From IMG/VR virus record IMGVR_UViG_3300009158_000031, positions 190,394 through 254,393 of that record: a stretch of DNA of 64,000 nt; one strand, 5' to 3'. The notes beneath the pieces were generated by a model. The model did no database searches, was not told the origin of the DNA, and saw only the letters and a program-made list of their open reading frames with translations. Shown here piece by piece: positions 1 to 64,000 of the stretch (positions are counted from its first letter, which is position 1; the number at the start of each line of letters is the position of its first letter). The translations under genes and the position numbers were made by a program.

Positions 1-73
1 TAGATGAAATCGTTGCAGAAGCTCTTAAATTGAAATATCTCCTAACAATGTCTTAAAAATACTTAATTACAAA

Positions 74-457
74 ATGTTTGTACCAAATCACATTCACGTC
101 CTTATTAAAGGTTATGTCAAAAATCCACCTCGAACAGAGGAACATCTAAATGATTGGTTTCGACGATTGGTCGAACGTGTAAGAATGGTAGTAGTTGCTG
201 GTCCAACTTCTGTATATGTTAATGAACCCGGAAATGAAGGTTTAACTGGAACCGTTACATTAGCAACCTCACATGCATCTATTCATGTATGGGATAACAT
301 TGAACCTGCAATGTTCCAATTCGATCTATATTCATGTTCAGAATTTACTCCACAGGAAGTTATCGAACACTTAGAAGAATTCGATCTAGTTTCATGCGAA
401 TATATGTTCATCGATCGTAATACTGAAATGAAAGTCGTAGAAACTGGAAATGTTTAA
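74..457 (+). CDS. speD: S-adenosylmethionine decarboxylase proenzyme
   Basis: GLTGTVTLATSHASIHVW matches the AdoMetDC xSHxSIHxW self-cleavage motif; also DLYSC; typical size. Confidence 0.85.
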   Translation: MFVPNHIHVLIKGYVKNPPRTEEHLNDWFRRLVERVRMVVVAGPTSVYVNEPGNEGLTGTVTLATSHASIHVWDNIEPAMFQFDLYSCSEFTPQEVIEHLEEFDLVSCEYMFIDRNTEMKVVETGNV

Positions 458-794
458 AGCTCTAAAAAATAAATTACACATCATATCATGGGTGTTAACT
501 GATATTGTCTGGTACTCAGGCAATTCTGATTTAACTCTGATTATGATTATACCTACGTTACTCTTAACCGGATATGCTCTAATAGCACAAAAGGATAAAA
601 GAGAAGAAAACTTTGTACTTGCCTCATGGGTTCTTGCGAATACTATTTGGTTGTTACATGAAATACGAGATTGGTCTATTCTTCCAGTTTTTCTTTTCAT
701 GACGATTGGAGTCGTATTCTCTTTTCTCACTATGAGATCTTGTTTACATATCCAATGCAAAAAACCAACACCTATAAAAAATGGCAAAGTCTAG
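450..794 (+). CDS. membrane protein, unknown function
   Basis: Several hydrophobic segments; overlaps the speD stop. Confidence 0.6.
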   Translation: MFKALKNKLHIISWVLTDIVWYSGNSDLTLIMIIPTLLLTGYALIAQKDKREENFVLASWVLANTIWLLHEIRDWSILPVFLFMTIGVVFSFLTMRSCLHIQCKKPTPIKNGKV

Positions 795-924
795 TACCAG
801 CGAGGTTAGAAATTTCCACGCTAAAACTAAAAAGAAAAATCCTGGAGTACATTCGAAGACAAAATCTTCAAGAGCAAAAACTTCTAAGAATTACAGAAAA
901 GCTTATGTAGGACAGGGGAAATAA
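781..924 (+). CDS. small basic protein (47 aa, missing from ORF track)
   Basis: Translated by hand: MAKSSTSEVRNFHAKTKKKNPGVHSKTKSSRAKTSKNYRKAYVGQGK; fills the gap before 930; resembles K-rich YxGQG(R/K) peptides of large phages. Confidence 0.7.
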   Translation: MAKSSTSEVRNFHAKTKKKNPGVHSKTKSSRAKTSKNYRKAYVGQGK

Positions 925-929
925 TCCCT

Positions 930-1457
930 ATGGCAAAACGTAGAATTCAAAACCGAACCATAATGTTTTTTGGTCAGGTTACAGAAAACAATGTATCTAA
1001 AGTCATCGATCAAATTGATGCCATTTTAGAAGAAGATCCGAATGACAATGGTCCCATCAAAATCATTCTGTCTAGTGAAGGTGGAGATGTGTATGATGGA
1101 TTTGGCCTTATAGGTTATATGGAATCTATACCAATAAAATTCCATATTCATTGTGTAGGTAAAATCATGTCAATGGCATTACCAATCGCTCTATCAGGAG
1201 ATTTAGTTACTGCATCTCCTTATTGTACTTTCATGTATCATGAAATATCCCATTCCGTACCATATCACGAGAAGATACAATATCACAAACAAGAATTAAA
1301 AGAATGTGACCGTCTACAGAAGATGTACGATGAGTATATAGTTAATCACACCAAGTTCGATAAAGTGTTCCTAGATGATATTAAGGATAAACGAGCAGAG
1401 TTCTATTTTTCACCGAAAGAAGCCATTAAATATGGTGTCATATCTAAAATAGTTTAG
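930..1457 (+). CDS. ClpP-like serine protease subunit
   Basis: SSEGGDVYDG, CVGKIMSMA (catalytic Ser), FMYHE (His). Confidence 0.85.
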   Translation: MAKRRIQNRTIMFFGQVTENNVSKVIDQIDAILEEDPNDNGPIKIILSSEGGDVYDGFGLIGYMESIPIKFHIHCVGKIMSMALPIALSGDLVTASPYCTFMYHEISHSVPYHEKIQYHKQELKECDRLQKMYDEYIVNHTKFDKVFLDDIKDKRAEFYFSPKEAIKYGVISKIV

Positions 1458-1482
1458 ATAGATATTAAAATCAAATTATCAA

Positions 1483-1764
1483 ATGGAAAACAAATCAAAT
1501 ACCGTCTTTGGAAAACTTAAATGGTTCTTTACCGAACTTATGAAAATGTACAGCAGTGAAAAATCATATTTCTCTAAGAAGAGAGTTGAATCTGGAATTG
1601 CTTTTGTCATATCTCAATGGGGTATGATTTGGTTCTTAATAAAGAAAATCGATGTACTAACTGCATCCGATATGTTAATTTGGGCAGGTATTGAATTTGC
1701 CGTTGCTGGATATATGATTAATCAAATCCAAAAAGAGAAGAAGACCGAAGATACTTCTAATTAA
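1483..1764 (+). CDS. small two-TM membrane protein
   Basis: Two hydrophobic helices after SKKRVES. Confidence 0.65.
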   Translation: MENKSNTVFGKLKWFFTELMKMYSSEKSYFSKKRVESGIAFVISQWGMIWFLIKKIDVLTASDMLIWAGIEFAVAGYMINQIQKEKKTEDTSN

Positions 1765-1802
1765 ATTTTACATATAATTACTATATTCTAAATAGTAATA
1801 AT

Positions 1803-2213
1803 ATGCAAACATCAGCCGGAATACTTTTCATATTAGACAACAAAGCGCTATTAGCACATTCAACTAATTCAAGATGGTGGAATTCATGGATGCCACCTAA
1901 AGGTCATGTTGAAGACGGGGAGTCTTTACCACAAACAGCAGCCAGGGAAACCGAAGAAGAAATTGGTTGGCGAATAGATCCTAAATATCTTAAAGAAAGT
2001 TTTCTAGTAGAATATCAAAAATCTAATATGGTTTGGAAACAAATACACATATTTCCGATTTATCTAGATTCCATTAATGACGATAGATTAAAAATTGTAG
2101 GAGATCTTCAAAAAGAAGAAGTTGATGCTATTGAATGGATGGATCATGATATGATTATTAAAAGATCTAATCGAGGTTATGTTACACATATATTAAACGC
2201 AATAAAAAAATAA
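1803..2213 (+). CDS. Nudix hydrolase
   Basis: Nudix box GHVEDGESLPQTAARETEEEIG. Confidence 0.9.
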   Translation: MQTSAGILFILDNKALLAHSTNSRWWNSWMPPKGHVEDGESLPQTAARETEEEIGWRIDPKYLKESFLVEYQKSNMVWKQIHIFPIYLDSINDDRLKIVGDLQKEEVDAIEWMDHDMIIKRSNRGYVTHILNAIKK

Positions 2214-2218
2214 AAATT

Positions 2219-3193
2219 ATGCACGAAACACGCATTCCTAAAGTTAAAGGTTTCATTGATTCACGAGAAGTAAAAGTACATGGAACATTCGTAAAAGGTT
2301 GGGTTTGTCCTCTTGATCGAAGAACTCCATACGAAATGAAGTTACTCGTTGATGGAATCGAAATGCCAATCGCATCAGGTATGGAAAGACCAGATGTATC
2401 AAAGGTATATTACAAAAAAGAAAAACAATTTGGATTTCAAACCGTATTTCCTAATACTGCAAAAACCGCAATAGTACTTATTAAAAATGAATATGGTACA
2501 TGGGATGAGGTATTCGATTTATTAGGAATTCCCGAAGCAGTAACTCCTAAAGCAGAAACCTCTAATGAAGATCTAGATAAAATATTTAAAACGACTAACG
2601 AATGGAAAACGTTCTTATGCGTTGATAATTTTTATGACGATCCTGATGCAGTTAGAGAATTTGCATTGAATCAAGATTTTCAAATACACAAAGATTATCA
2701 TAAAGGAAGACGAACTGATGTAGTATATCGTCCTGAAGGTTTAAGAGAAAAATTCGAAAAGATCATTGGTAGAAAAATCACTTCATGGGACAAATATGGA
2801 GTTAATGGATGTTTTCAACATTGTATAGCCGAAGATCAAGTGGTTTATCATTTTGATTCGCAAAATTATGCAGGTGTAATTTATCTAACACCAGATGCAC
2901 CACCCGAAAGTGGAACTACATTCTATCGCTCTAAGAAAAACAAACTAACAAAAATCATGGATAATCCTCATGCAACAGCAACCGGAAAATCATTTGATGA
3001 ATTACATAAGGAAACTTTCGAAAGAGGATTCTATGATTCTACTCAATTCGATGTAGTGGATGTTGTTGGTAACGTTTACAATCGATTAGTTATATGGGAT
3101 GCATTAACACTCCATGCAGCTACTAAATATTTTGGAACAGATCTACATAATTCCAGACTATTCCATCTATTCTTCTTCGACGTAGAGAAATAA
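2219..3193 (+). CDS. 2OG-Fe(II) oxygenase (DUF6445-like) with extra N-terminal beta domain
   Basis: VDNFYDDPD, HFD, YLTP, YNRLV, H...RL jelly-roll motifs. Confidence 0.75.
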   Translation: MHETRIPKVKGFIDSREVKVHGTFVKGWVCPLDRRTPYEMKLLVDGIEMPIASGMERPDVSKVYYKKEKQFGFQTVFPNTAKTAIVLIKNEYGTWDEVFDLLGIPEAVTPKAETSNEDLDKIFKTTNEWKTFLCVDNFYDDPDAVREFALNQDFQIHKDYHKGRRTDVVYRPEGLREKFEKIIGRKITSWDKYGVNGCFQHCIAEDQVVYHFDSQNYAGVIYLTPDAPPESGTTFYRSKKNKLTKIMDNPHATATGKSFDELHKETFERGFYDSTQFDVVDVVGNVYNRLVIWDALTLHAATKYFGTDLHNSRLFHLFFFDVEK

Positions 3194-3249
3194 AATAGAT
3201 ATTCTTCATTAATGCGTAGTTCATATAATTTAAAATACACATTAATCAA

Positions 3250-3945
3250 ATGAAAAAAGTAGAAGCTCTGTTTATATCAGATGTACATCTAGGAAGTAAA
3301 GGATCTAATGCCGCAAAGTTATTAGAAACTTTAAAACAATATGAACCGGAGAAATTATTTATTGTCGGTGACTTCATTGATGGTTGGCTGCTAAAGAAGC
3401 GACATTATTGGACACAGGATTATACTAACGTAATTCGTAAAATTTTATCATACTCAAAACGAGGAACTCAAGTGATTTATATAACAGGAAATCATGACGA
3501 GTTCCTTCGTCATTATGCACCAACCGATCTAGGTGACAATATACAAATTGCTGATGAATGGATTTGGAATGGATATTTCATAACACATGGAGATTTATAC
3601 GATGGAGTTGTTAGCCTAAAATGGTTAGCTCATTTAGGATCTGCTGGTTACGAATTAGCAATTACCATTGATCGATTCATGAAACGTTTTGGTTATAAGA
3701 AATCTTTATCTAAATGGGCTAAAGATTCAGTAAAAGATGCAGTAAAATTTATCACATCGTTCGAATCTCAATTAGCTTTTCAAGCAGATAAACGCAATTG
3801 TACTGGCGTAATTTGCGGACATATACATAAACCAGAGAATAAAATAATTGATGGTATACATTATCTCAATTGTGGAGATTGGATAGAAAACAATACATAC
3901 ATAGTATATGATAAAGGAACATTTGACAATCGTCATTCCGTGTAA
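3250..3945 (+). CDS. LpxH-like (UDP-2,3-diacylglucosamine hydrolase family) metallophosphoesterase
   Basis: SDVHLG, GDFID, GNHD, HGD, GHIH, NCGDW. Confidence 0.85.
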   Translation: MKKVEALFISDVHLGSKGSNAAKLLETLKQYEPEKLFIVGDFIDGWLLKKRHYWTQDYTNVIRKILSYSKRGTQVIYITGNHDEFLRHYAPTDLGDNIQIADEWIWNGYFITHGDLYDGVVSLKWLAHLGSAGYELAITIDRFMKRFGYKKSLSKWAKDSVKDAVKFITSFESQLAFQADKRNCTGVICGHIHKPENKIIDGIHYLNCGDWIENNTYIVYDKGTFDNRHSV

Positions 3946-4612
3946 AAACGAAGAGAATTACATATTAGAAACCCTATATTCAATAGAAAAACAGGAGTGG
4001 ATCGTTGGAACTCGAGTAATTATTGCCGATGCAAATTCTACGGATTCTACTCGACAAAGAATAAAAGAATATCAAGAACATTCTTTACTTAATATTGAGG
4101 TAATTGATGGAGGTTCCGTTTCATTTGGTAGAAATGCCGGTGCCAAATTATGCGATACTCAATACGTTCTTTTTATGGATGCAGATTCTCATCTTTTTGA
4201 AACGGATATTATATTCGAAGCCATCTTTCAAATATTACATTATGCAGATCTAGTAACATGCAAATTAAAATGTACACAAAAAATACTTAAAGCAAATATC
4301 ATATACCGAACATTTAATATCATACAAAGTCTTATGCCAGAAACATTTTCGACTGGAGTTTTTATGATGGTTAATATGGATGAATATCGAAGAATTGGTG
4401 GATTCAATGAAGATCTACATCAATCCGAAGATTATATCTTCTCTAGAAATATTCCTAAAAAGAGATTCCAGATTATAGATAGATTTACCGGACAAGACGA
4501 TCGAAGATTTAAGAAGACCGGATATTTAGGTATGTTAAAGCTGGTATTCAGTAATTACCTTAATCGTAATAACATAGAACACTTTAAGAAAGACGTAAAT
4601 TATTGGAAATAA
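3908..4612 (+). CDS. glycosyltransferase family 2
   Basis: IVIPCKNEE, DANSTD, GRNAGA, DAD, GGF, ED. Confidence 0.9.
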   Translation: MIKEHLTIVIPCKNEENYILETLYSIEKQEWIVGTRVIIADANSTDSTRQRIKEYQEHSLLNIEVIDGGSVSFGRNAGAKLCDTQYVLFMDADSHLFETDIIFEAIFQILHYADLVTCKLKCTQKILKANIIYRTFNIIQSLMPETFSTGVFMMVNMDEYRRIGGFNEDLHQSEDYIFSRNIPKKRFQIIDRFTGQDDRRFKKTGYLGMLKLVFSNYLNRNNIEHFKKDVNYWK

Positions 4613-4643
4613 TGAATCATATAATAACTTTAAATTAATAAAC

Positions 4644-5504
4644 ATGAGTAAAGAAACAATCGGAATCATCGGTCAAGGCTTTGTTGGATCAGCCGTTCGA
4701 GAAGGAATGCAAAATTATTTTGATATTTTAGCATTTGATAAAGATCCAAATAAATACAGCAATGTAGAATCAATATATCATATGATTGAATCTACCAGTA
4801 TTGCTTTTCTTTGTGTACCTACTCCAATGAAAAAATCAGGTGAATGTGATTTATCAATCGTTAGAAATGCATTAACAGAAATCTCTAATATAGCAAAGTC
4901 GCTATCCGTTGAAGATTTTATCGTGGTTATGAAATCTACGGTTCCACCAGGAACAACTGATAAATTGAATAGTGAATATTCCAATTTAGATATCCTATTC
5001 AATCCTGAATTTCTAACAGAAGCTAATGCAACCGAAGATTACAAAAATCAAAATCGTATTATTGTAGGTGGTGAAAGACCTGGATCTACAAAAGTTAAAG
5101 CAATTTTCGCTAAAGCATTTCCGAAAGTGCCTATCATCAAAACATCTTCCACTATCGCGGAAACTATTAAGTATGTAACTAATACATTCTTGGCAATGAA
5201 GGTTTCGTATGCAAATGAAATCTTTCAAATGTGTCAAGCTCTTAATGTAGATTACGATAAAGTAATTGAATATGCTCGATACGATGACCGTTTAGGTAAT
5301 TCACATTGGTCAGTACCCGGACCAGATGGTGATTATGGATTTGGTGGACATTGCTTCCCAAAAGATATTGCAGCACTACAATATGTTGCAAAAAACCTTA
5401 ACGTAGATTCCACTATGTTAACCGCTACAATTAATAAAAATAACCTTGTTCGCACTGATTTAGATTGGACTAAACAAATCGGTAGAGCAGTATCTGCAGA
5501 ATAA
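4644..5504 (+). CDS. ugd: UDP-glucose/nucleotide-sugar 6-dehydrogenase (lacks C-terminal domain)
   Basis: GQGFVG, CVPTP, KSTVPPGT, NPEFL, GFGGHCFPKD. Confidence 0.85.
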   Translation: MSKETIGIIGQGFVGSAVREGMQNYFDILAFDKDPNKYSNVESIYHMIESTSIAFLCVPTPMKKSGECDLSIVRNALTEISNIAKSLSVEDFIVVMKSTVPPGTTDKLNSEYSNLDILFNPEFLTEANATEDYKNQNRIIVGGERPGSTKVKAIFAKAFPKVPIIKTSSTIAETIKYVTNTFLAMKVSYANEIFQMCQALNVDYDKVIEYARYDDRLGNSHWSVPGPDGDYGFGGHCFPKDIAALQYVAKNLNVDSTMLTATINKNNLVRTDLDWTKQIGRAVSAE

Positions 5505-5505
5505 T

Positions 5506-5763
5506 ATGAGTATATTAAAAGATCAAAAAGTAAATTGGATCCAATCTAAAGAAGATACCAAGAAAGTTGAAGATAAAAAAGCAATGAGTGGTAAAGAAAG
5601 ACTTAAAACCATCACTGCAATTATTACTGCTCAACAGACAATAAATGAAAAATGTAAGTTGGTATATGAAAGTAAACCAACTTCTGAATTGTATAGCATC
5701 ATCATAATGAACGATGTTAATTTAAGCGTATTAGAAAAAATAAAAGTACAAAATGAAGGTTAA
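5506..5763 (+). CDS. hypothetical protein
   Basis: Tightly packed ORF in operon. Confidence 0.6.
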   Translation: MSILKDQKVNWIQSKEDTKKVEDKKAMSGKERLKTITAIITAQQTINEKCKLVYESKPTSELYSIIIMNDVNLSVLEKIKVQNEG

Positions 5764-6103
5764 TACTAATAAGATTGATGGAATGGTTATTCGTGATAAC
5801 GAAACCTACATCGTAGAAGACAATCGTTTTTTGAAGAATATGGTTCTATCAAAAACTACATTACATCCTGGTAAAGATACTTCAGGACATTCACATCCTG
5901 GTCTCGAGGAAGTTTACTTCTTCAAAAAAGGAAGTGGTGTTATGCAATTAGATGAAGAATTTATCGATGTTGCTGAAGGCGATATTGTTCTAATTCCAGA
6001 CGGTGCGTTTCATAAAGTATACAATTCAAAACATCCTTCAGGATGGAGTCAACATTCACTTGAATTTGTATGTGTATTTCAATCATACGAAAGAGAAGAT
6101 TAA
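5753..6103 (+). CDS. cupin-domain protein
   Basis: HSHPGLEEVY...GDIVLIPDGAFH. Confidence 0.85.
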   Translation: MKVNTNKIDGMVIRDNETYIVEDNRFLKNMVLSKTTLHPGKDTSGHSHPGLEEVYFFKKGSGVMQLDEEFIDVAEGDIVLIPDGAFHKVYNSKHPSGWSQHSLEFVCVFQSYERED

Positions 6104-6115
6104 CAGATAAAATAT

Positions 6116-6415
6116 ATGAACTTAACAAACGAATTTATGCCTATTCGAGAATGGGCAAAAGACAAAGGAATCTACGAGAAAGGCGATCCTCTAACACAAT
6201 TCGCTAAGCTATCCGAAGAAATGGGTGAATTAGCTATGTCATTGCTAAAGAAGAATGATGCGGAATTTCAAGATGCTATTGGTGATTGTGTAGTGGTACT
6301 TACGAATCTAGCAAAACTTAAAGGTTATAACATTGAGGATTGTATCAATGGATCTTATGAGGTTATTGCAAAACGTAAAGGACAAATGGTTAATGGAACT
6401 TTCGTAAAAGAATAA
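6116..6415 (+). CDS. MazG-like NTP pyrophosphohydrolase
   Basis: KLSEEMGEL...DAIGD, ends GTFVKE. Confidence 0.85.
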   Translation: MNLTNEFMPIREWAKDKGIYEKGDPLTQFAKLSEEMGELAMSLLKKNDAEFQDAIGDCVVVLTNLAKLKGYNIEDCINGSYEVIAKRKGQMVNGTFVKE

Positions 6416-6463
6416 TGTTAATAACTTTCAATAATTAAATTTTTTTATTCCGCAAAAAAGTAT
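6416..6463 (+). promoter_or_regulatory. promoter repeat copy 1 (truncated, lacks TATATTT)
   Basis: TGTTAATAACTTT...TTTTTTATTCCGCAAAAAAGTAT runs directly into the ATG at 6462. Confidence 0.7.
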
Positions 6464-6686
6464 GACAAAAGAAAAATTAGATAAGGAATTACGAGAGCTT
6501 GCCGTGGGCGCAATCGATGCTGGAGACATAGACGATTCAATGGCATTCGATATTGCGGATGGCTGGCTAATGGATAATCCAACCGCGAATGCAGCGATCA
6601 AGAAGTACTATGGCGCAAGCGATGCACAAGGCTTTGTGGCCAATCGAATCTGTTGGCCTAACGTCCGAAACTTACTTAACCCTTAA
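6462..6686 (+). CDS. hypothetical protein, higher GC than neighbours
   Basis: ORF with GCC/GGC/GCG codons. Confidence 0.55.
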   Translation: MTKEKLDKELRELAVGAIDAGDIDDSMAFDIADGWLMDNPTANAAIKKYYGASDAQGFVANRICWPNVRNLLNP

Positions 6687-6713
6687 AACCAATTAACATG
6701 ACAACCCAGGAGA

Positions 6714-7313
6714 ATGATAGACAATCTAGAAATAATAAAGAGCATTCTTAATTTCCAGAAGCGAGGTGACTTCTATATGTTATACGTTTTCAAACGCAAG
6801 AAAGATCAACCTGAAGGAGAACGTAATAATCATCAATCAGTAAGAACTATTAAAACTTATTGCATCGAAAGTATCGATCATCTAGAAAGACGATACGATG
6901 AAATCCGTCAAATGTGCGAAATGTTTAAAGCCCGAGCATATATACATGTACAAAAGCAAAATCACTTTGATGTTTCTCTTAATATGATGGTTGCACTTGC
7001 TCAACGAATTCAAGATGGAAACGTCAATCAAAAAGGTTTATTCGATTCGGTTGTTGGTCAAATCAAAACGCAAGAAAAACTTTGGATAGTCGATATCGAT
7101 ACACAAGATCTACAAGAACTAAGAAACATTCAAGTAACTATTAATCAATGCAAACCAGAAGGACCAAAAACTAAATACATCGTTCCAACTAAAAACGGAT
7201 GGCATTTAATTACTGATCGTTTCGACGTATTAGAATTTTCAAAGAAACATCCTGAAGTAGATATCCAAAAGAAGAACCCTACTTTATTATATTTACCTAA
7301 TAGCTTATCTTAA
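6714..7313 (+). CDS. conserved phage protein with AEP/PrimPol-like motifs
   Basis: WIVDID and TKNGWHLI resemble AEP motifs I and II; function uncertain. Confidence 0.5.
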   Translation: MIDNLEIIKSILNFQKRGDFYMLYVFKRKKDQPEGERNNHQSVRTIKTYCIESIDHLERRYDEIRQMCEMFKARAYIHVQKQNHFDVSLNMMVALAQRIQDGNVNQKGLFDSVVGQIKTQEKLWIVDIDTQDLQELRNIQVTINQCKPEGPKTKYIVPTKNGWHLITDRFDVLEFSKKHPEVDIQKKNPTLLYLPNSLS

Positions 7314-7315
7314 AT

Positions 7316-7377
7316 TGTTAATAACTTTTTACGAAAACAGTTTTTTATTCCACAAAAAAGTATTATATTTATACTAT
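7316..7377 (+). promoter_or_regulatory. promoter repeat copy 2
   Basis: TGTTAATAACTTT; TATTCC at +30; TATATTTA at +48. Confidence 0.8.
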
Positions 7378-7394
7378 AATTAAATACTCAAAAT

Positions 7395-7685
7395 ATGAAA
7401 AACTTTCGAATCGTTATTAAATGTCAAGGTGGTTTCTTAACTATCATCGATAAAAAAACTGAATCCGTAATGGATATTATGAAATCTTTCGTAACACCAA
7501 AAACTATTCTAACAATCGAACAAAAATCCGAAGCATCTGATAATTACTTTACGGTATTCGCAACTAAAGGTTCTAAAGTACATATCGCTTCAAAAGAAAT
7601 TTACGATTCAAACTATATTCAATCATATTGGCCAACAACCGATATGAACAGAATTGGTAAACCAGTAACCGAATGGAGAAACTAA
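7395..7685 (+). CDS. hypothetical early protein
   Basis: ORF directly after promoter repeat. Confidence 0.65.
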   Translation: MKNFRIVIKCQGGFLTIIDKKTESVMDIMKSFVTPKTILTIEQKSEASDNYFTVFATKGSKVHIASKEIYDSNYIQSYWPTTDMNRIGKPVTEWRN

Positions 7686-7698
7686 AAACAAAACATAT

Positions 7699-7899
7699 AT
7701 GCTAAAATTCGAAAATCTAAAAACCGGCGATCGCTTTACTGCGAACACAAATTTTGAAAGTAATGTTGTAAAAATCATTGAGGAATTAACCTATTATGGA
7801 ATATCCGAAACTGGATTACATATAGGATTAACCAAAGATGGTGAACGAATGGGATTCTATGATTTTGACATTATTGATATTATTCACGTAGAAAAATAA
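7699..7899 (+). CDS. hypothetical protein
   Basis: ORF with A-rich leader. Confidence 0.6.
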   Translation: MLKFENLKTGDRFTANTNFESNVVKIIEELTYYGISETGLHIGLTKDGERMGFYDFDIIDIIHVEK

Positions 7900-7903
7900 A
7901 AAT

Positions 7904-8128
7904 ATGATATGTAAATGTAACTCGGAAATACATCCGAAAAGAATTGAATTAGGTTATAAAACGTGTACTGGATGTTCAACCGAAGAAATGAAAGCCGTTA
8001 TACAAATTAACAATCACAAGACCGGGAACGAAATCCAAATCGTTGATCAGGAAACAGCAAGACAATTTAATTTCTTAGCTAGCCGATCATCATTTGGCGT
8101 ATCAACCGGTGTAAAAGGAAGAAGATAA
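7904..8128 (+). CDS. small zinc-finger protein (DksA/TraR-like C4)
   Basis: CKC-x3-I-x3-R-x7-CTGC. Confidence 0.6.
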   Translation: MICKCNSEIHPKRIELGYKTCTGCSTEEMKAVIQINNHKTGNEIQIVDQETARQFNFLASRSSFGVSTGVKGRR

Positions 8129-8132
8129 AACT

Positions 8133-9140
8133 ATGGAAAGAAAATTAGCAAGCATTCAAGTCATTCGAGACATTCGTCCTATTGAAGGAGCAGATGCAAT
8201 CGAATTAGCAATCATTAATGATTGGCAAGTAGTAGTCGCAAAAAGCGTAGGTCATCAAGTTGGCGATCATGTTGTTTATTGTGAAATTGATTCATTCTTA
8301 CCTATAAGAGAAGAATTCGAATTCTTGCGAAAAAGTTCTTATAGGAAGATGGATGATCTAGAAGGATTTCGTCTTAGGACTATAAAACTTCGAGGACAAA
8401 TATCACAAGGACTTATCGTACCAATAAGTATATTTGGTGATTTTGGATGGACCGCATATGAAGGTCTTGATGTTACCGAAAGATTAGGAATTATAAAATA
8501 CGAACCACCTATCCCTGCAGAATTAGCCGGTAAAGTAAAAGGAAACTTTCCTTCATTTATACCAAAGACTGACGAAGAAAGAATTCAAAATCTAACTGAC
8601 AAATATGAGACTTGGAAAACTCAACCATTTTATGTTACTGAAAAATTAGATGGATCATCCGCAACCTACTACTTCCGCAATGGAGAATTTGGAGTGTGTT
8701 CTAGAAATCTAGATCTTGAAGAAACTGAAGGTAATACCTTTTGGAAGATTGCTCGAGAATTAAAGATAGAAGAATGGTTAGGAACACAATCAATTAATTA
8801 TGCCATTCAAGGTGAGTTAATTGGTGAAGGTATTCAAGGAAATCCTTATAAGATCAAAGGACAAACGGTTCGCTTCTTTAACGCATTCAATATAGACAAA
8901 TATGAATACTTAAGTTTAGAAGAATTCGAATCCCTAATCACTTCAATGAAGTTAAAAACCGTTCCAATTATCGATCGTGCATTTACTTTACCTAATACAA
9001 TCGAAGAACTTCTTAATTATGCCGATAAGAAAAGTGAATTGAATAATCAATTTGATCGTGAAGGTGTCGTTATTCGTAGTATCGATCGAAAAATCAGTTT
9101 CAAAGTAATCAGTAACAAATTTCTACTAAACGAAAAATAA
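8133..9140 (+). CDS. RNA ligase, DRB0094/Rnl5 family
   Basis: RKLASI N-terminus, KTDEERIQN, TEKLDGSS, GELIGEGIQGN, EGVV, FKVIS. Confidence 0.9.
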   Translation: MERKLASIQVIRDIRPIEGADAIELAIINDWQVVVAKSVGHQVGDHVVYCEIDSFLPIREEFEFLRKSSYRKMDDLEGFRLRTIKLRGQISQGLIVPISIFGDFGWTAYEGLDVTERLGIIKYEPPIPAELAGKVKGNFPSFIPKTDEERIQNLTDKYETWKTQPFYVTEKLDGSSATYYFRNGEFGVCSRNLDLEETEGNTFWKIARELKIEEWLGTQSINYAIQGELIGEGIQGNPYKIKGQTVRFFNAFNIDKYEYLSLEEFESLITSMKLKTVPIIDRAFTLPNTIEELLNYADKKSELNNQFDREGVVIRSIDRKISFKVISNKFLLNEK

Positions 9141-9481
9141 TGAGAAACCTACTAATAGCACTCCTATGTATTGTTCTAGGACAATCAATTTCCTTTATAC
9201 AACTACAAGGACAATTCATAAACGAATGGATGAAGAATAACATTTGGGCATCAGTTCTTCTTGGATTACCTATTAGTTGGTTGCTTATAACCTTTACTCG
9301 ATATTGTAAAGACGCTTTCGATGGTCAAATATGGCCAGGGAGATTAATTGGATTTGCAATAGGTGCTATCGTATTTACGATAATGTCGCAAATTATTTTC
9401 AAAGAAACATTAACTGCCAAAACCGTTTCCTGCTTATTTTTAGCAGTTTGTATTTTGGCAATTCAATTATTATGGAAATGA
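9140..9481 (+). CDS. four-TM membrane protein (SMR/DMT-like)
   Basis: Four hydrophobic helices in 113 aa. Confidence 0.6.
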   Translation: MRNLLIALLCIVLGQSISFIQLQGQFINEWMKNNIWASVLLGLPISWLLITFTRYCKDAFDGQIWPGRLIGFAIGAIVFTIMSQIIFKETLTAKTVSCLFLAVCILAIQLLWK

Positions 9482-9852
9482 AATTAGAAGTATTTAAAGA
9501 GACGATCAACCGATTAAAGGAACAAAACGAATCTATTGATAGAGCTTACAAAGCTGGTATAGATTTGATAAATTTCTTAGATCCAATAGAAAGTGCAGTA
9601 TCTCATTTGATTGGATCTATCTATGGTATTGAAGGTAAAGAAGTTTTTGATTGGTGGTGTTATGAAAAAGAATGGGGAACTAGAAAGGATTTTAATATGA
9701 CAGATCGTGAAGGAAATGTAATGTGCGAAACTATAGAAGATCTACATACTTGGTTAGAAGAAAATGCATCAAATGATTATATTCTACCTAGAAGATTAAG
9801 TGATGAGGAGCGAGAAGAGGCAATAAAGATTGCATTCGGATTTGGTGCCTAA
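9478..9852 (+). CDS. hypothetical protein
   Basis: Start moved to the ATGA overlap; FDWWCYEKEWG motif. Confidence 0.6.
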   Translation: MKLEVFKETINRLKEQNESIDRAYKAGIDLINFLDPIESAVSHLIGSIYGIEGKEVFDWWCYEKEWGTRKDFNMTDREGNVMCETIEDLHTWLEENASNDYILPRRLSDEEREEAIKIAFGFGA

Positions 9853-9898
9853 ATTAATAACATTCAACATACATATAATTAATAATAAAAACTCTCAC

Positions 9899-10126
9899 AT
9901 GAAAAAACCATTATCTAAAATTGCTTATTTTCTACTACTATTTTTTGTTGCACATCAATTAGGTAGATTAGGATTTAATTGGATGGAATCCCATAATTCA
10001 TTTTTAAGTTGGACTGGAGCTCTATCTATAATTGTTTCTATTACTACATGTCTTATATGTGGTTGGAATATTGGATCAAACTTGGCTGACATCGTAATCC
10101 ATTGGAGATCTAATAGAAAGAAGTAA
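9899..10126 (+). CDS. small membrane protein
   Basis: Start moved to ATG after the CATATAAT motif; two TM segments. Confidence 0.55.
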   Translation: MKKPLSKIAYFLLLFFVAHQLGRLGFNWMESHNSFLSWTGALSIIVSITTCLICGWNIGSNLADIVIHWRSNRKK

Positions 10127-10128
10127 AA

Positions 10129-10190
10129 TGTTAATAACTTTTAGACTCGAAATTTTTTAATCTCAAGTTTTTGTATTATATTTGTTATAT
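10129..10190 (+). promoter_or_regulatory. promoter repeat copy 3
   Basis: TGTTAATAACTTT...TATTATATTTG. Confidence 0.75.
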
Positions 10191-10213
10191 TAAATTCATA
10201 TAAAATATACAAC

Positions 10214-10513
10214 ATGAAAAAATCATTAATTATTGCTTTATTAGCACTTCCTATTTTGAGTTACTCACAAACGGAAATGGGAAACTTTGCACAAGTAAAC
10301 TCTAAAAAAGATACGCTATTTCTTTTAGAAAACGATCCATTAACGAAGTTAACTTTCAAAATTTGGAAATCCGATTCTACTTGGAATGGACAAAATCCCA
10401 CTATCGTTTTCGTCAAAGCGAAAGAAATGGAAGAAATTAAATTTGCTTATTTTAGAAAATCTAATGAATTCGTAAGAATGAGAAAAACTCCCATCAAAAC
10501 TAAAAACAAATAA
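10214..10513 (+). CDS. exported protein
   Basis: Signal peptide followed by Gln (SYS|Q). Confidence 0.65.
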   Translation: MKKSLIIALLALPILSYSQTEMGNFAQVNSKKDTLFLLENDPLTKLTFKIWKSDSTWNGQNPTIVFVKAKEMEEIKFAYFRKSNEFVRMRKTPIKTKNK

Positions 10514-10521
10514 ACCATACA

Positions 10522-10770
10522 ATGAAAAACTCAGCAATGTTAATAACTGGTCTAGTAACCGTAGTATTTACCATCCTATTCGTATCAGCAATCTTTGCAT
10601 GGCCAATTCAATTACTTTGGAATCACTGCTTAGTTGGTGCAGTAAATGGCGTTAACCCTATTGGTTTCTGGCAAGCGCTAGGAATTCTAATCTTATTTAC
10701 TCTTTTATTCACACCTAAAACCAGTCAAATAACCAAAGATGAAAAACCAAATACTCCAAAAAATAGCTAA
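10522..10770 (+). CDS. two-TM membrane protein
   Basis: Hydrophobic; IGFWQALG motif. Confidence 0.65.
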   Translation: MKNSAMLITGLVTVVFTILFVSAIFAWPIQLLWNHCLVGAVNGVNPIGFWQALGILILFTLLFTPKTSQITKDEKPNTPKNS

Positions 10771-11104
10771 TGTAATTGATACATTACCTAAAGATTTAGA
10801 TAATTCTGAAATGATTAAACTTTTAGGTGATGCTCATTGGGAAATAGAAAACCTTTCTAAAGTATCCGATTCCTCTAAGAAAAATCAAAAAGTTATTATG
10901 AACTTCTTTGAAGAATATCAGAATATGGCTATTGATGCTGAATATATCTTGATGGATTATGTAGAAACTTCATGGTGGCATTTTTCTAAAAGACGTTCGC
11001 AAATGGCAAAGTATATTTGGTTAAGTAATAAACGAGTTTCTCTCTTTCAAGAATTGCTAATGAAAATCAAACCTGCAAGATTAGATGAAATGCTTAATAA
11101 CTAA
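10739..11104 (+). CDS. hypothetical protein
   Basis: Overlapping operon ORF. Confidence 0.6.
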   Translation: MKNQILQKIANVIDTLPKDLDNSEMIKLLGDAHWEIENLSKVSDSSKKNQKVIMNFFEEYQNMAIDAEYILMDYVETSWWHFSKRRSQMAKYIWLSNKRVSLFQELLMKIKPARLDEMLNN

Positions 11105-11516
11105 GGAAGATTTTCTAATTGCAGCAGAATTCGCAAATTCGGCTTATCAATACCATACTTCACACGGAAGAACGGATAAACAATTAATACATGATATTGT
11201 TATTGGTAAGCTCGGTGAAATTGCATACAAGAAAATTCTCGGCGATGCTATCAATGATACAGACTTAACGGTACATGAAGATCCCGATCCAGGTTGGGAT
11301 TTTGAATTGAAGAACGGTGATCGTATACAAGTAAAAACCGTTCAATCAAATTATCCATGGGTTTCCTTTGGTAATTTCTATTGGGATCGGTTAGCAATTA
11401 TTCAAATTGAAGGAAATGAATGTACTCTTATTCGAGATATGCATATAACAGAAGTTAAACCGATAGCAGAAAAATCTAAATTTAAAGGATGGTACATTCC
11501 ATCATATAAAATATAA
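11085..11516 (+). CDS. PD-(D/E)xK nuclease-like protein
   Basis: GKLGE...DPGWD...IQVKT. Confidence 0.55.
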   Translation: MKCLITKEDFLIAAEFANSAYQYHTSHGRTDKQLIHDIVIGKLGEIAYKKILGDAINDTDLTVHEDPDPGWDFELKNGDRIQVKTVQSNYPWVSFGNFYWDRLAIIQIEGNECTLIRDMHITEVKPIAEKSKFKGWYIPSYKI

Positions 11517-11517
11517 T

Positions 11518-11769
11518 ATGAAAAAGAAATCTGAATTTTGCACATACGATTCATCAATGATTCGTACATCTCGTTATAACTTTGAAACTAAGGATTTAGA
11601 AGTAGAATTTAATGGAGGTACCACTTACAAATTCGAAAATGTAGATACCGTAGATTATCTAGCATTTGCAAATAGTGAGGAATCTATCGGAAAATCATTC
11701 AATCAGCACATTCGTAAATACGAAGGTAAAAAAACCTCAATAGAAAATCACTCACCAACACATGACTAA
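11518..11769 (+). CDS. KTSC-domain protein
   Basis: SSMI..SRYN....LEVEFNGG..Y....V...SIGKSFNQHIR. Confidence 0.85.
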   Translation: MKKKSEFCTYDSSMIRTSRYNFETKDLEVEFNGGTTYKFENVDTVDYLAFANSEESIGKSFNQHIRKYEGKKTSIENHSPTHD

Positions 11770-12004
11770 AAAACGTAAAACCGTTAAAATGAAAAAGGTC
11801 GATATGGAAAATCGACTCAAATGGTACTTCCATAAAAGATGGAACACTATGTACAAAAAATTCTACATTATTCCTTCTTTGTCTTGGACTTGGAGTGCTA
11901 GTGGAGATTTTATCGAACAAGGAGTATATGCTCCCATGTTTATTCTAAAATTAGAATGGTTGCATTTTGAAGTAGGTGTTTACAATTATCACGAAATGTA
12001 CTAA
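11762..12004 (+). CDS. hypothetical protein
   Basis: Operon ORF. Confidence 0.5.
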   Translation: MTKKRKTVKMKKVDMENRLKWYFHKRWNTMYKKFYIIPSLSWTWSASGDFIEQGVYAPMFILKLEWLHFEVGVYNYHEMY

Positions 12005-12007
12005 TCT

Positions 12008-12364
12008 ATGAAAAGACTAATAAAAGCTTGGTTGCAGAAAAAATTAAAATCTTGGGTCTTTGATAATAAGAGTCCTTATTATAAAGAGCATAGGGTTATA
12101 CAAACTCCAACCGAAACTTTAAAACTTAGATCTACTGCTAGATGGTCGATTCAGGATTTACAAGAGATGCATACAGTACAAGGCTTAAGCGAAGCTCGTA
12201 TAATAGAGATGATTAAAATGGATTTGATACAAGATCTATTTAATCATGTTAAAGATTCTGGTGCTATTGAGATTGTTCAATATGACGAGCCTCCTGGAAT
12301 TTCAATGAATGGTCAAGGAATTCATTTTGACGCTAAATTAACAGTGGTAAAATCTAAACAATAA
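12008..12364 (+). CDS. hypothetical protein
   Basis: Operon ORF. Confidence 0.6.
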   Translation: MKRLIKAWLQKKLKSWVFDNKSPYYKEHRVIQTPTETLKLRSTARWSIQDLQEMHTVQGLSEARIIEMIKMDLIQDLFNHVKDSGAIEIVQYDEPPGISMNGQGIHFDAKLTVVKSKQ

Positions 12365-12570
12365 TGGCAAACGTAATAATAAACATAACCTTAAATGATA
12401 AACAACAAAAGAGTTTAGATATTTGGGGTAAGCATTTAACGGCTATATTTAGATCACGAGGCGATCTAACTTGGACAGTATCATCATGTGGAATTGGAGA
12501 TACCATCACGGTAACCAGTTCGCATGCACCTAAACATCCTTTAGATTTAACAGATGTTGACTCATGGTAG
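12364..12570 (+). CDS. hypothetical protein
   Basis: TAATG coupling; GIG...DLTDVDSW C-terminus. Confidence 0.65.
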   Translation: MANVIINITLNDKQQKSLDIWGKHLTAIFRSRGDLTWTVSSCGIGDTITVTSSHAPKHPLDLTDVDSW

Positions 12571-12580
12571 AATTTAAGAT

Positions 12581-12832
12581 ATGATAAAGCCTAATCTAAA
12601 TTTTTACAACGAATATTATGCATTAATAGATGTTAAAGATCGTGAGAAACTTATATCATTAACAAATAAAATGTCGGAATCAAAACCGGGTTTGCTACAA
12701 GAATCTAAATTTGAGCTAAAGGATAGATTGAATGGCGATATAGAAGTTTGGATATCTAATACAGCAGCATTTGATTATGCAACAAAGAGAATAATTTTCA
12801 ACTTCATTAATGCTCTTAACAAGTTTTATTAA
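12581..12832 (+). CDS. hypothetical protein
   Basis: Operon ORF. Confidence 0.55.
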   Translation: MIKPNLNFYNEYYALIDVKDREKLISLTNKMSESKPGLLQESKFELKDRLNGDIEVWISNTAAFDYATKRIIFNFINALNKFY

Positions 12833-12860
12833 TGATAATATCAAATCAGAAAAAGAAAAT

Positions 12861-13838
12861 ATGCAAAACAAACCAATTAAAATAATCGATGATGTTGAAG
12901 GACAGATTAGATTTATAGTAGAAAATCCAGTAGATAAAACCTATACCATGTACGCTAGAGACGTAGCTACTGGTTTATTAAGAGGAAAAACCAAAATCGA
13001 TTGTAGAATAAAATCACCTGAAGGACATTGGGTATGGTGGAATCCGCATCCTGGAACAGGACAAAGTAAAAGAAAAAACCTAGGTGACATTATTGTAGAA
13101 ATCAAAGATGGTGATAAAATGATTCAAACCGAATATCTTTATCGTCATGGACCAGGAAAAAAATTAATCGTAAAAGACCGAGAGGTTAGATATCCCGGAA
13201 ACCTTACTGACATATATCCTACGGTTTGGGAAATATTCATGGTAGATGATTATTACTCTGAATTTTTAAACATTGACAAAGGTGGAATTGTTGTTGATAT
13301 TGGATTTAATTACGGAATCTTCTCGCTATACGCAATAGACAATTTTGATCCCAAGAAAATATATGCGGTTGAACCAATGCCTTCTTGTGTAAAGATTGGA
13401 AAAAGAATTATGAACGAACAATCTGTTTTAGTTGATATTACCGAAGCCGCAATAACGCTTGAAAATGGTACGGTTTTCATGGACAATTATGAAAATCAAA
13501 CTAATTGTGCAACGGTAGTAGGTTCTAATATACGAACTGCAAAATTCTTAGAATCCGGACAAATACCAGTAAAAGGAATAAACATCAACGATTATCTAGC
13601 AACGATATCCGAAGATGAAATTGAATTAATGAAGATTGATTGTGAAGGTGGTGAAGAATTCATATTTGATACTATCTCACGCCAAAACCTAAGACGAGTA
13701 AAGAATTACATTATCGAATATCATAGTGAAGATATTTCCCAAAAGATTATTAATGTACTTAATTCGGTAGGATATTCAGTTTATCAAAGACCTTCTTGGA
13801 ATAATCATATAGGTACAATTGAAGCATATAAATTATAA
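12861..13838 (+). CDS. FkbM-family SAM methyltransferase with N-terminal extension
   Basis: VDIGFNYGIFS, AVEP, MKIDCEGGE, IEYH; start moved to MQNK. Confidence 0.85.
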   Translation: MQNKPIKIIDDVEGQIRFIVENPVDKTYTMYARDVATGLLRGKTKIDCRIKSPEGHWVWWNPHPGTGQSKRKNLGDIIVEIKDGDKMIQTEYLYRHGPGKKLIVKDREVRYPGNLTDIYPTVWEIFMVDDYYSEFLNIDKGGIVVDIGFNYGIFSLYAIDNFDPKKIYAVEPMPSCVKIGKRIMNEQSVLVDITEAAITLENGTVFMDNYENQTNCATVVGSNIRTAKFLESGQIPVKGININDYLATISEDEIELMKIDCEGGEEFIFDTISRQNLRRVKNYIIEYHSEDISQKIINVLNSVGYSVYQRPSWNNHIGTIEAYKL

Positions 13839-13850
13839 TAACATGAAAAC

Positions 13851-14108
13851 ATGAAAACCCAACTACCTAAAATTGAACTTCTTAATTTTGAAGGACCGGT
13901 ATTACAAGCCGTAAAACATAAAAACCTATACATCATTGTAGATGAATGGAAAGAAATTATTTCGGTTCTTCTAGAAGAAGAATTTCTTGAATTTTTCGAT
14001 GGCGCATTTTCCGTAATAGATTCTGATGGAAGAAATTGGAATATGAGCGAACATCATCGAGATGCCAAACAAACAGCAGAAAAAATACATAAATTTGTAA
14101 ACTTATAA
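13851..14108 (+). CDS. hypothetical protein
   Basis: Operon ORF. Confidence 0.6.
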   Translation: MKTQLPKIELLNFEGPVLQAVKHKNLYIIVDEWKEIISVLLEEEFLEFFDGAFSVIDSDGRNWNMSEHHRDAKQTAEKIHKFVNL

Positions 14109-14109
14109 T

Positions 14110-14319
14110 ATGCAAGACTTAATAGAATCTTTTGAATCGGTTAAGTATCGAATCAAAGCCGAAGGTATGGATTATTGCTTTAAGCATTACTCTAACTTCG
14201 AAGAAATTGAAGATAAAGAATTTCATAAACTAAGAAAGGCTTATATAAAAGCATCAGAGAACATTGAAGAGTATGTGAATTGTAAAATACAAGAACTCCA
14301 AAACGAAGATGGCGAATAA
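14110..14319 (+). CDS. hypothetical protein
   Basis: Operon ORF. Confidence 0.6.
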   Translation: MQDLIESFESVKYRIKAEGMDYCFKHYSNFEEIEDKEFHKLRKAYIKASENIEEYVNCKIQELQNEDGE

Positions 14320-15484
14320 CTCAATAATCAATTGGGAATTATATCAAAAGACTCTAAAACCTTCACATATACATATTGCAGAATTAGATTTTAAAATGAA
14401 AAACAAATTAGATATACAATATCAAGAACTTTTACAAACCATATTAGAACACGGGATTGATAAAGCAGATCGAACCGGAACAGGAACTCGTTCAATATTC
14501 GGTTATACTATTCGTCACAACATGTCAGATGGATTCCCTCTTCTCACAACCAAAAAGATGGCATGGAAATCTATCGTTACCGAGTTATTATGGTTCTTAA
14601 AAGGTGATACTAATATCAAGTACTTAGTTGATAATGATTGTCATATTTGGGATGGTGATGCTTATAAGAATTATGACAAACTTTGTATTGACACAAAGTG
14701 GATGGAACCGGTTAAAAAGGAACTAAATGGCGAAGTTTATGATATGGGAAGAAAATACGATCAAGAAGGGTTCATCAATCGTATCAAAACAGATGATGAA
14801 TTTGCTAAACAATGGGGAGATCTAGGTCCAATCTATGGTAAACAATGGAGAAATTGGGTTAGAAAAACTACACGAGACGAAAAGATTGTTGAACCTGGAG
14901 TATATGAAACGAGTATAGATCAAATCACAAACCTAATCAATGACATTAAAACAAATCCTGATTCACGAAGATTAATGGTCACTGCATGGAATCCTGCCGA
15001 ATTAGATCAAATGGTTCTTCCACCTTGTCATTATGGGTTTCAAATGTATACAAGAGAATTAGATCAAACGGAAAGAGTTATTCTAATGGATAAAAAATTA
15101 GGCGTTACGGAAAACCTTCCTGCATATTATACCGAAGATGAAATGATAAAACATAACATCCCAAAACGAGCAATCTCTCTTATGTGGAATCAACGAAGTG
15201 TAGATACCCTTTTAGGTTTACCATTCAATATTGCAAGTTATGGTTTACTATTAATGATGATTGCCGATGAAGTTAATATGGTTCCTGATCAGCTAATAGG
15301 TAATCTTGGAGATACTCACATATACAACAATCACGTCGATCAAGTAAAAGAACAAATCACTAGAACTCCATTTGAACTACCAACCGTTCATGTTAGAGAT
15401 GGTATTTTTTGTAGTTCTCATAATGATGTTATACTTCAAAATTACAATTCACATCCGGCAATCAAAGCACCTTTAAGTAATTAA
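14309..15484 (+). CDS. thyA: thymidylate synthase (with insertions)
   Basis: DRTGTGT, FPLLTTKK, ELLWF, LPPCH, QRSVD, PFNIASY, GDTHIY; start could be 14396. Confidence 0.95.
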   Translation: MANNSIINWELYQKTLKPSHIHIAELDFKMKNKLDIQYQELLQTILEHGIDKADRTGTGTRSIFGYTIRHNMSDGFPLLTTKKMAWKSIVTELLWFLKGDTNIKYLVDNDCHIWDGDAYKNYDKLCIDTKWMEPVKKELNGEVYDMGRKYDQEGFINRIKTDDEFAKQWGDLGPIYGKQWRNWVRKTTRDEKIVEPGVYETSIDQITNLINDIKTNPDSRRLMVTAWNPAELDQMVLPPCHYGFQMYTRELDQTERVILMDKKLGVTENLPAYYTEDEMIKHNIPKRAISLMWNQRSVDTLLGLPFNIASYGLLLMMIADEVNMVPDQLIGNLGDTHIYNNHVDQVKEQITRTPFELPTVHVRDGIFCSSHNDVILQNYNSHPAIKAPLSN

Positions 15485-15488
15485 CCCA

Positions 15489-15704
15489 ATGCAAATAATT
15501 CGTAGTATATTTCCATTTAAAATCGATCAACGAGTAGTAGATAGATTTATAGAAACCGGTGAAGTAGATGAACTTTACTTAAGAGTAATTTGCTTTAAGA
15601 TTATAAAAAATAAAGAACTGAACGAATTTGAAGATGTAATATTTCGAGGAAAAACCAAAGAAATAAACGAACTTATAATAGACATATCAAATTCAATTGA
15701 CTAA
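15489..15704 (+). CDS. hypothetical protein
   Basis: Operon ORF. Confidence 0.55.
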   Translation: MQIIRSIFPFKIDQRVVDRFIETGEVDELYLRVICFKIIKNKELNEFEDVIFRGKTKEINELIIDISNSID

Positions 15705-15709
15705 TTAAT

Positions 15710-16345
15710 ATGGGATTTGTAACAAGAACACTCAGAAAAACAATGTTGGCTACCACAAATTACGTGGATCCAAAAGAATCAATTCTTTTAGAATTAGGAA
15801 CTCAAAACGCATTCAATGATTTGACTGAACCTGAGAAAATAGACAAATATCCTATACGAAATATACTACATCGATATTTCAAAGCCTATCATACACTAGA
15901 TCTTCAAAAAGAAGATGGCGTAACAATCGTCGATTTATCCATATATCAACCTGGTTTATTTACAGCAAACATCATTACTAATATAGGAACAACAGAACAT
16001 GTTGAATATGAACAAGGCCAATTGAATTGTTGGAAGAATATACATAGTTGGTTAAAGATCGGTGGAATTATGATACATGAACTTCCTGAACTTGGCAGTT
16101 GGCCTGGTCATGGTAGATATTATGCAACTCGAGAATTCTTTCAAAGTTTAGAAGATTATGGATATCAAATTCTAGAATTAGACGATCATAAATTTAACAT
16201 AGGAAATTCTTTATGGTGTGTAATCCGAAAGGTAGAAGATGTTCCTTTTATGGATTACGATACATTCTTCTCTACTATGGCATTCGATCAAAGTGTTCCT
16301 CCTGCTGGGGTAATATCAAGCAATAACCCAAAAAACCTAATATAA
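15710..16345 (+). CDS. class I SAM-dependent methyltransferase-like protein
   Basis: LELGTQ, GTTEHV, LKIGG, HG.YY. Confidence 0.7.
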   Translation: MGFVTRTLRKTMLATTNYVDPKESILLELGTQNAFNDLTEPEKIDKYPIRNILHRYFKAYHTLDLQKEDGVTIVDLSIYQPGLFTANIITNIGTTEHVEYEQGQLNCWKNIHSWLKIGGIMIHELPELGSWPGHGRYYATREFFQSLEDYGYQILELDDHKFNIGNSLWCVIRKVEDVPFMDYDTFFSTMAFDQSVPPAGVISSNNPKNLI

Positions 16346-16489
16346 ATGATACGACGTTTAACCGCATTTATCGTGCTACTATTTTCTTTATTTACCTTTT
16401 TTCCTGCGATTTTTTTGCTTATTGATGCAATGATTAATGGAGATAATTGCGTTGCTAGAAGATTGTTCCTAATAATAGCCGAAGATTGA
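16346..16489 (+). CDS. small hydrophobic protein (47 aa, missing from ORF track)
   Basis: MIRRLTAFIVLLFSLFTFFPAIFLLIDAM...; starts right after the previous stop. Confidence 0.45.
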   Translation: MIRRLTAFIVLLFSLFTFFPAIFLLIDAMINGDNCVARRLFLIIAED

Positions 16490-16540
16490 TATAATCATCA
16501 AGAAGACAAAGTACGAAGATAAATAACATAAACGAATATT

Positions 16541-17365
16541 ATGTTATTGAAAAATGGATCTACTGGAGAAGACGTAAAAAAGCTTCAGACTAAATTAGGC
16601 TTAAATGCCGATGGTTCTTTTGGACCTGGAACAGAAGCTAAAGTTAAAGAATGGCAAAGTGCTAATGGTTTAACTGCCGATGGTATTGTTGGCGATGCTT
16701 CATGGGCTAAAATGTTTGGTACTACTCCGATTGCTTCTGCACCAATTGTTATACCGGCTTCTTCTTTTAAATTAGCCGCTCTTAAAGGACATGTTCCTGA
16801 TGCAGTTATTGCACAAATCCCTGATACGGCTGTAAAATTTAATATCACAACTCCTCTTCGTTTAGCTCATTTCTTAGCTCAATGCGGACATGAATCAGGT
16901 GGATTTAAAGCAGTTAATGAAAATCTAAATTATGGAGCAAAAGGTCTTCGAGGTACATTTGGTAAATACTTTCCAACCGATGCACTTGCTTCACAATATG
17001 AAAAAAAGCCAGAAAAAATAGCTAATCGAGTTTATTCATCTCGTATGGGTAATGGTGATGAGGCTTCTGGTGAAGGTTGGAAATATAAAGGTCGTGGATT
17101 TATTCAATTGACTGGAAAATCTAATTATGCAGCATTCGATAAAACCGTGGATGAAGATATTATTGCTACTCCGGATTTAGTTGCTACTAAATACCCTTTA
17201 ATGTCTGCAGCATTCTTCTTCAATAATAACTCTCTTTGGACTATATGTGATAAAGGTGCTGATGTTGCAACGGTAACTGCAGTTACTAAACGAGTGAATG
17301 GTGGTACAATCGGTCTTGAAGATCGCATCAAACATTTCAACGAATACTATAACCTACTTAAATAA
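16541..17365 (+). CDS. endolysin: peptidoglycan-binding domain plus GH19 lysozyme/chitinase
   Basis: LKNGSTGEDVKKLQ..DG.FG, FLAQCGHES, ENLNY, GRGFIQLTG, VNGG. Confidence 0.92.
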   Translation: MLLKNGSTGEDVKKLQTKLGLNADGSFGPGTEAKVKEWQSANGLTADGIVGDASWAKMFGTTPIASAPIVIPASSFKLAALKGHVPDAVIAQIPDTAVKFNITTPLRLAHFLAQCGHESGGFKAVNENLNYGAKGLRGTFGKYFPTDALASQYEKKPEKIANRVYSSRMGNGDEASGEGWKYKGRGFIQLTGKSNYAAFDKTVDEDIIATPDLVATKYPLMSAAFFFNNNSLWTICDKGADVATVTAVTKRVNGGTIGLEDRIKHFNEYYNLLK

Positions 17366-17367
17366 TT

Positions 17368-17652
17368 ATGGCAGACGAAAAAAATTCTACTTCAGGATTT
17401 ACTGATACCTTCTTTTCTAAATTAAAAGAGCAATCATTTACTATCATACTTATGATAGCCGTCATTTGGTATCAAGGTAAATTGATGGAAGAGAGAGTTG
17501 CGTATTGGCAAAAATTATATGAAGAGCAAAAAGCTTATACTGAGCAAAGTGTAAAAGAAGATAAACAAATTATGTTAGATCGAATTCGGTATCTTCAAGA
17601 ACAACGAGATAAGTATGTTGAAGATGCAATAAACGAATTAAAAACAAAATAA
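17368..17652 (+). CDS. single-TM coiled-coil protein, holin candidate
   Basis: One TM then charged coil; directly after endolysin. Confidence 0.5.
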   Translation: MADEKNSTSGFTDTFFSKLKEQSFTIILMIAVIWYQGKLMEERVAYWQKLYEEQKAYTEQSVKEDKQIMLDRIRYLQEQRDKYVEDAINELKTK

Positions 17653-17659
17653 TACTAAT

Positions 17660-18400
17660 ATGCAAACTTACAACAGTTTAAAAGAATTTCAAGATGCAGT
17701 ATACGCAGCTGCGGTAGGAAAACAAAGCCTTAATGCAATGTGTTCTACTCAATGTAAAAAAGGAACGGTAAAATCTAAAGTTAGATCTTCCAATGATGAT
17801 GGATCGTCGATGAATATGACTTCATCTAATCTAAGTTCAGTTGCACAAGATTATGTAGATAATCACCTTAAAGCAACTAAAAAAGTAAAACAAACTATTC
17901 AATTGACTGGTGATACGGTATCATATACATTTCATAAAATAGATCAATCTAGTTCTAGAACAACTTGTAATATTTCTGTTGATCGAAGTTTTTCAATTAC
18001 TGGTAATGTACAATATGGTGCTGCGAGTGTTACAGCAACTGCAGCATACTCAGATCATACCGATACGACAACAGATGATTATGAAAGTCATTATTCCGAA
18101 GATACTTGTACAATGACATTCAGTGGTTCAACTGGTACTGCCATAATTTATTACAACGCTTATACATGTAGTGATGCACCGACATTAAATGTTACTTATA
18201 CATTTGATACCATCACAATTAAAGCATCATGTACTTACAAAGGTGATACTGGAATTCCATTTGATAATGGTAATGCTCGTCATGAAACAAGAACTTATAA
18301 TCTAGCAGATCTAGGTTTTAGCGGACCAGTATGTATTAAAACTCCTACCGTTTTCGATGTTAGTTGTTCTGACGAATGGGTAAGTAAAGAAATGAAGTAG
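17660..18400 (+). CDS. Ser/Thr/Cys-rich beta protein, possibly aerolysin/ETX-MTX2-like
   Basis: Alternating hairpin SFSITGNVQYGAASVTATAAYS flanked by S/T tracts; fold is an inference. Confidence 0.4.
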   Translation: MQTYNSLKEFQDAVYAAAVGKQSLNAMCSTQCKKGTVKSKVRSSNDDGSSMNMTSSNLSSVAQDYVDNHLKATKKVKQTIQLTGDTVSYTFHKIDQSSSRTTCNISVDRSFSITGNVQYGAASVTATAAYSDHTDTTTDDYESHYSEDTCTMTFSGSTGTAIIYYNAYTCSDAPTLNVTYTFDTITIKASCTYKGDTGIPFDNGNARHETRTYNLADLGFSGPVCIKTPTVFDVSCSDEWVSKEMK

Positions 18401-18415
18401 TAGCATATAATAAAT

Positions 18416-19438
18416 ATGCAAATCTCTAATTATTTTAGTAAAGACAATCACCAAAGAGAAAGTAAACTCTTTGGTGAATTGTTATATTGTGGACACACTC
18501 AGCTAGTCCCACGAAATTTAGATTATTCAGTTTTAGCTAATACTGATAATCGATGGACTCTCATCAATAGAGATTATCAATATTTCATACAATCAAATGT
18601 TTGCTTACATCGACAAGGTGAAATTTGTAGTGGAAGCGGAAGCGGTAAAACGATGATGTGTAAAGCTCATTGTTGGACATATGACGTTGATGGTAAAATA
18701 AAAGGAACTCCTCATTTTGAAGAGAAGGTTGTTGGTGCACTAGAAAGAAAATCCCTAATCAATTTGAATGGTGCTCTTTTTTCAGGTCATGTGAATAATC
18801 TTATAGATCTAAAAGAAACTGGAGTAGATCATCTTATAGACCTTCATAAATATGATTTTGATAGCTCATCAAAGACAGAATATGCATTTAATTGGAAAAC
18901 TTTCGCTGAGGTTTATTTAGAAAATCTTCACATCTATGCAATGCATCCTGGATTACGTAAATTTGTAGATCCGCAAATACTCGAATGGCAATTTGGTCAA
19001 CAATGGTCACTACAAAAAATTGGTATTCGTCCTGATCTAAATGGTAATGATTCTGCATCATATACTGATATGATAGACTCTCTTAAACGAGACGGTATCA
19101 CACCGGAATTTGGAGCAGTTTGGATTTACATATATCCTAATATCATGATTGAATGGTACCCTAAAACAATTGCCATCTCTACCATTTATTCACCTGAACC
19201 AGAAGTTACCACCAATTATGTAGATCTTTTCTTTGAGAAAGGAACCACTGAAGAATTTAAAGAGATATTCAAACGAGTATACGCTGAAACGGCATTAGAA
19301 GACGAAGAAGCCTGTAGTATTATACATCGTGGTCGAAGAGCACTTTGGTTAAATGGAGAAACTGAAGGTGGACCCGTTCAACCTAAGCTAGAAGCCGGAG
19401 TAAAACACTTTTGGGATTGGTATAGCGATCAATCATAA
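18416..19438 (+). CDS. Rieske non-heme iron oxygenase alpha subunit
   Basis: CLH...CKAH Rieske motif; NWKTFAEVYLENLHIYAMH and ED mononuclear-Fe ligands. Confidence 0.88.
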   Translation: MQISNYFSKDNHQRESKLFGELLYCGHTQLVPRNLDYSVLANTDNRWTLINRDYQYFIQSNVCLHRQGEICSGSGSGKTMMCKAHCWTYDVDGKIKGTPHFEEKVVGALERKSLINLNGALFSGHVNNLIDLKETGVDHLIDLHKYDFDSSSKTEYAFNWKTFAEVYLENLHIYAMHPGLRKFVDPQILEWQFGQQWSLQKIGIRPDLNGNDSASYTDMIDSLKRDGITPEFGAVWIYIYPNIMIEWYPKTIAISTIYSPEPEVTTNYVDLFFEKGTTEEFKEIFKRVYAETALEDEEACSIIHRGRRALWLNGETEGGPVQPKLEAGVKHFWDWYSDQS

Positions 19439-19505
19439 CTTATTAACAATCAAATAAATAGTCGATCTTAATGATTGACTTTTGTCATATAAATAAAAAA
19501 TCAAT

Positions 19506-19835
19506 ATGTATAATAACCGTAGAAAATCATCAATGAAGAATTTGTTACTAATTGGATTAGTCTTGTGGATTGCGTTGTTAGGGTTTGCTTGGTTTGCCGA
19601 TCAAGGTGAATTAGTTATTATGAATCGTAAATATCTAAAAACTCAATTTACTTTGGATTCGATAAATATGGAACGCCAAAAATATATACAAACAATATCC
19701 GAATTAGAAGAAGATCTTCAAGATATACAAACTTCCATGAAAAAAACCGAAGATCAATTGATGCGATTGAATAAATTATATTGGATTGAAAAAAGTAAAA
19801 ACGACACAACTATAAAAACCGAAACAAATGAGTAG
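19506..19835 (+). CDS. membrane-anchored coiled-coil protein
   Basis: N-terminal TM then heptads; start may be 19533. Confidence 0.6.
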   Translation: MYNNRRKSSMKNLLLIGLVLWIALLGFAWFADQGELVIMNRKYLKTQFTLDSINMERQKYIQTISELEEDLQDIQTSMKKTEDQLMRLNKLYWIEKSKNDTTIKTETNE

Positions 19836-20067
19836 ATACCAATCACAAAAAGACAATTTACAAATAGCCTATGGATTCGATCATGCATTAGGTTATTGGT
19901 ACGACATGTGGGATACCAACCAACGAGAATCCGATGGATCTCCTCGACATATAGAAGAAGGATCTTCTATGAGGCGAATGTCTAGAGATACATTCGCTAG
20001 TCGACTAATGGAATTTCCCATATCACCTGATCATCTGCAAGCAATTGCACTAGATCTTCCCTTTTAA
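19828..20067 (+). CDS. hypothetical protein
   Basis: AYGFDHALGYWY; ends DLPF. Confidence 0.6.
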   Translation: MSRYQSQKDNLQIAYGFDHALGYWYDMWDTNQRESDGSPRHIEEGSSMRRMSRDTFASRLMEFPISPDHLQAIALDLPF

Positions 20068-20101
20068 CTCCTTCTCACCTTAAAAAATAAATACAACAAA
20101 A

Positions 20102-20491
20102 ATGGAAACGACAACAATCGTAGTGTTAAGCGTAGCAAGCACTCTAGTAATCATTGGACTAATAGCAATGGTAAACGGGTTACGTAAGGCACACAAACAA
20201 ATCACCCACCTATTAGAAACTTCAAATTCAAGTATTCGCCATCATGAAGAAATTCACGATCGAATAAGTGAAGAGAATGAAAACCTGAATCGAATCATTT
20301 GCACTATGGAAAATAACATCCATCGTCGTATAGATGAAACTCTACAACAAGCCGACCAGCAATATGCAAATATTTCTCGTCACGCTGAAGAAACCTGGAA
20401 AGAAAATCAATCCGATTTAGATCGTCGATTTGATCGTCTTTATAATAAAATATACGAGGCATTACCTCAATTGAAAGAAAAAACTAATTAA
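20102..20491 (+). CDS. membrane-anchored coiled-coil protein
   Basis: N-terminal TM, DRRFDRL. Confidence 0.7.
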   Translation: METTTIVVLSVASTLVIIGLIAMVNGLRKAHKQITHLLETSNSSIRHHEEIHDRISEENENLNRIICTMENNIHRRIDETLQQADQQYANISRHAEETWKENQSDLDRRFDRLYNKIYEALPQLKEKTN

Positions 20492-20512
20492 CAATTAATC
20501 GAGAAGGAGTTC

Positions 20513-20541
20513 AGAGAGGGTTCTAACGAACCCTCTCTTTT
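20513..20541 (+). terminator. intrinsic terminator
   Basis: AGAGAGGGTTC-TAAC-GAACCCTCTCT followed by T-tract. Confidence 0.85.
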
Positions 20542-20567
20542 CATATAAATTAAATATTCCTTATAAA

Positions 20568-21323
20568 ATGAAATCTATACTAATTGTAATTATGTTCTTG
20601 GCATCTACTGCCTTTGCACAAGATACTTCAAAGATCAATCCAATCAAAATACAAATTGGTCTTGGCGGAAATTATACTGATGGAAATGCTAAAATACTTG
20701 GATTCAATACCAACAATTCTATTACATATACCTCACTAAATCGTGAGTGGTCTTTGCTGCCATCATTTATTTACTCACAAGTACAACAAGATAATGAGTT
20801 CAAACCCAGACAGCGAGAACTATACATAACCGGTGCTGTTCAAGAAAGACGAGGTTCCGACAAAATTATTTCGGCTTTTGAACTAGAGACTTCATTAGTA
20901 AAACAAATCCGATTAAGAACATCAATTGGTCTTGGATGGAGTTTCGATATAATTCGAACACCTAAAACTAAATTCATCATATCCGAAGCCGCTGTATATG
21001 AATCATATTTATCAGATTTGATAATTGATAAAAACCTACAATCGCTTAGAGCATCTACTCGAATTAGATTTTCCACTAATGGGAAAGTCAATACCGATTT
21101 TGTAGCACTTATACAACCTTCAATATGGAATGATCGAGGAGTTAGTGCAGCTAATAATACAAATTCTCGCATATCTGCAACGATTGCTATACCAGTTACC
21201 AAGAAATTACAATTTGGAATAACCTCTACATTTATTGGATCTACCTATTCAAATTTCATTAATTCTGGAATCAATCCCGCTGACATAAATACAACTTTTT
21301 CACTCATATATAAAAATCTATAA
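20568..21323 (+). CDS. outer-membrane beta-barrel protein (DUF481-like)
   Basis: Signal peptide AFA|Q, GGNYTDGN, amphipathic strands, C-terminal FSLIYKNL. Confidence 0.7.
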   Translation: MKSILIVIMFLASTAFAQDTSKINPIKIQIGLGGNYTDGNAKILGFNTNNSITYTSLNREWSLLPSFIYSQVQQDNEFKPRQRELYITGAVQERRGSDKIISAFELETSLVKQIRLRTSIGLGWSFDIIRTPKTKFIISEAAVYESYLSDLIIDKNLQSLRASTRIRFSTNGKVNTDFVALIQPSIWNDRGVSAANNTNSRISATIAIPVTKKLQFGITSTFIGSTYSNFINSGINPADINTTFSLIYKNL

Positions 21324-21325
21324 AC

Positions 21326-21556
21326 ATGATAATATCAATAATTGGCTTAATCGCTACACTCATCACAATAGGATCATTCCTATTTAAAGAAATCAAAGAC
21401 ATTCGAATGGTTAATTTCATTGGCTGTTTGGTTTGGTTATTATATGGATCGTTAAAGCTCGATTTTCCGGTCATAACGGTAAATTCTGCTATTGCTCTGA
21501 TACACCTATATTCATTTATAAAATCCGAAGATGATAACAATTCTATCGGTAGCTAA
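21326..21556 (+). CDS. small membrane protein (YgjV/PQ-loop-like)
   Basis: SFLFK..IR.VN.IGC.W..YG. Confidence 0.65.
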   Translation: MIISIIGLIATLITIGSFLFKEIKDIRMVNFIGCLVWLLYGSLKLDFPVITVNSAIALIHLYSFIKSEDDNNSIGS

Positions 21557-21734
21557 TTTAGTTAATTATATTGTAATTGGTGCCATTTTGGCATTCATTT
21601 CCGATATAACTATGAGATACATTATCAAAAAACCTGAACTAGAATTTACTAACGTCGAAAGATGTGCCATCATTGCGCTTTGGCCTATATACGTGGCAAT
21701 CATTATATTAGGAAATTCAAAATCAAAAAAATAG
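21531..21734 (+). CDS. small membrane protein
   Basis: Two TM, LWP. Confidence 0.55.
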   Translation: MITILSVANLVNYIVIGAILAFISDITMRYIIKKPELEFTNVERCAIIALWPIYVAIIILGNSKSKK

Positions 21735-21738
21735 AAAC

Positions 21739-21957
21739 ATGCTAAATTATTTCAAACAACCTAAAACCCGAGCTATCATTTCCACTATATTGGTAGTTGT
21801 GGGAACCACTCTTTCCATCGAAGCTGCTCTATGGTTAGTATTCAATTATGGACGAGAGCTAATGGCCTTCACGGTTATTCTCGCTATGGCTTGGTTAAGT
21901 CGTAGTATATACTTTTCGTATTTGGAAAAATATCGCAAAGAAAAAGAAACAAAATAG
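21739..21957 (+). CDS. small membrane protein
   Basis: Two TM. Confidence 0.55.
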   Translation: MLNYFKQPKTRAIISTILVVVGTTLSIEAALWLVFNYGRELMAFTVILAMAWLSRSIYFSYLEKYRKEKETK

Positions 21958-21963
21958 TCAATC

Positions 21964-22197
21964 ATGCAATATTATATAGGCATATTACCAGAAGATCGAG
22001 GTCGACTTAGATCCACGATAGAGTTTTTAAATGACAATCCCAATTGGCGATGGCAGGTTAAAGTCTTATCAGAATTTGACGATCCTGATGGATATTATAC
22101 ATTCCAAATGGAAGGGAATGAGGAGACTTATCGACACTTTCTTCGACTCTCTACTAACGAAGGATTTGTCAAATCTCTTAATCATTATGAAGAGTAG
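21964..22197 (+). CDS. hypothetical protein
   Basis: Operon ORF. Confidence 0.55.
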   Translation: MQYYIGILPEDRGRLRSTIEFLNDNPNWRWQVKVLSEFDDPDGYYTFQMEGNEETYRHFLRLSTNEGFVKSLNHYEE

Positions 22198-22444
22198 TTG
22201 GTTCGTTTATATAGTTCGTTGCTCTGATGGAACTCTGTATACCGGAATCACCGTTGACCTTCAAAAACGAGTGGCCTCTCACAACTCCAAGAAAGGAGCT
22301 AAATATACTGCGACTCGAACTCCTGTCGAGTTAGTTTGGTCTCAACCTTCAGAAACGAGATCCACTGCCGCGAAAGAAGAGTGGAGAATAAAACAGCTTT
22401 CCCGTACAGAAAAACTCGCCTTAATAGATAATCTTATATTATAA
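22187..22444 (+). CDS. GIY-YIG nuclease (UPF0213/YhbQ-like)
   Basis: WFVYIVRCSDGTLYTGIT..R...HN..GAKYT; start moved to MKSSW. Confidence 0.9.
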   Translation: MKSSWFVYIVRCSDGTLYTGITVDLQKRVASHNSKKGAKYTATRTPVELVWSQPSETRSTAAKEEWRIKQLSRTEKLALIDNLIL

Positions 22445-22569
22445 TAATCTAGTACAGATCACTCCCTTGCAAGTAGAGTAAATAAAAAGTTTGCTCACTC
22501 TAAACACACTCTTCTAATATAATCTACTACATCTTATATAGGATAAACCGCTTTATATAGAAGGTAATA

Positions 22570-22900
22570 CGCTATATAAGGTAATAATCTATATAGATAA
22601 CTCTCCTCCTCGTCTGACTAGTCGTGGTGTTGTGAGCGGAGAAATCCGGTAAGCCACGGAGGAAGCCGGTATTTGCAGATCCGCTTATAGTGACACCTTT
22701 TGTTTTCCGCATTCTCACAAAGATTTGCCGCATATACCAACGAGCCGTTAAGTACCGAGGAATCCATAATCGTAATGGCTCTCAATCACCCAGGGCTCGT
22801 TGCTAACTCCCATCACCAAAGCTACTCCGTCCACAACCCGCCTACCCTTATATAGTGATAATTGGATCCGGTGGTAATTCCGCCTTACCTTATATAAGGA
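22570..22900 (+). ncRNA. GC-rich structured non-coding element of unknown class
   Basis: Several stems read by eye, including CAACGAGCC/GGCTCGTTG; no long ORF. Confidence 0.45.
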
Positions 22901-22925
22901 ATATTGAATCCAGTAGCGATTAAGA

Positions 22926-22987
22926 TGTTAATAACTTTCTCACAAAACATTTTTTTATTACAACCTTTTTTATTATATTTGTATATA
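22926..22987 (+). promoter_or_regulatory. promoter repeat copy 4
   Basis: TGTTAATAACTTT...TATTATATTTG. Confidence 0.8.
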
Positions 22988-23007
22988 CATAATAACTAAT
23001 ACACTAT

Positions 23008-23286
23008 ATGGAAGAACAAGAAGATTTTAATCAGGAACTCGATCCTGTACAAAAGGCCGAGTTAGAATTACAATATCAAGAAGAAATAGGAAAGGCCATG
23101 AGAAGTGCATTTGCTTATATAGAGGAAGATCTAGGCTGGGAGGCTTGGATCGAGAATCGAGTGATTGGTGACGCGGCCAAGAAGCGGAGAATCCTCGATA
23201 ATATGATGAAATGGTTTGCTTCTCCAGAGGTGGAGGAATATGAGAAATCCGCTCGCATCAAAAGGGCTATTGATACTCTCGTATAG
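23008..23286 (+). CDS. acidic protein with UVR-like C-terminal motif
   Basis: EEYEKSARIK. Confidence 0.6.
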   Translation: MEEQEDFNQELDPVQKAELELQYQEEIGKAMRSAFAYIEEDLGWEAWIENRVIGDAAKKRRILDNMMKWFASPEVEEYEKSARIKRAIDTLV

Positions 23287-23288
23287 GT

Positions 23289-23370
23289 TGTTAATAACTT
23301 TGTTAATAAGTTTTGAAACAAATAGTAAAATAAATTTTTTTATTCCACAAATAAGTATTATATTTATATA
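23289..23370 (+). promoter_or_regulatory. promoter repeat copy 5 (two tandem boxes)
   Basis: TGTTAATAAC at 23289, TGTTAATAAG at 23301, TATTCCACA at 23341. Confidence 0.8.
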
Positions 23371-23398
23371 TTATTTAATTAACTTAAAAAAGATCTAT

Positions 23399-23653
23399 AT
23401 GCAAATCAATCAAATTAAAACCGGTTCCTTTATTCGTAACAGCGGTGGATTTACCTTCCACGTAACACTTACCGAGAAGTTCGCTCACCTTCACCCTATC
23501 GATGATAACACATCTACCTCAACGAAGGTACTACCTATAGCGGTATTCAATCAGTTAATTCGTAATCACAACTTCGTTACCGTTACCAATCCCAATAACG
23601 CACACGAAAGAATTCTTACTAAATCATATGGATCAAGATTATTAACACAATAA
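23399..23653 (+). CDS. hypothetical early protein
   Basis: Start moved to MQINQ after the promoter. Confidence 0.6.
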   Translation: MQINQIKTGSFIRNSGGFTFHVTLTEKFAHLHPIDDNTSTSTKVLPIAVFNQLIRNHNFVTVTNPNNAHERILTKSYGSRLLTQ

Positions 23654-23716
23654 TGTTAATAACTTTCCCATCAAACATTTTTTTATACCAAAAAAAAGTA
23701 TTATATTTATACTATA
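23654..23716 (+). promoter_or_regulatory. promoter repeat copy 6
   Basis: Same architecture and spacing. Confidence 0.8.
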
Positions 23717-23749
23717 TTTAAAAATCAAATAAAACAAAAAAAATCAATT

Positions 23750-24067
23750 ATGGCAAAATCATCTAGAGGCGGATTAACAGTTTACGATAAACAAGATGTG
23801 GTAATATCACAATTCGCAAAAATCGTACGTAACGAACAATACAGAAAAGAACCAACATGGTTCGAACAACAGGTAATCGATTCTAAACAACGTACTGCGG
23901 ATTATCAAAAACGTATGGTGAACAACCCACCTCAACCCCGTATCTCACACTATAATCCAGACAATATCTTAAATCGCACCAGACACTTATCTGCGGAAGA
24001 TCGTAAAATCGCAATCAAACAATTTCTTAAAGAAGAAAAGGCTGCTAATAATTTAATCAATCAGTAA
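23750..24067 (+). CDS. hypothetical early protein
   Basis: ORF after promoter. Confidence 0.65.
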   Translation: MAKSSRGGLTVYDKQDVVISQFAKIVRNEQYRKEPTWFEQQVIDSKQRTADYQKRMVNNPPQPRISHYNPDNILNRTRHLSAEDRKIAIKQFLKEEKAANNLINQ

Positions 24068-24087
24068 TCTCTAAATAAAAAAAACAT

Positions 24088-24411
24088 ATGTCAGCAAGAC
24101 CACACTCCCTAAATGATGAATTACCTTCTAATCCAAATATTAGAAGAGATCAATACAAACGTATACTTGGTATTCTTAAAATACATCGTGATCGTCCTCA
24201 ATTAGCTTTCGATCTTATAAGAGATTACGCTAAAGGTGTAGATAAGGTGAAAACCGTTTTCCTATACCCCAATGGTACTGGTGATATCCCAACCGAAATT
24301 CGAGTAGTTTCTGAAGGTTCACATACCGAATCTATGGCTACACAAATCATGACTACCGTTTATTCATTTCCTTTCGAACGTCCTGAAATCGTTGAACCAC
24401 CCGTATTGTAG
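24088..24411 (+). CDS. hypothetical protein
   Basis: ORF with A-rich leader. Confidence 0.6.
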   Translation: MSARPHSLNDELPSNPNIRRDQYKRILGILKIHRDRPQLAFDLIRDYAKGVDKVKTVFLYPNGTGDIPTEIRVVSEGSHTESMATQIMTTVYSFPFERPEIVEPPVL

Positions 24412-24473
24412 AATACATATAATAATAAACCACTCCACTCTCACACAGACGGTGGACTAAAAACAACCAATCA

Positions 24474-25562
24474 ATGACAATATCTCAAAAGCAATTTAGT
24501 GACTTCCGAGAAGACGCACTAAAAAATCAACCACTCCGCAAGGAAATCGCACTAGCCGATATTCGTTTCGTCACTATGGATGCAATCGAATATGCCGGTT
24601 TAAACTTTGGACTTGCTCGTCCTGCACTTAAAGATCTAATGCGTATATTAGGTGTAAACATGAATATCGAATCTCGCTTATCTGAATCTATCGGTGAGGA
24701 TGGTGCGAGGAACTTCCTTAATGGTCTAAGATCTGCACTATCTAAATCAGCCGGATCTATTATCTTATCGGTTACACCAGATCGCATCATTCAACGTATC
24801 ACTAAAGGTGGAAAAGAAACTTCACTCTTTACTGCACCTACCTACTTCAATACAGTAGATCGCTTTATGAATACCAACTCCGGTATGGAAATAAAGGATA
24901 TGCACTTCAATCGCGAAACAGGTGGAATATCGCTCTCTGCGGCTTCACCCAAATCAGAATTTAACGTGGGTAACTTTAACGATGAGGTTTTCCATGGAGG
25001 ATTAAATCTCTCTATCACTGCCGATGGAATTAAAGCCGCTCCTTATCTACACCGTCTAGTGTGTACGAACGGAATGGTAACACGTTCTTTCGAGGAATCC
25101 TTTAATCTTAATCGCAACACCACTGAAAGTTGGACTTCCTTCTGGCAGAATCTAGAAAGAATCGAACACTCTGGATTTCAACCCATCGCCTTTACCAACA
25201 AGGTACTCGCTGCGAAAAACACTACTGCTTCTTTCGCTGAGATGGAAAGATCAATGAACCTCATCCTAGGTAATTCAAAATGTGATCTAGACAATCTACC
25301 CCAATTCATCAATTACCGTCCGACCTTCAATCGTCTACACTCTACAGGAATCGATACCCTGAAGTTAACACCAGGACAGAAACGCAATCTACGTACTGGC
25401 TTAACCATGTGGGATTGCATTAATGGAGTTACCGATTTTGCCTCACACAATTATGGTTTTGAAAAAACAGCTAACTGTGATCGCCACTTACAGTTACAAG
25501 CTGGTGATATCCTCACTAAGGACTTCGACACACAAAACCTAATCCTGAATCAACCTTACTAA
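24474..25562 (+). CDS. DUF932-like phage/plasmid protein
   Basis: LHRLVCTNGM; TMWDCINGVTDFASH. Confidence 0.7.
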   Translation: MTISQKQFSDFREDALKNQPLRKEIALADIRFVTMDAIEYAGLNFGLARPALKDLMRILGVNMNIESRLSESIGEDGARNFLNGLRSALSKSAGSIILSVTPDRIIQRITKGGKETSLFTAPTYFNTVDRFMNTNSGMEIKDMHFNRETGGISLSAASPKSEFNVGNFNDEVFHGGLNLSITADGIKAAPYLHRLVCTNGMVTRSFEESFNLNRNTTESWTSFWQNLERIEHSGFQPIAFTNKVLAAKNTTASFAEMERSMNLILGNSKCDLDNLPQFINYRPTFNRLHSTGIDTLKLTPGQKRNLRTGLTMWDCINGVTDFASHNYGFEKTANCDRHLQLQAGDILTKDFDTQNLILNQPY

Positions 25563-25612
25563 GAGTAAGGAACTGCGAGTGGAGAAAACCACTCTAATTT
25601 GATAATACCACT

Positions 25613-25639
25613 AAGGCTGCTCACTAGAGTGGCCTTTTT
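25613..25639 (+). terminator. intrinsic terminator
   Basis: AAGGCTGCTC-ACTA-GAGTGGCCTT then TTT. Confidence 0.75.
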
Positions 25640-25682
25640 GTGGTTTACACAGCGAGACTGCCCTATTACTCACCTTTACCAC

Positions 25683-26030
25683 CTAGAAGAGACTAGATAC
25701 CTTCTAGTCTCACCTAATAAGGGCCTGTACAGATCTAGACCAGCAAAACAACATCCTACTAGATCTAGATCTTAACAAGAAGAGCCTAGATAGACTAGAT
25801 GAGTACTAGCAGTGTACTAGTAGGATCTATTAAGGCTAGAAGCAGACTAGAAGAGCTCAATATATCCACATATAGGACAGAAGAGTGCTATAAAGACTCA
25901 TATATACTCATTATATCACCGATAGATCATCTAGAAGCCGCTGAGGTGAGCTATAGGGACTAGAAAGTCAAAAAAAGGTCACAAAAAGCCAAAAAGGATC
26001 ACTTTTAGCCAAAAAGGATCAAAAAGGCCA
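25683..26030. repeat. helically phased CTAG array and phased A-tract repeats
   Basis: 14 CTAG within 25683-25963; AGCCAAAAAGGATCA at 25987 and 26007. Confidence 0.8.
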
Positions 26031-26583
26031 CATGTGCTCCTCGTAATCCATGTCTTGTCCGCGTTAACGTCCCGTGGAAGTCCAGTCCTGGCTAGGGCCC
26101 ATGAAATTCCGGACATTTTTGACCCTCGAAACTTTGGGCCGGAAATAAGGCGACGCACATCCCACTCTATACGGAAAGCCCTTTCTGGTAACGCGAGTAA
26201 GAGAAGCCCAAAGGCCTTTTTAAAAAAATTTTCCAGACTATATAGGATCTCTCGAAACTCATTGACTAATATATAGAGTAGCCGGTGAGTCTTTTTAAAC
26301 CTTTCTGACTCTTTGTTTTGCTCGAAGGAGAAGGTACTGACAGAGTGAAGACGGCTACTTTGTTTACAGTAATCTGTTAATAGTAAACTCTTACCCGACG
26401 CAAACGACGAGGGGCCATCCAGACTTCTCTGATGGTTTATTTCGCATCCCTCTTTTATACTCTCGGTATAAATTCGAGACCTCGATTGAACTGCCGATAC
26501 CGCGACTCGCATCTGATAACCACGATAAATAAACCATATACTCGATCTTACCGGCGAATCGTGTAAGTCATATAAAAACTAAT

Positions 26584-26910
26584 ATGGAAATGAAAACTGT
26601 AATGTACTGTTCAACTATTGAAGATGCACGAGAGTGTATTGAAGATGATACGACGATATTTCCGCTTCTCGAAAGAGCTCTGATTACCATGTGGAAGACA
26701 ACCTCTCACTCTGAGGAAGTTCTAGAAATCCGTTGTATGGATGTAGGTGCTTCTATGTGGGTAACTCTCCGTCGAAGTGAGTGTGATGAAGTATGGGAGA
26801 AGATCATCACTTGGAGAAGTGGAAGAGAAGAGTGGGAAGAACTGACGGTACTTAAAGATATTCGAGATGAGTGGTTCAACTCTAAGAAGGTTGTGGAGCC
26901 AGTCCATTGA
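26584..26910 (+). CDS. hypothetical protein
   Basis: ORF after CATATAA motif; weak UVR-like end. Confidence 0.6.
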   Translation: MEMKTVMYCSTIEDARECIEDDTTIFPLLERALITMWKTTSHSEEVLEIRCMDVGASMWVTLRRSECDEVWEKIITWRSGREEWEELTVLKDIRDEWFNSKKVVEPVH

Positions 26911-27016
26911 AAAAAAAAAGCCCTCCAGCGTTCAAACTCTGAGTTTCAGGAATAAATAGAAATATAAACGAACAAAAAAGCGCGCAGCGGCTTCCACCTC
27001 TGAGTACCAAGAATAA

Positions 27017-27394
27017 ATGAAATCAATACCTACATATCACGAATTCCTTAATGAGACCGTCTCATTTAATACCGATACTACTGGTCGTGAAGATTGGGAT
27101 GATGATCTAAAGAAACATTCTAGAGATTTTACTCAATCTATAGTAATAATGAGTCCGATGGATTTCTTGAAGAGAGTTCAATATCACCGATTTGAGATTA
27201 ATAAATCTAAAGTGGCTAATTATGTTAAAGAATTTCGTGGTAATGTCAAAGGAATTCCAGCACCAACCATGTGGTTCTCTGATAAGTTTCAATACGATAA
27301 AGGACTTGCTCCTGCTTTTCATGATGGATCTCATCGCATGCTAGCTCTACAAGAAGTAGGGATACGAGAAGTTCCGGTTAAAATTATATACTAA
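27017..27394 (+). CDS. ParB/Srx-like protein with capsid-targeting-like N-terminus
   Basis: MKSIPTYHEFLNE; DGSHRMLAL...VPV. Confidence 0.65.
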   Translation: MKSIPTYHEFLNETVSFNTDTTGREDWDDDLKKHSRDFTQSIVIMSPMDFLKRVQYHRFEINKSKVANYVKEFRGNVKGIPAPTMWFSDKFQYDKGLAPAFHDGSHRMLALQEVGIREVPVKIIY

Positions 27395-27395
27395 G

Positions 27396-28016
27396 ATGAA
27401 AAACATTCAAACATACGAAAGCTTCTTAAATGAACTTCGACATTCAAAAGAGTTTTTAATAGACCTATTTTCTAAAATGGATATTTTAGATAATGATGTA
27501 TACAAAAACATTTTAATCCATTACATTGAACAACCACAAAATTTAGAAAAACAAGAGTTCATTGATTTAGTTTCATGGTTGATCCAGAATAAAAACAAGT
27601 ACAGTGAAGTACTAAAGCCTAAAAATGGATATGCATACAGAGGAACTTCAATAACTCCTGATATGTTTCATAAATTAAAAAATGGATTATCAAAAAAAGA
27701 AGGTGGTATAAGCATATTTAACTTTCCTTATACCAGCGAATCAGAAGCACAAAGTTGGACATATGATTATAAAGTAGCAATGAGGTTTGCGGATAAAGGT
27801 CTTTTAAATAACCCTAGATTAGAAAAAGGAGCTAGACCAGCTATTTTAAGAGCTAAGATAGATGATACATTTGTAGGTAATCCTAAGTTGACTGGTCCCA
27901 TAGCTGACCGATTAAGTCTGAAGTCCGAAAAGGAAATATTTCATTTAGGGAATTCTATAAAAGATGCTGAATGGATGATATTCTCAGCCGATATAGAATT
28001 AGGAAAATTTAATTAG
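27396..28016 (+). CDS. ADP-ribosyltransferase-fold protein with capsid-targeting-like N-terminus
   Basis: MKNIQTYESFLNE; YRG, QSWT...A..FA, EKE (R-S-E triad). Confidence 0.6.
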   Translation: MKNIQTYESFLNELRHSKEFLIDLFSKMDILDNDVYKNILIHYIEQPQNLEKQEFIDLVSWLIQNKNKYSEVLKPKNGYAYRGTSITPDMFHKLKNGLSKKEGGISIFNFPYTSESEAQSWTYDYKVAMRFADKGLLNNPRLEKGARPAILRAKIDDTFVGNPKLTGPIADRLSLKSEKEIFHLGNSIKDAEWMIFSADIELGKFN

Positions 28017-28026
28017 TATAAAGACT

Positions 28027-28425
28027 ATGAAATCAATATCGACATATGATGAATTCTTAAATGAGTCTATTCGTGCAGAAGAGGCTTATCGAGATACAGG
28101 AGCTATTCAAACCGTCATTGATGGAAAGAGAGATATGGGATTCATTACCATCAAATCATCGGTTGATGTGAGCGAAAAAGAATTCTGGACATTGGTGAAG
28201 ATACACGATCTGAGTACCATTCACCTATCTGGAAATGAATATGATGCCTATATCTATTATCATAAAGGAGCCGAGCGAGGTGCCAGAGAGCTAGCGAAGA
28301 TTGCTAACAAATACGGTGGATATCTATCACATGAAGCGACTGAACGAGAATCTCGTCGAATAGGCGAACTTCTAGGTTACGATCGACGAGACATAGATGA
28401 TTATATAAAGAAAAACTACAAATAA
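28027..28425 (+). CDS. hypothetical protein with capsid-targeting-like N-terminus
   Basis: MKSISTYDEFLNE; IGELLGY. Confidence 0.65.
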   Translation: MKSISTYDEFLNESIRAEEAYRDTGAIQTVIDGKRDMGFITIKSSVDVSEKEFWTLVKIHDLSTIHLSGNEYDAYIYYHKGAERGARELAKIANKYGGYLSHEATERESRRIGELLGYDRRDIDDYIKKNYK

Positions 28426-28580
28426 TGGATAATGGAAAACGTAATCAATTAAAACCTGTGAGAATCGCTGATGTTAATAAGTTGGTGGCTAATGATCCGA
28501 GGATTCTTATTAAAGTTAATCATAAAGGTGGAAGTGGAGTTTCTCTTATGAACACTAATAAAATTAAAGACCGAAAATAA
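28425..28580 (+). CDS. small basic protein (51 aa, missing from ORF track)
   Basis: TAATG coupling; fills the gap to 28583. Confidence 0.5.
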   Translation: MDNGKRNQLKPVRIADVNKLVANDPRILIKVNHKGGSGVSLMNTNKIKDRK

Positions 28581-28582
28581 GA

Positions 28583-29287
28583 ATGAGAAAGATAGCCTTA
28601 TATGAGCAATGGATAAATGAAATTGGTGATTCATCAGCCAAGCCATTCAAATGGAGTAGTCCTGTTATCGCTGTTAATATGAAGAGATGGATAGATGATT
28701 GTATCGAAGGAGCTGCAGACAAGAAGATGAGTGGAACTCAAGAAGATATTTACTATAAAACTAAAACATTTAGATATGAATTCCGATCGGATGTGACTAA
28801 TACAAATTATCATGTACACATCGGTGGATTTGTTGGTAGAAATATCTGGATTGCCTTTCAAGGAGAAAAACCTAAAGATTGGGTTGGATATCATATAATT
28901 GCCGGATTAGGATTTGGTGTTGAAGGAGATTTCGATAAAACTACTAATCTTAATGAACAATTCCGAGTAATGGCAACCGTTACCGAATGTGCCATTGATT
29001 TTCTACAACGATTCTTGGATGATGGACGAATCAAGATTGATAAATTTCACATGAAACCTAAGGCCGATCACGAAGAACAAAAAGGAATAGATTCTCGTCG
29101 AGCTAAACTATATGCCCCTTATATTAAAGCCGCATTCCGCAAACTCAAAACGAAGAAGGATTATTACATAGATCAAGAGGCAGATGGATTCGTTCTTCAT
29201 TTCGGAAAGGTCATAATGAACTCTCCTTATTCCACTTCAGTATTAGCATCAACCTTTGAAAATGAAGAATCCAATGAAATCAATTAA
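28583..29287 (+). CDS. hypothetical protein with capsid-targeting-like N-terminus
   Basis: MRKIALYEQWINE; RRAKLY. Confidence 0.65.
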   Translation: MRKIALYEQWINEIGDSSAKPFKWSSPVIAVNMKRWIDDCIEGAADKKMSGTQEDIYYKTKTFRYEFRSDVTNTNYHVHIGGFVGRNIWIAFQGEKPKDWVGYHIIAGLGFGVEGDFDKTTNLNEQFRVMATVTECAIDFLQRFLDDGRIKIDKFHMKPKADHEEQKGIDSRRAKLYAPYIKAAFRKLKTKKDYYIDQEADGFVLHFGKVIMNSPYSTSVLASTFENEESNEIN

Positions 29288-30344
29288 GCTATATGAAGCC
29301 TTCTTAACAGAAGGAGGCTGGGCAACAACCAAAACACAAGGAACCGTTCTGACTCCAGCTGTTATCGCTGAGGTTGTGAAGGTTATGGATCTGATCAATA
29401 CGGGATTCAATGGACATTTGAGAGAGCTTGAACTTCCCACTCTAGATATTCTAAAACCTATTGGCAGTGGAACTTGGTGGAGTGAAGATGTGACCGAACA
29501 ACCAGACAAAACTTATGGAGATGTCGATTACATGGTTGCCTATCCCACTTTGAAGCTCACTGCTGGTCGTGATAGAGAAGATGAGATTGCTACGGTGAAG
29601 CTATACAATACCGAGCTGCTCATGTGGTTAGAGGAAGAAGGTATCACCGATGTAGATATTGATGAGACGAAGAAAATATCTTCGGATGTTTCTCTTAAGT
29701 TAATTGCGATCGTTCCCTTTAATGGAACTGATGCATATGTTCAGGTTGATATGGTTGTTACTCACAAAGAGTATAGTGATTGGGCAGTATTCCGTATGAC
29801 TCCTATTCGTAACGTTAAAGGTTTTGTGCTAGGAAATCTCTACTCTTCATTTGGTGAAGTTCTAGATTTGTCTATTCAGGCAAGAGGAGTAAGAGCTAAA
29901 TTTGAAGGTCAGGTTATGAAGCCTTATTCTAAACGAGCTAATGTTGAGGATCGCATCATCTCACAAAATGCTGAATCATTCATGACCGATATCGCTCGTT
30001 TCTTTTGGGAACAGAGCGGAACAGATATTCCATTCACCGCTACTCCTATCGAATCTTGGAAGGGAATGGATCGCAACTCTCCTCGATTCGAAGATCTAGC
30101 CGAAGGAATTCGTCTGGTTGCCGAGACACTAGGTCAGCTAGACGAATTTGGAACTACTATTAAATACAAATCAGCTGCTGATCTACTAAATGCAGTGATT
30201 GCTCAATATACGAAGAAGATGATGGAAGCTTATAATTCTGCTAAATTTGATAAGGCAGAAACTCCAGCAGCAAAAGCCATTATCACTAAAGTTAGAGCAA
30301 CCATTGACGAATATATCAGTCTGGCTAAATCACTACTTACATAA
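29274..30344 (+). CDS. nucleotidyltransferase-like protein with capsid-targeting-like N-terminus
   Basis: MKSIKLYEAFLTEGG; IGS...GDVD...VQVD Pol-beta-type motifs. Confidence 0.6.
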   Translation: MKSIKLYEAFLTEGGWATTKTQGTVLTPAVIAEVVKVMDLINTGFNGHLRELELPTLDILKPIGSGTWWSEDVTEQPDKTYGDVDYMVAYPTLKLTAGRDREDEIATVKLYNTELLMWLEEEGITDVDIDETKKISSDVSLKLIAIVPFNGTDAYVQVDMVVTHKEYSDWAVFRMTPIRNVKGFVLGNLYSSFGEVLDLSIQARGVRAKFEGQVMKPYSKRANVEDRIISQNAESFMTDIARFFWEQSGTDIPFTATPIESWKGMDRNSPRFEDLAEGIRLVAETLGQLDEFGTTIKYKSAADLLNAVIAQYTKKMMEAYNSAKFDKAETPAAKAIITKVRATIDEYISLAKSLLT

Positions 30345-30351
30345 AAGTAAT

Positions 30352-30726
30352 ATGTTATACTATTCACCAAAAATTGCAGTCGGAGAATCGACTGTAGCAG
30401 GCAGAGGTGTATTTGCCATAGCCGATATAGAGGCTGGAGAGGTACTTGAAGAGTGCCACTTCTTTTTACTAACTAATGGTAATCATTCAGCTATGGATGA
30501 TACTTTAAAAGAGATGGTATTCGCATGGCCGGCATATAATGATGTTCATCAATTTGCTGTTGTACTAGGCAGTGGAACTGTTTATAATCATTCATATGAA
30601 AACAATGCAACCTGGGATACTGATGAAGCTAAATGCTGTTTCAGATTTTCTTCTACTCGAGACATAAAGGCCGGTGAAGAGATATTCACAAATTATAACC
30701 GAAGCGGAGGAAATCACTTTGATTGA
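30352..30726 (+). CDS. SET-domain methyltransferase
   Basis: GRGVFA..DI.AGE, YNHS, RDIKAGEEIFTNY. Confidence 0.9.
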   Translation: MLYYSPKIAVGESTVAGRGVFAIADIEAGEVLEECHFFLLTNGNHSAMDDTLKEMVFAWPAYNDVHQFAVVLGSGTVYNHSYENNATWDTDEAKCCFRFSSTRDIKAGEEIFTNYNRSGGNHFD

Positions 30727-30752
30727 TAAATATAAAAACACACAAAAGCTAA

Positions 30753-31670
30753 ATGGCTAATTCAACATACACAGATCTTCAAGTTCTTATTCAACGAATA
30801 AGAGGTAAGCGAGTTCTTCTTCTTACAACATCTAATAGATGGAGTGGTGATGAAGGAGGAAAACCTAAATCTACTCAATTGGCTGAGTTAATAGCCAGAT
30901 CTTTATACGACGATTCAACGGATTCTACTCTTTGTAAAGTAATAGATATTCCATCTCTCAATATTCACAACTGTGAAGGTAATGTATCTTCCGGAAGTGG
31001 TAATGGTTGTGGAGTTAAGGCTGCTGCCCTAAAGGATACCACTAAAAATCCTACTGGTAATCTTCGTTGTTGGGCTTCTATTAATAATGCCGATGATGAG
31101 TTATGGAAAGTTAGTAATGCTATATTCGAATCAGATGTAGTCCTCTTCTTTGCTTCTACAAGATGGGGTCAGGCAAATGCATTCTATCAAAAACTTATCG
31201 AACGTCTAACTTGGTTAGAGAATCGTCACACTACTCTTGGTGAATCTAATCTACTAGGAAATATTGAAGCTGGTGGATTCTTCATTGGACACAATTGGAA
31301 TGTAGAAGATGTAATGAATACTCAAAGAACGGTACTTCAGTATTTCGGATTTCAAGTTCCACCTCAACTTTTTCTTCACTGGCAATGGACTAATAGTGAT
31401 ACTAACGAAACTCAGAAAGGATATGAAGCTGATGCTAAAGACTTCAAAGAGGTTTGGAAAGTTGGAACATATCCTTTAGAGGAAAGTTTTAATCGTTGGT
31501 TGAATGAAGCTGGTTATGATGCTGGTTCTAGAAAACCTACTCCGGAAGAGGTTGAAATGTGCAAATCTCCAGAAGGATTTAATCAGATAAACCACTGCAA
31601 AGCTTTAGGACTTACTCCTCGTGAAGATGGAACCAAAGCCAAATCTAAAAAATATGGTGGTGACGCATAA
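30753..31670 (+). CDS. flavodoxin/NADPH-dependent FMN reductase-like protein with extra C-terminal module
   Basis: CEGNVS, RCWAS, SDVVLF..TRWGQ; internal SFNRWLNE. Confidence 0.7.
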   Translation: MANSTYTDLQVLIQRIRGKRVLLLTTSNRWSGDEGGKPKSTQLAELIARSLYDDSTDSTLCKVIDIPSLNIHNCEGNVSSGSGNGCGVKAAALKDTTKNPTGNLRCWASINNADDELWKVSNAIFESDVVLFFASTRWGQANAFYQKLIERLTWLENRHTTLGESNLLGNIEAGGFFIGHNWNVEDVMNTQRTVLQYFGFQVPPQLFLHWQWTNSDTNETQKGYEADAKDFKEVWKVGTYPLEESFNRWLNEAGYDAGSRKPTPEEVEMCKSPEGFNQINHCKALGLTPREDGTKAKSKKYGGDA

Positions 31671-32452
31671 TGAAACCGATAAAACTTTTTGAAGATTTTA
31701 TTAATGAATTCGATACAGGTAAAGTATTACTAGGTGATCCTTCTTTATTGGGTAGACCTAATAAATGGGAAGATCTCGGAATAGAGTTTGAACCTAATAC
31801 TGCTGACAAAACTCAATTAATACAATTGATAAAAGATTGGATTTTTAAAGTAAAGGCAGATCCAAAGATGGGACATATCCTTAAAGAATTGCTGCCCTTA
31901 AAAAAGAAGTTTCCGAAAATATTAGAACCATCTGAAGGTAGATCCGTCTATGAAGGTACTTCTCTTTATAGAGGAACTATAATACCATTTAAAGAAGTGT
32001 TATCACTAAAGGGTAAATGGAAACGTAACGACGCGGTTGATATTTTTGGTGGTAGCCTAAATCTCAGTACATCATATAATTGGGAAAGTATTAATAGAAA
32101 GGGATTCACTTCGTTTACACCATCTATCGAAATAGCGGCCACTTTTGCAGGAAGCCTTAGTTCAGAAAATTATAACGAAATTGTAGCATCTAAAACGGTT
32201 GTTAAAAGATTATTAGATGGATCCATTGATGGTATGATTCCGATGATTATTAAAATTAAAGACACACATCCCTTAGCAATTATGAATCCGGTGTTTACTC
32301 AATCAATTCACGAATTCATGAATGAATTTGAGGTATTTGTTGTTGGAAATAAAATCCGGGTTGATGAAGTTATAATTCCAGGATGGCATTACTACGAAAG
32401 AGATGCTAAAGAATTAGGAGTAGATCTTACAAAATATTTTAACATACAATGA
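31670..32452 (+). CDS. ADP-ribosyltransferase-fold protein with capsid-targeting-like N-terminus
   Basis: MKPIKLFEDFINE; LYRG, FTSFT...A..FA, EFEV. Confidence 0.6.
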   Translation: MKPIKLFEDFINEFDTGKVLLGDPSLLGRPNKWEDLGIEFEPNTADKTQLIQLIKDWIFKVKADPKMGHILKELLPLKKKFPKILEPSEGRSVYEGTSLYRGTIIPFKEVLSLKGKWKRNDAVDIFGGSLNLSTSYNWESINRKGFTSFTPSIEIAATFAGSLSSENYNEIVASKTVVKRLLDGSIDGMIPMIIKIKDTHPLAIMNPVFTQSIHEFMNEFEVFVVGNKIRVDEVIIPGWHYYERDAKELGVDLTKYFNIQ

Positions 32453-33057
32453 AACATATCCAAGGTTTTAATACATTCCTTAATGAAGGCGAAGGTTTAT
32501 TTGCTGATGCCGGTAAAGGATCTACTAAAGGAATTGGATATGGAACGCCAGAAAAAGCTAAAGAGACTATTAAGATCGCTGACAAAATGAAGGCAGACGA
32601 TCCAGGAAAAGCCGTTCAAATCGTTAATGCCATGCTCAATCGAGCTAAATACTCAAATGGTCAGAATGATGGCATGAGAGCAGCAATTCCCATCTTTCAA
32701 AAATGGTTAAAGGCCAATCAAGCATCTGAATCATTTTTAGGAGTTGATGAATTCATTCTAGAAAAACTTTGGCAAAAGGAAGTAGAATCTTCTCACCTTA
32801 ACGAAATTGAATATGACTCATCAACTGAAGAACTAACTATTACTTTTAACAATGGAGACCGCTACAGATATTATGAAGTTCCTAAATCCATCTTCCGAGA
32901 ATTTGCCAATGAGAAAACTATTCTAGGAAAGATTGGTGGAGGAATTGTCAAAGGAGCCAAGAAGCTATTTGGTAAGGATATTGACGAAGGTACATATGGT
33001 AAAAAATTCTGGTCACTCATTCGTCGAGGTGGCTATCAATACGAAAAACTCTCATGA
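32449..33057 (+). CDS. KTSC-domain protein with capsid-targeting-like N-terminus
   Basis: MKHIQGFNTFLNE; VESSHL..IEYD....L.I.FNNG..Y.Y.EVP. Confidence 0.75.
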   Translation: MKHIQGFNTFLNEGEGLFADAGKGSTKGIGYGTPEKAKETIKIADKMKADDPGKAVQIVNAMLNRAKYSNGQNDGMRAAIPIFQKWLKANQASESFLGVDEFILEKLWQKEVESSHLNEIEYDSSTEELTITFNNGDRYRYYEVPKSIFREFANEKTILGKIGGGIVKGAKKLFGKDIDEGTYGKKFWSLIRRGGYQYEKLS

Positions 33058-33719
33058 AAGAAATAAAATTATATGAGCAATGGCTCAATGAAATCGATGG
33101 TCCTGCAGATGGATCTCTATTCGGTACATCCGGAGTAGATTTTGGATTCATCGGTCTGCAAGATCCAGGAGACACACCAAATTCGTTTGAACCTAATATG
33201 GTTGAATCCTTTATTATTGATCTTCTTCAAAGACACAATAATACCGTTCCTTCTCCTGGCACACTTACCGTCGAGTATCTTGAAGATATCGAAAAGGTAC
33301 AAACCGGAATGAGTGATAAAGATCGATCATTTGTTCAGGCAGTTAATAATAATCCTATGGCTTTTCATGTTGAAGATGCCAAGAAAGCTGGTATTGATCT
33401 AGATGGTAAATGGTTAACTGAATGTTGGGATTATGCTACCAGTGTAGCAGGTACTGCAAAAGATATTTGGAAAGTAAAACGTCCATTTGAATTAAGCTCA
33501 AAAGTCAAGGGGTTGGTTCCTACTAAATCCTTCTCATTTCCTTCAACTAATGCGGCCGGATCTTTTTATGTAGCAAAAAAGGTTGCAGAGAAATATCCTC
33601 AATTGAAAGAATCTCAAATGGAAGTGGCTACTCAAATAGCAAATTCACGAGTTGTTGCCGGTGTGCATCATCCATTAGATATTGCCGTTGGAAAAATGTT
33701 AGCCTTAGGCTTATTATAA
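33054..33719 (+). CDS. PAP2/acid-phosphatase-fold protein with capsid-targeting-like N-terminus
   Basis: MKEIKLYEQWLNE; K-x6-RP, SFPSTN, SRVVAGVHHPLD. Confidence 0.75.
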   Translation: MKEIKLYEQWLNEIDGPADGSLFGTSGVDFGFIGLQDPGDTPNSFEPNMVESFIIDLLQRHNNTVPSPGTLTVEYLEDIEKVQTGMSDKDRSFVQAVNNNPMAFHVEDAKKAGIDLDGKWLTECWDYATSVAGTAKDIWKVKRPFELSSKVKGLVPTKSFSFPSTNAAGSFYVAKKVAEKYPQLKESQMEVATQIANSRVVAGVHHPLDIAVGKMLALGLL

Positions 33720-34273
33720 TGTTCAAGAAATTTAGACAATTCATTAATGAAGATATTCATATACCTTCCGGTAAATGGATAGACACTGACCTTAAAGGTC
33801 AGGATGATGATATGATGCAACTCATATGGACAATGTATACTGACACATACTCTAAACAAGGATTAGATTTCTCTGCCGATGATTATGCTGAACTTAAAAC
33901 TAAATACCAAGCAACATTCTTAAAGGATGTTGACCATGATCGTATTCCAGATGCCTTTATTATATACAAGAAAACGAAGTATGGAAATAAGATTGCTCTT
34001 CTAGGAACTAATGATAAGAAGACTGCAAAACGAGATCTTCTAGAAAAAACTATTTCATTACTTAAAAATCCTGGTTGGTTGTTAGAGGCCTCTCGTAAAA
34101 TGGAAGAGATTCTTTCAAATTCAAATGTTCCTTATATTGAAGATCCTGAAATCATTGCTGATATTGTCGGTAAAGACAAGAAACCTGAAATGGTTAAACA
34201 TGGATATTATACAAGACTTCTTTCAAAAACACCAAAGCGTATCTTAAAACGCATGTATGGTAAGGTCAAATAG
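33719..34273 (+). CDS. hypothetical protein with capsid-targeting-like N-terminus
   Basis: MFKKFRQFINE. Confidence 0.65.
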   Translation: MFKKFRQFINEDIHIPSGKWIDTDLKGQDDDMMQLIWTMYTDTYSKQGLDFSADDYAELKTKYQATFLKDVDHDRIPDAFIIYKKTKYGNKIALLGTNDKKTAKRDLLEKTISLLKNPGWLLEASRKMEEILSNSNVPYIEDPEIIADIVGKDKKPEMVKHGYYTRLLSKTPKRILKRMYGKVK

Positions 34274-34357
34274 ACCAAAATGACCTAGTAGTTATTCGGC
34301 GGATCCCGTCGGTTATTAAGTAAACCCACTTTTAGGAGATATGTTCTTATAAATAAT

Positions 34358-37300
34358 ATGAGAAACAAACATATGAAAAATCCTATTTTAATTTGCCTGT
34401 TACTATTTAATTTAATTGTAATTGGACAAACAACACCTAAAGAAAGATACATAAACAATTCTGATTATCTTTCTAAAAACTCCTTAGTCGATTACAAAAG
34501 CTATTACGGAGATTCCATACAAGGATTCGACGAAGCAGCTATGAAAGTTGAACTACTAAGACGAAACGTTTTTGGTTCAGAATACATCAACTACATTGCT
34601 CTTGTAAAAAGAGAATGGGTAAATCAAAAGTACGGTATCAAACCTGTACTACCTATCAATTCAAACAACCGACCTATTGGAGGTCCTAACTCAGTTAATT
34701 CACCTGGTAATGCTTGTGTGAATGAAGACTTTGAGCTTACTGCACCTGGAGCTTATAATGGAATGAATTCTGTTTTAGGATGGACAATTCAAAGTGGACA
34801 AAATACTTCCAATATCTGTTGTGGAAATCCTACATATGGTGCTGGCTGTGTTGCTAATCCTATTGCTAATTGGAATGCAGGTAGTCCTGAATTTTCTATT
34901 GTTGCTACTCCAATACTACCTGCTCCTAGTTGTGCTAATCCTCCTGGATTTAGTATTGACAATGTATCAATACCTAATTCACCTCTTGGCGGTAACCGAG
35001 TTGCAAGACTACAAAACTCATGTCCAACCGGTTTGATGACTCGAATTATGACACAATTTCCTGTTTCAAATTCTAATACCTTATTTCAATTTTGTTATGC
35101 TGGTTCATGGGATGGTGTTCATGAATGTTGTGGACAACCTGCTTTTAGAATCGATATGTATAATTGTACAGGTTCATTAATCCCAATACCATGTGCCAAT
35201 GTAAGCCTAACTCCTTCCGGACAATCTTGTCAAAGTGGAGTTCCTGGATATCAGGTAACCAGTGGAGTTTCATGGGTTAATTGGCAAACAAAATATATTG
35301 ACTTAACTCCTTATATTGGTCAGTGTATTAGAATTGTGGTAACTTGCTCAGATTGTTCTTATTCTGGACATCATGGAACTGCTTATTTTGATGCAAGATG
35401 CGGTGGTCAATTAGTTGGAGTTGGATTAGGTGGAGTTGGTGGAAACATTGCAGGACCTGTTAGTTATTGTGCTGGTTCAAATCAAGCTATTATTGCCGCA
35501 CCATTGGGATACTCGTCATATCAATGGATATCTCCTATCACAGGAACAATTCCTGCTAATGCAGGAGGTACAGCTCCAGTATTAACCATAAGTCCAGTAG
35601 TTGCAGGTTTAGTGTATACAGTTCAGTTAAACTCACCATCAGGGTGTTCTTATATTGCAACCAATACAATCATGCCTACTCTTGTAAACATTGCAGGTAT
35701 TGGTTCAGGCACAAGTTGTGCAGGAGGATCAAGTGGAACGGGTACTGTTCAAGGTAATGGCAGTGGCACAGGATACAATTATACTTGGGTAAATTCAAAT
35801 AATGCTGTAGTTGGTACCTCAGCAACAGTAAGTGGACTGCTTCCAGGAACATATAGCGTAACTATAACTGGTCTTGGCGCTGCAGGATGTGGTTCAGCAA
35901 CATCAACTATATCAATAGGAGTTGGAATACCTCAAATGCAAAATCTATTAAAACCGTATTGTGGTTCTCAAGCCTATTTAAGTGTAACGGGTAATAGTGT
36001 TCAGTGGTCTACCAACAATACAGCTATCTCCGCTCCATTAGGAGTGGCAATGGGATACACAGTAAACAATCCAGTACAGGCTTCAGTATACACAGTTACC
36101 TATACTTCATTACAAAATTGTAATGAAGCAGCTTCATTCACCCTAATACCATCTCCGCCGGGCAGTATATCATTACTAACTACTTCTGTTTGTTTAAACT
36201 CGACAAATGGCAGTGGAACTATTAATCTAACTCCTGCATCTGGTTCTCCTCCTGGAGCTAATTCATATTCAGTATGGAATTCTAATAATACTCCGGTTTA
36301 CAATTCATCATTGTCTCCTACTAATCAAAATAATTATTTGTTTGGAAACATGGGAACCGGTAGTTATCAAGTAAGAGTATTTGATGGTTCCTGTGCATAC
36401 ACAACTTCCTTTATTATACCTACTCATGTATTTTCTCCTACATTAAGTCCAACCTCAACAACTCTATGTCCTGGTGGAGGTATTGCAGCCGGAGTAGTAT
36501 TTAGTATTCCACCATCATTATCTCAATACACTTACTCTTGGACACCTAATATCTTTTTAGCAGGAAACACTCAACAATCAACGATTATCATACCAAATCT
36601 TGCAGTAGGTACGCAATCAAATATAACTTACTCAGTTGTAATTACTCCTACTGCTATTAATTGTCCGATGACTCGTACATTAAATTTATGGGCAATCAAT
36701 CCACCAATTCCAACTATTACTGCAATACCTAATATGTGTAACAATATGCTTCCATATCAAGTATTGGCTAATCCCAGTGGTGGTATCTTTACCGGAGTTG
36801 GAATGAGTACATTAGGTTTAATCTCTCCGACTGCTTCACTATTAGGAATCAATAACTTTACATATGCCATTTCAATTAGTACTTGCGCATCATCTAATAC
36901 TGGAAGTTATCAGGTATCATATTTCAATACTTCATCATTAAGCTCTTCAATAAATCCTATATGTTCTACTAATTCAACAATAAATCTTATGACTATTGTT
37001 CAGAATACCTTAGGATCTTGGTCAGGTAATTATATAACGAATAACATATTCAATCCAGCAAATCTAAATGGAGTATACTCATTAACCTACAATAATTTAT
37101 CAACACCAAATCCTACAGTATGTCCTTCATCTACTCAAATGAATATATCGGTTACTAATACAATAATTCCGACTATTGCAAATTCCAATCCATTCTGTAC
37201 GAATGCCTCCTCTTTTGTATTGATCGCTAATCCAAATGGAGGAATCTGGTCTAACAATTCTGCAGTGAGCGGTTTAGGTATTGTAACTCCTTCATTGACA

Positions 37301-39325
37301 TCTCCTACAAATACAACGGTTAATTATGTCGTTAATGTTGGTCCATGTATAAACACAAACACATTCAACATATATCCATCAACTTTCAATACGGCTTCTT
37401 TAACTGGATCTATCCCTAATTTATGCGTAACGAGCTCATCAATAAATCTAATGTCAATCGTACAAAATACGACTGGATCTTGGTCAGGAATGAATGTTAC
37501 TCAAAACATATTCAACCCTTCAGGATTACCGACCGGAAATTATACTTTAACATACAATACCAACTCGGCTCCTAATGTTACTCTATGTCCAGATAACCGA
37601 ACAATAAACATATCGGTTCTTAATCCGGCATCTCCGAACATTACTACATTCGGACCTATATGTAGCAAAGATGCTATTATGCAAATGACCGTTACTCCTA
37701 ATTCTGGTAGTTGGATTTCTACTCCATATCTAAACATTAATGGAATATTAAATCCTTCGCTATGTCCTATTGGAATTAATGCCATTCAATATGTAATAGG
37801 AACTAATACTTGTTCGGCTCAACAAACAAAAACCTTTGTGGTTGAGATGTTCATTCCATCAACGATAACAAATCAAATACCTGACTTGTGTAATACCAGC
37901 TCTCCCATAAATCTTAATTCATATTCTGGTTTTCCTGGATCTTGGTCAGGATTAGGAATCAATGGTTCAATGTTTACTCCATCGAATTCAGGAACATTAA
38001 TTCTAGTACATACCACATCATCATCTAGTGGTTTATGTCCTAGTACGTCAAGCATATCAGTTAGAGTATATTCATTACAATCTCCAGTAATAATCAAGCC
38101 AAATTCTGTATGTAACACATATGCGCCTTTCCAATTACAAGTAAATCCAATCGGTGGTATATTCGGAGGTAATGGATCTAATACTAACGGAATTTTTAAT
38201 CCAGCATATGGAGCGATAGGAAACAATATAATTAATTACAGCATTTCTGCCGGTCCTTGTATAGCATATGCACAGACTACTGTTAATATTGAGAAATTTA
38301 TATCGGCTGATCTAGATCGATACCCTAAAACCGTTTATTGTAAAGGTACTGAATATCCTTTTAATCTGAATTCGTTAGTCAAAAATCCAAATTATAATTG
38401 GTCTGGTCCTGGAGTAAATGGTTATATGTTCGATCCACAAATGGCAAACATCGGAAACAACCTAATATATTATCGAACGCATTCTGCACCAACGGCTTCA
38501 TTATGTCCGGATGAAAAATCATTTAACATAAGGGTTGCTCAAATAAGTAAACCCATCATATCGCTATCTGATTCAATTGGTTGTGTTCCTCTTAGAGTAA
38601 TTCTCAATTCAAACGAAAATACTGGATTATCTTCTTGGAAATTTAGTAATGGATATTCTAGTGAAGCCAATTCTCTTGCATATACATTTACTTCAAGCGG
38701 AATACATTCAATAATATTCTCATATATCAATGATGAAGGTTGTGTATCGCCAAATCAAATGATTACTCTTATTAGAGTTGATGAGGTACCTTTTCCCAAG
38801 TTTCAATTACCAAAATCCATTTATGCAGGAGATTCAGAAATCCAAGCAATAAATCTAACTCCTAATGTAGGAAGTTACACTTACACATGGATGGTATCTA
38901 ATGGATATTCAGTAAACACAATTAATCTTGCATACGATCCCAAGAAAATAGGCAAGTACGAAATAACATTAATTGCAAAGACGGTTAATGGATGCACGGC
39001 ATCTACTAGAAAAATGATAGAGATACAAAACGAATTTGAAGTACATATCCCAAATACTTTCACTCCTAATAGAGATGGTCTCAACGATTATTTTCTTCCA
39101 GTATTTTCTGACTATGGAGTTGAGTTATCTTTTTATACACTAGAGATTTTCGATCGATGGGATCACTTAATTTATAGATCAATCGATCCTAAAAAAGGAT
39201 GGGATGGAAAAGCCAAAAATGAATTATGTCAACAAGGATCCTATGTATACAGACTTAAGTTTTCTGATAAAGAGAAGAATGTGTATGAGAAGATTGGACA
39301 TGTTCTCCTTTTAGGATCCGATTAA
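34358..39325 (+). CDS. large secreted adhesin-like protein with PKD-like repeats and T9SS type-B (gliding-motility/CHU_C) C-terminal domain
   Basis: Signal peptide then Gln; Cys/Ser/Thr/Asn-rich repeats; IPNTFTPNRDGLND...IFDRW...GWDG...GSYVY. Confidence 0.9.
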   Translation: MRNKHMKNPILICLLLFNLIVIGQTTPKERYINNSDYLSKNSLVDYKSYYGDSIQGFDEAAMKVELLRRNVFGSEYINYIALVKREWVNQKYGIKPVLPINSNNRPIGGPNSVNSPGNACVNEDFELTAPGAYNGMNSVLGWTIQSGQNTSNICCGNPTYGAGCVANPIANWNAGSPEFSIVATPILPAPSCANPPGFSIDNVSIPNSPLGGNRVARLQNSCPTGLMTRIMTQFPVSNSNTLFQFCYAGSWDGVHECCGQPAFRIDMYNCTGSLIPIPCANVSLTPSGQSCQSGVPGYQVTSGVSWVNWQTKYIDLTPYIGQCIRIVVTCSDCSYSGHHGTAYFDARCGGQLVGVGLGGVGGNIAGPVSYCAGSNQAIIAAPLGYSSYQWISPITGTIPANAGGTAPVLTISPVVAGLVYTVQLNSPSGCSYIATNTIMPTLVNIAGIGSGTSCAGGSSGTGTVQGNGSGTGYNYTWVNSNNAVVGTSATVSGLLPGTYSVTITGLGAAGCGSATSTISIGVGIPQMQNLLKPYCGSQAYLSVTGNSVQWSTNNTAISAPLGVAMGYTVNNPVQASVYTVTYTSLQNCNEAASFTLIPSPPGSISLLTTSVCLNSTNGSGTINLTPASGSPPGANSYSVWNSNNTPVYNSSLSPTNQNNYLFGNMGTGSYQVRVFDGSCAYTTSFIIPTHVFSPTLSPTSTTLCPGGGIAAGVVFSIPPSLSQYTYSWTPNIFLAGNTQQSTIIIPNLAVGTQSNITYSVVITPTAINCPMTRTLNLWAINPPIPTITAIPNMCNNMLPYQVLANPSGGIFTGVGMSTLGLISPTASLLGINNFTYAISISTCASSNTGSYQVSYFNTSSLSSSINPICSTNSTINLMTIVQNTLGSWSGNYITNNIFNPANLNGVYSLTYNNLSTPNPTVCPSSTQMNISVTNTIIPTIANSNPFCTNASSFVLIANPNGGIWSNNSAVSGLGIVTPSLTSPTNTTVNYVVNVGPCINTNTFNIYPSTFNTASLTGSIPNLCVTSSSINLMSIVQNTTGSWSGMNVTQNIFNPSGLPTGNYTLTYNTNSAPNVTLCPDNRTINISVLNPASPNITTFGPICSKDAIMQMTVTPNSGSWISTPYLNINGILNPSLCPIGINAIQYVIGTNTCSAQQTKTFVVEMFIPSTITNQIPDLCNTSSPINLNSYSGFPGSWSGLGINGSMFTPSNSGTLILVHTTSSSSGLCPSTSSISVRVYSLQSPVIIKPNSVCNTYAPFQLQVNPIGGIFGGNGSNTNGIFNPAYGAIGNNIINYSISAGPCIAYAQTTVNIEKFISADLDRYPKTVYCKGTEYPFNLNSLVKNPNYNWSGPGVNGYMFDPQMANIGNNLIYYRTHSAPTASLCPDEKSFNIRVAQISKPIISLSDSIGCVPLRVILNSNENTGLSSWKFSNGYSSEANSLAYTFTSSGIHSIIFSYINDEGCVSPNQMITLIRVDEVPFPKFQLPKSIYAGDSEIQAINLTPNVGSYTYTWMVSNGYSVNTINLAYDPKKIGKYEITLIAKTVNGCTASTRKMIEIQNEFEVHIPNTFTPNRDGLNDYFLPVFSDYGVELSFYTLEIFDRWDHLIYRSIDPKKGWDGKAKNELCQQGSYVYRLKFSDKEKNVYEKIGHVLLLGSD

Positions 39326-39328
39326 AAT

Positions 39329-39390
39329 TGTTAATAACTTTCCCGTAATAAATTTTTTTATTCCAAAAAGTTTTATTATATTTGTATATA
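39329..39390 (+). promoter_or_regulatory. promoter repeat copy 7
   Basis: Same architecture and spacing. Confidence 0.8.
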
Positions 39391-39409
39391 CAATTTAAAC
39401 AAATATACT

Positions 39410-39604
39410 ATGGAAAATAATTTTGAAGTATCCGATCTTGAATTACTCACAACATCGGAATTAAAAACTCTACTAATCGATTTATTCGATGGTAATGCAG
39501 GTGAAATTCTTTATGGTTTTCGAGAAATGGGAATTACCAAAGATGCTAATCTTAAATCGGCAATAATCCGATACATCATTCGTAAACAACCCATCAATGC
39601 ATAA
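39410..39604 (+). CDS. hypothetical early protein
   Basis: ORF after promoter. Confidence 0.6.
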   Translation: MENNFEVSDLELLTTSELKTLLIDLFDGNAGEILYGFREMGITKDANLKSAIIRYIIRKQPINA

Positions 39605-39917
39605 ACGAAGAAGCGATCGTAACCATCTCATCTACAAAATAGAAAATCTCTCAACCGGAGAATTCTATATAGGAGTTACAGTCGTAACCGGTAGAGCATA
39701 TCTTAAATCTCTTAAATCTCGATGGAAGCGACATATCTATAAAGCAATGGTGCTTCGTGAAGAATGGTTATTTCCAAAAGCGATTCGCGAATATGGCGAA
39801 TCTCAATTTAAACCTGAGATTATCGAAATTGTACGTGGTAAATCTACCGCATTCGGAAGAGAATCTCAACTTATTAACGAAATCCGACCAGCATACAACA
39901 CACGAATGAAATGTTAA
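39597..39917 (+). CDS. GIY-YIG nuclease
   Basis: LIYKIEN..TGEFYIG..RWKRH...AIREYG...E...YN. Confidence 0.85.
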   Translation: MHKRRSDRNHLIYKIENLSTGEFYIGVTVVTGRAYLKSLKSRWKRHIYKAMVLREEWLFPKAIREYGESQFKPEIIEIVRGKSTAFGRESQLINEIRPAYNTRMKC

Positions 39918-39995
39918 TAACTTTTTTACATTTAGCCAAAAATAAGTTTCAAAAAATTTTTTTATTCCAATAAAAAGTATTATATTTGTTATATC
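39912..39995 (+). promoter_or_regulatory. promoter repeat copy 8 (box 21 bp further upstream)
   Basis: TGTTAATAAC 39912, TATTCC 39963, TATATTTG. Confidence 0.8.
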
Positions 39996-40027
39996 AATTT
40001 AATATTAATCTTTTAAACTCAAAAAAT

Positions 40028-40339
40028 ATGAAATCTAAATCAAGTATCGAAAAAATTGCTGCAATTCAATCATTAGTATCGAAATCATTTAACATCGAAC
40101 TACCTAAATTACTTTCACCATCTCGTACTGGTGAAATTGCATACATTCGCCAAATATCAATGTATCTATGCAGATTCAACACAACCGCTTCTCTTAAAAT
40201 AATTGCGGCCGAACATAATCGTACTAATCACGGTACCGTTATCCATGCTTCCGAAGTAATTGGATTCGATTATCGCAAAAACGAAAAAGTACGTAATCAA
40301 ATCATCGCATTAGAAACCCAAATTAAAACAATAGCATAA
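40028..40339 (+). CDS. stand-alone DnaA domain IV (C-terminal HTH) protein
   Basis: LLSPSR...AYIRQISMYLCR..T..SL..I....NRTNHGTVIHA; start moved to ATG 40028. Confidence 0.85.
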   Translation: MKSKSSIEKIAAIQSLVSKSFNIELPKLLSPSRTGEIAYIRQISMYLCRFNTTASLKIIAAEHNRTNHGTVIHASEVIGFDYRKNEKVRNQIIALETQIKTIA

Positions 40340-40341
40340 TC

Positions 40342-40596
40342 ATGAAAGTACACGAAAAAGCAAAATTATACGATTCACTCATAAAAGATTATGAGGAACT
40401 TATCACCGAAATGCAAAATCATTCAAACTCTATTAAAGAAATTGAAACTCGAGAAGATCTTAAAGAAATGAAGGAAAATAACGTTTCAACTTATTATCCT
40501 CTTTTAGCCGGAACCTATCAAGGTTCTAACTTTGGTTTAGATCTTAAAATCTCAAGAGCTCAATCTAATCTTAAATGGTATAAAGGCATAAAATAA
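40342..40596 (+). CDS. hypothetical protein
   Basis: Operon ORF. Confidence 0.6.
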   Translation: MKVHEKAKLYDSLIKDYEELITEMQNHSNSIKEIETREDLKEMKENNVSTYYPLLAGTYQGSNFGLDLKISRAQSNLKWYKGIK

Positions 40597-40598
40597 AT

Positions 40599-41801
40599 AT
40601 GGCAACATTAGTTTGGTTAACCCATTCATTTCGTACAGACTCTAGGCTAACATCTAAATTATCCGGTCCTTGTACATTCGTATATTATTCACCATACTAC
40701 TTTGCTGGTGATCGGGAAAAACAAATTCTGAAACAATGTTCAACGGCTAATCTTGAAGCATTTTACGAATCCCTTGATATTATGCGTAAATCGCTTAAGG
40801 CTATTGGCCACGAGTTTTACGTCTTCAAACAATCAAATCCTATTGAACATATCAATAGCCTAATTGATAAACATGGATTTGATCGAGTTGTAATAGATCT
40901 TCCTCTTTTTGGAATGTGGAAAACAACCGATCCAATGCAAATCAAAGTTCCTTTTGAATTAATCGATTCTGATCTTGTCGACGATACTTGTTTTAATATG
41001 ACGGCTAAATCTAGGTGGATGTCACATACTCGCAAAATATCTACACACAAACCAAATCAATGGAATTCTGAAATTGTACCAAATCCTATTAATGAAGCAA
41101 TCAAAAGTTATCCGCAATACACTAAGAATAACTTGATTATGCCTCACATCATAACATCTCGTGCATCGGCTATGGCTCCTACATATGCTCAAACTCGAGA
41201 TAAACATAATGGCCAAACTCGTTTATCTACTGCATTTCAAAATGGTACGGTAGATCCTTGCAATATGTTCTATAGCATCGCAAACGATTTTCTAAAATCT
41301 GGCGCAGACTTCTCGATAAATGAAGGTGCCCATGCTGCAATGCTTCGTCAATTTGCTTTTCGTGAAATGACAATCATTCAAACTCGTCGAGCTAACCTAA
41401 CCATGGAAGATTCCCCAATGCAATGGGCACAACAATTTATAACAGCAACCTCTCTACAAAATCTAAAGAGTCAAACAAATCCAGATAGCACTTTAACATT
41501 TGAACAAATCAAAACGGCTAGTACCAGCGATACATTAATAAATACAATTCTCGCTGAATCGTTTCAAGTTGGTGTAATGCCAAATCGTGCTAGAATGTTC
41601 TTTGCCGGATGGATGTTTTACAATGCACCAACTGGTCAACAAGCACTTGAATGGTTAATCGATACATTTGATCTTCTTCTCTTAGATGGTCAATGTCCTA
41701 CAAATTATACACAATGTACATCCGCTATGAATATGCAATATGGTAAAGTAATGTTGCTTAATCGTCATAACGTTAAAGCATTACTTGCCTACGAAAATTA
41801 A
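40599..41801 (+). CDS. divergent photolyase/cryptochrome-family protein
   Basis: LVWL...R.D, TRLS...G, LRQFAFRE, GVMPNRARM, LLDG...N. Confidence 0.7.
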   Translation: MATLVWLTHSFRTDSRLTSKLSGPCTFVYYSPYYFAGDREKQILKQCSTANLEAFYESLDIMRKSLKAIGHEFYVFKQSNPIEHINSLIDKHGFDRVVIDLPLFGMWKTTDPMQIKVPFELIDSDLVDDTCFNMTAKSRWMSHTRKISTHKPNQWNSEIVPNPINEAIKSYPQYTKNNLIMPHIITSRASAMAPTYAQTRDKHNGQTRLSTAFQNGTVDPCNMFYSIANDFLKSGADFSINEGAHAAMLRQFAFREMTIIQTRRANLTMEDSPMQWAQQFITATSLQNLKSQTNPDSTLTFEQIKTASTSDTLINTILAESFQVGVMPNRARMFFAGWMFYNAPTGQQALEWLIDTFDLLLLDGQCPTNYTQCTSAMNMQYGKVMLLNRHNVKALLAYEN

Positions 41802-41805
41802 TCAA

Positions 41806-41914
41806 GCAACCTTTATTACTGAATCTGACCTGTGATTTTTAACATATAACCTTTATCTAAGGTGATCGAGGAAATAATATAGTTCTTCAGGCAGATTAGG
41901 TAATTCAAGGTTAC
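41806..41914 (+). ncRNA. branched stem-loop in intergenic region
   Basis: ATTACTGAATCTGACCTG pairs with CAGGCAGATTAGGTAAT; AACCTT pairs with AAGGTT. Confidence 0.5.
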
Positions 41915-41976
41915 TCCATCATACTCATATAATTTATACATTTATCTATAGAATTACGACTAATCAAAAACAAAAT

Positions 41977-42441
41977 ATGGCAAAGACTAAAAAACAAATC
42001 GTTGAGCTTACTCCGGTTGAACGAGTATTCGCTGCATTCATGGAAGATTTCAATGATACTGAATTACAAGAAAGACTAGATGGATTTGAAAGAACTCTTA
42101 AATCTCTAAAGGCTCGTTACAATGAATTAGTTCCTAATTTGAATGATGCTTTGAGAGATCAAACAATTTTAAACAAAATGATTTTGGATTCGGCTAAAAT
42201 GAGTTTCATTAATAACGATGCTTTCAAGAGACTTAAGATTGTGGATTCATATCTAGACGAGAACATGGAACTTGCCAATGATCTTAAAAGTAAAATACAA
42301 TCCGAAGAAGATCTTATCCGAAAATATAAAGAGAATTCACATGATCGTCTTTTTCGATGGTGGCAATCTATTAAAGCCGTAGAACCTAACACTATCCCTT
42401 GGTTAGAATGGAAAATCATGTATGATTCCAAGATAATTTAA
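41977..42441 (+). CDS. coiled-coil protein
   Basis: Heptad pattern; after CATATAAT. Confidence 0.65.
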   Translation: MAKTKKQIVELTPVERVFAAFMEDFNDTELQERLDGFERTLKSLKARYNELVPNLNDALRDQTILNKMILDSAKMSFINNDAFKRLKIVDSYLDENMELANDLKSKIQSEEDLIRKYKENSHDRLFRWWQSIKAVEPNTIPWLEWKIMYDSKII

Positions 42442-42444
42442 AAA

Positions 42445-42508
42445 TGTTAATAACTTTCCATCAATAAATTTTTTTATTCCACTTATTTGTTTTATATTTG
42501 TATATACA
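42445..42508 (+). promoter_or_regulatory. promoter repeat copy 9
   Basis: Same architecture and spacing. Confidence 0.8.
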
Positions 42509-42524
42509 ATTTAAAACAATATAT

Positions 42525-42785
42525 ATGCGAACACATGCTTCAACAACTTACTTCGAAACGCAATCATCCGCTTTAAACGAAGCATTTCAACACGTTCAAT
42601 CTCGAGGTTATTTGGTAAACGAACCCGATAATCTATGGACTGAACATGTTTCATACGGAACAACCGTTCACTATAATCTTCCTCTTATTCTCGAACGAAC
42701 AGGTAATCCTGCTCGTAAATGGTTGCATGTAAATCTTCATCGTATGGATTCAGGAAGATATGAATTAAACTACTACTTAAATTAA
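42525..42785 (+). CDS. hypothetical early protein
   Basis: Start moved to MRTH; RMDSGRYELNYY end. Confidence 0.65.
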   Translation: MRTHASTTYFETQSSALNEAFQHVQSRGYLVNEPDNLWTEHVSYGTTVHYNLPLILERTGNPARKWLHVNLHRMDSGRYELNYYLN

Positions 42786-42791
42786 TAAATC

Positions 42792-43019
42792 ATGATAAGA
42801 AAAAAAGAAGAACAAACCGGACCTATCGTTATCGATCTTACTGGTCCTGATGGTAATGCATTCGCCATAATCTCATATGCAAATCGTTTCGCAAAACAAA
42901 TGGAAATGCAACCAAACGATCGAGCACAAATGAATACCGATCTTATGTCTGGAGATTATGAACATCTCCTTCAAGTATTCGATAAGCACTTTGGTGAATT
43001 CGTTATTCTTGAACGATAA
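42792..43019 (+). CDS. conserved small phage protein
   Basis: IDLTGPDGNAF...MSGDYEHLL. Confidence 0.75.
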   Translation: MIRKKEEQTGPIVIDLTGPDGNAFAIISYANRFAKQMEMQPNDRAQMNTDLMSGDYEHLLQVFDKHFGEFVILER

Positions 43020-43024
43020 AAAAA

Positions 43025-43087
43025 TGTTAATAACTTTTTGTCAAAATATTTTTTTATTCCACAAATTTGTTTTATATTTGTTATATC
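43025..43087 (+). promoter_or_regulatory. promoter repeat copy 10
   Basis: Same architecture and spacing. Confidence 0.8.
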
Positions 43088-43110
43088 AAATTAATTAAAA
43101 AATCATATAC

Positions 43111-44205
43111 ATGGAAGCAATCCAATTAACAAATGCTCAAATCCTCAAAGCTGAAAAACGTCATGAACGTTCGAGATTTGCAGATAAGTATCAGCTAAAA
43201 AACCCATACAATGGAACTGAATATTTGTTCCGTGGAATATGGCGTTCAAATCGAGAATTTATTATTTCTCGAGGAACAGAAACTTATTTGGTACCATTTG
43301 ATAATGTGAATCCAAATCCAACAAACGCAAAAATCGAATCTGCTGAGAATCGCAAAATCGAATTGGTACTTATTGATGATCTACATTATGATGATCGTAT
43401 CTTTCAACCAATGCGAACCGGAACCCCAATCGATTACATGTTTTCAAACGATGGTGGAATTTATCCGGCTACAAATTACATGGTTATCGGTGATCCTGGC
43501 ATTGGGAAATCTACACAAACACTTGATCTCCTTGCAAAAATCAAAAAGAACGAACCTCATCGAAAAATACTTTTCATCTCTGGCGAAATGAATCAAATCG
43601 ATATGTATGGTTATGTTAAACGTTATCCATCATTCGGTAAAATACCTACTCTCTTCCTTTGTGATTATCTAGACGAGGATCCTAAAGAAATCATCGAACA
43701 AACATTTAATCAAGGTTGGGATATCATCCTTATCGATTCATTTATCGAAGTTCAAGAATCCGTTCAAGCTTCTTCAAATATGACAAGAACTGCAGCAGAA
43801 AAATGGTTAATCGATATGATGGTCACTCAAAATAAAGGAAACAATGAAGCAAATCTATTTACATCCGTACTTGCAATTCAACAAGTAACTAAGGGTGGTA
43901 ATTTCGTTGGTTCCAATAAATTAAAACATAATACAACCGGTATGATCGAATTAAGATACTCATCCGAATTTACCGGTGATCGTTATGCTAAGGTAACTAA
44001 AAATCGTCGAGGTTTCAAATACGAAAAAATATACTTCTCTCTTGATAATCCACTCGAAGTAGAATACGATCAAAAACGACTTGAACGAGATGAAGAAATT
44101 CGTAAACGTTTACAACGTGAAAAAGAAACTCTTCTTTCCGAGGAAGAGAAATTCAATAAGATTTTCGGTATCATACAACCGGAATTAACCGAAACAGAAA
44201 ATTAA
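43111..44205 (+). CDS. RadA/Sms-like RecA-fold ATPase (no Zn finger or Lon-like domain)
   Basis: GDPGIGKST, ISGE, ILIDS, VTKGG, KNRRG. Confidence 0.8.
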   Translation: MEAIQLTNAQILKAEKRHERSRFADKYQLKNPYNGTEYLFRGIWRSNREFIISRGTETYLVPFDNVNPNPTNAKIESAENRKIELVLIDDLHYDDRIFQPMRTGTPIDYMFSNDGGIYPATNYMVIGDPGIGKSTQTLDLLAKIKKNEPHRKILFISGEMNQIDMYGYVKRYPSFGKIPTLFLCDYLDEDPKEIIEQTFNQGWDIILIDSFIEVQESVQASSNMTRTAAEKWLIDMMVTQNKGNNEANLFTSVLAIQQVTKGGNFVGSNKLKHNTTGMIELRYSSEFTGDRYAKVTKNRRGFKYEKIYFSLDNPLEVEYDQKRLERDEEIRKRLQREKETLLSEEEKFNKIFGIIQPELTETEN

Positions 44206-44245
44206 TCAATAATCCATAAACAAACAAAATCAAAAATAAATAATT

Positions 44246-44758
44246 ATGCAAGCTACAAAAGCAACACCAGTAAGAAAAGATCGCGATCTAATGCGTCAAA
44301 AATCTAATGCCAGTCCTGTTCTCCTTAAACATTGGGAAGCTAATTACACACATTTTCATCGTAATGTAATTAATCCATCATTGTTAAAACAGGAAGATCT
44401 TGGCCTTGAATTTAAACATAAAGAAAGAACTTTTAAAATTATCGGAATGACTTCTATTTGGACAATGATCGTCGAAGAGATTCGCGAACCAGGAATGAAA
44501 CCGGTGTATTGGGAATGTTCTCGACATTTTGTTCAATTCGCATTAGGCCGTAAAATTCAAGAGTACTTCAAAATTAAAGGAAAGATACATGAACGTCCTA
44601 GAGATTATGATGCAGTGCAATTATATCTTCCACCAATTTCCGTTCTTAGAAAATTGAAAATTGATAAGGATGAAGATGAAATTCAAGAAACTAAACCTAA
44701 ATTCGAGATCTTTCAAGAAGACAACACAAAGGACGATTACAATAACGAATACGAATAA
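44246..44758 (+). CDS. hypothetical protein
   Basis: Operon ORF. Confidence 0.6.
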   Translation: MQATKATPVRKDRDLMRQKSNASPVLLKHWEANYTHFHRNVINPSLLKQEDLGLEFKHKERTFKIIGMTSIWTMIVEEIREPGMKPVYWECSRHFVQFALGRKIQEYFKIKGKIHERPRDYDAVQLYLPPISVLRKLKIDKDEDEIQETKPKFEIFQEDNTKDDYNNEYE

Positions 44759-44759
44759 T

Positions 44760-45401
44760 ATGAAATATCTATCAATCGACATAGAAACATCTGGCTTAGA
44801 TCCGGAAAACAATCAGATACTTTCAATCGGAGCAATCATTGAAGATACGGAAAACCGGCTACCATTCGATGAGATTCCTAAATTTCATGTATGCATATTG
44901 ACTGATCAATTAACCGGATCTCCATTTGCACTCGACATGAATCGTGAACTCATCGAATCAATGGTTCATTATCAAACTGCCGAGGATCAAGATGAAAAGA
45001 ATGATTTAGTAAACATGACTGGCATGCAATTCTTACAACGAGATAATGTGGTTGAATCTTTCTACGATTTCTTATTTCGTAATGGAGTCGTGGAAAATGT
45101 TGATTTTCCTATTAATCCAGGATTAAGTTCTAAAATGAAACCGGTAACAATCAATGTAGCCGGTAAGAATTTCGGTACATTCGACAAGTTATTTCTTGAA
45201 CGTTTACCTCGTTGGAAACAAGCAATCCGAATCCGTCAACGAATTATCGATCCATCAATACTTTTCATTGATTGGAAAGCCGATAATGCAATGCCTTCAT
45301 TAAACACCTGCAAAGTTCGAGCAAAAATTGGTGGTATCGTAACTCATAATGCTATCGAAGATGCATGGGATGTAATTCAATTATTAAGAACTCAATATTA
45401 A
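44760..45401 (+). CDS. DEDDh 3'-5' exonuclease
   Basis: SIDIETSGLD, GKNFGTFD, HNAIEDA; start moved to MKYL. Confidence 0.85.
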   Translation: MKYLSIDIETSGLDPENNQILSIGAIIEDTENRLPFDEIPKFHVCILTDQLTGSPFALDMNRELIESMVHYQTAEDQDEKNDLVNMTGMQFLQRDNVVESFYDFLFRNGVVENVDFPINPGLSSKMKPVTINVAGKNFGTFDKLFLERLPRWKQAIRIRQRIIDPSILFIDWKADNAMPSLNTCKVRAKIGGIVTHNAIEDAWDVIQLLRTQY

Positions 45402-45423
45402 TTAAACCTTAAATAAAATCAAA

Positions 45424-45765
45424 ATGGAAATCTACACTGAAAAAAACGAAAAAACTGCATTTAAAAATCTATTGGAGCCAACTCGTAAATTCTTCCTACA
45501 ATTAGGAAATTACCTACTAATCATCATTGCAATTACTGCCGGTTTTTTTATTGGAAAGTATTATGATGAAGTGTTCTCTAAGGATAAACCTGATGCACAA
45601 AAGTTAATCATTACTCAATCAAAAAATGTATCCGTTGCAATCTCACAAAACAGCGAATTGATTATTCTTGATCGTAACACCGGAAGCATCGCAATGTTCT
45701 CGGATACGGTAGGAATAAATATATTCAAGTTATATGCGAATCAAATCGCTGGTTCTATAAAGTAA
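45424..45765 (+). CDS. single-TM protein
   Basis: TM near N-terminus. Confidence 0.6.
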   Translation: MEIYTEKNEKTAFKNLLEPTRKFFLQLGNYLLIIIAITAGFFIGKYYDEVFSKDKPDAQKLIITQSKNVSVAISQNSELIILDRNTGSIAMFSDTVGINIFKLYANQIAGSIK

Positions 45766-45799
45766 ATTAATTCATAAAATCTAAAAAAACGTAAGTAAT

Positions 45800-46336
45800 A
45801 TGAAGAAGCTAAAATTTTTAACCGTTATTGTACTAGGTCTTATCGTTGGCCTAATCCATTTAAGAATGGAAAGTAAAATGTACCCAAAAAACGAAAGCCT
45901 ATCTCTACTTGATTCTGCTAAATCTCTAGGAATTCCACGGAATGCGGATTGCATTCAAATGTTTGAATCTATCGAGAAATGGTCAGAATTCTATAAGATA
46001 CCTAAAAGTTACGCTTATGGAATTGCTTACGAAGAAACTAGATACGAAGGACCCTTTCATTGGAACTATCAATCGGAAAGAATTAGTCCAGTAGGTGCAG
46101 TTGGTCCTATGCAAATTATGATTGCAACTGGAAAATCTATGGATCCATCTGCAAATCGCAAAAGACTTCTAACTGATATTGATTTCAATGTTAGATTATC
46201 AATGAAATTACTTCGCCATTTACATGATCGTTATGGTGATTGGCACAAGGTATTCGGTTGCTACAATACCGGTAGACCTATGGTAAATCAATATTCAAAA
46301 AATGTAGCATCACACAAAATAGATTGGTCATTATGA
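45800..46336 (+). CDS. membrane-anchored lytic transglycosylase (SLT)
   Basis: EET catalytic Glu, GAVGPMQI, YNTG. Confidence 0.85.
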   Translation: MKKLKFLTVIVLGLIVGLIHLRMESKMYPKNESLSLLDSAKSLGIPRNADCIQMFESIEKWSEFYKIPKSYAYGIAYEETRYEGPFHWNYQSERISPVGAVGPMQIMIATGKSMDPSANRKRLLTDIDFNVRLSMKLLRHLHDRYGDWHKVFGCYNTGRPMVNQYSKNVASHKIDWSL

Positions 46337-46560
46337 AAATTAAAATGTTAAGAATAACAGTCGATCAAGCATCAACAATGGCTTGGTTGCATTCATTCAT
46401 TAAAGAATCTACCCAAAACAAAGTAGATACTAGAAATGATTACTTAGAGATATACTCTGAGAAGGAATTAGAAATCATAGTTCATACTACTGAAAAGATT
46501 GATTTAGCTTTATGGCGAAAAAACCTTAATATAGTAATTAAAGAGATACCTTCTGCATAA
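46324..46560 (+). CDS. hypothetical protein
   Basis: Operon ORF. Confidence 0.5.
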   Translation: MVIMKIKMLRITVDQASTMAWLHSFIKESTQNKVDTRNDYLEIYSEKELEIIVHTTEKIDLALWRKNLNIVIKEIPSA

Positions 46561-46574
46561 CAAAGATAGCCGCC

Positions 46575-46647
46575 TGTTGATGTGTATATTACCTTATTAG
46601 GAATCTATTATATGTGATATGCACATCAACACTGGTCTTCTTTTTTT
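46575..46647 (+). terminator. long hairpin followed by T-tract
   Basis: TGTTGATGTGTATATTAC/GTGATATGCACATCAACA 18-bp stem with two G-U pairs. Confidence 0.6.
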
Positions 46648-46670
46648 AATTCATCTTACATATAATAAAT

Positions 46671-47435
46671 ATGAAAACATTAACGATAGGGGATATTCAT
46701 GGTAGACGAGATTGGAAGAAATTCTTATTCGGAAGCAATGATTTATACCGAGAATGGCGAAGAGCCGCAGATATTGGTAAAGTAGATATTGTAAAGAATT
46801 TACTTCCTTTATATGATTATGATAAAGTTATCTTTGTCGGTGATTATGTAGATTCTTTCACGATAGAAAATATTGATATGAAGGAAAATCTACAGGATAT
46901 CATTAACCTAGCTAGATTTGAAAGAGATCGAGTTGTTCTTCTTTTAGGAAATCATGATGTTCAATATTTCATACCTAAGGTTTCTGGATGTTCCGGATTT
47001 AGACCGGAAATGATGTGGGATTTTCAAGAGTTATTTCAAAGAGATCGAGACCTATTTCATTTAGCATTTCAATACAAAGATTGGTTATGGACGCATGCCG
47101 CAATTAACGAAAGATTCTATTCAGATCATATGGAAAACCGACCTCGTCATGGAACAGACGATTGGGCTCAAGTACTCAATGATATGATGATGAGAGAAGA
47201 GCCTCAAGTATTTCAAGTGTCTTTATATCGAGGAGGTGCATCTCTTTATAGCGGTCCTTTATGGACTGATCGAAAAGAATTAGAAAAGGAACCTATGCCT
47301 GGAATCAATCAGATTGTTGGTCATACTCCAGTAGATGATATTATTGAGATTGAAACTCCTAATGCAAACCTAGTATTTGTTGATACTCTAGAAAGAGGAT
47401 CTAATCGACCATTCGAGAAAGTTTTTGATTATTAA
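46671..47435 (+). CDS. calcineurin-like metallophosphoesterase
   Basis: GDIHG, GDYVD, GNHD, THA, GHT. Confidence 0.9.
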   Translation: MKTLTIGDIHGRRDWKKFLFGSNDLYREWRRAADIGKVDIVKNLLPLYDYDKVIFVGDYVDSFTIENIDMKENLQDIINLARFERDRVVLLLGNHDVQYFIPKVSGCSGFRPEMMWDFQELFQRDRDLFHLAFQYKDWLWTHAAINERFYSDHMENRPRHGTDDWAQVLNDMMMREEPQVFQVSLYRGGASLYSGPLWTDRKELEKEPMPGINQIVGHTPVDDIIEIETPNANLVFVDTLERGSNRPFEKVFDY

Positions 47436-48269
47436 ATGGATAGAATTAAAGTTTGGGCATATTGTTTAGCTTGGAATGAGGAGAAGATGCTCACTTATTA
47501 TTTGAGACATTACACCACTTTCTGTGAGCGAGTAATTGTATATGATAATGAATCAACCGATAATTCTAGAGAAATTTGTTCACGATTCCCTAATGTAGAA
47601 TTCCGAACATTTAGCACAAATAATACATTCGACGATTTTGCACACATTGAAATTAAAACTCGATGTGTGCATGAAGCTCGTAATAAAGCAGATTTTGTTA
47701 TTGTCACGGATTGCGATGAATTCGTCTATCATGAAAATATATTGGAATTCTTAAATGCAGCTAAAGGGAAATATTCGGTACTCTATCCTGCAGGTTTCGA
47801 TATGGTATCTGATAAATTTCCTACAACTACTGGATCTATATTCGATGAGGTTAAATCTGGAGTTCCTAATCCCTGGTATTCAAAACCTGTTATACTAGAT
47901 CCTAATTCAGTTTTCGAATTTTCTTGGGTTGAAGGCTGTCATGAATTAGTTAATGATACTCTAATATCATTTGGTGATATTCATCATGTCGTTGAAGAAC
48001 ATGAGATACCTACAGAAAAACCTTACCGAGGACATATGTGGCCTAGATATAAAAAACAATTTGAGATTCTCGATCGATTCTTTGACCATCCTCTTAAATT
48101 ACTACATTGCAAATTCTTAGGTATTGATTATGTTGCTGAAAGGCACGAGGCATATTCTGCTAGATTGAGTGACGTGAATATTAAGTCAGAGTTAGCAAAT
48201 CATTATTCAGATGATCTTCAAAATAAATTTAATGAGTTGAATTCTCAAGTTAAGTCTATTTTAAATTAG
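47436..48269 (+). CDS. glycosyltransferase (GT2-like)
   Basis: WNEE, DNESTD, DCDEF. Confidence 0.8.
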   Translation: MDRIKVWAYCLAWNEEKMLTYYLRHYTTFCERVIVYDNESTDNSREICSRFPNVEFRTFSTNNTFDDFAHIEIKTRCVHEARNKADFVIVTDCDEFVYHENILEFLNAAKGKYSVLYPAGFDMVSDKFPTTTGSIFDEVKSGVPNPWYSKPVILDPNSVFEFSWVEGCHELVNDTLISFGDIHHVVEEHEIPTEKPYRGHMWPRYKKQFEILDRFFDHPLKLLHCKFLGIDYVAERHEAYSARLSDVNIKSELANHYSDDLQNKFNELNSQVKSILN

Positions 48270-48287
48270 ATCTCGGTAATAATTAAA

Positions 48288-48350
48288 TGTTAATAACTTT
48301 TTTCAAAAAGATTTTTTTATTCCGCAAAGATTTATTATATTTGTATATAC
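48288..48350 (+). promoter_or_regulatory. promoter repeat copy 11
   Basis: Same architecture and spacing. Confidence 0.8.
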
Positions 48351-48367
48351 CATTTAATAATAAACAT

Positions 48368-48619
48368 ATGAAAATCAAAAACCAAACCAAAACCGTAATC
48401 AAATCTGAAATTTTATCAATCGCCGAAGAAATGTCTGCTAATGATTTTATCAACGAATTTAGTAGTCTATTAACATTTGAAGATATTGATAATTTACTCG
48501 ATGTAAATGAAGGATTTACTAATGTTTCTATCGAAGTAAAAGATGGTAAAAAATATTTAAAAAATGAAACCATCTTCATCTTATTTTGCGATGGTAAATT
48601 CGATTCATACTCAAATTAA
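48368..48619 (+). CDS. hypothetical early protein
   Basis: Start moved to MKIK after promoter. Confidence 0.6.
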   Translation: MKIKNQTKTVIKSEILSIAEEMSANDFINEFSSLLTFEDIDNLLDVNEGFTNVSIEVKDGKKYLKNETIFILFCDGKFDSYSN

Positions 48620-48638
48620 TAATCTAAACTCGAAAAAA

Positions 48639-48725
48639 ATGAAAAAGTTAAAACAAAACTGGCCAATAGTAGCTATACTAATTTGGTTTACTTTAATTGG
48701 CATAATTGCAGTTAAATTAGGATAA
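48639..48725 (+). CDS. 28-aa single-TM peptide (missing from ORF track)
   Basis: MKKLKQNWPIVAILIWFTLIGIIAVKLG; TAATG-coupled to the RNA ligase. Confidence 0.55.
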   Translation: MKKLKQNWPIVAILIWFTLIGIIAVKLG

Positions 48726-49828
48726 TGGAATTAACAAAAGAAATACTAATCCAATACGAAGAAGAAGGATGGATTCGTTCACAATCGCATCCTACTCTCC
48801 CATTGAGAATTCTTAACTATACTCAGAAAACTCAGTATGAATCTCATTGGGATGAAGTAACTCTCAGTTGTCGAGGACTTATCATCGATTCAGAATATAA
48901 GGTAATCGTTCAGCCATTCGGTAAATTCTTCAATTATGAAGAGGTCGAAAACAAAGGAGAAATTCCTTTGTCTGGTGATTATGTCTATGTCCAAGATAAA
49001 ATGGATGGTTCTCTTGGTATTTTATTTTGGTATGAATCCGAATGGATAATGGCTACTCGAGGATCTTTCACTTCAGATCAAGCAATCCGAGGATTAGAAA
49101 TTGCAAATCGTCTATTTAATTTAGAGGCTTGGGAAAAATCCATTGCTTATGCATGTGAAATCATTTATCCGGAAAATCGAATTGTAGTTGATTATGGAAT
49201 TGATGAGAAACTCATTTTTCTTAGTGCCTTTTATAACCGTGCATTTTATAATAACAATACAAAAGATTCAGAATTACATTGGACTACTGCAAAAGCATTC
49301 TTCAATGTAAATGGAATTCCTTACAAGTACATCGTTCACACCGAACAGCATTTCGTATTTGGAACTTCTCTTTATAAAGCACTAAAGGAAATGAATCAAC
49401 GAAATTCTGAAGGTTTCATTCTTCGATTCCATCCTTCTAATTATCGAATGAAAATCAAATTTGAAGATTATGTTAGACTTCATCGAATAATCACCAGCAT
49501 CTCATCATATGACGTTTGGGAAAACCTAATGAATACTGGTGAAATGTCTGAAAAGGTTTTAGTCGAAGTTCCTGATGAATTTTATTCATGGGTTCGTAAA
49601 ACAGAAGAGGATATTCGTTTAGCATATTCCAAATTAGAAACCGAGTATCTAGATCATTTTGATTCCATCAAACGTTTAGGAACTCGAAAGCTATTTGCTC
49701 AATCCGCCAGAAACTTTAGTTATCCTGGAATTTTGTTCAATATGCTAGATGGTCAAGATTATTCAAAAGGAATTTGGTTAATAATCAAACCTAAATATGA
49801 GAAGCCTTTTAGTAATAATGAATCTTGA
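48725..49828 (+). CDS. T4 Rnl1-type RNA ligase
   Basis: CRGLI, KFFN, KMDGSLG, ATRGSF, EII, EGFI, KIK. Confidence 0.9.
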   Translation: MELTKEILIQYEEEGWIRSQSHPTLPLRILNYTQKTQYESHWDEVTLSCRGLIIDSEYKVIVQPFGKFFNYEEVENKGEIPLSGDYVYVQDKMDGSLGILFWYESEWIMATRGSFTSDQAIRGLEIANRLFNLEAWEKSIAYACEIIYPENRIVVDYGIDEKLIFLSAFYNRAFYNNNTKDSELHWTTAKAFFNVNGIPYKYIVHTEQHFVFGTSLYKALKEMNQRNSEGFILRFHPSNYRMKIKFEDYVRLHRIITSISSYDVWENLMNTGEMSEKVLVEVPDEFYSWVRKTEEDIRLAYSKLETEYLDHFDSIKRLGTRKLFAQSARNFSYPGILFNMLDGQDYSKGIWLIIKPKYEKPFSNNES

Positions 49829-49867
49829 TAAATGAACATCATATAATATTAAACTAATTAACACAAA

Positions 49868-50083
49868 ATGGAAAAACGATACGATAGAGTAATAATCGAA
49901 TTTCAGAAAGATGATAAATGCGTAATATCTGCTGCATTATCTGATGCCGATTTAGATTTGCTGCAAAATATGCATGGTCAAGAAAAACATGTTGTTGTTG
50001 CAATGATATTTCAAGAGATGGAAGAATCTTTAAAAGAAATGGATCAAAAAAATAGTGTCTCGGTACGCTCTGACGAAAGTTAA
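49868..50083 (+). CDS. hypothetical protein
   Basis: After CATATAAT; 3' end overlaps structured RNA candidate. Confidence 0.55.
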   Translation: MEKRYDRVIIEFQKDDKCVISAALSDADLDLLQNMHGQEKHVVVAMIFQEMEESLKEMDQKNSVSVRSDES

Positions 50084-50122
50084 CGATGAGGTCTCAGTAG
50101 GCAGAAGGCCTCTGATCCTACT
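50055..50122 (+). ncRNA. candidate pseudoknotted RNA upstream of tRNA-Leu
   Basis: TGAC-GAAA-GTTA hairpin; GAGGTCT/AGGCCTC crossed by AGTAGG/CCTACT. Confidence 0.4.
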
Positions 50123-50128
50123 CAACAT

Positions 50129-50208
50129 GCCCTTATGGTGGAATTGGTAGACATGCCAGACTTAGGATCTGGTGCTTAGGCGTGTAGGTTCGAGTCCTAC
50201 TAAGGGTA
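50129..50208 (+). tRNA. tRNA-Leu(TAG)
   Basis: GCCCTTA/TAAGGGT acceptor, CCAGA-CTTAGGA-TCTGG, variable arm, GTTCGAGTC; CCA not encoded. Confidence 0.95.
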
Positions 50209-50225
50209 CTTAAAATAACTATATT

Positions 50226-50540
50226 ATGAAAAACCAATTAATGATTGCCGGACTTATACTAACTCTAGGGAGTTGTTCAGTCGATAAAGAAATTATCAGC
50301 AAAGCTGAATTTGTAAAATGGTCAACAAAAAATGATACCATCTTTTATAACATTAATCCAGTTGCTTATTATGACCATTCAGAATATGAGTTAAATCCAG
50401 GTCACGGTAAGTATGCTAAACCAATTCAGGAATTATCCATAACGCAATTGCGTTTTGATGTTAAGACCGATGAACTAATTAAATATATACATACAATACA
50501 TCTTAGACAAAAGGTAGAAATTGTAGTACCTCGTCATTAA
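50226..50540 (+). CDS. lipoprotein
   Basis: Signal peptide ending LGS|C. Confidence 0.65.
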   Translation: MKNQLMIAGLILTLGSCSVDKEIISKAEFVKWSTKNDTIFYNINPVAYYDHSEYELNPGHGKYAKPIQELSITQLRFDVKTDELIKYIHTIHLRQKVEIVVPRH

Positions 50541-50548
50541 AAATATAT

Positions 50549-50620
50549 TGCGGGATAGAGCAGTGGTAGCTCGGCGGGCTCATAACCCGTAGGTCGCAGG
50601 TTCGAATCCTGCTCCCGCTA
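50549..50620 (+). tRNA. initiator tRNA-fMet(CAT)
   Basis: 1:72 mismatch, GGG/CCC in anticodon stem, CTCATAA loop, GTTCGAATC. Confidence 0.93.
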
Positions 50621-50622
50621 CT

Positions 50623-50697
50623 AAAGATGTAGCTCAGTGACATTAATGAGAGCAATCCGTGAGGACGTGACGGTAGGTTGGATTCCTCCCATCTTTT
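50623..50697 (+). ncRNA. tRNA-like RNA lacking an anticodon loop
   Basis: AAAGATG/CATCTTT acceptor, GCTC/GAGC D-stem, TCC-GTGA-GGA in place of anticodon arm, T-like loop TTGGATT. Confidence 0.65.
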
Positions 50698-50800
50698 ATT
50701 TTGGCTACCTTAATATGTCCCTGGCCAGGAATCGTAAACCCGAGATGCCTATCGCCCGAAGCACACTAGCTCGTTTGGATCGTAAGCCAACAAAGTTTTT

Positions 50801-50848
50801 GCCGAGTTTCCTTAAGGGTAGTATCATCTAAATAAACTCGGCTTTTTT
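50801..50848 (+). terminator. terminator-like stem with large loop
   Basis: GCCGAGTTT/AAACTCGGC followed by T6. Confidence 0.7.
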
Positions 50849-50853
50849 GAATT

Positions 50854-51618
50854 ATGAATATACTAATTAACTATGCTGCATTAGGAAGTAACTATGCAAG
50901 AAACCAACCTAATGGAGGATATTTCGAATCTCAAAGAAGGAACACTCAAACTGGATTAGATGTTGGTGGATTTGATCGATGTATTAATTATGGATCTCAT
51001 TCTTTACCCGAAGATTTTTTTAACAAACACAAAGAACATTTTCAATATACTAGAGGAGCAGGATATTGGATTTGGAAACCTTATATAATTTTAGATGCAT
51101 TATCTAAAATGGGACCTAATGATTTCTTAATGTATTCTGATTCAGGGTGTTATTTCATAGATAAAATAGATCCAGTAATAGATCTAGTAAATTCTACAAA
51201 ATATGGTGTTGCTGTTTGTGAAATGCCTCATATAGAAAAATTTTGGACTAAACGAGATAGTTTTATCCAAATGAATTGTGATGAACCAGAATTTACCGAC
51301 ACTACTCAAAGATCCTCTTCGTTTTTCTTTTGTAGAAAGACAGAATTTGCTCATCATATTGCTAGTGAATGGTATCGTTGGATGTCTCATATTAATTTAG
51401 TAGCTGATGAATTCGTTGCACCATCAAAGAAACCATGTTATCCTGAATTTATCGAACATCGACACGATCAATCTATTCTTAGTTTAGTTTGTAAATTAAA
51501 TGGAGTTGAGGCAATACCTGATCTTGCTTCATTTGATGAAGGCGGTCATCCAGTGATAGATAATACATATAATAGAAAATTTCCTCAAGTAATTTTCCAT
51601 AACCGAACACAACATTAA
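50854..51618 (+). CDS. putative glycosyltransferase (GT-A-like)
   Basis: RGAGYWIWKP, YSDSG, EHRHDQS. Confidence 0.65.
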   Translation: MNILINYAALGSNYARNQPNGGYFESQRRNTQTGLDVGGFDRCINYGSHSLPEDFFNKHKEHFQYTRGAGYWIWKPYIILDALSKMGPNDFLMYSDSGCYFIDKIDPVIDLVNSTKYGVAVCEMPHIEKFWTKRDSFIQMNCDEPEFTDTTQRSSSFFFCRKTEFAHHIASEWYRWMSHINLVADEFVAPSKKPCYPEFIEHRHDQSILSLVCKLNGVEAIPDLASFDEGGHPVIDNTYNRKFPQVIFHNRTQH

Positions 51619-51620
51619 AT

Positions 51621-52301
51621 ATGAAAGCCACTAAAATTTTTACCGATACTATAAATGGTATTGATTTGTCTATAATTGATGAGGAAAATTCAGAAACTCC
51701 TATTTGTGTATTCCGAGAGCTAAAGGAAGATTTATTCTATGGAATATCTAATTTAGATATTAAACCTGAAGATACTATAATTGATGTAGGTGCAAATACC
51801 GGAATCTTTTCAATATATGCAAAAAAACTATATGGCTGCAAAATAATTGCATTCGAACCAGTTCCTGCAAATTTCGAGAATTTCAAAAAGAATATTGTTT
51901 TGAACGGATTTTCCCTAGAAGATTTTGAAATACATCAGGTAGCAATAACCGGTAAAGATGGAGATATTATAAACATAGGAACTCCAACAAATAATAGCGG
52001 AGCATCTTCCACGTTTATTCAATCTGATTCAAGTCATTTTTCTATAGGTTATACATCTGAATGTGTTACCGAAACTTTAGGTAAATATATCAATTCTACC
52101 TGTGTTTATTTAAAAATGGATTGTGAAGGAGGAGAATATGATATTATTCCGACAATCCTAGACAAGCTGAATTTCTTTAAATGGATTGGTGCCGAAATTC
52201 ATATATACAATCCTAATCAAGATCCAGGAGGATTAATAAACTTGATTAATACAAATTTCAATGGTAAATTATTCTACGGAGTAATTATACCTGGACAATA
52301 A
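51621..52301 (+). CDS. FkbM-family methyltransferase
   Basis: IDVGANTGIFS, FEP, KMDCEGGE. Confidence 0.9.
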   Translation: MKATKIFTDTINGIDLSIIDEENSETPICVFRELKEDLFYGISNLDIKPEDTIIDVGANTGIFSIYAKKLYGCKIIAFEPVPANFENFKKNIVLNGFSLEDFEIHQVAITGKDGDIINIGTPTNNSGASSTFIQSDSSHFSIGYTSECVTETLGKYINSTCVYLKMDCEGGEYDIIPTILDKLNFFKWIGAEIHIYNPNQDPGGLINLINTNFNGKLFYGVIIPGQ

Positions 52302-52317
52302 TTTAATAAACCTCAAT

Positions 52318-53895
52318 ATGCCAGAAATTACTGCTCAAAAGACATTAGTTATATATGGATCTCATGATGCATCCGTTACCTTCATAGATAAAAATAATGA
52401 ACTTCGAGTTTTTGAATATGAAAGATTTGTTAAACGAAGATATTCTATGCTTTCTTCATCTTTCGATTCTCGAGAATATCTAGGATCTAATGAAGATGAG
52501 CGTAAACAATTCTTTACCTTAATAAAAGAGAATTTAGCAGATCCAGAAATAACAAATATCTTCTATTTAGAACTAGATGGAAAAGATCTAGATTTCATTC
52601 GAGGATTTTTTCCTTTAGCACAATTCTCTACATTCCCTCATCATTTAGCACACGCAAATGGAGCTTATCATCTATCCAAATTTGATAATGCTCTAATTTT
52701 TTCAGTTGATGGAGGTGGAATAGATTACGAAGCAGTAAGTACAATTAATGTTTATCTAGCAAATCACGGAGAGATATCCGGCATACATAAAACATCTATT
52801 GATTATGGAAGAGCCTATCAATCGATTGGTGATGTGTTATCTGATATAAGGAAAGATTCTACTCATATGACATATGCTGGTAAAATCATGGGTCTGTGTG
52901 CATATGGAAAAATTAGAGAAGAATGGTTACATCATTCAATAGAGTATTTTACGAGCGGTGCCGGTGCTGGATTAGAATCATATATCAGTAATCTTGGTCT
53001 TCCTCAAGGAGATCTATCCGGAAATGATGCATGGGATTTAGCCGCAACGCATCAGAAAGCTTTTGAAATGGTAATGATGGACTTGATAAAGACCTATTAT
53101 AATGTTTATCCAATGGATATTGTTTTAACTGGTGGATGTGCTTTAAATGTTTTATTCAATCAAAAAATATCAATGGATATCGCTGCAAGAAATCACTCAG
53201 TTTTCGTTCCGCCAAATCCCAATGACTGTGGTTTAACTCATGGATGGTTCCTTCATTTATTTCCTGAATATAAAAATCAAGAATCCGTGTATTCCGGCAT
53301 GCATATCTTAGATGAGCTAGAATTAGGAAAATATCTAAACGAATATACTCATGAAGAAGCAACCATTGAAAGGCTAACGGATCTTCTTCTCGAAGGTAAG
53401 ATTTTAGGATTCATTACAAACAATTCAGAAATTGGTCCTAGAGCTTTAGGCAATCGAAGTATTGTTTGTTATCCAGCATTCGAAGGAATGAAGGATACTC
53501 TAAACGCAAAGGTTAAATTTAGAGAATGGTATCGACCTTTTGCACCAGTATGTAAAATGGAAGATATGCATACATTTTTTGATGATGCTATCGAATCTCC
53601 ATACATGAGTTATGCGCCAATAGTTAAAACTGAATACATCAAAGATCTTTCTGCAATCGTTCATGTTGATAATACTGCTAGATTGCAAACCGTAACTTCA
53701 GAAAGTCATGAAAGATTTTACGATATCTTAACTGAAATAAATTCAAGATCAAAAATACCGGTAATCCTAAATACATCTTTTAACATTAGAGGAAATCCAA
53801 TCTTAACCACATATGAGGATGCATTCTATGTATTAGATACCACTCAATTAGATTGTGTCGTTACTGAGAATTACATATTCTATAAAAAATCATAG
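52318..53895 (+). CDS. carbamoyltransferase (NodU/CmcH family)
   Basis: HDAS, HHLAH, DGGG, GKIMGL, GGCALN, GPRALGNRS, RPFAP, NTSFN. Confidence 0.93.
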   Translation: MPEITAQKTLVIYGSHDASVTFIDKNNELRVFEYERFVKRRYSMLSSSFDSREYLGSNEDERKQFFTLIKENLADPEITNIFYLELDGKDLDFIRGFFPLAQFSTFPHHLAHANGAYHLSKFDNALIFSVDGGGIDYEAVSTINVYLANHGEISGIHKTSIDYGRAYQSIGDVLSDIRKDSTHMTYAGKIMGLCAYGKIREEWLHHSIEYFTSGAGAGLESYISNLGLPQGDLSGNDAWDLAATHQKAFEMVMMDLIKTYYNVYPMDIVLTGGCALNVLFNQKISMDIAARNHSVFVPPNPNDCGLTHGWFLHLFPEYKNQESVYSGMHILDELELGKYLNEYTHEEATIERLTDLLLEGKILGFITNNSEIGPRALGNRSIVCYPAFEGMKDTLNAKVKFREWYRPFAPVCKMEDMHTFFDDAIESPYMSYAPIVKTEYIKDLSAIVHVDNTARLQTVTSESHERFYDILTEINSRSKIPVILNTSFNIRGNPILTTYEDAFYVLDTTQLDCVVTENYIFYKKS

Positions 53896-53897
53896 CA

Positions 53898-54791
53898 ATG
53901 GATTTTGACTTAATACACATAACTGAAACAACTGGTGAAAATCCAATTAATCCAATAGATGGAATATATCTGTCATTGAGAAGTGACTTGAAAGATGCTG
54001 ATATAACAACCATAATACCATCAAAGGGTAGACATGGACAATTAAGAGCAACGATCGATTCGTTAAGAGATTCGGTTGCAATTACTTCTGATTATAAGGT
54101 GTCTATTATTGTAGTTGAGATATCTGTTAATATGGAACATCTTAATATTTGTAGAGAAAAATCATGTTCATATATTTGGATAAAGGAAAATTCTCCAAGA
54201 TTCAATAAATGCTTAGCTCATAATATAGGCTATTGTTTTTCGGATTCAACGATTTTACATTTTCATGATTCAGATATATTAGTTAATGATTCATTTTACT
54301 CGAATATCAAAAATCGTAAAATTGATTCTATTAGTGCAGTTCATTGTTTACGAGAAAGATGCGTTAGATCTATGAGCGAAGGAGATGCTAATAGAATTAT
54401 GGTTGATGGAGCACATATCAAAGATGTTATTAGCGAAACAAATCCTCCTATGCCAGAAGAATTTCAAAGAAAAGCTCCTGGAGGATCAATAATCGTAGGA
54501 AGATCTTTGTTTGAATTAATCGGTGGTTTTGATTCGCATTTATTCGATGGATATTCCGTAGAAGATCAATTCTTCTGGGATAAACTTTCATCAATCGTAG
54601 AAATCCCTTCAATGAATGAAAATGATCTAGTACATATTTGGCATGAGGCAGAAAGATCTCATAATAATCAAGATCACATGATTCCGATACAGGCTTTTAA
54701 AAATCTAGAAGCTAGGGGAAAATACTTTGCCGCGGCCAAGAAACTTCTCTTTAAATTAAAATCTAAGGTGAATGAACTTCAAGGACTTTAA
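53898..54791 (+). CDS. glycosyltransferase (GT2/GT7-like)
   Basis: FNKCLAHNIG, HDSD, GGFD..F.GY..ED, HIWH. Confidence 0.8.
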   Translation: MDFDLIHITETTGENPINPIDGIYLSLRSDLKDADITTIIPSKGRHGQLRATIDSLRDSVAITSDYKVSIIVVEISVNMEHLNICREKSCSYIWIKENSPRFNKCLAHNIGYCFSDSTILHFHDSDILVNDSFYSNIKNRKIDSISAVHCLRERCVRSMSEGDANRIMVDGAHIKDVISETNPPMPEEFQRKAPGGSIIVGRSLFELIGGFDSHLFDGYSVEDQFFWDKLSSIVEIPSMNENDLVHIWHEAERSHNNQDHMIPIQAFKNLEARGKYFAAAKKLLFKLKSKVNELQGL

Positions 54792-55374
54792 TATTTATTG
54801 CATATCACTTAAGCGTAGAGAAGATCGTAGATCTTCCATCAAAAATCATCTAAATTCTCTAGGAATCGAATTCGAATTTGTGGATGCCATCGATTCACGA
54901 GATATTGAAGGAGAATTCACAATACCTAAAGGAGCTATCGGTTGTAATTTATCTCATCTAAAAATCTACAAACAGATTATAGGATCCGATAAGCCTGTAC
55001 TTATTTTAGAAGACGATGTTGAATTTTCTTCGGATGTTATCGATAAAATAAGAGACATTCAAATCCCTGAAGATTGGGCTCTTCTCTATTTTGGAGGAAA
55101 TCACAATGAACAAGAATTAGATATGATTGATTCTAATCTACATCGTCTAAAGAAAACCTTTACCACTCATTGCTTTGCAATCAATCCTAAAATCATAGCA
55201 GAAATAATAGAGAAGTTTTCTCTCTGTTACGATCGATTTGTTATTGATGAATTTCTAGCATATGAGATACAAACCAAATACCCTTGCTATGGAATTCATC
55301 CTCATTTAGCTTGGCAAACTACTGGCTTCTCAGATATACAGAATGCTAATGTAGATTATGGCTTTCTAAAGTAA
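54772..55374 (+). CDS. glycosyltransferase family 25
   Basis: ISLKRREDRR, GCNLSH, ILEDD. Confidence 0.88.
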   Translation: MNFKDFNIYCISLKRREDRRSSIKNHLNSLGIEFEFVDAIDSRDIEGEFTIPKGAIGCNLSHLKIYKQIIGSDKPVLILEDDVEFSSDVIDKIRDIQIPEDWALLYFGGNHNEQELDMIDSNLHRLKKTFTTHCFAINPKIIAEIIEKFSLCYDRFVIDEFLAYEIQTKYPCYGIHPHLAWQTTGFSDIQNANVDYGFLK

Positions 55375-55407
55375 TATGTCATTCATATAATTACTAAATC
55401 GTAATTA

Positions 55408-56388
55408 ATGAAAAAGGCTCTTATTACCGGGATCAACGGTCAAGATGGATCTTATCTCGCATCTTTTCTTTTAGATAAAGGGTATGAGGTATGGGGTACT
55501 CTTAAACGTAATTCGGTTGCAGAAAATCAAACCGTTCGTATTGAACATATATTCGACAAATTAAATCTAGAGTATTGTGACGTTACGGATTTAGCTTCGA
55601 TTATAAGCGTGGTTTCTAAAGTTCGACCGGATGAAATTTACCATTTGGCAGCGCAATCGCATGTTCGTATCTCATTCGATCAACCTATCTACACAGCAAA
55701 TGCAACTGGTATTGCATCTCTAAATATTTTTGAAGCGGTTAGATTGATCGATCCAAAAATCAAAATTTATCAAGCATCATCTTCAGAGATGTTTGGAAAT
55801 TCAATTGATCCTGATGGATTTCAACGAGAAACAACTCCGCTAAATCCTGTATCACCTTATGGTTGTGCTAAAGTATTTGCATATAACATTGCAAGAAATT
55901 ACCGAAACTCATATGGAATGTTTATCTCTAATGGAATTCTATTTAATCATGAATCTCCTTTTAGAGGAACTAACTTTGTAACCAACAAAGTATGTAAGGA
56001 AGCCGTTAAAATTAAAATGGGATTATCAAACAAATTAAAATTAGGAAATTTAGATGCATCAAGAGATTGGGGCCACGCAAAAGATTATGTTAAAGCAATG
56101 TGGGCGATTCTTCAAAATAACAAAGCAGACGATTTCGTTTTTGCTACCGGAATATCACATACAGTTAGAGATCTTGTGGAATATGTATTTGGAAGCCTTG
56201 ATTTGGACTGGAATCAATACGTTGAAGTCGATGAAAAATTCCTTCGTCCGGAAGAGTTACATCACCTCAAAGGCGATCCAACGAAAATTCAAAGCATAAT
56301 TAAATGGGAGAAAGAGTATACATTTGAAACAATGTTAGATGAAATGATCGAGTACTGGGAAAATTATTATTCTCCAAAAAGCTTATAA
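55408..56388 (+). CDS. gmd: GDP-mannose 4,6-dehydratase
   Basis: ALITGINGQDGSYLA, LAAQSHV, ASSSE, YGCAK, LFNHESP, RDWGHA. Confidence 0.95.
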   Translation: MKKALITGINGQDGSYLASFLLDKGYEVWGTLKRNSVAENQTVRIEHIFDKLNLEYCDVTDLASIISVVSKVRPDEIYHLAAQSHVRISFDQPIYTANATGIASLNIFEAVRLIDPKIKIYQASSSEMFGNSIDPDGFQRETTPLNPVSPYGCAKVFAYNIARNYRNSYGMFISNGILFNHESPFRGTNFVTNKVCKEAVKIKMGLSNKLKLGNLDASRDWGHAKDYVKAMWAILQNNKADDFVFATGISHTVRDLVEYVFGSLDLDWNQYVEVDEKFLRPEELHHLKGDPTKIQSIIKWEKEYTFETMLDEMIEYWENYYSPKSL

Positions 56389-56408
56389 TAAATATAAATC
56401 TAAAAATA

Positions 56409-56633
56409 ATGAGTTTTAATAAACGATACCTAAGCGAAGATTCTATTAGATCTCATGCAAAATCAAATCCAGATTCATTCCATTGGTTTGAAAGATACAT
56501 GGTTTATGCCGATGCATATATCATTGATACCACTAAAGGAGATTTTGCCGAAAAGATATACGAGAAATTCGGTGAAGGAAATGAAGAAGTAAGAAGAGAA
56601 ATACACAGACAATTAGTAAATGACGAAATATGA
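56409..56633 (+). CDS. hypothetical protein
   Basis: MSFNKRY; operon ORF. Confidence 0.6.
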   Translation: MSFNKRYLSEDSIRSHAKSNPDSFHWFERYMVYADAYIIDTTKGDFAEKIYEKFGEGNEEVRREIHRQLVNDEI

Positions 56634-57388
56634 AAATAACAAAACCTATCGTATTCTTCGATATCGAATCAACCGGAATTAATACTACCCGTGATCGTAT
56701 TGTAGAATTACAAATGATTAAAGTTACTGCCAATGGTGAAGAGGAATGGTATTCTAAATTCAATCCTCATCCAGTAGTAATTTCTGATGAAGCTGCATCT
56801 GTTCATGGTATCTCAAATGAAGATGTTATGGATGCTCCTAAATTCGAAGAACGAGCAAAAGATATTTTAGCCTTTATTGAAGGTTGTGATTTAGCTGGAT
56901 ATAACATTCAGAATTTTGACATTCCTATGTTATTCGAAGAATTTTGTAGAGCTAATACTTTATTCGATTGGAAGAAACATCGTCTTCTAGATTCATATGC
57001 ACTTTGGACTTATTTCGAACCTCGAACTTTGACTGGTGCAGTTGAACGTTTTCTCGGTGAGAAATTTGAAAATGCTCACTCTGCAAAATGGGACGTGGAT
57101 GCAACTAAACGAGTATTCTTTAAACAAATGGAAACTTACAAATTTACTGAATCGGATTTCGACGACGTTATTGAAAAATCTAAAAAAGACAATCGAATAG
57201 ATTTGACCGGTAAATTCGTTAAGAAAGATAATAACGTATTCTATGGATTTGGTAAATATAATGGAAAATCCGTAATGGAAATTAATAAAGTAGATCCAGG
57301 ATATCTTGATTGGATTGCCAATAAATCTGAGTTATCTATGGATTGTAAAATGATTGCTAAAAAATTAATCACTCACATAAACAAATAA
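56630..57388 (+). CDS. DnaQ-like (Pol III epsilon) 3'-5' exonuclease
   Basis: FFDIESTG, HGI, GYN..FD, AHSA..D, C-terminal FGKY. Confidence 0.9.
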   Translation: MKITKPIVFFDIESTGINTTRDRIVELQMIKVTANGEEEWYSKFNPHPVVISDEAASVHGISNEDVMDAPKFEERAKDILAFIEGCDLAGYNIQNFDIPMLFEEFCRANTLFDWKKHRLLDSYALWTYFEPRTLTGAVERFLGEKFENAHSAKWDVDATKRVFFKQMETYKFTESDFDDVIEKSKKDNRIDLTGKFVKKDNNVFYGFGKYNGKSVMEINKVDPGYLDWIANKSELSMDCKMIAKKLITHINK

Positions 57389-57389
57389 T

Positions 57390-57755
57390 ATGGAAGATAT
57401 ACAATTATCAAAATCCTTTTCAGATGATGGAAATACTCCTAATGCATCTAAAGCTCTTAGCTCATACTTGAGTATATGGGTTACCAGTGAACCAATTGGA
57501 ATTAAAATTATTCCTTCAGGTTGGACCGATCCTAGAATGTATCATGTTCTAGTTGAATGGGGTGATACAAACGAAACGGATTATCATTTTCTAGATGCGG
57601 ATCAAATCAAAGAACAAATGGGTATTGATATATCCGAAAATGATTTTGTTTCGTATATAGTAACAAATGATGAGCTATTAGAAAACTCAAATGATTATGA
57701 CTTAGGATCGAAAATTAGAAGCACTCTATATAAAAATGATAAAACCGGTAAATAA
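57390..57755 (+). CDS. hypothetical protein
   Basis: Operon ORF. Confidence 0.6.
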   Translation: MEDIQLSKSFSDDGNTPNASKALSSYLSIWVTSEPIGIKIIPSGWTDPRMYHVLVEWGDTNETDYHFLDADQIKEQMGIDISENDFVSYIVTNDELLENSNDYDLGSKIRSTLYKNDKTGK

Positions 57756-58809
57756 TATAAGACGTAGCATTGAACTCACTAATCTCTATGATATGGGTGA
57801 AAAAATGTGGTGGAAAGATAATGACCATATGTTTTCCAATTGGAGACGTAAGAATTTCATAGTAAATGAAAAGGTCTGGAATGATTGGGTAGATAAAAAT
57901 GTCGATATTGAATGTTGTGAATTGAAGACTCGTGATGTCGTAGAGAATTATGCCGGTAGAACTAAAACCGTAAATTCTACAATTTTTACATGTGGAGTTT
58001 CTACTCCAAGTGAAGGTGAAATCGAAATTGAATATGTTCATCTTCGTTGGGATTTGAAGAGAGGAAACGATGCAGTTAAGAAAATGATTACGGAAATAGA
58101 AGATATGTGTATTATACACAAAGAAAAATCTTCTGTTCAATTGCTAGTTAAAGATAATGGAGATCTTGATCTTCGAGCTTTTGAAATTCATAAACCGAAT
58201 ATCGATCTAAAAATGAATTATGATGATGAATGGAATGATAAACATAATTATCTCATGAATCAACTTAACATGAAGGAAAAAAAAGGAATTGTTCTTCTTC
58301 ATGGACATCCTGGAACTGGAAAGACAATGTATATTCGACACCTTATTTCTTTGTTATCTGAAAAGAGAACCGTCATATATCTTCCTAATCAGCTAATCGA
58401 TTCATTAACAGATCCTTCATTTATTCCTTTGTTATCTGATTATAGTGGATCTATTATAATTATTGAAGATGCCGATGAAGCTATTCGATCTAGAAAAACT
58501 GGTGGTGCATCAGTTGATAAATTACTTAATCTAGCCGATGGTATACTTTCAGATTTTCTAGGCATTCAATTTATCTGTACATTTAATTGCCCTATTACTA
58601 CAATCGATGATGCTCTACTTCGTAAAGGTCGCCTAATCTTCCGACATGAATTTGATAAACTTCCAATCGCGAAAGCTCAGGCATTAAGCGATCATTTAGG
58701 TTTTGATACTAAAATTGACAAAGCCATGACACTTGCCGAAATCTATAATCAAGAGAAGAAATTTAGCGAAGAAGATAAATTAGATAAAAAACGAATAGGC
58801 TTTTATTAA
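57736..58809 (+). CDS. AAA+ ATPase
   Basis: GHPGTGKT, IIIED, LLN..DG, ALLRKGR. Confidence 0.9.
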   Translation: MIKPVNNIRRSIELTNLYDMGEKMWWKDNDHMFSNWRRKNFIVNEKVWNDWVDKNVDIECCELKTRDVVENYAGRTKTVNSTIFTCGVSTPSEGEIEIEYVHLRWDLKRGNDAVKKMITEIEDMCIIHKEKSSVQLLVKDNGDLDLRAFEIHKPNIDLKMNYDDEWNDKHNYLMNQLNMKEKKGIVLLHGHPGTGKTMYIRHLISLLSEKRTVIYLPNQLIDSLTDPSFIPLLSDYSGSIIIIEDADEAIRSRKTGGASVDKLLNLADGILSDFLGIQFICTFNCPITTIDDALLRKGRLIFRHEFDKLPIAKAQALSDHLGFDTKIDKAMTLAEIYNQEKKFSEEDKLDKKRIGFY

Positions 58810-58810
58810 T

Positions 58811-58873
58811 TGTTAATAACTTTTTGTCAATAAAGTTTTTTATTCCACAAATTTTTATTATATTTGTTATATC
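58811..58873 (+). promoter_or_regulatory. promoter repeat copy 12
   Basis: Same architecture and spacing. Confidence 0.8.
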
Positions 58874-58891
58874 AAATTAATTAATACATCT

Positions 58892-59218
58892 ATGGAAAAT
58901 CAAAAAACTTTTATTGATGGTAGAATTCCATCTAACCATCCTGATCTAGAAATTCTTGCCAAGAATTGCGAATGTGAAAATTTCTTAAGATCTTCAATGG
59001 GAAATTATGAAACTCATAGTTACGAAGGACATTACTTCCGAGTAAACTATCTTCGAGATTGGTCAAACGATTCGGTTGAAGGACTTAAAAATTCCTTTGC
59101 AAAAACTAACGAACAAACTTCTGAATATCGTTTCGAATTACTTCATGTATCTGATTGGGAATCCGATGATGATCGATATTGGGAAGCTTCATTTACATTT
59201 TTAGCGCATATAAAATAA
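58892..59218 (+). CDS. hypothetical early protein
   Basis: ORF after promoter. Confidence 0.65.
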   Translation: MENQKTFIDGRIPSNHPDLEILAKNCECENFLRSSMGNYETHSYEGHYFRVNYLRDWSNDSVEGLKNSFAKTNEQTSEYRFELLHVSDWESDDDRYWEASFTFLAHIK

Positions 59219-59221
59219 AAT

Positions 59222-60196
59222 ATGGAAATTCATAAACGAATAGGTTATTGTTGTATTAATCTCGAGCTACAAGGTAGTGAAGGAATTTCTACCAATCGTC
59301 ACATGATTAAGAAAACGTTTGAAGCTCAACGTTCAACTCTCGAAGGTGTATCAAAACTTGCTCTTGCAAACGTACAAGATCTAGTAAAAATCATTCAATG
59401 GAATGAACGTCGTGGTATCAAATTCTTTCGTATGTCTTCTAACATGTTTCCATGGATGTCTGAATATGAATTAACCGATCTACCAAATTGGCCAATTATC
59501 GAAAAGACTCTTCTACTTGGTGGTACTCTTGCAACCAACTATGGTCAACGTTTAGAAATGCATCCCGGCCCTTTTAATGTTCTTGCATCTCTAAATGGTT
59601 TTGTTGTAAGAAAAACGGTTAAAGAACTTAATCAACATTCCGAAATTTACGATGCCATGGGTTTTGTACCATCTCATTGGAATCAAATCAATATTCATCT
59701 AAATACAACTCAAGGTGGTAAAGAAGAATGCGCTAAACGTTTCATCAAAGGATTTGAAAAACTACACCCAAATACTCGAGCTCGATTAGTTATTGAAAAC
59801 GACGATAAACCTTCTCAATATTCAGTAAAAGATCTATACGATCTTTTATATACACAAATCCAAATCCCAATCACCTTTGATTCACACCATCACAAATTTT
59901 GTAGTGGTAATCTAACTCACGAAGAAGCTGCTAAACTTGCCGCTTCAACATGGGGTACCGTTCCTGCCGGTTTTCACTTCTCATCTACAATAAATCACGA
60001 ATCTCCTGATCAAATGGCTCGTGCACATGCCGATTGGATTTACGAAGAAATTACTGATTATGGTACTGGTGCATGGATTATGGTTGAAGCAAAGCTAAAA
60101 GAACGAGCAATCATAAAATATATGAATGAAGGTATTATGCCTTCAACATATGAAGAAAAATATACTCTCATAAATGAGCAAGAAGTTTTATTATAG
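59222..60196 (+). CDS. uvsE: UV-damage endonuclease
   Basis: IGYCCIN, FRMSS, MHPG, IENDD, FDSHHH, AHAD, VEAK.KE. Confidence 0.92.
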   Translation: MEIHKRIGYCCINLELQGSEGISTNRHMIKKTFEAQRSTLEGVSKLALANVQDLVKIIQWNERRGIKFFRMSSNMFPWMSEYELTDLPNWPIIEKTLLLGGTLATNYGQRLEMHPGPFNVLASLNGFVVRKTVKELNQHSEIYDAMGFVPSHWNQINIHLNTTQGGKEECAKRFIKGFEKLHPNTRARLVIENDDKPSQYSVKDLYDLLYTQIQIPITFDSHHHKFCSGNLTHEEAAKLAASTWGTVPAGFHFSSTINHESPDQMARAHADWIYEEITDYGTGAWIMVEAKLKERAIIKYMNEGIMPSTYEEKYTLINEQEVLL

Positions 60197-60740
60197 ACGA
60201 GGTGAAGTGGAAACTTCTGAACCTTGGTTAGTTCCCACTATCGAGAATTTCGATGCTTGGTTAATTGAATGGAAGGATCAAGTAAATCTAGAAGGATTTT
60301 CGGTTTATCTTGGTGGATCTTTTGCTCGACCTTATTGGCAATCTAAAAACGAAGGCGTTGAAAAACCTTTCATTGAAACATGGGACGTTGATATCATCAT
60401 AACCGGTCCAGAAGATTATATGAGACTAAGAGAAATACTTAATTCTGCTTCTAGTATAGGATTCAAACATCATCTGCTTATAGATATTTCATGGGATGAT
60501 ATGCTTTATGATAATCCGGATTATCAGAAGAACCCTTCACAAAGGAAAAAAATTCGAACAAATCGAGATGTCCTAAAAATAAGTGAATTTGAAGATTTTT
60601 ACTGGACTGCTGATAATCTAATTCCTTTTGGAGTATCTCATCAAGAAATGTCTGAAGGAGTTTGGCTATATGAAAACATCAGCTCATTCAATCTAGATAA
60701 ACACTTCGAAAAGAAAAATTATACTATACAATTAATATGA
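60174..60740 (+). CDS. nucleotidyltransferase-fold protein
   Basis: YLGGSF...WDVD...LIDI. Confidence 0.55.
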   Translation: MSKKFYYRRGEVETSEPWLVPTIENFDAWLIEWKDQVNLEGFSVYLGGSFARPYWQSKNEGVEKPFIETWDVDIIITGPEDYMRLREILNSASSIGFKHHLLIDISWDDMLYDNPDYQKNPSQRKKIRTNRDVLKISEFEDFYWTADNLIPFGVSHQEMSEGVWLYENISSFNLDKHFEKKNYTIQLI

Positions 60741-61120
60741 TCGTAGAGGACTTATTTTTTGCGGATAAAGGAAATATAGGTCGGATATATTGGATGATCC
60801 GACGCACCAACGAGATGGCGGAAGATAAAAAGCAGGAGATTCGTCAACGATCTATTGCCGACACACTCAATGCAACATTACTTAATGCCATGTATGAACG
60901 AGGTAATGTCGCTCAATCTATGGATGGCGTTATACAAAGAGGCTGGACGGAAGCTAACAAGCAAATAAATATATTAGAAGATCAAACCATCACACGATCA
61001 GAAGTATTTATGATAGGTGATCCTTCGACAATTGAAAGAATTACCGAAATTGAAAATTCTGCAGGATTTTTACAATGGATAAATCCCTATTTGATTGATG
61101 AAATTAAAAGATTGAACTAA
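60737..61120 (+). CDS. hypothetical protein
   Basis: ATGA-coupled ORF. Confidence 0.6.
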   Translation: MIVEDLFFADKGNIGRIYWMIRRTNEMAEDKKQEIRQRSIADTLNATLLNAMYERGNVAQSMDGVIQRGWTEANKQINILEDQTITRSEVFMIGDPSTIERITEIENSAGFLQWINPYLIDEIKRLN

Positions 61121-61612
61121 ATGTTACATGAACAAAAAATTGCATTCGTCTCACTAATAGACGATCAATCAAAGGTATTTCCAGATCTTTCTGTTAGGAT
61201 ATGGGATCATCAAAAGTTAATTAAGAAACTTCTACGAACCAAAACTTGTATTATAGGCAGAAAAACTTTTGAAATGACTGGTTGGAAAGGACCTAATACT
61301 TGGGTTATTACTCGAAAGAAAAAATTCAAAAGATTTGGTGTAGGTACAATTCATGATTTGAATGATTTGCACCTACACACTGAAGGAACTGTATATGTTC
61401 TTGGAGGAAATTCTCTCTTTAAACAGCTATCTCCTTATCTTGATGAGTTATTCATTTATGTGAATAACCTTGAGGATGGTAAAGATCCATGGATAAAACT
61501 CAATATGAAAGAGTGGTCTCCAATAGATTATAGCAATAAAGGAGCTTGGTCATATGCTCATCTAGAAAAGAAGAGAGGTGAACGAGACTTTATTGAAGAT
61601 TGGGATTTTTAG
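61121..61612 (+). CDS. divergent dihydrofolate reductase-like protein
   Basis: IIGRKTFE, VITR, VLGG; folate-site LPW/D motif degenerate. Confidence 0.65.
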   Translation: MLHEQKIAFVSLIDDQSKVFPDLSVRIWDHQKLIKKLLRTKTCIIGRKTFEMTGWKGPNTWVITRKKKFKRFGVGTIHDLNDLHLHTEGTVYVLGGNSLFKQLSPYLDELFIYVNNLEDGKDPWIKLNMKEWSPIDYSNKGAWSYAHLEKKRGERDFIEDWDF

Positions 61613-62742
61613 TACTTACCGTTAATTCCATTAGCTGCTTTATACGCTAGATAATTATAATTTATAAAAGGTTGAGAATTTAGATGATCGATAATGGTAT
61701 TACCAATTACTAAATTGGGATCATTGTATGATACTCCATTGCCTAATTTATTTCCGCCAATATAAATTTCTTCAGGGATATTCCAAACGAAAGAATTTTT
61801 TGTCTGAGAACCTTCAGACGATCCATTAATCCATAAAGTAAATTCACTTCCAATCAAACTATTATCTAAAACTAAAGTTACATTATTCCATTGATTATTT
61901 GAGAATGAATGAGTAAATTTAGGTAGAGAGGCATAATCTGCAGCATTTCCAAATGATACATGGGATCCATTAATCGCTAAAATCAATCCAGTCTGTGCAT
62001 AATTTCCAAAAGAAAATAAAGAACATGGAGTGCTGATTCCTGAAATATTAGAATGTTTAAACCAAACAGATATCATGAATCCGTTAGTACCAATATAAGC
62101 ATTAGAAATATCCAAGGTAATTGAATGCATTGAGCCATTAGGAGAAGAGGTATTTGATTGAAATGCTCCGTATGCAGTTCCTCCATTAGCACCAAAATCG
62201 ATAGAATTCGAGTCTTCTGGAGCAAAGGTTGAAGGGAAACCGTTAAGATTACTATTTCCTAGATTATTAGTCGTTTTCGAATTAACTAGGCCTAAACAAG
62301 AGCATTGAGGAATAGAAGGATCCCATATAACCAGAGGATCAGCTATGTGCACAAATGGATAATCTTGATTCATAATGAAATATTCAGCGGAATTATTTAA
62401 CCAATTCATTGCGGCACCAATTGTTCCGTATTGAGCTCCACCAGGTCTTCCCGGTAAACCATTAATAAGTTCAAGTAATTTAGTTGGATTCGTTGAGTCA
62501 AATGAACCCCATGCTACCGGAGTATAATCACTACTTCCACCGGGATAAGCTTCACTTTGCGCATCTTTTGTTGAGTATATGATGTATTGACTTCCACCAG
62601 TTTCACCTGCGTAATAAGTAAGACTGTCTTGTGATTGTGCTTTAGAGCTAGTTGCTACGGCAAAACCATTACTCCATAGAGTGTTAGGTTTGTAGTCGTT
62701 TACTCCACCGGCAATTGGATTTCTTTGTAATTGTAATGGCAT
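61609..62742 (-). CDS. LamG/concanavalin-like virion protein
   Basis: ISVWFK...WNNVTLV...LWING...IGG. Confidence 0.7.
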   Translation of the reverse strand: MPLQLQRNPIAGGVNDYKPNTLWSNGFAVATSSKAQSQDSLTYYAGETGGSQYIIYSTKDAQSEAYPGGSSDYTPVAWGSFDSTNPTKLLELINGLPGRPGGAQYGTIGAAMNWLNNSAEYFIMNQDYPFVHIADPLVIWDPSIPQCSCLGLVNSKTTNNLGNSNLNGFPSTFAPEDSNSIDFGANGGTAYGAFQSNTSSPNGSMHSITLDISNAYIGTNGFMISVWFKHSNISGISTPCSLFSFGNYAQTGLILAINGSHVSFGNAADYASLPKFTHSFSNNQWNNVTLVLDNSLIGSEFTLWINGSSEGSQTKNSFVWNIPEEIYIGGNKLGNGVSYNDPNLVIGNTIIDHLNSQPFINYNYLAYKAANGINGKY

Positions 62743-62776
62743 GTTATAATGTTTTGTTTGTTTTTATATTTATTCG

Positions 62777-64000
62777 TTAGATGTTGTTTTTCATCTGCGA
62801 TTCTAGATTTTCTACTTTGGCGGTTAATTCTTTAATTGCCTCTATTAATACCGCAACCATATTTTGATAGGCTACTGCATAAGTTCCATCATTTTTTTGA
62901 TAAACTACTTCTGGAATTATGGTCATAACCTCTTGAGCAATAACACCCATGAAACGATCACTTGATTCAGAATCAATACGTTCATAAGTTACACCTCTCA
63001 AGGAATTTACTTTATTTAAGGCCTCTATTATAGTTTCTACATTAGTTTTAACTCTTGCATCCGAGAATGCAATAATATCATTACTTGCATAAATAGAAAC
63101 GTTTGCATTAGCACCAACTACCTCTATTGGGTAATTAGGCGCAGGAGTTCCAACTCCCAGATAATTATTGGTATAATCAAATACTAAATTAGGATTAGCA
63201 TCGAAAGCTCCAGTATTATTATAAATCACTTGAGTATTAGTTCCAGGAACAGTTCCAGATCCAGCAGATCCTTGAATTCCTTGGAATCCTTGATTTCCAC
63301 TACCTTGATTACCTTGGAATCCAAATCCTTGGAATCCTTGGAATCCTTGAGATCCTTTAGCTCCTTGATCTCCTTTAGTTCCTTGTGGTCCTTGAAATCC
63401 TTGTACTCCTGAAGTTCCGGATATACCGTTTAGACCAGTAGCACCTTGGAATCCTTGATCTCCTTTAGCACCTTGATCGCCTTTGGTACCTTGTATACCC
63501 TGGAATCCTTGGAATCCTTGTGAACCCTTAGCTCCTTGATCTCCCTTGGTTCCTTGAATACCTTGGAATCCTTGATCGCCTTTAGCACCTTGGTCACCCT
63601 TAGCACCTTGATCTCCTTTGGTACCTTGGATTCCCTGGAAACCTTGATCTCCTTTAGTACCCTGAATACCTTGAAATCCTTGATTACCGATAGTTCCTTG
63701 AATACCTTGGAAACCTTGATTACCAAAGGTTCCTTGTATACCTTGGAATCCTTGATCTCCTTTAGCACCTTGATCGCCTTTGGTACCTTGTATACCCTGG
63801 AATCCTTGGAATCCTTGATTACCTTTATCTCCTTGATCGCCTTTAGCACCTTGTATTCCTTGAAATCCTTGATCTCCTTTGGTACCTTGAATACCTTGGA
63901 ATCCTTGATCTCCTTTAGCGCCTTGGTCACCTTTAGCTCCTTGATCTCCTTTGGTTCCTTGTATACCTTGGAATCCTTGATCTCCTTTAGCACCTTGATC
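62777..64000 (-). CDS. collagen-like tail fibre with C-terminal intramolecular chaperone (peptidase S74); 5'-partial
   Basis: Frame stays open from window end through G-X-Y repeats (GDQ/GFQ/GAK/GTK) into FSDARVKTN...GVIAQE...Y...LIEAIKEL. Confidence 0.9.
   Translation of the reverse strand, partial: DQGAKGDQGFQGIQGTKGDQGAKGDQGAKGDQGFQGIQGTKGDQGFQGIQGAKGDQGDKGNQGFQGFQGIQGTKGDQGAKGDQGFQGIQGTFGNQGFQGIQGTIGNQGFQGIQGTKGDQGFQGIQGTKGDQGAKGDQGAKGDQGFQGIQGTKGDQGAKGSQGFQGFQGIQGTKGDQGAKGDQGFQGATGLNGISGTSGVQGFQGPQGTKGDQGAKGSQGFQGFQGFGFQGNQGSGNQGFQGIQGSAGSGTVPGTNTQVIYNNTGAFDANPNLVFDYTNNYLGVGTPAPNYPIEVVGANANVSIYASNDIIAFSDARVKTNVETIIEALNKVNSLRGVTYERIDSESSDRFMGVIAQEVMTIIPEVVYQKNDGTYAVAYQNMVAVLIEAIKELTAKVENLESQMKNNI
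63270..64000 (-). repeat. 9-bp-periodic collagen-coding repeats
   Basis: Recurrent CCTTG units; identical blocks at 63461 and 63758, 297 bp apart. Confidence 0.9.

What the first reader, a model, noticed from the sequence alone, without database searches (positions are those of the whole stretch)
6416..58873. Twelve promoters with a helically phased DnaA-box-like site, plus a phage-encoded mini-DnaA
Seen: TGTTAATAACTTT starts at 6416, 7316, 10129, 22926, 23289, 23654, 39329, 39912, 42445, 43025, 48288 and 58811, always intergenic and 5' of a gene. A T-tract plus TATTCC-like element starts 30 bp after it in nine copies and 29 bp in one. The exceptions are +51 (39912) and +40/+52 (double box at 23301/23289), i.e. 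whole helical turns. TATATTT(G/A) follows at +48 in the standard copies checked. Established: TAnnTTTG is the Bacteroidota housekeeping -7 element, and the DnaA box consensus is TTWTNCACA. TTATTAACA (reverse of the box) and TATTCCACA (in several copies) are each 8/9 matches. ORF 40028-40339 is a lone DnaA domain IV behind one copy. Inference: host DnaA may activate or be titrated by these promoters, and the phage domain IV may compete for feedback shut-off and/or oriC blockade.
Basis: partly seen in the sequence, partly recalled or inferred. Interest (0 to 1): 0.85.

Follow-up and report, generated by a model that had tools for sequence, protein, structure and literature searches.

The report
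Phage promoter cassettes with phased upstream box
A large uncultured phage of Bacteroidota starts many non-structural transcription units with one near-identical 75-bp promoter whose invariant 13-bp upstream box always sits a whole number of DNA turns from the core promoter, which points to a bound regulator, but nothing shows that this regulator is host DnaA.

Summary
TGTTAATAACTTT occurs 12 times, all on the + strand, against 0.02 expected. Each copy heads a roughly 75-bp unit: box, A-rich stretch, T-tract, then a Bacteroidota-type -7 element (TATATTTG/A), a short leader and ATG. Copy 6416 is a half unit without a -7 element.

The window is the last 64 kb of a 254-kb IMG/VR contig, a jumbo phage of Bacteroidota. 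The same box and core occur in many other uncultured phage contigs. They are essentially absent from 185,579 bacterial and archaeal genomes.

Over 65 distinct promoters, the distance from box start to the -7 element is only 47/48, 58/59 or 69/70 bp. Helical phasing is therefore well supported.

A sister lineage keeps the core but carries a different upstream box in the same 11-bp register. This argues for a lineage-specific, probably phage-encoded reader rather than host RNA polymerase or host DnaA.

ORF 40028-40339 is a lone DnaA domain IV, but with an altered recognition signature (NHGTV, not DHTTV). The DnaA-box resemblance is weak: 8/9, reached by 1.3% of window 13-mers. TATTCCACA is not conserved in relatives.

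Best reading: early or middle promoter cassettes like the PeSLs of T4-type phages, with a class-I-type operator. The reader protein is unidentified; the mini-DnaA is one candidate.

The parts
6416..6463 (+). Half cassette: box 6416-6428, A-rich stretch, T-tract and ATTCCGC. There is no -7 element, because the ATG of ORF 6462-6686 sits in its place.
   Evidence: matches only model positions 4-53
7316..7383 (+). Standard promoter cassette (-7 element TATATTTA at 7364), upstream of ORF 7395-7685
10129..10199 (+). Standard cassette, with a weak hairpin around the T-tract that is a clear hairpin in the ortholog L059. Upstream of ORF 10214-10513.
22926..22995 (+). Standard cassette upstream of ORF 23008-23286
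23289..23375 (+). Cassette with two tandem boxes 12 bp apart: 23289-23301 exact and 23301-23313 with one mismatch. They lie 70 and 58 bp from the -7 element, i.e. two turns and one turn further out than standard.
23635..23721 (+). Standard cassette (box 23654-23666), preceded by an inverted 2-mismatch copy of the box at 23635-23647. Upstream of ORF 23750-24067.
39329..39399 (+). Standard cassette upstream of ORF 39410-39604
39912..40002 (+). Cassette with the box 69 bp from the -7 element (two turns further out). The box overlaps the stop codon of the GIY-YIG ORF 39597-39917. A half-box remnant AATAAGTTT lies at 39941-39949. This cassette drives the mini-DnaA gene.
40028..40339 (+). 103-aa protein made only of DnaA domain IV (helix-turn-helix). 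Its recognition signature is TNHGTVIHA, where cellular DnaA has DHTTV.
42445..42515 (+). Standard cassette upstream of ORFs 42525-42785 and 42792-43019
43025..43094 (+). Standard cassette upstream of ORF 43111-44205, which gives only weak sub-threshold matches to P-loop ATPase families
48288..48357 (+). Standard cassette. The likely start of the downstream gene is the ATG at 48368.
58811..58880 (+). Standard cassette upstream of ORF 58892-59218

Best explanation
The 12 sites are copies of one promoter cassette. A roughly 254-kb phage of Bacteroidota with T4-like features uses it to start transcription units across the non-structural part of its genome.

The core of the cassette looks like a promoter for the host's main sigma factor. 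It has an A-rich stretch, a T-run at the -33 position, and TATATTTG/A, a perfect or near-perfect TAnnTTTG -7 element.

The invariant 13-bp box lies about 55 bp upstream of the expected start site, or one or two DNA turns further out. It is most likely the binding site of a sequence-specific protein that touches RNA polymerase from one face of the helix, as class I activators do. Alternatively it could be a shut-off factor that needs the same geometry. That protein is probably phage-encoded and differs between phage lineages.

Shown: the repeat, its anatomy, its phage-specific distribution, the quantised spacing, and the box swap in a sister lineage. The lone DnaA domain IV is one candidate, at about 1 in 4.
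For: - The repeat: 12 exact copies, all co-directional with the genes. A profile search finds no core without a box.
- Elsewhere in the genome: the same contig carries at least 23 boxes in the 95 kb that could be read, all on the + strand.
- The -7 element matches TAnnTTTG. No other canonical TTTG-N17-21-TAnnTTTG promoter lies in intergenic DNA of the window.
- The genes behind the cassettes, in this phage and in relatives, are small ORFans plus proteins that read as NAD-dependent DNA ligase, a Nudix hydrolase and PRPP/NAD-salvage enzymes (my reading of the listed N-termini), together with an ECF-type sigma factor. This fits early or middle functions.
- The block 24.4-39.3 kb, which holds no box, has a different upstream motif, CATATAAW.
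- Distribution: box plus T-tract is found in 104 viral stretches, giving 62 distinct promoter sequences in the first scan with otherwise unrelated flanks. Among 185,579 bacterial and archaeal genomes there were only 20 hits, of which a single one, a mis-binned phage contig, has the full promoter.
- Spacing from box to -7 element over 65 distinct promoters: 47/48 (48 promoters), 58/59 (14) and 69/70 (3), with nothing in between. About 10 independent genes have non-standard spacing.
- Tandem boxes are direct repeats 11-12 bp apart.
- The sister lineage (246-kb contig) has the same core but TGTAATATnnnTGTA in the same 11-bp register, in 10 distinct promoters within the ~50 kb read.
Against: - There is no expression or binding data. 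The phage is uncultured, so the start sites, the timing and the existence of a bound protein are all inferred.
- The -33 position holds a T-run, not the consensus TTTG.
- All core promoters seen carry the box.
- Quantised spacing could partly reflect how the variants arose (tandem 11-12-bp duplications of the box followed by decay) rather than selection on helical phase.
- Part of the exact identity of the copies within one genome could be kept by recombination between cassettes, as proposed for PeSLs.
Confidence: 0.6

Rival explanations
1. The phage's own lone DnaA domain IV (ORF 40028-40339) is the protein that reads the box. It would act as activator or as feedback shut-off of all box promoters, including its own.
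For: - It is a bona fide DnaA-type helix-turn-helix and sits directly behind a box promoter.
- The box read on the other strand, TTATTAACA, is 8/9 to the DnaA box.
- The recognition signature is changed (NHGTV instead of DHTTV), so a non-canonical target is plausible.
- Four of the five lineages of its ~100-aa xNH[GA]TV subclade (window phage, L132, L133-135, L136) have box promoters in the fetched locus. About 180 other viral DnaA-IV loci do not.
- Tandem boxes are direct repeats 11-12 bp apart, as expected for a monomeric reader of an asymmetric site.
Against: - The fifth subclade lineage (L137, 246-kb contig) uses a different box, although its recognition region is nearly the same as that of L133, which has the standard box.
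- The co-occurrence may only reflect shared ancestry of the phages.
- The box also occurs in several other lineages for which no mini-DnaA was found in the pieces available.
- Short DnaA-IV proteins are common in phages. Here the gene is linked in several lineages to a winged-helix protein with DnaD_N similarity, which suggests a replication-origin role instead.
Confidence: 0.22
2. One reading: host DnaA binds the box and/or TATTCCACA, and is recruited or titrated by these promoters.
For: Two 8/9 matches to TTWTNCACA per promoter in several copies. The helical phasing shows that something binds.
Against: - A phage wanting DnaA would be expected to use the consensus. Instead, an invariant non-consensus 13-mer is kept across divergent phages.
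- TATTCCACA is not conserved in relatives.
- The window has no excess of DnaA boxes.
- The box is replaced in a sister lineage with the same core promoter.
Confidence: 0.05
3. The box plus the A-rich stretch is an UP-element-like or curved-DNA module read by the alpha subunit C-terminal domains of host RNA polymerase. No dedicated factor is involved.
For: - It is A/T-rich and lies between about -60 and -38.
- The pattern AATAACTTTTT followed by AAAA resembles the E. coli UP consensus (my comparison, from memory of Estrem et al. 1998).
- Alpha C-terminal domains also work only from one helical face, so quantised spacing fits.
- All promoters, including presumably the earliest, carry it.
Against: - Invariant G and C positions and 13/13 identity in every copy are unlike UP elements.
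- The architecture is absent from bacterial genomes.
- The box is swapped in a sister lineage that keeps the same core.
Confidence: 0.13
4. The identity of the copies is kept only by recombination between mobile promoter cassettes (PeSL-type shuffling). The box has no reader of its own.
For: - There is a half cassette at 6416 and a half-box remnant at 39941.
- Cassettes flank small ORFans and a GIY-YIG gene.
- Terminator-like hairpins are embedded in cassettes of relatives.
- PeSLs in T4-type phages behave this way (PMC4122927).
Against: - The box is conserved 13/13 between phage lineages whose spacers, leaders and proteins have diverged.
- The box is more invariant than the -33 and -7 elements.
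- The spacing is quantised.
Confidence: 0.08
5. The box is the -35 element of the phage's ECF-type sigma factor (TAAC/AAC motif), making a second promoter that overlaps the host-type one.
For: The same phage encodes a sigma factor with Sigma70_r2 and r4_2 behind a box promoter. ECF -35 elements contain AAC followed by T-rich sequence (from memory).
Against: The distance from the box to everything downstream varies by 10-11 and 21-22 bp. No common -10-like element lies at a fixed 16-17 bp from the box in the displaced copies.
Confidence: 0.03

Closest known systems
PeSLs (promoter-early stem-loop cassettes) of T4-type phages (Arbiol et al. 2010, PMC2839356; Comeau et al. 2014, PMC4122927)
   Same: - Many near-identical composite early-promoter units in the intergenic spaces of the non-structural, ORFan-rich parts of a large phage genome.
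- An A/T-rich region upstream of the promoter boxes.
- Stem-loops fused to the promoter, seen here in related phages.
- Degraded half units (6416).
- Association with small ORFans and homing-endonuclease-type genes.
   Different: - The host is Bacteroidota, so the core is -33/-7 type rather than sigma-70 -35/-10, and there is no Shine-Dalgarno sequence.
- Most window copies have no stem-loop.
- PeSLs, as read in PMC4122927, are not described with an invariant far-upstream 13-mer placed at whole helical turns, nor with a box that is swapped between lineages.
- Recombination at these cassettes was not tested here.
Class I activator-dependent promoters (CAP at -61.5, -71.5 and so on; phage P2/P4 late promoters with the Ogr/Delta site centred near -55)
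   Same: A specific upstream site centred near -55, usable at positions one or two helical turns further out but not in between. In the phage case, one site type is shared by a whole regulon.
   Different: No activator has been identified here. The boxes occur as direct repeats rather than as an inverted-repeat dimer site. This comparison rests on my knowledge of those systems, not on a test made here.
T4 middle promoters (MotA box plus AsiA)
   Same: A phage-specified box replaces or supplements normal upstream promoter recognition while the host sigma factor's downstream element is kept. One box type marks a temporal class of genes.
   Different: The MotA box sits at -30, at the -35 position, not at -55 or beyond. 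No MotA or AsiA homolog was looked for or found.
DnaA boxes and DnaA domain IV
   Same: The ORF is a true domain IV (PF08299). The box is 8/9 to TTWTNCACA on the other strand. The 11-12-bp direct-repeat register recalls arrays of low-affinity DnaA sites in oriC (from memory).
   Different: The box is never the consensus, and the CACA end is not kept. The protein lacks domains I-III and has NHGTV instead of DHTTV. There is no enrichment of canonical boxes.

Membership tests
Bacteroidota housekeeping (-33/-7) promoter | -7 element TAnnTTTG | tested here: met
   8 of 11 full cassettes have TATATTTG and 3 have TATATTTA.
Bacteroidota housekeeping (-33/-7) promoter | -33 element TTTG about 19-21 bp upstream of the -7 element | tested here: not met
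   A T-run (TTTT) occupies that position and TTTG is absent. TTTG-N17-21-TAnnTTTG finds none of the cassettes.
Bacteroidota housekeeping (-33/-7) promoter | Transcription start a few nt downstream of the -7 element | not testable with these tools
   No RNA data; the phage is uncultured.
PeSL-type mobile promoter cassette | Repeated near-identical early promoter in intergenic spaces of the non-structural regions of a T4-type phage | tested here: met
   12 copies in the window and at least 23 boxes in the 95 kb of the contig that could be read. T4-like traits: RNA ligase 1/tail-fibre attachment catalyst, a second RNA ligase, thymidylate synthase and a TATAAAT-like second motif. T4-type membership of the phage itself was not established.
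PeSL-type mobile promoter cassette | Stem-loop (terminator) fused just upstream of or within the promoter | tested here: inconclusive
   Hairpins are clear in many related phages (around the box, or around the T-tract, followed by a T-run). They are weak or absent in most window copies.
PeSL-type mobile promoter cassette | Gene gain, loss or exchange at the cassettes between close relatives | not tested
   Only hints were seen: the half cassette at 6416 and the half-box remnant at 39941.
DnaA box / DnaA-controlled promoter | 9-mer matching TTWTNCACA | tested here: not met
   The best match is 8/9, with position 6 A instead of C. 1.3% of window 13-mers do as well.
DnaA box / DnaA-controlled promoter | Conservation of the DnaA-box-like bases in orthologous promoters | tested here: not met
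   TATTCCACA is replaced by unrelated sequences in relatives. Box variants TGTTCGTAACTTT and the sister-lineage box move further from the consensus.
DnaA box / DnaA-controlled promoter | Binding by DnaA | not testable with these tools
   Needs EMSA or footprinting.
DnaA domain IV (Bac_DnaA_C, PF08299) | Profile match above Pfam's gathering score | tested here: met
   67.1 bits against a cut-off of 31.5, E 1.4e-18. PDB DnaA chains align over domain IV only.
DnaA domain IV (Bac_DnaA_C, PF08299) | DnaA signature DHTTV in the recognition helix | tested here: not met
   The window protein has NHGTV and its subclade has NH[GA]TV. Most other viral domain IV proteins keep DH[TSAG]TV.
Class I activator site | Works only at positions differing by whole helical turns | tested here: met
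   This is comparative evidence only. Spacings are 47/48, 58/59 and 69/70, with none between, in 65 distinct promoters.
Class I activator site | An identified activator that contacts RNA polymerase | not testable with these tools
   Candidates only: the mini-DnaA, other early phage proteins, or an injected protein.
UP element | A/T-tract recognition without invariant G/C, shared by host promoters | tested here: not met
   G and C positions are invariant in all copies. The architecture is absent from bacterial genomes. The box is swapped in the sister lineage.

The most novel reading that the evidence does not exclude
A lone DnaA domain IV with a re-tuned recognition helix has been taken over from replication initiation to serve as the master transcription factor of jumbo phages of Bacteroidota. 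It would read a 13-bp box placed at whole helical turns upstream of dozens of early or middle promoters. Sister lineages would have re-tuned box and protein together.
Probability: 0.2. Interest if true: 0.75.

Novelty: new variant of a known kind. Interest (0 to 1): 0.5.

Why it matters
Transcription control in phages of Bacteroidota is almost unexplored, and these hosts use an unusual promoter type.

This cassette gives a ready-made, strongly conserved promoter with a separable upstream operator. The operator's allowed positions (0, +1 and +2 turns) and a natural box swap in a sister lineage are already laid out by evolution. Reporters with 5-bp versus 10-bp spacer changes, and binding assays with a handful of small phage proteins, would directly show how a large phage steers Bacteroidota RNA polymerase.

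The cassette is also a practical marker for a widespread group of uncultured jumbo phages, and a candidate part for genetic tools in Bacteroidota. The link to DnaA, which made the finding look most striking, is the weakest part.

Tried and rejected
- Megablast of 10 kb of the window against cultured phages found no match.
- A literature search for the box sequence returned only unrelated genome-editing oligonucleotides.
- Searches for TAnnTTTG with phage promoters, and for phage DnaA domain IV, found nothing on such cassettes.
- Cultured relatives were inspected for the box and none has it: Tenacibaculum pT24, Cellulophaga phi17:2 and Chryseobacterium MA9V-1, about 35-40 kb each.
- The winged-helix protein (103 aa, TrmB/MarR/DnaD_N-like) was considered as the box reader, because it is 52-74% conserved in box lineages and linked to the mini-DnaA. 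I rejected it as a strong candidate: about 60 other phage loci encode it at 36-61% identity without any box promoter nearby.
- I tried to ask whether the large box-bearing contigs of other lineages encode a domain IV protein. One pattern had a miscounted gap. The question stays open.
- The idea that GTTAATAAC is a dimer palindrome is weakened, because tandem boxes are direct repeats.
- The box as an ECF -35 element is rejected because of the variable spacing.

Full report
**Observation.**
TGTTAATAACTTT occurs 12 times in the window at the coordinates given. All copies are on the + strand, against 0.02 expected by chance. Allowing mismatches adds one clear extra copy, TGTTAATAAGTTT at 23301.

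Printing the flanks shows that the 13-mer is only the head of a roughly 75-bp unit. The unit reads: box, about 11 variable but A-rich bases, a run of 6-7 T, ATTCC(A/G)CAAA-like bases, T(A/T)TTATATTT(G/A)T(A/T)TATA, a 20-35-nt A/T-rich leader, then ATG.

A profile built from nine standard copies recovers exactly the 12 units and nothing else. A profile of the core alone (T-tract to -7 element) finds no core without a box.

Copy 6416 is truncated. It has box, T-tract and ATTCCGC, but an ATG where the -7 element should be.

**What the genome is.**
The window is the last 64 kb of IMG/VR contig 3300009158_000031, which is 254,393 bp long. Genes are almost all on the + strand.

PHROG and Pfam hits include two RNA ligases (one of the T4 Rnl1 tail-fibre-attachment type), thymidylate synthase, a carbamoyltransferase, a GIY-YIG nuclease and an exonuclease.

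The nearest cultured relatives by protein are Cellulophaga phage phi17:2, Tenacibaculum phage pT24, the Prevotella Lak phages and crAss-like phages. The 1655-aa ORF ends in a CHU_C type IX secretion signal domain. As far as I know, that secretion system is confined to Bacteroidota.

Together with the TAnnTTTG element and the lack of Shine-Dalgarno sequences, this places the host in Bacteroidota.

**Distribution of the cassette.**
A scan of viral contigs for box-N12-TTTTTTAT gave 104 stretches. They contain 62 distinct promoter sequences from many contigs, several of them 145-254 kb long. In these, box, T-tract and -7 element are kept while spacers, leaders and downstream genes differ.

Only a few window proteins have homologs in those loci, so the motif outlives most protein similarity.

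The same scan of one genome for each of 185,579 bacterial and archaeal species gave 20 hits. Only one has the full promoter, and that one is a 5.7-kb phage-like contig binned into a Bifidobacterium MAG. The architecture is therefore a phage feature, not a host promoter type.

In the 95 kb of the home contig that could be read there are 23 boxes, all on the + strand. They lie between 100 kb and the end, with one more at the very start.

**Helical phasing.**
I collected every box-like site (TGTTnn[T/C]AA[C/G]TT) in the window and the fetched viral loci that is followed within 38-95 bp by a -7-like element with a T-run in front of it. No constraint was placed on the distance from box to T-run.

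Of 67 distinct sequences found, two were false -7 calls. The remaining 65 give distances from box start to -7 element of 47/48 (48 promoters), 58/59 (14) and 69/70 (3). There is nothing in between.

The 17 non-standard promoters lie upstream of about ten different genes and have unrelated intervening sequences. If spacings were free over 49-95 bp, ten independent promoters would all fall on four values with a probability of about 10^-11 (my arithmetic).

The A-rich stretch stays glued to the T-run in all of them. What moves is the box.

Where two boxes occur, they are direct repeats 11-12 bp apart: window 23289/23301, L045 and L334.

One caveat remains. Tandem 11-12-bp duplication followed by decay could generate such values mechanically. 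I saw no convincing decayed box in the proximal slot.

**A natural box swap.**
One relative retrieved through its mini-DnaA gene (L137, contig 3300042691_042003, 246 kb) has the same A-rich, T-run and TATATTAG core. Its upstream element is different: TGTAATATnnnTGTA, always 58 bp from the -7 element. It occurs in 10 distinct promoters within the ~50 kb of that contig read, and no standard box occurs in those pieces.

Anchored on the -7 element, its two TGTA units sit in the same 11-bp register as the standard box positions. The proximal unit often reads TGTAATAAATT, close to the standard TGTTAATAACTT.

The upstream module is therefore modular and lineage-specific, while the core is shared. This is what one expects if the core is read by host polymerase and the box by a factor that differs between phages.

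**The DnaA thread.**
ORF 40028-40339 is a genuine lone domain IV. Its recognition helix reads NHGTV where cellular DnaA has DHTTV. The residue roles are from my memory of the E. coli domain IV-DNA structure.

Short domain IV ORFs are very common in viral contigs. The protein as such is therefore not unusual.

Its closest subclade consists of ~100-aa proteins with the NH[GA]TV signature, in five lineages. Four of the five have box promoters in the fetched locus, and the fifth is the box-swap lineage. Other domain IV loci lack the box. That is a real association, but it may simply track phage ancestry.

The box-swap lineage has a recognition region almost identical to that of L133, which has the standard box. 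This speaks against a simple one-protein-one-box relation.

In several lineages the gene lies near a winged-helix protein with TrmB/MarR and weak DnaD_N similarity. This hints at an origin-binding module instead.

On the DNA side, 8/9 to TTWTNCACA is reached by 1.3% of window 13-mers. Canonical boxes are not enriched. TATTCCACA is not conserved in relatives.

The phage domain IV remains a candidate, at roughly one chance in four or five.

**Other candidates.**
The winged-helix protein is widespread in phages that have ordinary TTG...TAccTTTA promoters and no box, so it is a poor candidate.

The phage also encodes an ECF-type sigma factor behind a box promoter (L052:7345-7926). The variable distance from box to core excludes the box as its -35 element.

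**Temporal class.**
Genes behind box promoters, here and in relatives, are mostly small ORFans. The others read as NAD-dependent DNA ligase, a Nudix hydrolase, PRPP and NAD-salvage enzymes and a GIY-YIG nuclease (my reading of the listed N-termini), together with the sigma factor.

A second motif, CATATAA(A/T), occurs 21 times on the + strand and 6 times on the - strand. In most cases it lies 12-32 nt upstream of a start codon, including in front of the box-free block 24.4-39.3 kb. It resembles the T4 late promoter TATAAATA.

No other canonical host-type promoter lies in the window's intergenic DNA.

The simplest scheme is that box cassettes drive early or middle genes and CATATAAW drives late genes. 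This scheme is inferred.

**Comparison with known systems.**
The closest described thing is the PeSL of T4-type phages. PeSLs are repeated composite early-promoter/stem-loop units with an A/T-rich upstream part. They are concentrated among ORFans, sometimes degraded to halves, and are thought to mediate gene shuffling (PMC4122927; PMC2839356).

The hairpins fused to the cassettes in related phages fit this picture: a stem around the box or around the T-run, followed by a T-run. So does the half cassette at 6416.

Three features go beyond the PeSL description as read:
- the Bacteroidota-type core;
- the invariant far-upstream box at quantised positions;
- the lineage-specific replacement of that box.

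Functionally the box behaves like a class I activator site. P2 Ogr near -55 and CAP at -61.5/-71.5 are the closest parallels, from memory.

**Verdict.**
The promoter reading and the helical phasing are supported. The mini-DnaA is real. The host-DnaA mechanism is not supported, and the identity of the box reader is open.

I file this as a new variant of a known kind: phage promoter cassettes with an upstream operator. It is of moderate interest.

Noticed in passing
window, e.g. 1771, 3222, 4618, 9872, 18404, 19486, 20542, 24416, 26569, 46659, 49840, 55384: A second promoter-like motif, CATATAA(A/T), occurs 21 times on the + strand and 6 on the - strand (shuffles 10.4 +/- 3.6). It mostly lies 12-32 nt upstream of start codons, sometimes just after a hairpin. 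It resembles the T4 late promoter TATAAATA and may mark the late class.
   Followed up: partly
window 34358-39325: The 1655-aa ORF has a PKD domain and a C-terminal CHU_C type IX secretion signal (E 4.7e-14). This looks like a phage-encoded protein built for the host's Bacteroidota-specific secretion system. Its C-terminal part also matches uncultured 630-640-kb phages.
   Followed up: partly
L137, L413, L421, L442, L443 (contig IMGVR_UViG_3300042691_042003): A sister jumbo phage has the same core promoter but a different upstream box, TGTAATATnnnTGTA, at a fixed 58 bp from the -7 element, in 10 distinct promoters within the ~50 kb read.
   Followed up: yes
L052:7345-7926 (same phage, outside the window); L069, L036: An ECF-type sigma factor (Sigma70_r2 + r4_2) is encoded directly behind a box promoter in this phage and in other box-bearing lineages.
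   Followed up: partly
L033:4927-5235 (same phage); L132, L136, L179, L201: A 103-aa winged-helix protein (TrmB/MarR-like, weak DnaD_N) is linked to the mini-DnaA gene in several lineages. It is widespread in phages without the box. Together the two genes may form an origin-binding pair.
   Followed up: partly
L006, L016, L043, L059, L093 and others: In related phages the cassette embeds terminator-like hairpins. Either the box sits in the loop of a stem followed by the T-run, or the T-run sits in a loop followed by a second T-run.
   Followed up: partly
window 39597-39917: A GIY-YIG nuclease ORF ends with a stop codon that is the first TAA of the box at 39912. A homologous GIY-YIG gene sits behind a double-box promoter in L045.
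   Followed up: no
window 50129-50209 and 50549-50621: tRNA-Leu (TAG) and tRNA-Met (CAT) genes.
   Followed up: no
window 42792-43019 and 17368-17652: Two small proteins (75 and 94 aa) are 67-71% identical in a distant lineage (L016, L043, L067) where few other proteins match. There, the 75-aa gene sits behind the variant box TGTTCGTAACTTT. Function unknown.
   Followed up: no
window 40915 (-) and 41705 (+): Two of the nine perfect TTWTNCACA sites of the window lie within 800 bp of each other, inside the 400-aa ORF just downstream of the mini-DnaA gene. This may be chance.
   Followed up: no
window 44246-44758 / 44661-45401 and 9140-9481 / 9331-9852: Pairs of overlapping same-strand ORFs. The first pair includes an RNase_T-type exonuclease. 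They could be split or frameshifted genes.
   Followed up: no
window 25563-25798 and 22445-22925: Two unusually long stretches without a convincing ORF in a densely packed genome. The first contains hairpins. Not examined.
   Followed up: no

What the first reader, a model, noticed from the sequence alone, without database searches (positions are those of the whole stretch)
18416..19438. Phage Rieske oxygenase, possibly putrescine-hydroxylase-like
Complete Rieske and mononuclear Fe motifs are unusual in a phage, and no reductase is adjacent. From memory, NWKTF.EVYLE, HPGL..FV, YP.IM.EWYP, GRRAL and HF..WY resemble a conserved betaproteobacterial Rieske family; putrescine 2-hydroxylase of Bordetella/Ralstonia is a Rieske enzyme. 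With speD at 74-457 this hints at phage polyamine remodelling and cross-phylum gene capture.
Basis: partly seen in the sequence, partly recalled or inferred. Interest (0 to 1): 0.65.

Follow-up and report, generated by a model that had tools for sequence, protein, structure and literature searches.

The report
Phage-encoded putrescine-hydroxylase-type Rieske oxygenase
A large freshwater phage carries an intact iron-sulfur oxygenase from the bacterial family that adds a hydroxyl group to the polyamine putrescine, and related phages place it beside a small decarboxylase gene, so these phages probably make a modified polyamine in the infected cell.

Summary
Window 18416-19438(+) is an intact 340-aa Rieske non-heme-iron oxygenase alpha subunit with every metal ligand present. 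It lies in a 254-kb freshwater phage genome that encodes no reductase or ferredoxin.

It is not a choline, carnitine or aromatic oxygenase. It belongs, at 37-41% identity over its full length, to a separate family found once per genome in 87 of 101 sampled Betaproteobacteria. In two genomes a member of this family sits inside an alcaligin-type siderophore cluster, at the position of AlcE, the putrescine C-hydroxylase.

The phage copies form their own clade and are under purifying selection. That clade sits beside the Alteromonas and Bdellovibrio-type copies, not inside the Betaproteobacteria.

Context points to a diamine substrate:
- Two cellular relatives lie next to a Lys/Orn/Arg decarboxylase.
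- One related phage has its SpeD homolog overlapping the Rieske gene by 8 nt.
- Every Rieske-bearing viral record of at least 100 kb that could be searched whole also carries that SpeD homolog.

The window's "speD" (74-457) is not a true AdoMet decarboxylase. It is the pyruvoyl ornithine/arginine-decarboxylase type.

Best reading: decarboxylase, then putrescine, then 2-hydroxyputrescine, with electrons from the host. The product has not been measured. Capture from a betaproteobacterium is not supported.

The parts
18416..19438 (+). Rieske non-heme-iron monooxygenase alpha subunit, 340 aa plus stop, of the putrescine 2-hydroxylase / AlcE-type family
   Evidence: ORF. Pfam Rieske plus Ring_hydroxyl_A. 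Family alignment A1. AF2 model with pLDDT 93.8. Family placement.
18539..18721 (+). Rieske [2Fe-2S] domain, residues 42-102. The cluster ligands C63, H65, C82 and H85 are encoded at 18602-18670.
   Evidence: Pfam PF00355. The ligands are invariant in A1 and A3. It is the only Rieske domain in the phage genome.
18851..19432 (+). Catalytic domain, residues 146-339. Bridging E169 is at 18920-18922. The iron ligands are H172 (18929-18931), H177 (18944-18946) and D296 (19301-19303).
   Evidence: Pfam PF00848. Alignment to CntA 6y8j, where E169 aligns with E205 and H172/H177 align with the HxxxxH motif. These residues are invariant in all clades.
74..457 (+). SpeD (AdoMetDC-fold) homolog, 127 aa. 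It is probably a pyruvoyl-dependent ornithine (or arginine) decarboxylase that supplies the diamine. The cleavage site is T65-S66 (266-271), with H71 and C88 conserved.
   Evidence: PF02675, 45 bits. TIGR03330 scores 36.1 against a cut-off of 75.65. The motif is LATSHASIHVWD...QFDLYSC, which lacks the Glu of the Glu-Ser site and the Pro of HTWPE. Its only kin among cultured phages are pelagiphage HTVC201P-type proteins. It is adjacent to or co-occurs with the Rieske gene in related phages.

Best explanation
The gene encodes a working Rieske monooxygenase of the beta-subunit-less kind that is trimeric in its solved relatives. It belongs to the family that includes the betaproteobacterial putrescine 2-hydroxylase and the AlcE-type hydroxylase of alcaligin clusters.

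Proposed mechanism:
1. A host reductase or ferredoxin passes electrons from NAD(P)H to the Rieske cluster (C63, H65, C82, H85). The phage encodes no such partner.
2. The electrons cross the subunit interface through E169 to the mononuclear Fe(II) held by H172, H177 and D296.
3. That iron activates O2 and hydroxylates a methylene carbon of a small diamine.

The most likely substrate is putrescine, giving 2-hydroxyputrescine. The diamine is probably supplied by the phage's own SpeD-derived pyruvoyl decarboxylase at 74-457, an ornithine decarboxylase type. Together the two genes would form a short phage pathway: ornithine to putrescine to 2-hydroxyputrescine.

Shown here: gene integrity, fold, ligands, family membership, lack of a phage reductase, and gene-neighbourhood links to decarboxylases and to an alcaligin-type cluster.

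Inferred: the substrate, the product, the electron donor, the substrate of the decarboxylase, and the benefit to the phage.
For: (1) The enzyme is intact.
- Both domains are present and all ligands are invariant.
- The AF2 model has pLDDT 93.8 and pTM 0.90.
- dN/dS is 0.165.
- Fragments of the gene occur in three lake metatranscriptome libraries.

(2) Family placement.
- The protein is 37-41% identical over its full length to a family with at least 596 genome hits, nearly all Betaproteobacteria.
- That family occurs once per genome in 35 of 37 genomes of one family and in 87 of 101 evenly drawn genomes of the order.
- Other Rieske proteins in the same genomes score 82 bits or less, against more than 500 bits for the family member.
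- 2-Hydroxyputrescine is the polyamine typical of this class, and putrescine hydroxylases were identified in Bordetella and Ralstonia (PMC7857480, PMC10385936).

(3) Link to putrescine hydroxylation.
- In G361 and G181 a family member lies in the gene order N-monooxygenase, MFS, acyltransferase, IucC-type synthetase, Rieske, TonB receptor.
- That is the alcaligin layout, where AlcE is the iron-sulfur C-hydroxylase (PMC3510459).
- These AlcE-like copies nest among the Burkholderiaceae housekeeping copies.

(4) Diamine link in the clade nearer the phage.
- Two cellular members (L115, L008) are divergently adjacent to an OKR_DC_1 Lys/Orn/Arg decarboxylase.

(5) Phage link.
- The SpeD homolog overlaps the Rieske gene by 8 nt in L122 and is 5.4 kb away in L113.
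- It is present in G000, G041, G042 and G044.
- Phage SpeD homologs of the HTVC201P type were shown to be arginine or ornithine decarboxylases, and all five freshwater phage proteins assayed were ornithine decarboxylases (PMC9992855).

(6) Residue conservation.
- Of 114 columns invariant in the Beta clade, 68 are kept strictly and 24 by majority in the viral clade. These include the acidic residues E165, E169, E246, E291, E295 and E326.

(7) Redox partners.
- Family members in cells also lack an adjacent reductase, so depending on a general host donor is normal for the family.
Against: - No product was measured.
- The sequences and gene ids of the proteins characterised by Li et al. 2016 could not be obtained. 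The equation 'Beta clade = putrescine 2-hydroxylase' therefore rests on distribution, the alcaligin-cluster context and recollection of that paper.
- The phage clade is only 37-41% identical to the Beta clade. Twenty-two Beta-invariant positions differ, some next to the iron ligands (175-176, 299, 321-324), so specificity may have shifted.
- The decarboxylases next to the cellular relatives cannot be assigned to Orn, Lys or Arg. The window's SpeD homolog cannot be typed as ODC or ADC with certainty.
- In the window itself the two genes are 18 kb apart.
- The SpeD homolog is much more widespread than the Rieske gene (more than 1,883 clusters), so co-occurrence alone is weak evidence.
- The RNA-library fragments may be carried-over DNA.
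Confidence: 0.6

Rival explanations
1. Same family and chemistry, but a different amine substrate. The phage clade might hydroxylate cadaverine, agmatine, an N-acylated or N-hydroxylated diamine, or a longer polyamine such as homospermidine or spermidine, rather than free putrescine.
For: Twenty-two positions invariant in the Beta clade differ in the viral clade, some beside the iron ligands. The adjacent cellular decarboxylases score best with lysine and arginine decarboxylase models, but lie below every cut-off. The closest characterised relative of the SpeD homolog, HTVC201P, is an arginine decarboxylase (PMC9992855).
Against: Most family-specific residues are kept, including the conserved acidic ones. 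All five assayed freshwater phage SpeD homologs of this type were ornithine decarboxylases (PMC9992855). The window protein has QFDxY, where the pelagiphage arginine decarboxylases have QLDVY. The phage genome has no arginase/agmatinase-family (PF00491) gene for turning agmatine into putrescine.
Confidence: 0.25
2. A quaternary-ammonium or N-methyl amine oxygenase, such as choline monooxygenase, carnitine CntA, glycine betaine GbcA or stachydrine Stc2. This is what the automatic 'choline monooxygenase' labels on relatives suggest.
For: The nearest solved structures are Stc2 and CntA, with TM 0.80-0.81. The best PDB sequence hit is CntA at E 1.5e-10. JGI labels several relatives 'choline monooxygenase'.
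Against: Identity to these enzymes is only 17-20%. The GbcA model scores 33.6 bits against a cut-off of 670. The protein sits in a separate, well-supported family with its own conserved residues and its own gene neighbourhoods of decarboxylases and an alcaligin-type cluster. No CntB/GbcB-type reductase accompanies it.
Confidence: 0.05
3. The enzyme serves DNA hypermodification. A hydroxylated polyamine would be attached to phage DNA, by analogy with putrescinyl-thymine of phage PhiW-14. This is a downstream use of the product, not a different enzyme activity.
For: Polyamine-modified thymine exists in PhiW-14, whose host makes 2-hydroxyputrescine (PMC5977210). The phage has a thymidylate-synthase-fold gene 3 kb upstream.
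Against: That gene passes the NCBIfam thymidylate synthase equivalog cut-off (352.6 against 325), so it looks like an ordinary ThyA. No hydroxymethyl-dU kinase or transferase was seen among the neighbours, though these were not searched for across the whole genome.
Confidence: 0.05
4. An aromatic-ring-hydroxylating dioxygenase large subunit, as the Pfam domain name and the 'phenylpropionate dioxygenase-like' labels imply.
For: The Pfam catalytic domain is named Ring_hydroxyl_A. There are weak NCBIfam hits to HcaE, BenA and AntA.
Against: Those hits score 16-20 bits against cut-offs of 670-830 and cover only the Rieske domain. There is no beta subunit and there are no pathway genes. Aromatic dioxygenases are more distant structural matches, with TM 0.67-0.75 and rmsd 6-9 A.
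Confidence: 0.02

Closest known systems
Putrescine 2-hydroxylase of Bordetella bronchiseptica and Ralstonia solanacearum (Li et al. 2016, ACS Chem Biol 11:2782; cited in PMC7857480 and PMC10385936) and the AlcE C-hydroxylase of alcaligin clusters (PMC3510459)
   Same: Both have the same two-domain Rieske architecture and stand alone without a beta subunit or a dedicated reductase. Homology runs the full length at 37-41% identity to the betaproteobacterial family that holds the Ralstonia, Cupriavidus and Burkholderia copies and the AlcE-position copies. Most family-specific residues are shared.
   Different: The window gene is encoded by a virus and is about 25-40 residues shorter at the N-terminus (340 aa against 365-395). 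It sits in a separate clade with Alteromonadaceae and Bdellovibrionota-type sequences. Twenty-two Beta-invariant positions are changed. It is paired with a SpeD-fold pyruvoyl decarboxylase rather than standing alone or lying in a siderophore cluster. The characterised proteins themselves could not be aligned here.
CntA carnitine monooxygenase (PDB 6y8j, 6zgp) and Stc2 stachydrine demethylase (PDB 3vca)
   Same: These are the best structural matches, with TM 0.80-0.81. They are also beta-subunit-less Rieske oxygenases acting on small cationic nitrogen compounds. The bridging residue is a Glu (E169 aligns with CntA E205) and the HxxxxH...D iron site is the same.
   Different: Identity is only 17-20%. 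They belong to a different family, act on different substrates (quaternary ammonium) and carry out different chemistry (C-N cleavage or demethylation). They come with dedicated reductases.
Phage polyamine enzymes catalogued in 'Functional polyamine metabolic enzymes and pathways encoded by the virosphere' (PMC9992855)
   Same: The SpeD homolog at 74-457 is of the HTVC201P-like type. That paper showed such proteins to be pyruvoyl arginine or ornithine decarboxylases in marine and freshwater phages.
   Different: That catalogue contains no hydroxylase: the word does not occur in its main text. A putrescine-hydroxylase-type gene in phages would extend it.

Membership tests
Rieske non-heme-iron oxygenase, alpha subunit | Rieske [2Fe-2S] motif CxH-x(15-17)-CxxH | tested here: met
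   C63-L-H65-x16-C82-K-A-H85 is present. PF00355 matches at E 2.8e-9, and the ligands are invariant in A1.
Rieske non-heme-iron oxygenase, alpha subunit | 2-His-1-carboxylate mononuclear iron site in a Ring_hydroxyl_A / SRPBCC-fold catalytic domain | tested here: met
   H172, H177 and D296 are present. PF00848 matches at E 4e-23. The AF2 model has pLDDT 93.8, and Foldseek gives TM 0.8 to CntA and Stc2.
Rieske non-heme-iron oxygenase, alpha subunit | Acidic residue that bridges the Rieske His of one subunit to the iron His of the next | tested here: met
   E169 aligns with CntA E205 and is invariant in the family. The oligomeric state itself was not modelled.
Rieske non-heme-iron oxygenase, alpha subunit | A reductase or ferredoxin partner that delivers electrons | tested here: not met
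   None is encoded in the phage record: no Fer2, NAD_binding_1 or Pyr_redox_2 domain and no second Rieske domain. Cellular family members also lack an adjacent partner. A host donor must be assumed.
Putrescine 2-hydroxylase / AlcE family | Full-length homology to the single-copy betaproteobacterial family, clearly separated from other Rieske oxygenases | tested here: met
   Identity is 37-41% over residues 1-336, with tblastn E 1e-69 to 1e-75. Family copies score above 500 bits against the A1 profile, while other Rieske proteins in the same genomes score 82 bits or less. The family is one clade against the outgroups, with support 98-99.
Putrescine 2-hydroxylase / AlcE family | The family includes the hydroxylase of alcaligin-type (C-hydroxylated putrescine) siderophore clusters | tested here: met
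   L112 and L111 show the order PF13434 N-monooxygenase, MFS, PF13523 acyltransferase, IucC plus FhuF, family Rieske, TonB receptor. This holds for cellular members, not for the phage gene itself.
Putrescine 2-hydroxylase / AlcE family | Conservation of the family-specific (substrate-pocket) residues | tested here: inconclusive
   Of 114 Beta-invariant columns, 68 are kept strictly, 24 by majority and 22 are changed. Which residues line the pocket could not be read, because no coordinates or solved structure of the family were available.
Putrescine 2-hydroxylase / AlcE family | Direct sequence relation to the experimentally characterised proteins (Li et al. 2016) and to Bordetella pertussis AlcE | not testable with these tools
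   The paper is not held and no gene ids or sequences were obtainable. A Ralstonia sp. ortholog lies beside xseB-ispA-dxs, which agrees with my unverified recollection of the R. solanacearum locus.
Putrescine 2-hydroxylase / AlcE family | Forms 2-hydroxyputrescine from putrescine | not testable with these tools
   This needs expression and LC-MS.
Quaternary-ammonium Rieske monooxygenases (GbcA, CntA, choline monooxygenase, Stc2) | Score above the curated family model cut-off | tested here: not met
   NF058607 GbcA scores 33.6 bits against a cut-off of 670 and covers the Rieske domain only. Identity to CntA and Stc2 is 17-20%.
Bona fide S-adenosylmethionine decarboxylase (for the gene at 74-457) | Equivalog score, the Glu-Ser self-cleavage site, and the Pro of the HTWPE motif | tested here: not met
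   TIGR03330 scores 36.1 against a cut-off of 75.65. The site reads Thr-Ser and the motif IHVWD has no Pro. PMC10407285 gives that Pro as fully conserved in true AdoMetDCs. The phage has no spermidine synthase.
Pyruvoyl ornithine/arginine decarboxylases derived from SpeD (SpeDC/SpeDA) (for the gene at 74-457) | Pyruvoyl-forming Ser plus catalytic His and Cys are retained, and the protein is related to characterised members | tested here: inconclusive
   S66, H71 and C88 are conserved. Identity to HTVC201P AXH71538, an arginine decarboxylase, is 33-40%. Thr, Gln, Phe and Tyr occur in the central region, as named for the ODC type in PMC10407285, but their positions are given only in a figure. 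The characterised freshwater ODC sequences were not retrievable.

The most novel reading that the evidence does not exclude
A lineage of large freshwater phages carries its own two-gene route: a SpeD-derived pyruvoyl ornithine decarboxylase followed by a Rieske putrescine 2-hydroxylase. This would make 2-hydroxyputrescine, a polyamine otherwise typical of Betaproteobacteria, inside a host that does not normally make it (possibly Bacteroidota). It would be a new class of viral auxiliary metabolic gene. It would also offer a handle on the still unknown physiological role of 2-hydroxyputrescine, for example as a counter-ion for packaging a genome of more than 250 kb, as a polyamine the host cannot convert or break down, or as a precursor for DNA modification.
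Probability: 0.4. Interest if true: 0.75.

Novelty: new member of a known kind. Interest (0 to 1): 0.6.

Why it matters
Polyamines are needed for phage replication and DNA packaging. A recent survey of polyamine enzymes encoded by viruses (PMC9992855) lists decarboxylases, synthases, acetyltransferases and deacetylases, but no hydroxylase.

If the phage enzyme makes 2-hydroxyputrescine, several things follow:
- C-hydroxylation joins the list of ways viruses alter polyamines.
- The SpeD-derived decarboxylases of phages would feed more than spermidine synthesis.
- A small two-gene system, easy to express, becomes available for asking what 2-hydroxyputrescine is for. That question is still open even for the Betaproteobacteria that all make it.

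The work also corrects automatic labels ('choline monooxygenase', 'phenylpropionate dioxygenase-like', 'S-adenosylmethionine decarboxylase') that would mislead metabolic readings of viral metagenomes.

Tried and rejected
- Literature. The full-text searches for the putrescine 2-hydroxylase paper, its gene ids and alcE found only secondary citations. The ACS Chem Biol paper is not held, and a locus tag recalled from memory (RSc2224) occurs in no held paper.
- A second, partial family copy in the MAG labelled 'Bordetella parapertussis' (L091/L095) was checked as a possible alcE. It is a fragment with a TGA stop, lying beside unrelated genes (glycosyltransferase, MsrA), not in a siderophore cluster.
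- I tried to match the SpeD homolog to the five assayed freshwater phage ornithine decarboxylases by accession. The cluster look-up returned no accession numbers, and the papers' supplements hold no sequences.
- The ATP-grasp gene beside the speD-Rieske pair in L122 was tested as a possible third member of the module. Its homolog in the window's phage lies about 100 kb away, next to the clamp loader, so it is a core gene and not part of the module.
- The 'careful' tree did not finish in the time allowed. The quick IQ-TREE trees with SH-aLRT support are reported instead, so deep branching within the non-Beta group is unresolved.
- The host could not be identified. There are only hints towards Bacteroidota: 33% GC, thyA 73% identical in DNA to Flavobacterium phages, TerL kin that include Tenacibaculum, Flavobacterium and Prevotella phages, and a DUF481 protein whose nearest clusters are viral and Bacteroidota.
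- Complex prediction was also not used.
- Operators' notes. Read laying was given 2,501 letters. Only genetic code 11 was used.
Full report
**1. What is there**

Window 18416-19438(+) is a clean 340-codon ORF in a long run of same-strand, tightly packed genes.
- Pfam finds a Rieske [2Fe-2S] domain at residues 42-102 and the catalytic domain of Rieske oxygenase alpha subunits at residues 146-339.
- The cluster motif is C63-x-H65-x16-C82-x2-H85. The iron ligands are H172, H177 and D296. The bridging acid E169 aligns with E205 of carnitine monooxygenase CntA.
- All of these are invariant in the family alignments.
- An AlphaFold2 model built on the family alignment is confident, with pLDDT 93.8 and pTM 0.90.
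- Against the 78%-identical ortholog of a related viral contig, dN/dS is 0.165.
- Short contigs from three lake metatranscriptome libraries lie inside the gene at 96-100% identity. This is compatible with transcription but does not prove it, because DNA can be present in such libraries.

**2. The genome**

- The window is the last 64 kb of a 254,393-bp virus record, estimated 83% complete. The same phage occurs in IMG/VR and in freshwater metagenomes from many studies.
- Neighbours of the gene are phage-typical: RNA ligases, a methyltransferase, thymidylate synthase, an endolysin (PG_binding_1 plus GH19), a GIY-YIG gene and many genes with no Pfam match.
- The large terminase is nearest to those of huge uncultured phages, Sphingomonas phage PAU, Tenacibaculum phages PTm1/PTm5, a Flavobacterium phage and the Lak phages.
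- The host is unknown. Bacteroidota is hinted at by 33% GC, by thyA being 73% identical in DNA to Flavobacterium phages, and by a DUF481 outer-membrane protein whose nearest clusters are viral and Bacteroidota.
- The phage record has no plant-type ferredoxin, no NAD-binding reductase domain, no flavoprotein reductase and no second Rieske domain. Electrons must therefore come from the host.

**3. Which family**

The nearest solved structures are Stc2 and CntA, Rieske monooxygenases without a beta subunit that act on small cationic nitrogen compounds. The match is TM 0.80-0.81 but only 17-20% identity. The curated GbcA model scores 33.6 bits against a cut-off of 670. The protein shares their fold group but is not a member of those families.

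By sequence it belongs to a sharply separate family of 340-395-residue proteins.
- A scan of one genome per species found at least 596 members. The best 80 are almost all Betaproteobacteria: Ralstonia, Cupriavidus, Burkholderia, Polynucleobacter, Limnobacter, Gallionella, Chromobacterium, Vogesella and others. They are 36-41% identical over the full length.
- In these genomes the family copy scores above 500 bits with the family profile, while the next Rieske protein scores 82 bits or less.
- The gene is present once per genome in 35 of 37 genomes of one family, and in 87 of 101 genomes drawn evenly from the order.
- It stands alone, without a reductase. In two betaproteobacterial loci examined (L101, L022) it lies beside xseB-ispA-dxs.
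- This near-universal, single-copy spread matches the distribution of 2-hydroxyputrescine, the polyamine that marks this class. Putrescine hydroxylases were identified in Bordetella bronchiseptica and Ralstonia solanacearum (PMC7857480, PMC10385936). That the enzyme is a Rieske protein is my recollection of Li et al. 2016, which is not held in the library.

**4. An independent tie to putrescine C-hydroxylation**

Alcaligin is built from C-hydroxylated putrescine units. The review PMC3510459 states that alcE encodes an iron-sulfur protein that performs this C-hydroxylation.
- I searched 401 genomes of the order for IucA/IucC synthetases and found 17 carriers. I then searched those 17 for the family.
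- In two of them the family gene lies directly after the synthetase gene.
- Pfam scans give the same order in both: diamine N-monooxygenase (PF13434), MFS exporter, acyltransferase (PF13523), IucC-type synthetase with FhuF domain, then the family Rieske protein. A TonB-dependent receptor follows in L112 (confirmed by Pfam); in L111 a 712-aa ORF follows that was not scanned.
- One of these genomes also has a second, higher-scoring 'housekeeping' copy elsewhere.
- In the tree the two AlcE-position proteins nest among the Burkholderiaceae housekeeping copies, with support 99.
- The family therefore includes enzymes placed exactly where a putrescine C-hydroxylase is required.

**5. Where the phage gene sits in the family**

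The family splits into two groups.
- The Beta clade has support 98.
- The second group holds an Alteromonadaceae clade (44-46% identical to the phage protein), a few small clades including a Bdellovibrionaceae MAG, and one clade that contains the window protein. That clade has 48 rows with support 97 in the first tree, and 19 rows with support 89 in the second.
- All eight rows verified as viral fall in that clade: IMG/VR contigs L002, L004, L005, L006 and the 25-kb contig of P0066, plus two long contigs with gp32/UvsY/UvsW or phage helicase and endolysin genes.
- The phage genes are thus an old, diversified viral lineage, not a recent pick-up from a betaproteobacterium. The donor cannot be named.
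- The family is rare in viruses. Eight distinct IMG/VR contigs carry it, and no phage in the deposited phage-genome collection does.

**6. Evidence on the substrate of the phage clade**

(a) Residue conservation. Of 114 alignment columns at least 93% invariant in the Beta clade, with the AlcE-position proteins included, 68 hold the same residue in at least 90% of viral-clade sequences and 24 hold it as the majority. The conserved blocks are NWKTFxExYxExxH, HPGL, PNxMxEWYP, YxETxxED and GR, with six conserved glutamates. Twenty-two columns differ, including 175-176, 299 and 321-324.

(b) Cellular neighbours. Two members of the non-Beta group, on a 140-kb cellular contig (L115) and in a Bdellovibrionaceae MAG (L008), are divergently adjacent to 66%-identical OKR_DC_1 decarboxylases of the lysine/ornithine/arginine type. 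Their exact substrate cannot be assigned.

(c) Phage neighbours.
- In IMG/VR contig G438 (L122) the SpeD homolog (2547-2963) and the Rieske gene (2956-4065) are on the same strand and overlap by 8 nt.
- In a 135-kb phage contig (L113) they are 5.4 kb apart.
- In the window's phage and in G041, G042 and G044 both genes are present, 18-45 kb apart.
- The records without a SpeD homolog are fragments of 21-52 kb, estimated 8-19% complete. For one further 114-kb contig only 10 kb either side of the Rieske gene could be read; no SpeD homolog lies there.

Three independent pairings of 'decarboxylase plus this Rieske family' point to the decarboxylation product, a diamine, as the substrate.

**7. The 'speD'**

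The 127-residue protein at 74-457 has the AdoMetDC fold but fails the AdoMetDC equivalog model, scoring 36.1 against a cut-off of 75.65.
- Its processing site is Thr-Ser, not Glu-Ser. It also lacks the Pro of HTWPE, which PMC10407285 reports as fully conserved in true AdoMetDCs.
- The phage has no spermidine synthase, agmatinase/arginase or deoxyhypusine/homospermidine synthase homolog.
- Among deposited phage genomes, its only relatives are pelagiphage proteins of the HTVC201P type. HTVC201P's protein is an arginine decarboxylase. Five homologs from uncultured freshwater phages were all ornithine decarboxylases (PMC9992855).
- The window protein's family reads QFDxY where the pelagiphage arginine decarboxylases read QLDVY. 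Gln, Thr, Phe and Tyr are named as diagnostic of the ornithine type in PMC10407285. I could not see their positions, so this is only suggestive.
- An ornithine decarboxylase would make putrescine directly.

**8. Best explanation and its limits**

The phage encodes a functional Rieske monooxygenase of the putrescine 2-hydroxylase/AlcE family. It most likely converts putrescine into 2-hydroxyputrescine, using putrescine made by the phage's own pyruvoyl decarboxylase or by the host, and drawing electrons from a host reductase.

I put this at about 0.6. The main alternative, at about 0.25, is the same chemistry on another di- or polyamine. Quaternary-amine and aromatic substrates are unlikely.

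The benefit to the phage is not shown. Possibilities are a counter-ion for packaging a very large genome, a polyamine the host cannot convert or degrade, or a building block for DNA modification. The nearby thymidylate synthase passes the ThyA equivalog cut-off, so nothing here points to a hydroxymethyl-dU pathway.

**9. Novelty**

The enzyme family is known in bacteria. Its presence in phages, and its pairing with a SpeD-derived decarboxylase, appears in no paper of the searched library. The survey of polyamine enzymes of viruses contains no hydroxylase. I rate it a new member of a known kind in a new biological setting, and it can be tested with two small genes.

**10. Procedural notes**

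Read laying received 2,501 letters. Only table 11 was used.

Noticed in passing
window 14309-15484 (+): A thymidylate synthase of 391 aa, about 70-120 residues longer than usual, with an N-terminal extension and internal inserts. It still passes the NCBIfam ThyA equivalog cut-off (352.6 against 325). Its DNA is 73% identical to thyA of Flavobacterium phages vB_FspM_immuto.
   Followed up: partly
window 20568-21323 (+): A phage-encoded DUF481-type outer-membrane beta-barrel protein with a signal peptide. The nearest Atlas clusters are viral and Bacteroidota. It may be a host-derived moron and a hint to the host.
   Followed up: partly
window 52318-53895 and 55408-56388 (+): A NodU/CmcH-like carbamoyltransferase (PHROG 1601, E 5e-113) and a nucleotide-sugar epimerase (PHROG 540) lie close together. 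This suggests a phage-encoded sugar or glycan modification module.
   Followed up: no
window 34358-39325 (+): An ORF of 1,655 aa with no PHROG match at E 1e-5. Several other large ORFs (40599-41801, 43111-44205, 61609-62742) also have none.
   Followed up: no
window 8133-9140 and 48725-49828 (+): Two RNA-ligase-type genes sit in one 64-kb stretch. One is PHA02142/RNA_ligase and the other is PHROG 562, 'RNA ligase and tail fiber attachment catalyst'.
   Followed up: no
window 22000-36000: G+C rises to 0.36-0.40 here, against 0.31-0.34 elsewhere, and the GC skew changes sign at about 20-26 kb and 36-44 kb. This may be a mosaic or differently derived block.
   Followed up: no
L111 (G181:C3:92000-108000) and G181:C4:140845-141885: One Burkholderiales genome has two family copies. 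The housekeeping one scores 527 bits and the more divergent one, at 434 bits, lies in the alcaligin-type cluster. This fits duplication and recruitment into siderophore synthesis.
   Followed up: partly
L122 4127-5617 (-); G000:C1:109217-110608: A RimK-like ATP-grasp protein of about 496 aa is conserved at 68-75% identity across these phages, next to the clamp loader. In two relatives the SpeD homolog is inserted between these two core genes.
   Followed up: partly
L012 (Gemmatimonadota MAG) and L008 (Bdellovibrionaceae MAG): Family members occur outside the Pseudomonadota. The Gemmatimonadota copy groups with a Pelomicrobium sequence inside the Beta clade, which suggests lateral transfer or a binning error.
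   Followed up: no

What the first reader, a model, noticed from the sequence alone, without database searches (positions are those of the whole stretch)
22445..22920. Unexplained structured non-coding element with alternative pairings and TATATAG-type flanks
GGTGTTGTGAGCGGA (22626-40) can pair with 22680-97 or, exclusively, with 22703-20. There is an inner stem 22643-50/22665-73 and a perfect CAACGAGCC/GGCTCGTTG stem (22738-46/22794-802). G-U pairs favour a + strand RNA. It is bracketed by a 12-bp inverted repeat (TATATAAGGTAA 22573 / TTACCTTATATA 22885) and several TATATAG copies, also seen near 26239. It could be a novel ncRNA or switch, or an iteron-like DNA site linked to the 25.7-kb locus.
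Basis: partly seen in the sequence, partly recalled or inferred. Interest (0 to 1): 0.65.

Follow-up and report, generated by a model that had tools for sequence, protein, structure and literature searches.

The report
Fixed-length conserved non-coding phage module
Between two early genes of an uncultivated freshwater T4-like jumbo phage lies a single-copy, 381-bp non-coding module that keeps exactly the same length in about 17 relatives; it looks more like a DNA site where proteins assemble (for example a replication origin) than like the RNA switch first proposed, but its function is unproven.

Summary
The proposed RNA switch does not hold. There is no Rfam match, and folding is no better than shuffles. 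In 17 distinct homologues the first alternative pairing, the inner stem and the "perfect" 9-bp stem are broken without compensation. The consensus fold is no better than column shuffles. Four lake metatranscriptomes cover neighbouring genes but not the element.

What is real is a single-copy module, 22530-22910. It is non-coding: stops in every frame and no codon periodicity. It is more conserved than 4-fold sites of the flanking genes. It has zero indels in 20 sequences that differ by 12-26%. Invariant 6-20-nt blocks alternate with variable spacers of fixed length, with a roughly 20-bp periodicity. Four palindromic boxes lie on the left and two on the right.

My best reading (confidence about 0.4) is a cis-acting nucleoprotein DNA site, origin-like. 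A + strand ncRNA remains a live rival (about 0.3), because a 91-nt hairpin domain is compatible in all homologues and the core is a GC-rich island.

The parts
22190..22444 (+). Upstream gene: a small GIY-YIG (URI-domain only) nuclease. The listed ORF starts at 22031, but relatives match only from residue about 55.
   Evidence: Pfam PF01541, E = 2.4e-18; relatives align from residue 55-57. In every relative except the window, an extra variable small gene plus a terminator lies between this gene and the element.
22431..22529 (.). Left junction. It is AT-rich, poorly conserved and carries indels. It holds the nearly invariant TATTATAATAATCTAGTA and a weak promoter-like pair, TTTGCY then 18 nt then (Y/W)AATATAA.
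   Evidence: Alignment of 20 sequences; identity to distant relatives is 0.59-0.66. The promoter reading is inference only.
22530..22600 (.). Left array of four boxes at 17-19 bp spacing: B1 22533-41 CTTATATAG, B2 22552-60 TTTATATAG, B3 22571-79 GCTATATAA, B4 22588-97 TCTATATAGA (a palindrome).
   Evidence: TRF period 17; sites listed. B1-B3 cores are kept in nearly all relatives; B4 is degenerate in some.
22601..22837 (.). GC-rich core (up to 50% GC in a 33% GC genome), single copy. Invariant blocks alternate with variable spacers of fixed length.
   Evidence: It is among the most GC-rich IGRs in the genome. The blocks are unique in the genome. Identity is 0.74-0.87, against 0.56-0.77 at 4-fold sites. 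No indels.
22607..22620 (.). Invariant block CCTCGTCTGACTAG, which contains the palindrome GACTAGTC.
   Evidence: Invariant in all 17-20 sequences.
22630..22720 (+). Inverted-repeat or hairpin domain. TTGTGRGCGGA pairs with TCCG..(4-nt bulge)..YTCACAA. It encloses two CGGAG-N4-CCG repeats 20 nt apart and a small hairpin (22683-90 with 22697-703, loop TGACAC).
   Evidence: 99-100% of cells paired in 17 sequences but nearly invariant. The small hairpin is 90% paired, with one pair CG:7 / AU:6. G-U pairs occur only on the + strand. Local alifold z = -1.95 on + and -1.6 on -.
22725..22750 (.). Hypervariable block whose length never changes.
   Evidence: Longest variable run is 26 columns, with zero gaps.
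22805..22857 (.). C-rich, highly conserved stretch (ACTCCCATCACCAAAGCTAC ... CCGCCTACCCTTATATAGTG), predicted to be unpaired.
   Evidence: No complementary site elsewhere in the phage genome at 4 or fewer mismatches in 20.
22838..22921 (.). Two 42-nt tandem repeats, each carrying a box (B5 22846-55 CTTATATAGT; B6 22887-98 CCTTATATAAGG, a palindrome) and a TGGATCCGGTGG-like half.
   Evidence: the repeat finder family D4, 74% identity; conserved in relatives.
22921..23007 (+). One copy of the genome's repeated early-promoter cassette (TGTTAATAACTTT...ATTTTTTTAT...TATTATATTTGTATATAC). It serves the ORF at 23008 and is not part of the single-copy module.
   Evidence: About 20 blast copies; of 37 TGTTAATAA sites, about 25 carry the full cassette, most just upstream of an ATG.
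23008..23286 (+). Downstream 92-aa acidic protein of unknown function. It was used as the anchor to fetch homologous loci.
   Evidence: No Pfam, PHROG or NCBIfam hit; 41 protein clusters at 73-100% identity.

Best explanation
The element is a single-copy cis-acting DNA module of 381 bp (22530-22910). I propose that proteins assemble on it in a fixed geometry, and the closest analogue is an iteron-bearing replication origin.

Proposed mechanism:
- Dimeric DNA-binding protein(s) occupy the palindromic yTTATATAr boxes, four on the left at 17-19 bp spacing and two on the right 42 bp apart.
- Further factors read the invariant 6-20-nt blocks of the GC-rich core, which recur about every 20 bp (roughly two helical turns).
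- The spacers between sites are free to change sequence but not length, so all sites stay in register.
- The AT-rich flanks, including the adjacent early promoter, could supply melting or a priming transcript, as at T4 origins.

Shown here: non-coding; single copy; purifying selection; box arrays; the block and fixed-spacer pattern with zero indels; about 20-bp periodicity; no conserved overall RNA fold.

Inferred, not shown: that proteins bind; which proteins; and that the function is replication rather than another architectural role such as recombination, packaging or transcription control.
For: - Zero indels over 381 bp in 20 sequences with 12-26% divergence, while both flanks have indels. 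About half the columns vary (172 of 336).
- Conserved runs of up to 14 nt at a strict threshold (invariant blocks up to about 20 nt) alternate with variable runs of up to 26 nt. Conservation periodicity peaks at 19.75 bp: p = 0.0045 for the 17-23 bp range, 0.03 for any period from 5 to 60 bp.
- The box cluster is unique in the genome, and box positions are conserved in relatives.
- The core is more conserved than 4-fold sites of the neighbouring genes.
- It is not coding: stops in all frames, in-frame stops in L153 and L167, no 3-nt periodicity, no conserved start.
- No RNA-family or structure signal. Rfam is blank. Alifold z = +0.5 on both strands with 17 sequences. The covariation term is only -0.85 kcal/mol. 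Per-sequence folds disagree. Transitions to transversions are 56:66.
- In relatives a strong intrinsic terminator sits immediately upstream, and the next promoter sits downstream. Conserved transcription through the element is therefore not expected.
- No metatranscriptome contig lies on it in 4 runs that do cover neighbouring genes.
- Precedent: T4 oriE carries evenly spaced 12-nt iterons conserved in related phages (PMC3016281). This phage is T4-like, with a gp23-type capsid gene.
- From my own knowledge, not tested here: enterobacterial oriC is the textbook case of conserved blocks separated by spacers of fixed length and free sequence.
Against: - No binding protein or initiator gene was identified. 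The neighbours have no informative family hit, and the 362-aa gene is only DUF932-like.
- The core is GC-rich rather than AT-rich, and no unwinding element was shown.
- Cumulative GC skew shows no turning point here, though with nearly all genes on one strand this is uninformative.
- One relative (L171) lacks the module at this position, so it is dispensable or relocatable.
- The 17-19 bp box spacing is off the 10.5-bp helical repeat, and no 10-11 bp periodicity is seen.
- The periodicity p-value is modest, and the range was chosen after seeing the spectrum.
- The transcript data are assembled contigs at low depth. They also miss the two flanking genes, so the absence is weak evidence.
- GC-rich islands in AT-rich genomes are typical of RNA genes.
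Confidence: 0.4

Rival explanations
1. It is a gene for a + strand non-coding RNA of roughly 250-380 nt. The RNA would start just after the left box array, or from the AATATAA motif at 22514-20. It would have a 5' hairpin domain (22630-22720) and a conserved, C-rich, single-stranded 3' half that acts by base pairing or by binding protein.
For: - It is a GC-rich island (50% against 33%) and one of the few GC-rich non-coding IGRs in the genome.
- It is conserved above neutral sites.
- The 11-bp interrupted helix 22630-40/22706-20 is paired in all 17 sequences. Its changes go to G-U, which is valid only on the + strand. The enclosed hairpin has one CG/AU swap. The structure as a whole is 94.9% paired, against 39-47% when partners are slid.
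- Compatible helices are slightly more frequent on the + strand than in shuffles (p 0.04-0.16) and not on the - strand.
- The boxes resemble the phage's putative late-promoter core TATATAA(W), and four of them sit in tandem directly upstream.
Against: - No Rfam hit even at E of 10 or less.
- The consensus energy of the 255-nt core is only -19.9 kcal/mol, with a -0.85 covariation term, and z is about +0.5 against shuffles.
- The well-paired helices are almost invariant, so they carry no information, and that structure was derived from these same sequences.
- Predicted folds differ between relatives.
- No terminator lies at the 3' end.
- TATATAG precedes only 1 of 299 ORFs, so it is not a working promoter form elsewhere. 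The flanks of the boxes (yT..) differ from those of the late-type motif (rgaTATATAAw).
- Zero indels, even in a 26-nt hypervariable block, is unusual for RNA.
- No transcript contigs in 4 RNA runs.
Confidence: 0.3
2. It is a cluster of late-promoter-like boxes that works at the level of transcription: for example as a decoy, sink or entry site for the late transcription machinery, or as a regulatory region for the adjacent early units. It would not be an origin and would not make a functional RNA.
For: The phage's likely late-type motif is (r)gaTATATAA(w), 15-29 nt upstream of many structural-gene starts, with a second motif CATATAAw. The boxes are one-base relatives of it. The element abuts an early promoter.
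Against: This does not explain 240 bp of conserved, GC-rich, fixed-length core between the arrays. The box flanks differ from the gene-proximal motif. No such cluster exists anywhere else in the genome.
Confidence: 0.12
3. It is a mobile or recombination-related DNA: a miniature transposable element with terminal inverted repeats, an invertible promoter segment, an attP-like site, or a retron/DGR template.
For: A 12-bp inverted repeat brackets about 300 bp in the window. Repeated boxes on both sides of a core recall the attP arms. The element lies in a gene-shuffling region next to a GIY-YIG nuclease.
Against: - It is single copy in the genome.
- The 12-bp repeat is not conserved.
- All 20 homologues have the same orientation and the same position.
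- The record holds no tyrosine integrase, reverse transcriptase or single-subunit RNA polymerase.
- Two conserved patterns have no match in 185,579 prokaryote genomes.
Confidence: 0.05
4. It is a decaying remnant of a gene or of foreign DNA with no function of its own, conserved only because divergence is recent; or it is a small unconventional ORF.
For: The 20-27 kb stretch has atypical GC content and GC skew and carries bacterial-type genes (DUF481, GIY-YIG), which suggests acquired DNA. One frame (22700-22855) is open in most sequences.
Against: The element is more conserved than 4-fold sites. Invariant blocks of 14-23 nt and zero indels argue for constraint. Substitutions are even over codon positions, and there are in-frame stops and no conserved start.
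Confidence: 0.08

Closest known systems
Iteron-type and oriC-type replication origins (T4 oriE iterons, lambda ori, R6K gamma, enterobacterial oriC)
   Same: Short repeats in evenly spaced arrays; conserved recognition blocks separated by spacers of fixed length and free sequence; intergenic, single copy, conserved in syntenic position in related phages. T4 oriE has evenly spaced 12-nt repeats, and it depends on an early promoter (PMC3016281).
   Different: No sequence similarity to any of them. No initiator gene next to it. No clear DnaA boxes (only 6-8 of 9 matches by eye). The core is GC-rich, not AT-rich. Origin activity is untested. Even for T4 oriE the role of the iterons is unproven.
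Structured phage and bacterial ncRNAs found as GC-rich intergenic islands (Rfam families; T4 stable RNAs C and D, from memory)
   Same: Non-coding, GC-rich relative to the genome, conserved, single copy, with some + strand-specific pairing potential.
   Different: No Rfam match, no covariation-supported fold, no transcript contigs, no length variation at all.
PeSL (promoter-early stem-loop) cassettes of T4-type hyperplastic regions (PMC2839356, PMC4122927)
   Same: The last 85 bp (22921-23007) is one of about 25 copies of an early-promoter cassette that flanks small ORFs. The neighbourhood shows cassette gain and loss, as described for PeSL-mediated shuffling.
   Different: The 381-bp module itself is single copy and unrelated in sequence to the cassette. 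Most copies here lack the stem-loop.
lambda-type attP sites
   Same: A core flanked on both sides by repeated protein-binding sites, a few hundred bp long, sensitive to spacing.
   Different: No integrase in the record, no host match, and a T4-like lytic genome type.
T4-type late promoters (TATAAATA)
   Same: The boxes share the TATATA core with this phage's gene-proximal motif TATATAA(W).
   Different: The boxes end in G or AG, have different upstream bases, are often palindromic, are clustered, and do not precede ORFs.

Membership tests
Any Rfam family (release 15) | Covariance-model match at or near the gathering score | tested here: not met
   Only two tRNAs in the whole window. In 22300-23100, with E up to 10, only two chance lncRNA-fragment matches.
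Riboswitch / attenuator with alternative pairings | Mutually exclusive helices conserved across homologues, with compensatory changes | tested here: not met
   Alternative 1 is 54-76% paired and broken in 13 of 17 sequences. Alternative 2 is kept but invariant.
Riboswitch / attenuator with alternative pairings | Lies in a 5' leader between a promoter and the regulated ORF, with a terminator or a sequestered start site | tested here: not met
   The promoter cassette of the downstream ORF lies after the element. No terminator-like site lies in or after it.
Structured ncRNA (generic) | Consensus fold better than shuffled alignments, with helix-level covariation | tested here: not met
   z = +0.5 on both strands with 17 sequences. 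Covariation term -0.85 kcal/mol, and 1 of 36 pairs compensatory. No covarying helices.
Structured ncRNA (generic) | A transcript is present | tested here: inconclusive
   No contig on 21938-23277 in 4 metatranscriptomes, although 21594-21828 and 23400-25000 are covered. These are low-depth assembled contigs, not reads.
Iteron-bearing replication origin | Array of short repeats at regular spacing | tested here: met
   Four boxes at 17-19 bp and two 42-nt repeats, conserved in relatives.
Iteron-bearing replication origin | Conserved sites separated by spacers of conserved length | tested here: met
   Zero indels in 381 bp across 20 sequences; about 20-bp periodicity of conservation.
Iteron-bearing replication origin | Cognate initiator gene nearby, or known initiator boxes | tested here: not met
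   Neighbouring proteins have no informative family hit.
Iteron-bearing replication origin | Replication starts here | not testable with these tools
   Needs marker-frequency or plasmid-replication assays in infected cells. GC skew is uninformative here.
Protein-coding small ORF | Open frame with a conserved start and third-position variability | tested here: not met
   The longest frame free of stops in all sequences is 40 codons. There are in-frame stops in L153 and L167, no conserved start, and no 3-nt periodicity.
MITE / transposon with terminal inverted repeats | Multiple copies and conserved terminal repeats | tested here: not met
   Single copy; the 12-bp repeat is not conserved.
Invertible DNA switch | Both orientations present, and a recombinase nearby | tested here: not met
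   All 20 homologues have the same orientation; no tyrosine recombinase in the record.
attP | Integrase gene and identity to a host attB | tested here: not met
   No PF00589 match; two conserved patterns are absent from genome contigs.
Retron / DGR template | Reverse transcriptase in the genome | tested here: not met
   No PF00078 match in the record, which is 83% complete.
PeSL-like early-promoter cassette (applies to 22921-23007 only) | Multi-copy conserved promoter unit upstream of small ORFs in variable regions | tested here: met
   About 20-25 copies, each ending 5-30 nt before an ATG; cassette indels between relatives.

The most novel reading that the evidence does not exclude
The module encodes a new kind of late-expressed phage RNA, about 250-380 nt long. 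It would be launched from tandem late-promoter-like boxes. It would have a 91-nt 5' hairpin domain and an invariant, C-rich, unstructured 3' half, and it would work through primary sequence: sequestering a host or phage protein, or pairing with G-rich targets. That would explain strong block conservation without a conserved overall fold.
Probability: 0.25. Interest if true: 0.7.

Novelty: new member of a known kind. Interest (0 to 1): 0.4.

Why it matters
Replication origins and other cis-acting sites of T4-like and jumbo phages are poorly defined. Even for T4 oriE the role of the iterons is unresolved. This is a sharply bounded, length-invariant, block-and-spacer module with unique box arrays. 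It is conserved across a clade of freshwater phages, which makes it a concrete and testable candidate for such a site. If it proves to be transcribed instead, it would be a new phage RNA. It also shows that attractive hairpins and alternative pairings in a single sequence disappear once about 17 homologues are compared.

Tried and rejected
- **RNA family and single-sequence folds:** Rfam at gathering and at E up to 10 gave nothing. Single-sequence folds were not significant.
- **Searches that found no further relatives:** INPHARED phages by DNA and by two proteins gave nothing useful. Whole records of 12 contigs that share only the GIY-YIG gene lack the element and show no synteny. IMG/VR pattern scans found only the same three contigs.
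- **Host attB or prophage:** two patterns are absent from genome contigs.
- **Metagenome 17-mer scan:** mostly random hits. Only six were true homologues. The random loci, including one gut-metagenome contig, were not used further.
- **T7-like promoter idea** (TAATACG..TATA): no single-subunit RNA polymerase in the record, but the control genomes also did not ring, so this is weak.
- **Retron/DGR, attP, inverton, MITE:** rejected.
- **Small ORF 22700-22855 and a 40-codon minus-strand frame:** rejected.
- **10.5-bp periodicity:** absent.
- **GC-skew origin signal:** none.
- **Link to the 25.6-26.6 kb CTAG-rich region:** no shared motif beyond TATATAG and one GACTAG.
- **Antisense target of the C-rich block in the phage genome:** none at 4 or fewer mismatches in 20.
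- **Not done:** no structure or complex prediction was run, because no candidate binding protein emerged.

Full report
**Setting**

The window is bases 190394-254393 of a 254-kb IMG/VR virus record, CheckV estimate 83% complete. GC is about 33%, and nearly all genes are on the + strand: 191 + strand and 4 - strand ORFs of 150 aa or more. It encodes a T4 gp23-type major capsid protein. The window also holds a thymidylate synthase, an RNA ligase and two tRNAs. So this is an uncultivated T4-like jumbo myovirus. The runs that hold it are freshwater and lake metagenomes.

The finding sits in the 563-bp gap between two genes. Upstream is a small GIY-YIG nuclease gene ending at 22444 (Pfam E = 2.4e-18). 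Downstream is a 92-aa ORF starting at 23008.

**Observation check**

TATATAG is not enriched in the window overall (18 found, 16.7 expected) or in the genome (42 sites, near expectation). It is strongly clustered, though. The element holds six TATATA(R) boxes within 381 bp, and no other 381-bp window of the genome holds more than two (Poisson 2.5e-8, about 2e-5 after correcting for the number of windows). Several nearby copies (22208, 23116) are simply Tyr-Ile codons inside genes.

The pairing potential of the single sequence is not exceptional: MFE z = -1.3 on the + strand and -0.9 on the - strand.

**What the 563 bp consists of**

The last 85 bp (22921-23007) is one copy of a repeated unit: TGTTAATAACTTT...ATTTTTTTATTCCAC...TATTATATTTGTATATAC. 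It occurs about 20-25 times in the genome, each time just upstream of an ATG. It is an early-promoter cassette of the kind described as PeSL in T4-type hyperplastic regions (PMC2839356, PMC4122927). Its TATATTTG fits the Bacteroidota -7 box TAnnTTTG. That suggests a Bacteroidota host, but this is my inference and was not tested.

The rest is unique in the genome. From left to right it contains:
- four boxes at 17-19 bp spacing (22533-22597);
- a GC-rich core (up to 50% GC, against a median of 35% for the richest 150 nt of other IGRs);
- two 42-nt tandem repeats, each with a box (22838-22921).

**Homologues**

IMG/VR held two identical contigs and one at 76% identity. A 17-mer scan of metagenome contigs added four more sequence types. 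The downstream 92-aa protein has 41 clusters at 73-100% identity. Twelve look-ups of their contigs gave loci L152-L172. All but one carry the element directly upstream.

In total there are 20 sequences, 17-18 of them distinct, at 74-88% identity to the window. In all relatives a variable small gene followed by a strong intrinsic terminator lies between the GIY-YIG gene and the element; the window lacks it. In L171 a tape-measure-like gene abuts the promoter cassette, and the module is absent.

**It is functional and it is not coding**

Identity of the core to four relatives is 0.74-0.87. The 4-fold degenerate sites of the flanking genes in the same genome pairs are at 0.56-0.77.

All six frames carry stops. 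The longest frame free of stops in every sequence is 40 codons. The 52-codon frame 22700-22855 has no conserved start and has in-frame stops in L153 and L167. Its substitutions fall evenly on the three codon positions. By contrast, the flanking genes show the expected third-position excess.

**Tests of the RNA hypothesis**

- Rfam gives nothing, even at E up to 10.
The inner stem keeps only its CCG/CGG core. The 'perfect' 9-bp stem keeps its three central pairs in 1-2 of 17, with no compensation (the same picture with 6 sequences).
- RNAalifold on the 255-nt core gives -19.9 kcal/mol with a covariation term of -0.85, and 1 of 36 pairs compensatory.
- Against column-shuffled alignments, z = +0.5 on both strands (-0.5 with five sequences).
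- A brute-force search for helices compatible in all sequences finds slightly more than shuffles on the + strand (p 0.04-0.16) and fewer on the - strand.
- Pairwise covariation yields only isolated pairs, not helices.
- Individual MFE folds of the 5' half fall into at least three different shapes.
- Among biallelic columns, transitions do not dominate (56 against 66 transversions).

What survives is one domain, 22630-22720. TTGTGRGCGGA pairs with TCCG...YTCACAA in all 17 sequences. The few changes there go to G-U, which is tolerated only on the + strand. The enclosed small hairpin with loop TGACAC is 90% paired and has one CG/AU swap. These helices are almost invariant, and I derived the structure from the same sequences. 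The tool's own caveat therefore applies: this neither proves nor excludes an RNA.

**Expression**

Four lake metatranscriptomes, held as assembled contigs, place pieces on 21594-21828 and 23400-25000. None lies anywhere between 21938 and 23277. That gap also covers the two flanking genes, and depth is low. So this argues only against a very abundant stable RNA.

No terminator-like site lies in or after the element. In relatives a terminator precedes it.

**DNA-level features**

The most striking result is that 22530-22910 has no indel in any of the 20 sequences. About half of its columns vary. Both flanks do show indels.

Invariant blocks alternate with variable runs of up to 26 nt whose length never changes. 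The blocks include CCTCGTCTGACTAG, TTGTGRGCGGAG, CCGGTATTTGC, TTTTCCGYAT..TCACAAAGATT, ACCGAG, TCGTAAYGGCTC and CCGCCTACCCTTATATAGTG. The conservation profile has its strongest periodicity at 19.75 bp. Against shuffled run orders, p = 0.0045 within 17-23 bp and 0.03 for any period from 5 to 60 bp. There is no 10-11 bp signal.

The boxes are palindromic or nearly so (CTATATAG, CCTTATATAAGG). Their positions are conserved, although B4 is degenerate in some relatives.

They resemble the gene-proximal motifs of this phage but are distinct from them. Those motifs are (r)gaTATATAA(w), 15-29 nt before many ATGs, and CATATAA(w). TATATAG precedes only 1 of 299 ORFs.

**Interpretation**

Conserved recognition blocks in strict register, separated by spacers free in sequence but fixed in length and flanked by arrays of palindromic repeats, is the signature of a DNA site on which a multi-protein complex assembles. 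The classical example, from my own knowledge, is enterobacterial oriC. Within the T4 family, oriE carries evenly spaced iterons conserved in related phages, and it depends on an early promoter (PMC3016281).

I therefore rank a cis-acting nucleoprotein site, origin-like, first (0.4). Against it:
- no initiator or binding protein was found;
- the core is GC-rich;
- skew is uninformative;
- one relative lacks the module.

A + strand ncRNA is the main rival (0.3). In its favour are the GC-rich island, the compatible 91-nt domain and the promoter-like boxes just upstream.

Other readings rank lower:
- A transcription-level role of the box cluster: 0.12.
- A neutral remnant or small ORF: 0.08.
- Mobile or recombination elements: 0.05. 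The record has no reverse transcriptase or integrase. The element is single copy, has a single orientation, and has no host match.

The proposed link to the 25.7-kb locus is not supported.

**Limits**

All homologues come from one narrow clade. Expression data are contigs only. The periodicity range was chosen after seeing the spectrum. 

Noticed in passing
window 22926, 23289/23301, 23654, 28472?, 39329, 39912, 42445, 43025, 48288, 58811, and about 15 more in the genome: An 85-100 bp early-promoter cassette (TGTTAATAACTTT...ATTTTTTTATTCCAC...TATTATATTTGTATATAC) is repeated about 25 times, each copy just before an ATG. A few copies carry a terminator hairpin inside. It resembles the PeSL cassettes of T4-type phages, and its TATATTTG fits a Bacteroidota -7 box.
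   Followed up: partly
between window 22434 and 22431 (absent in the window); L145:122-487, L051 (reverse-complemented as), L042:147-458, L052 about 11670-11980; paralogue-like start at window 27396: Relatives carry a variable small gene here. Several start with the same MKHIHT(F/Y)EEFLNE and the same 5' leader but have unrelated C-terminal parts; others have a collagen-like ORF. Each is followed by a strong terminator. The window has lost the cassette. The same leader and N-terminus recur at window 27390-27434.
   Followed up: partly
window 25563-26583: A second GC-rich stretch (43-54% GC) with no + strand ORF. It has the densest CTAG cluster in the genome (16 per kb), GACTAGA five times, 20-nt tandem repeats (AAAAAGGATCAC...), three TATATAG copies, and one lone minus-strand ORF (25979-26512, 177 aa, no family hit). 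It is conserved at about 80% in L051.
   Followed up: partly
genome-wide, e.g. G000:C1:12539, 13124, 24604, 62995, 76094, 93264, 101682, 112546, 123310, 128909: Two motifs are enriched just upstream of ORFs: CATATAA(w), 39 times within 45 nt of a start (9.7-fold), and (r)gaTATATAA(w), 15-29 nt upstream of many genes in the structural region. They are probably middle and late promoter classes analogous to T4 TATAAATA.
   Followed up: partly
L171:1-1600: One relative has a tape-measure-like gene fragment and a 70-aa ORF directly before the promoter cassette of the 92-aa gene. Homology to the window starts only at 22903. This is either a different genome arrangement or a chimeric assembly.
   Followed up: partly
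left ends of L053, L152, L154, L158, L160, L165, L166, L169, L170, L172: About 10 of 21 metagenome contigs that carry the 92-aa gene break inside the 381-bp module, near 22530-22590 or 22727-22775. That is more than a uniform break-point model would give. The likely cause is strain microdiversity in the box array and the hypervariable block, but physical DNA ends are not excluded.
   Followed up: no
window 20000-27000: This stretch has negative GC skew and higher GC than the rest of the genome. It carries bacterial-type genes (a DUF481 outer-membrane-like protein at 20568-21323, the GIY-YIG gene, and a DUF932-like 362-aa protein at 24474-25562), which suggests an acquired island.
   Followed up: no
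window 34358-39325: A 1655-aa ORF with no PHROG match.
   Followed up: no
window 22641-44, 22648-55, 22661-64, 22677-88: Variation inside the module is mosaic. Short blocks exist in two or three alternative versions of equal length (for example GTAAGCCN against AGAAAAGN, and GATCCGCTTATA against GGGGTATCACGA). These recombine independently of overall relatedness, which suggests frequent gene conversion among co-circulating phages.
   Followed up: partly
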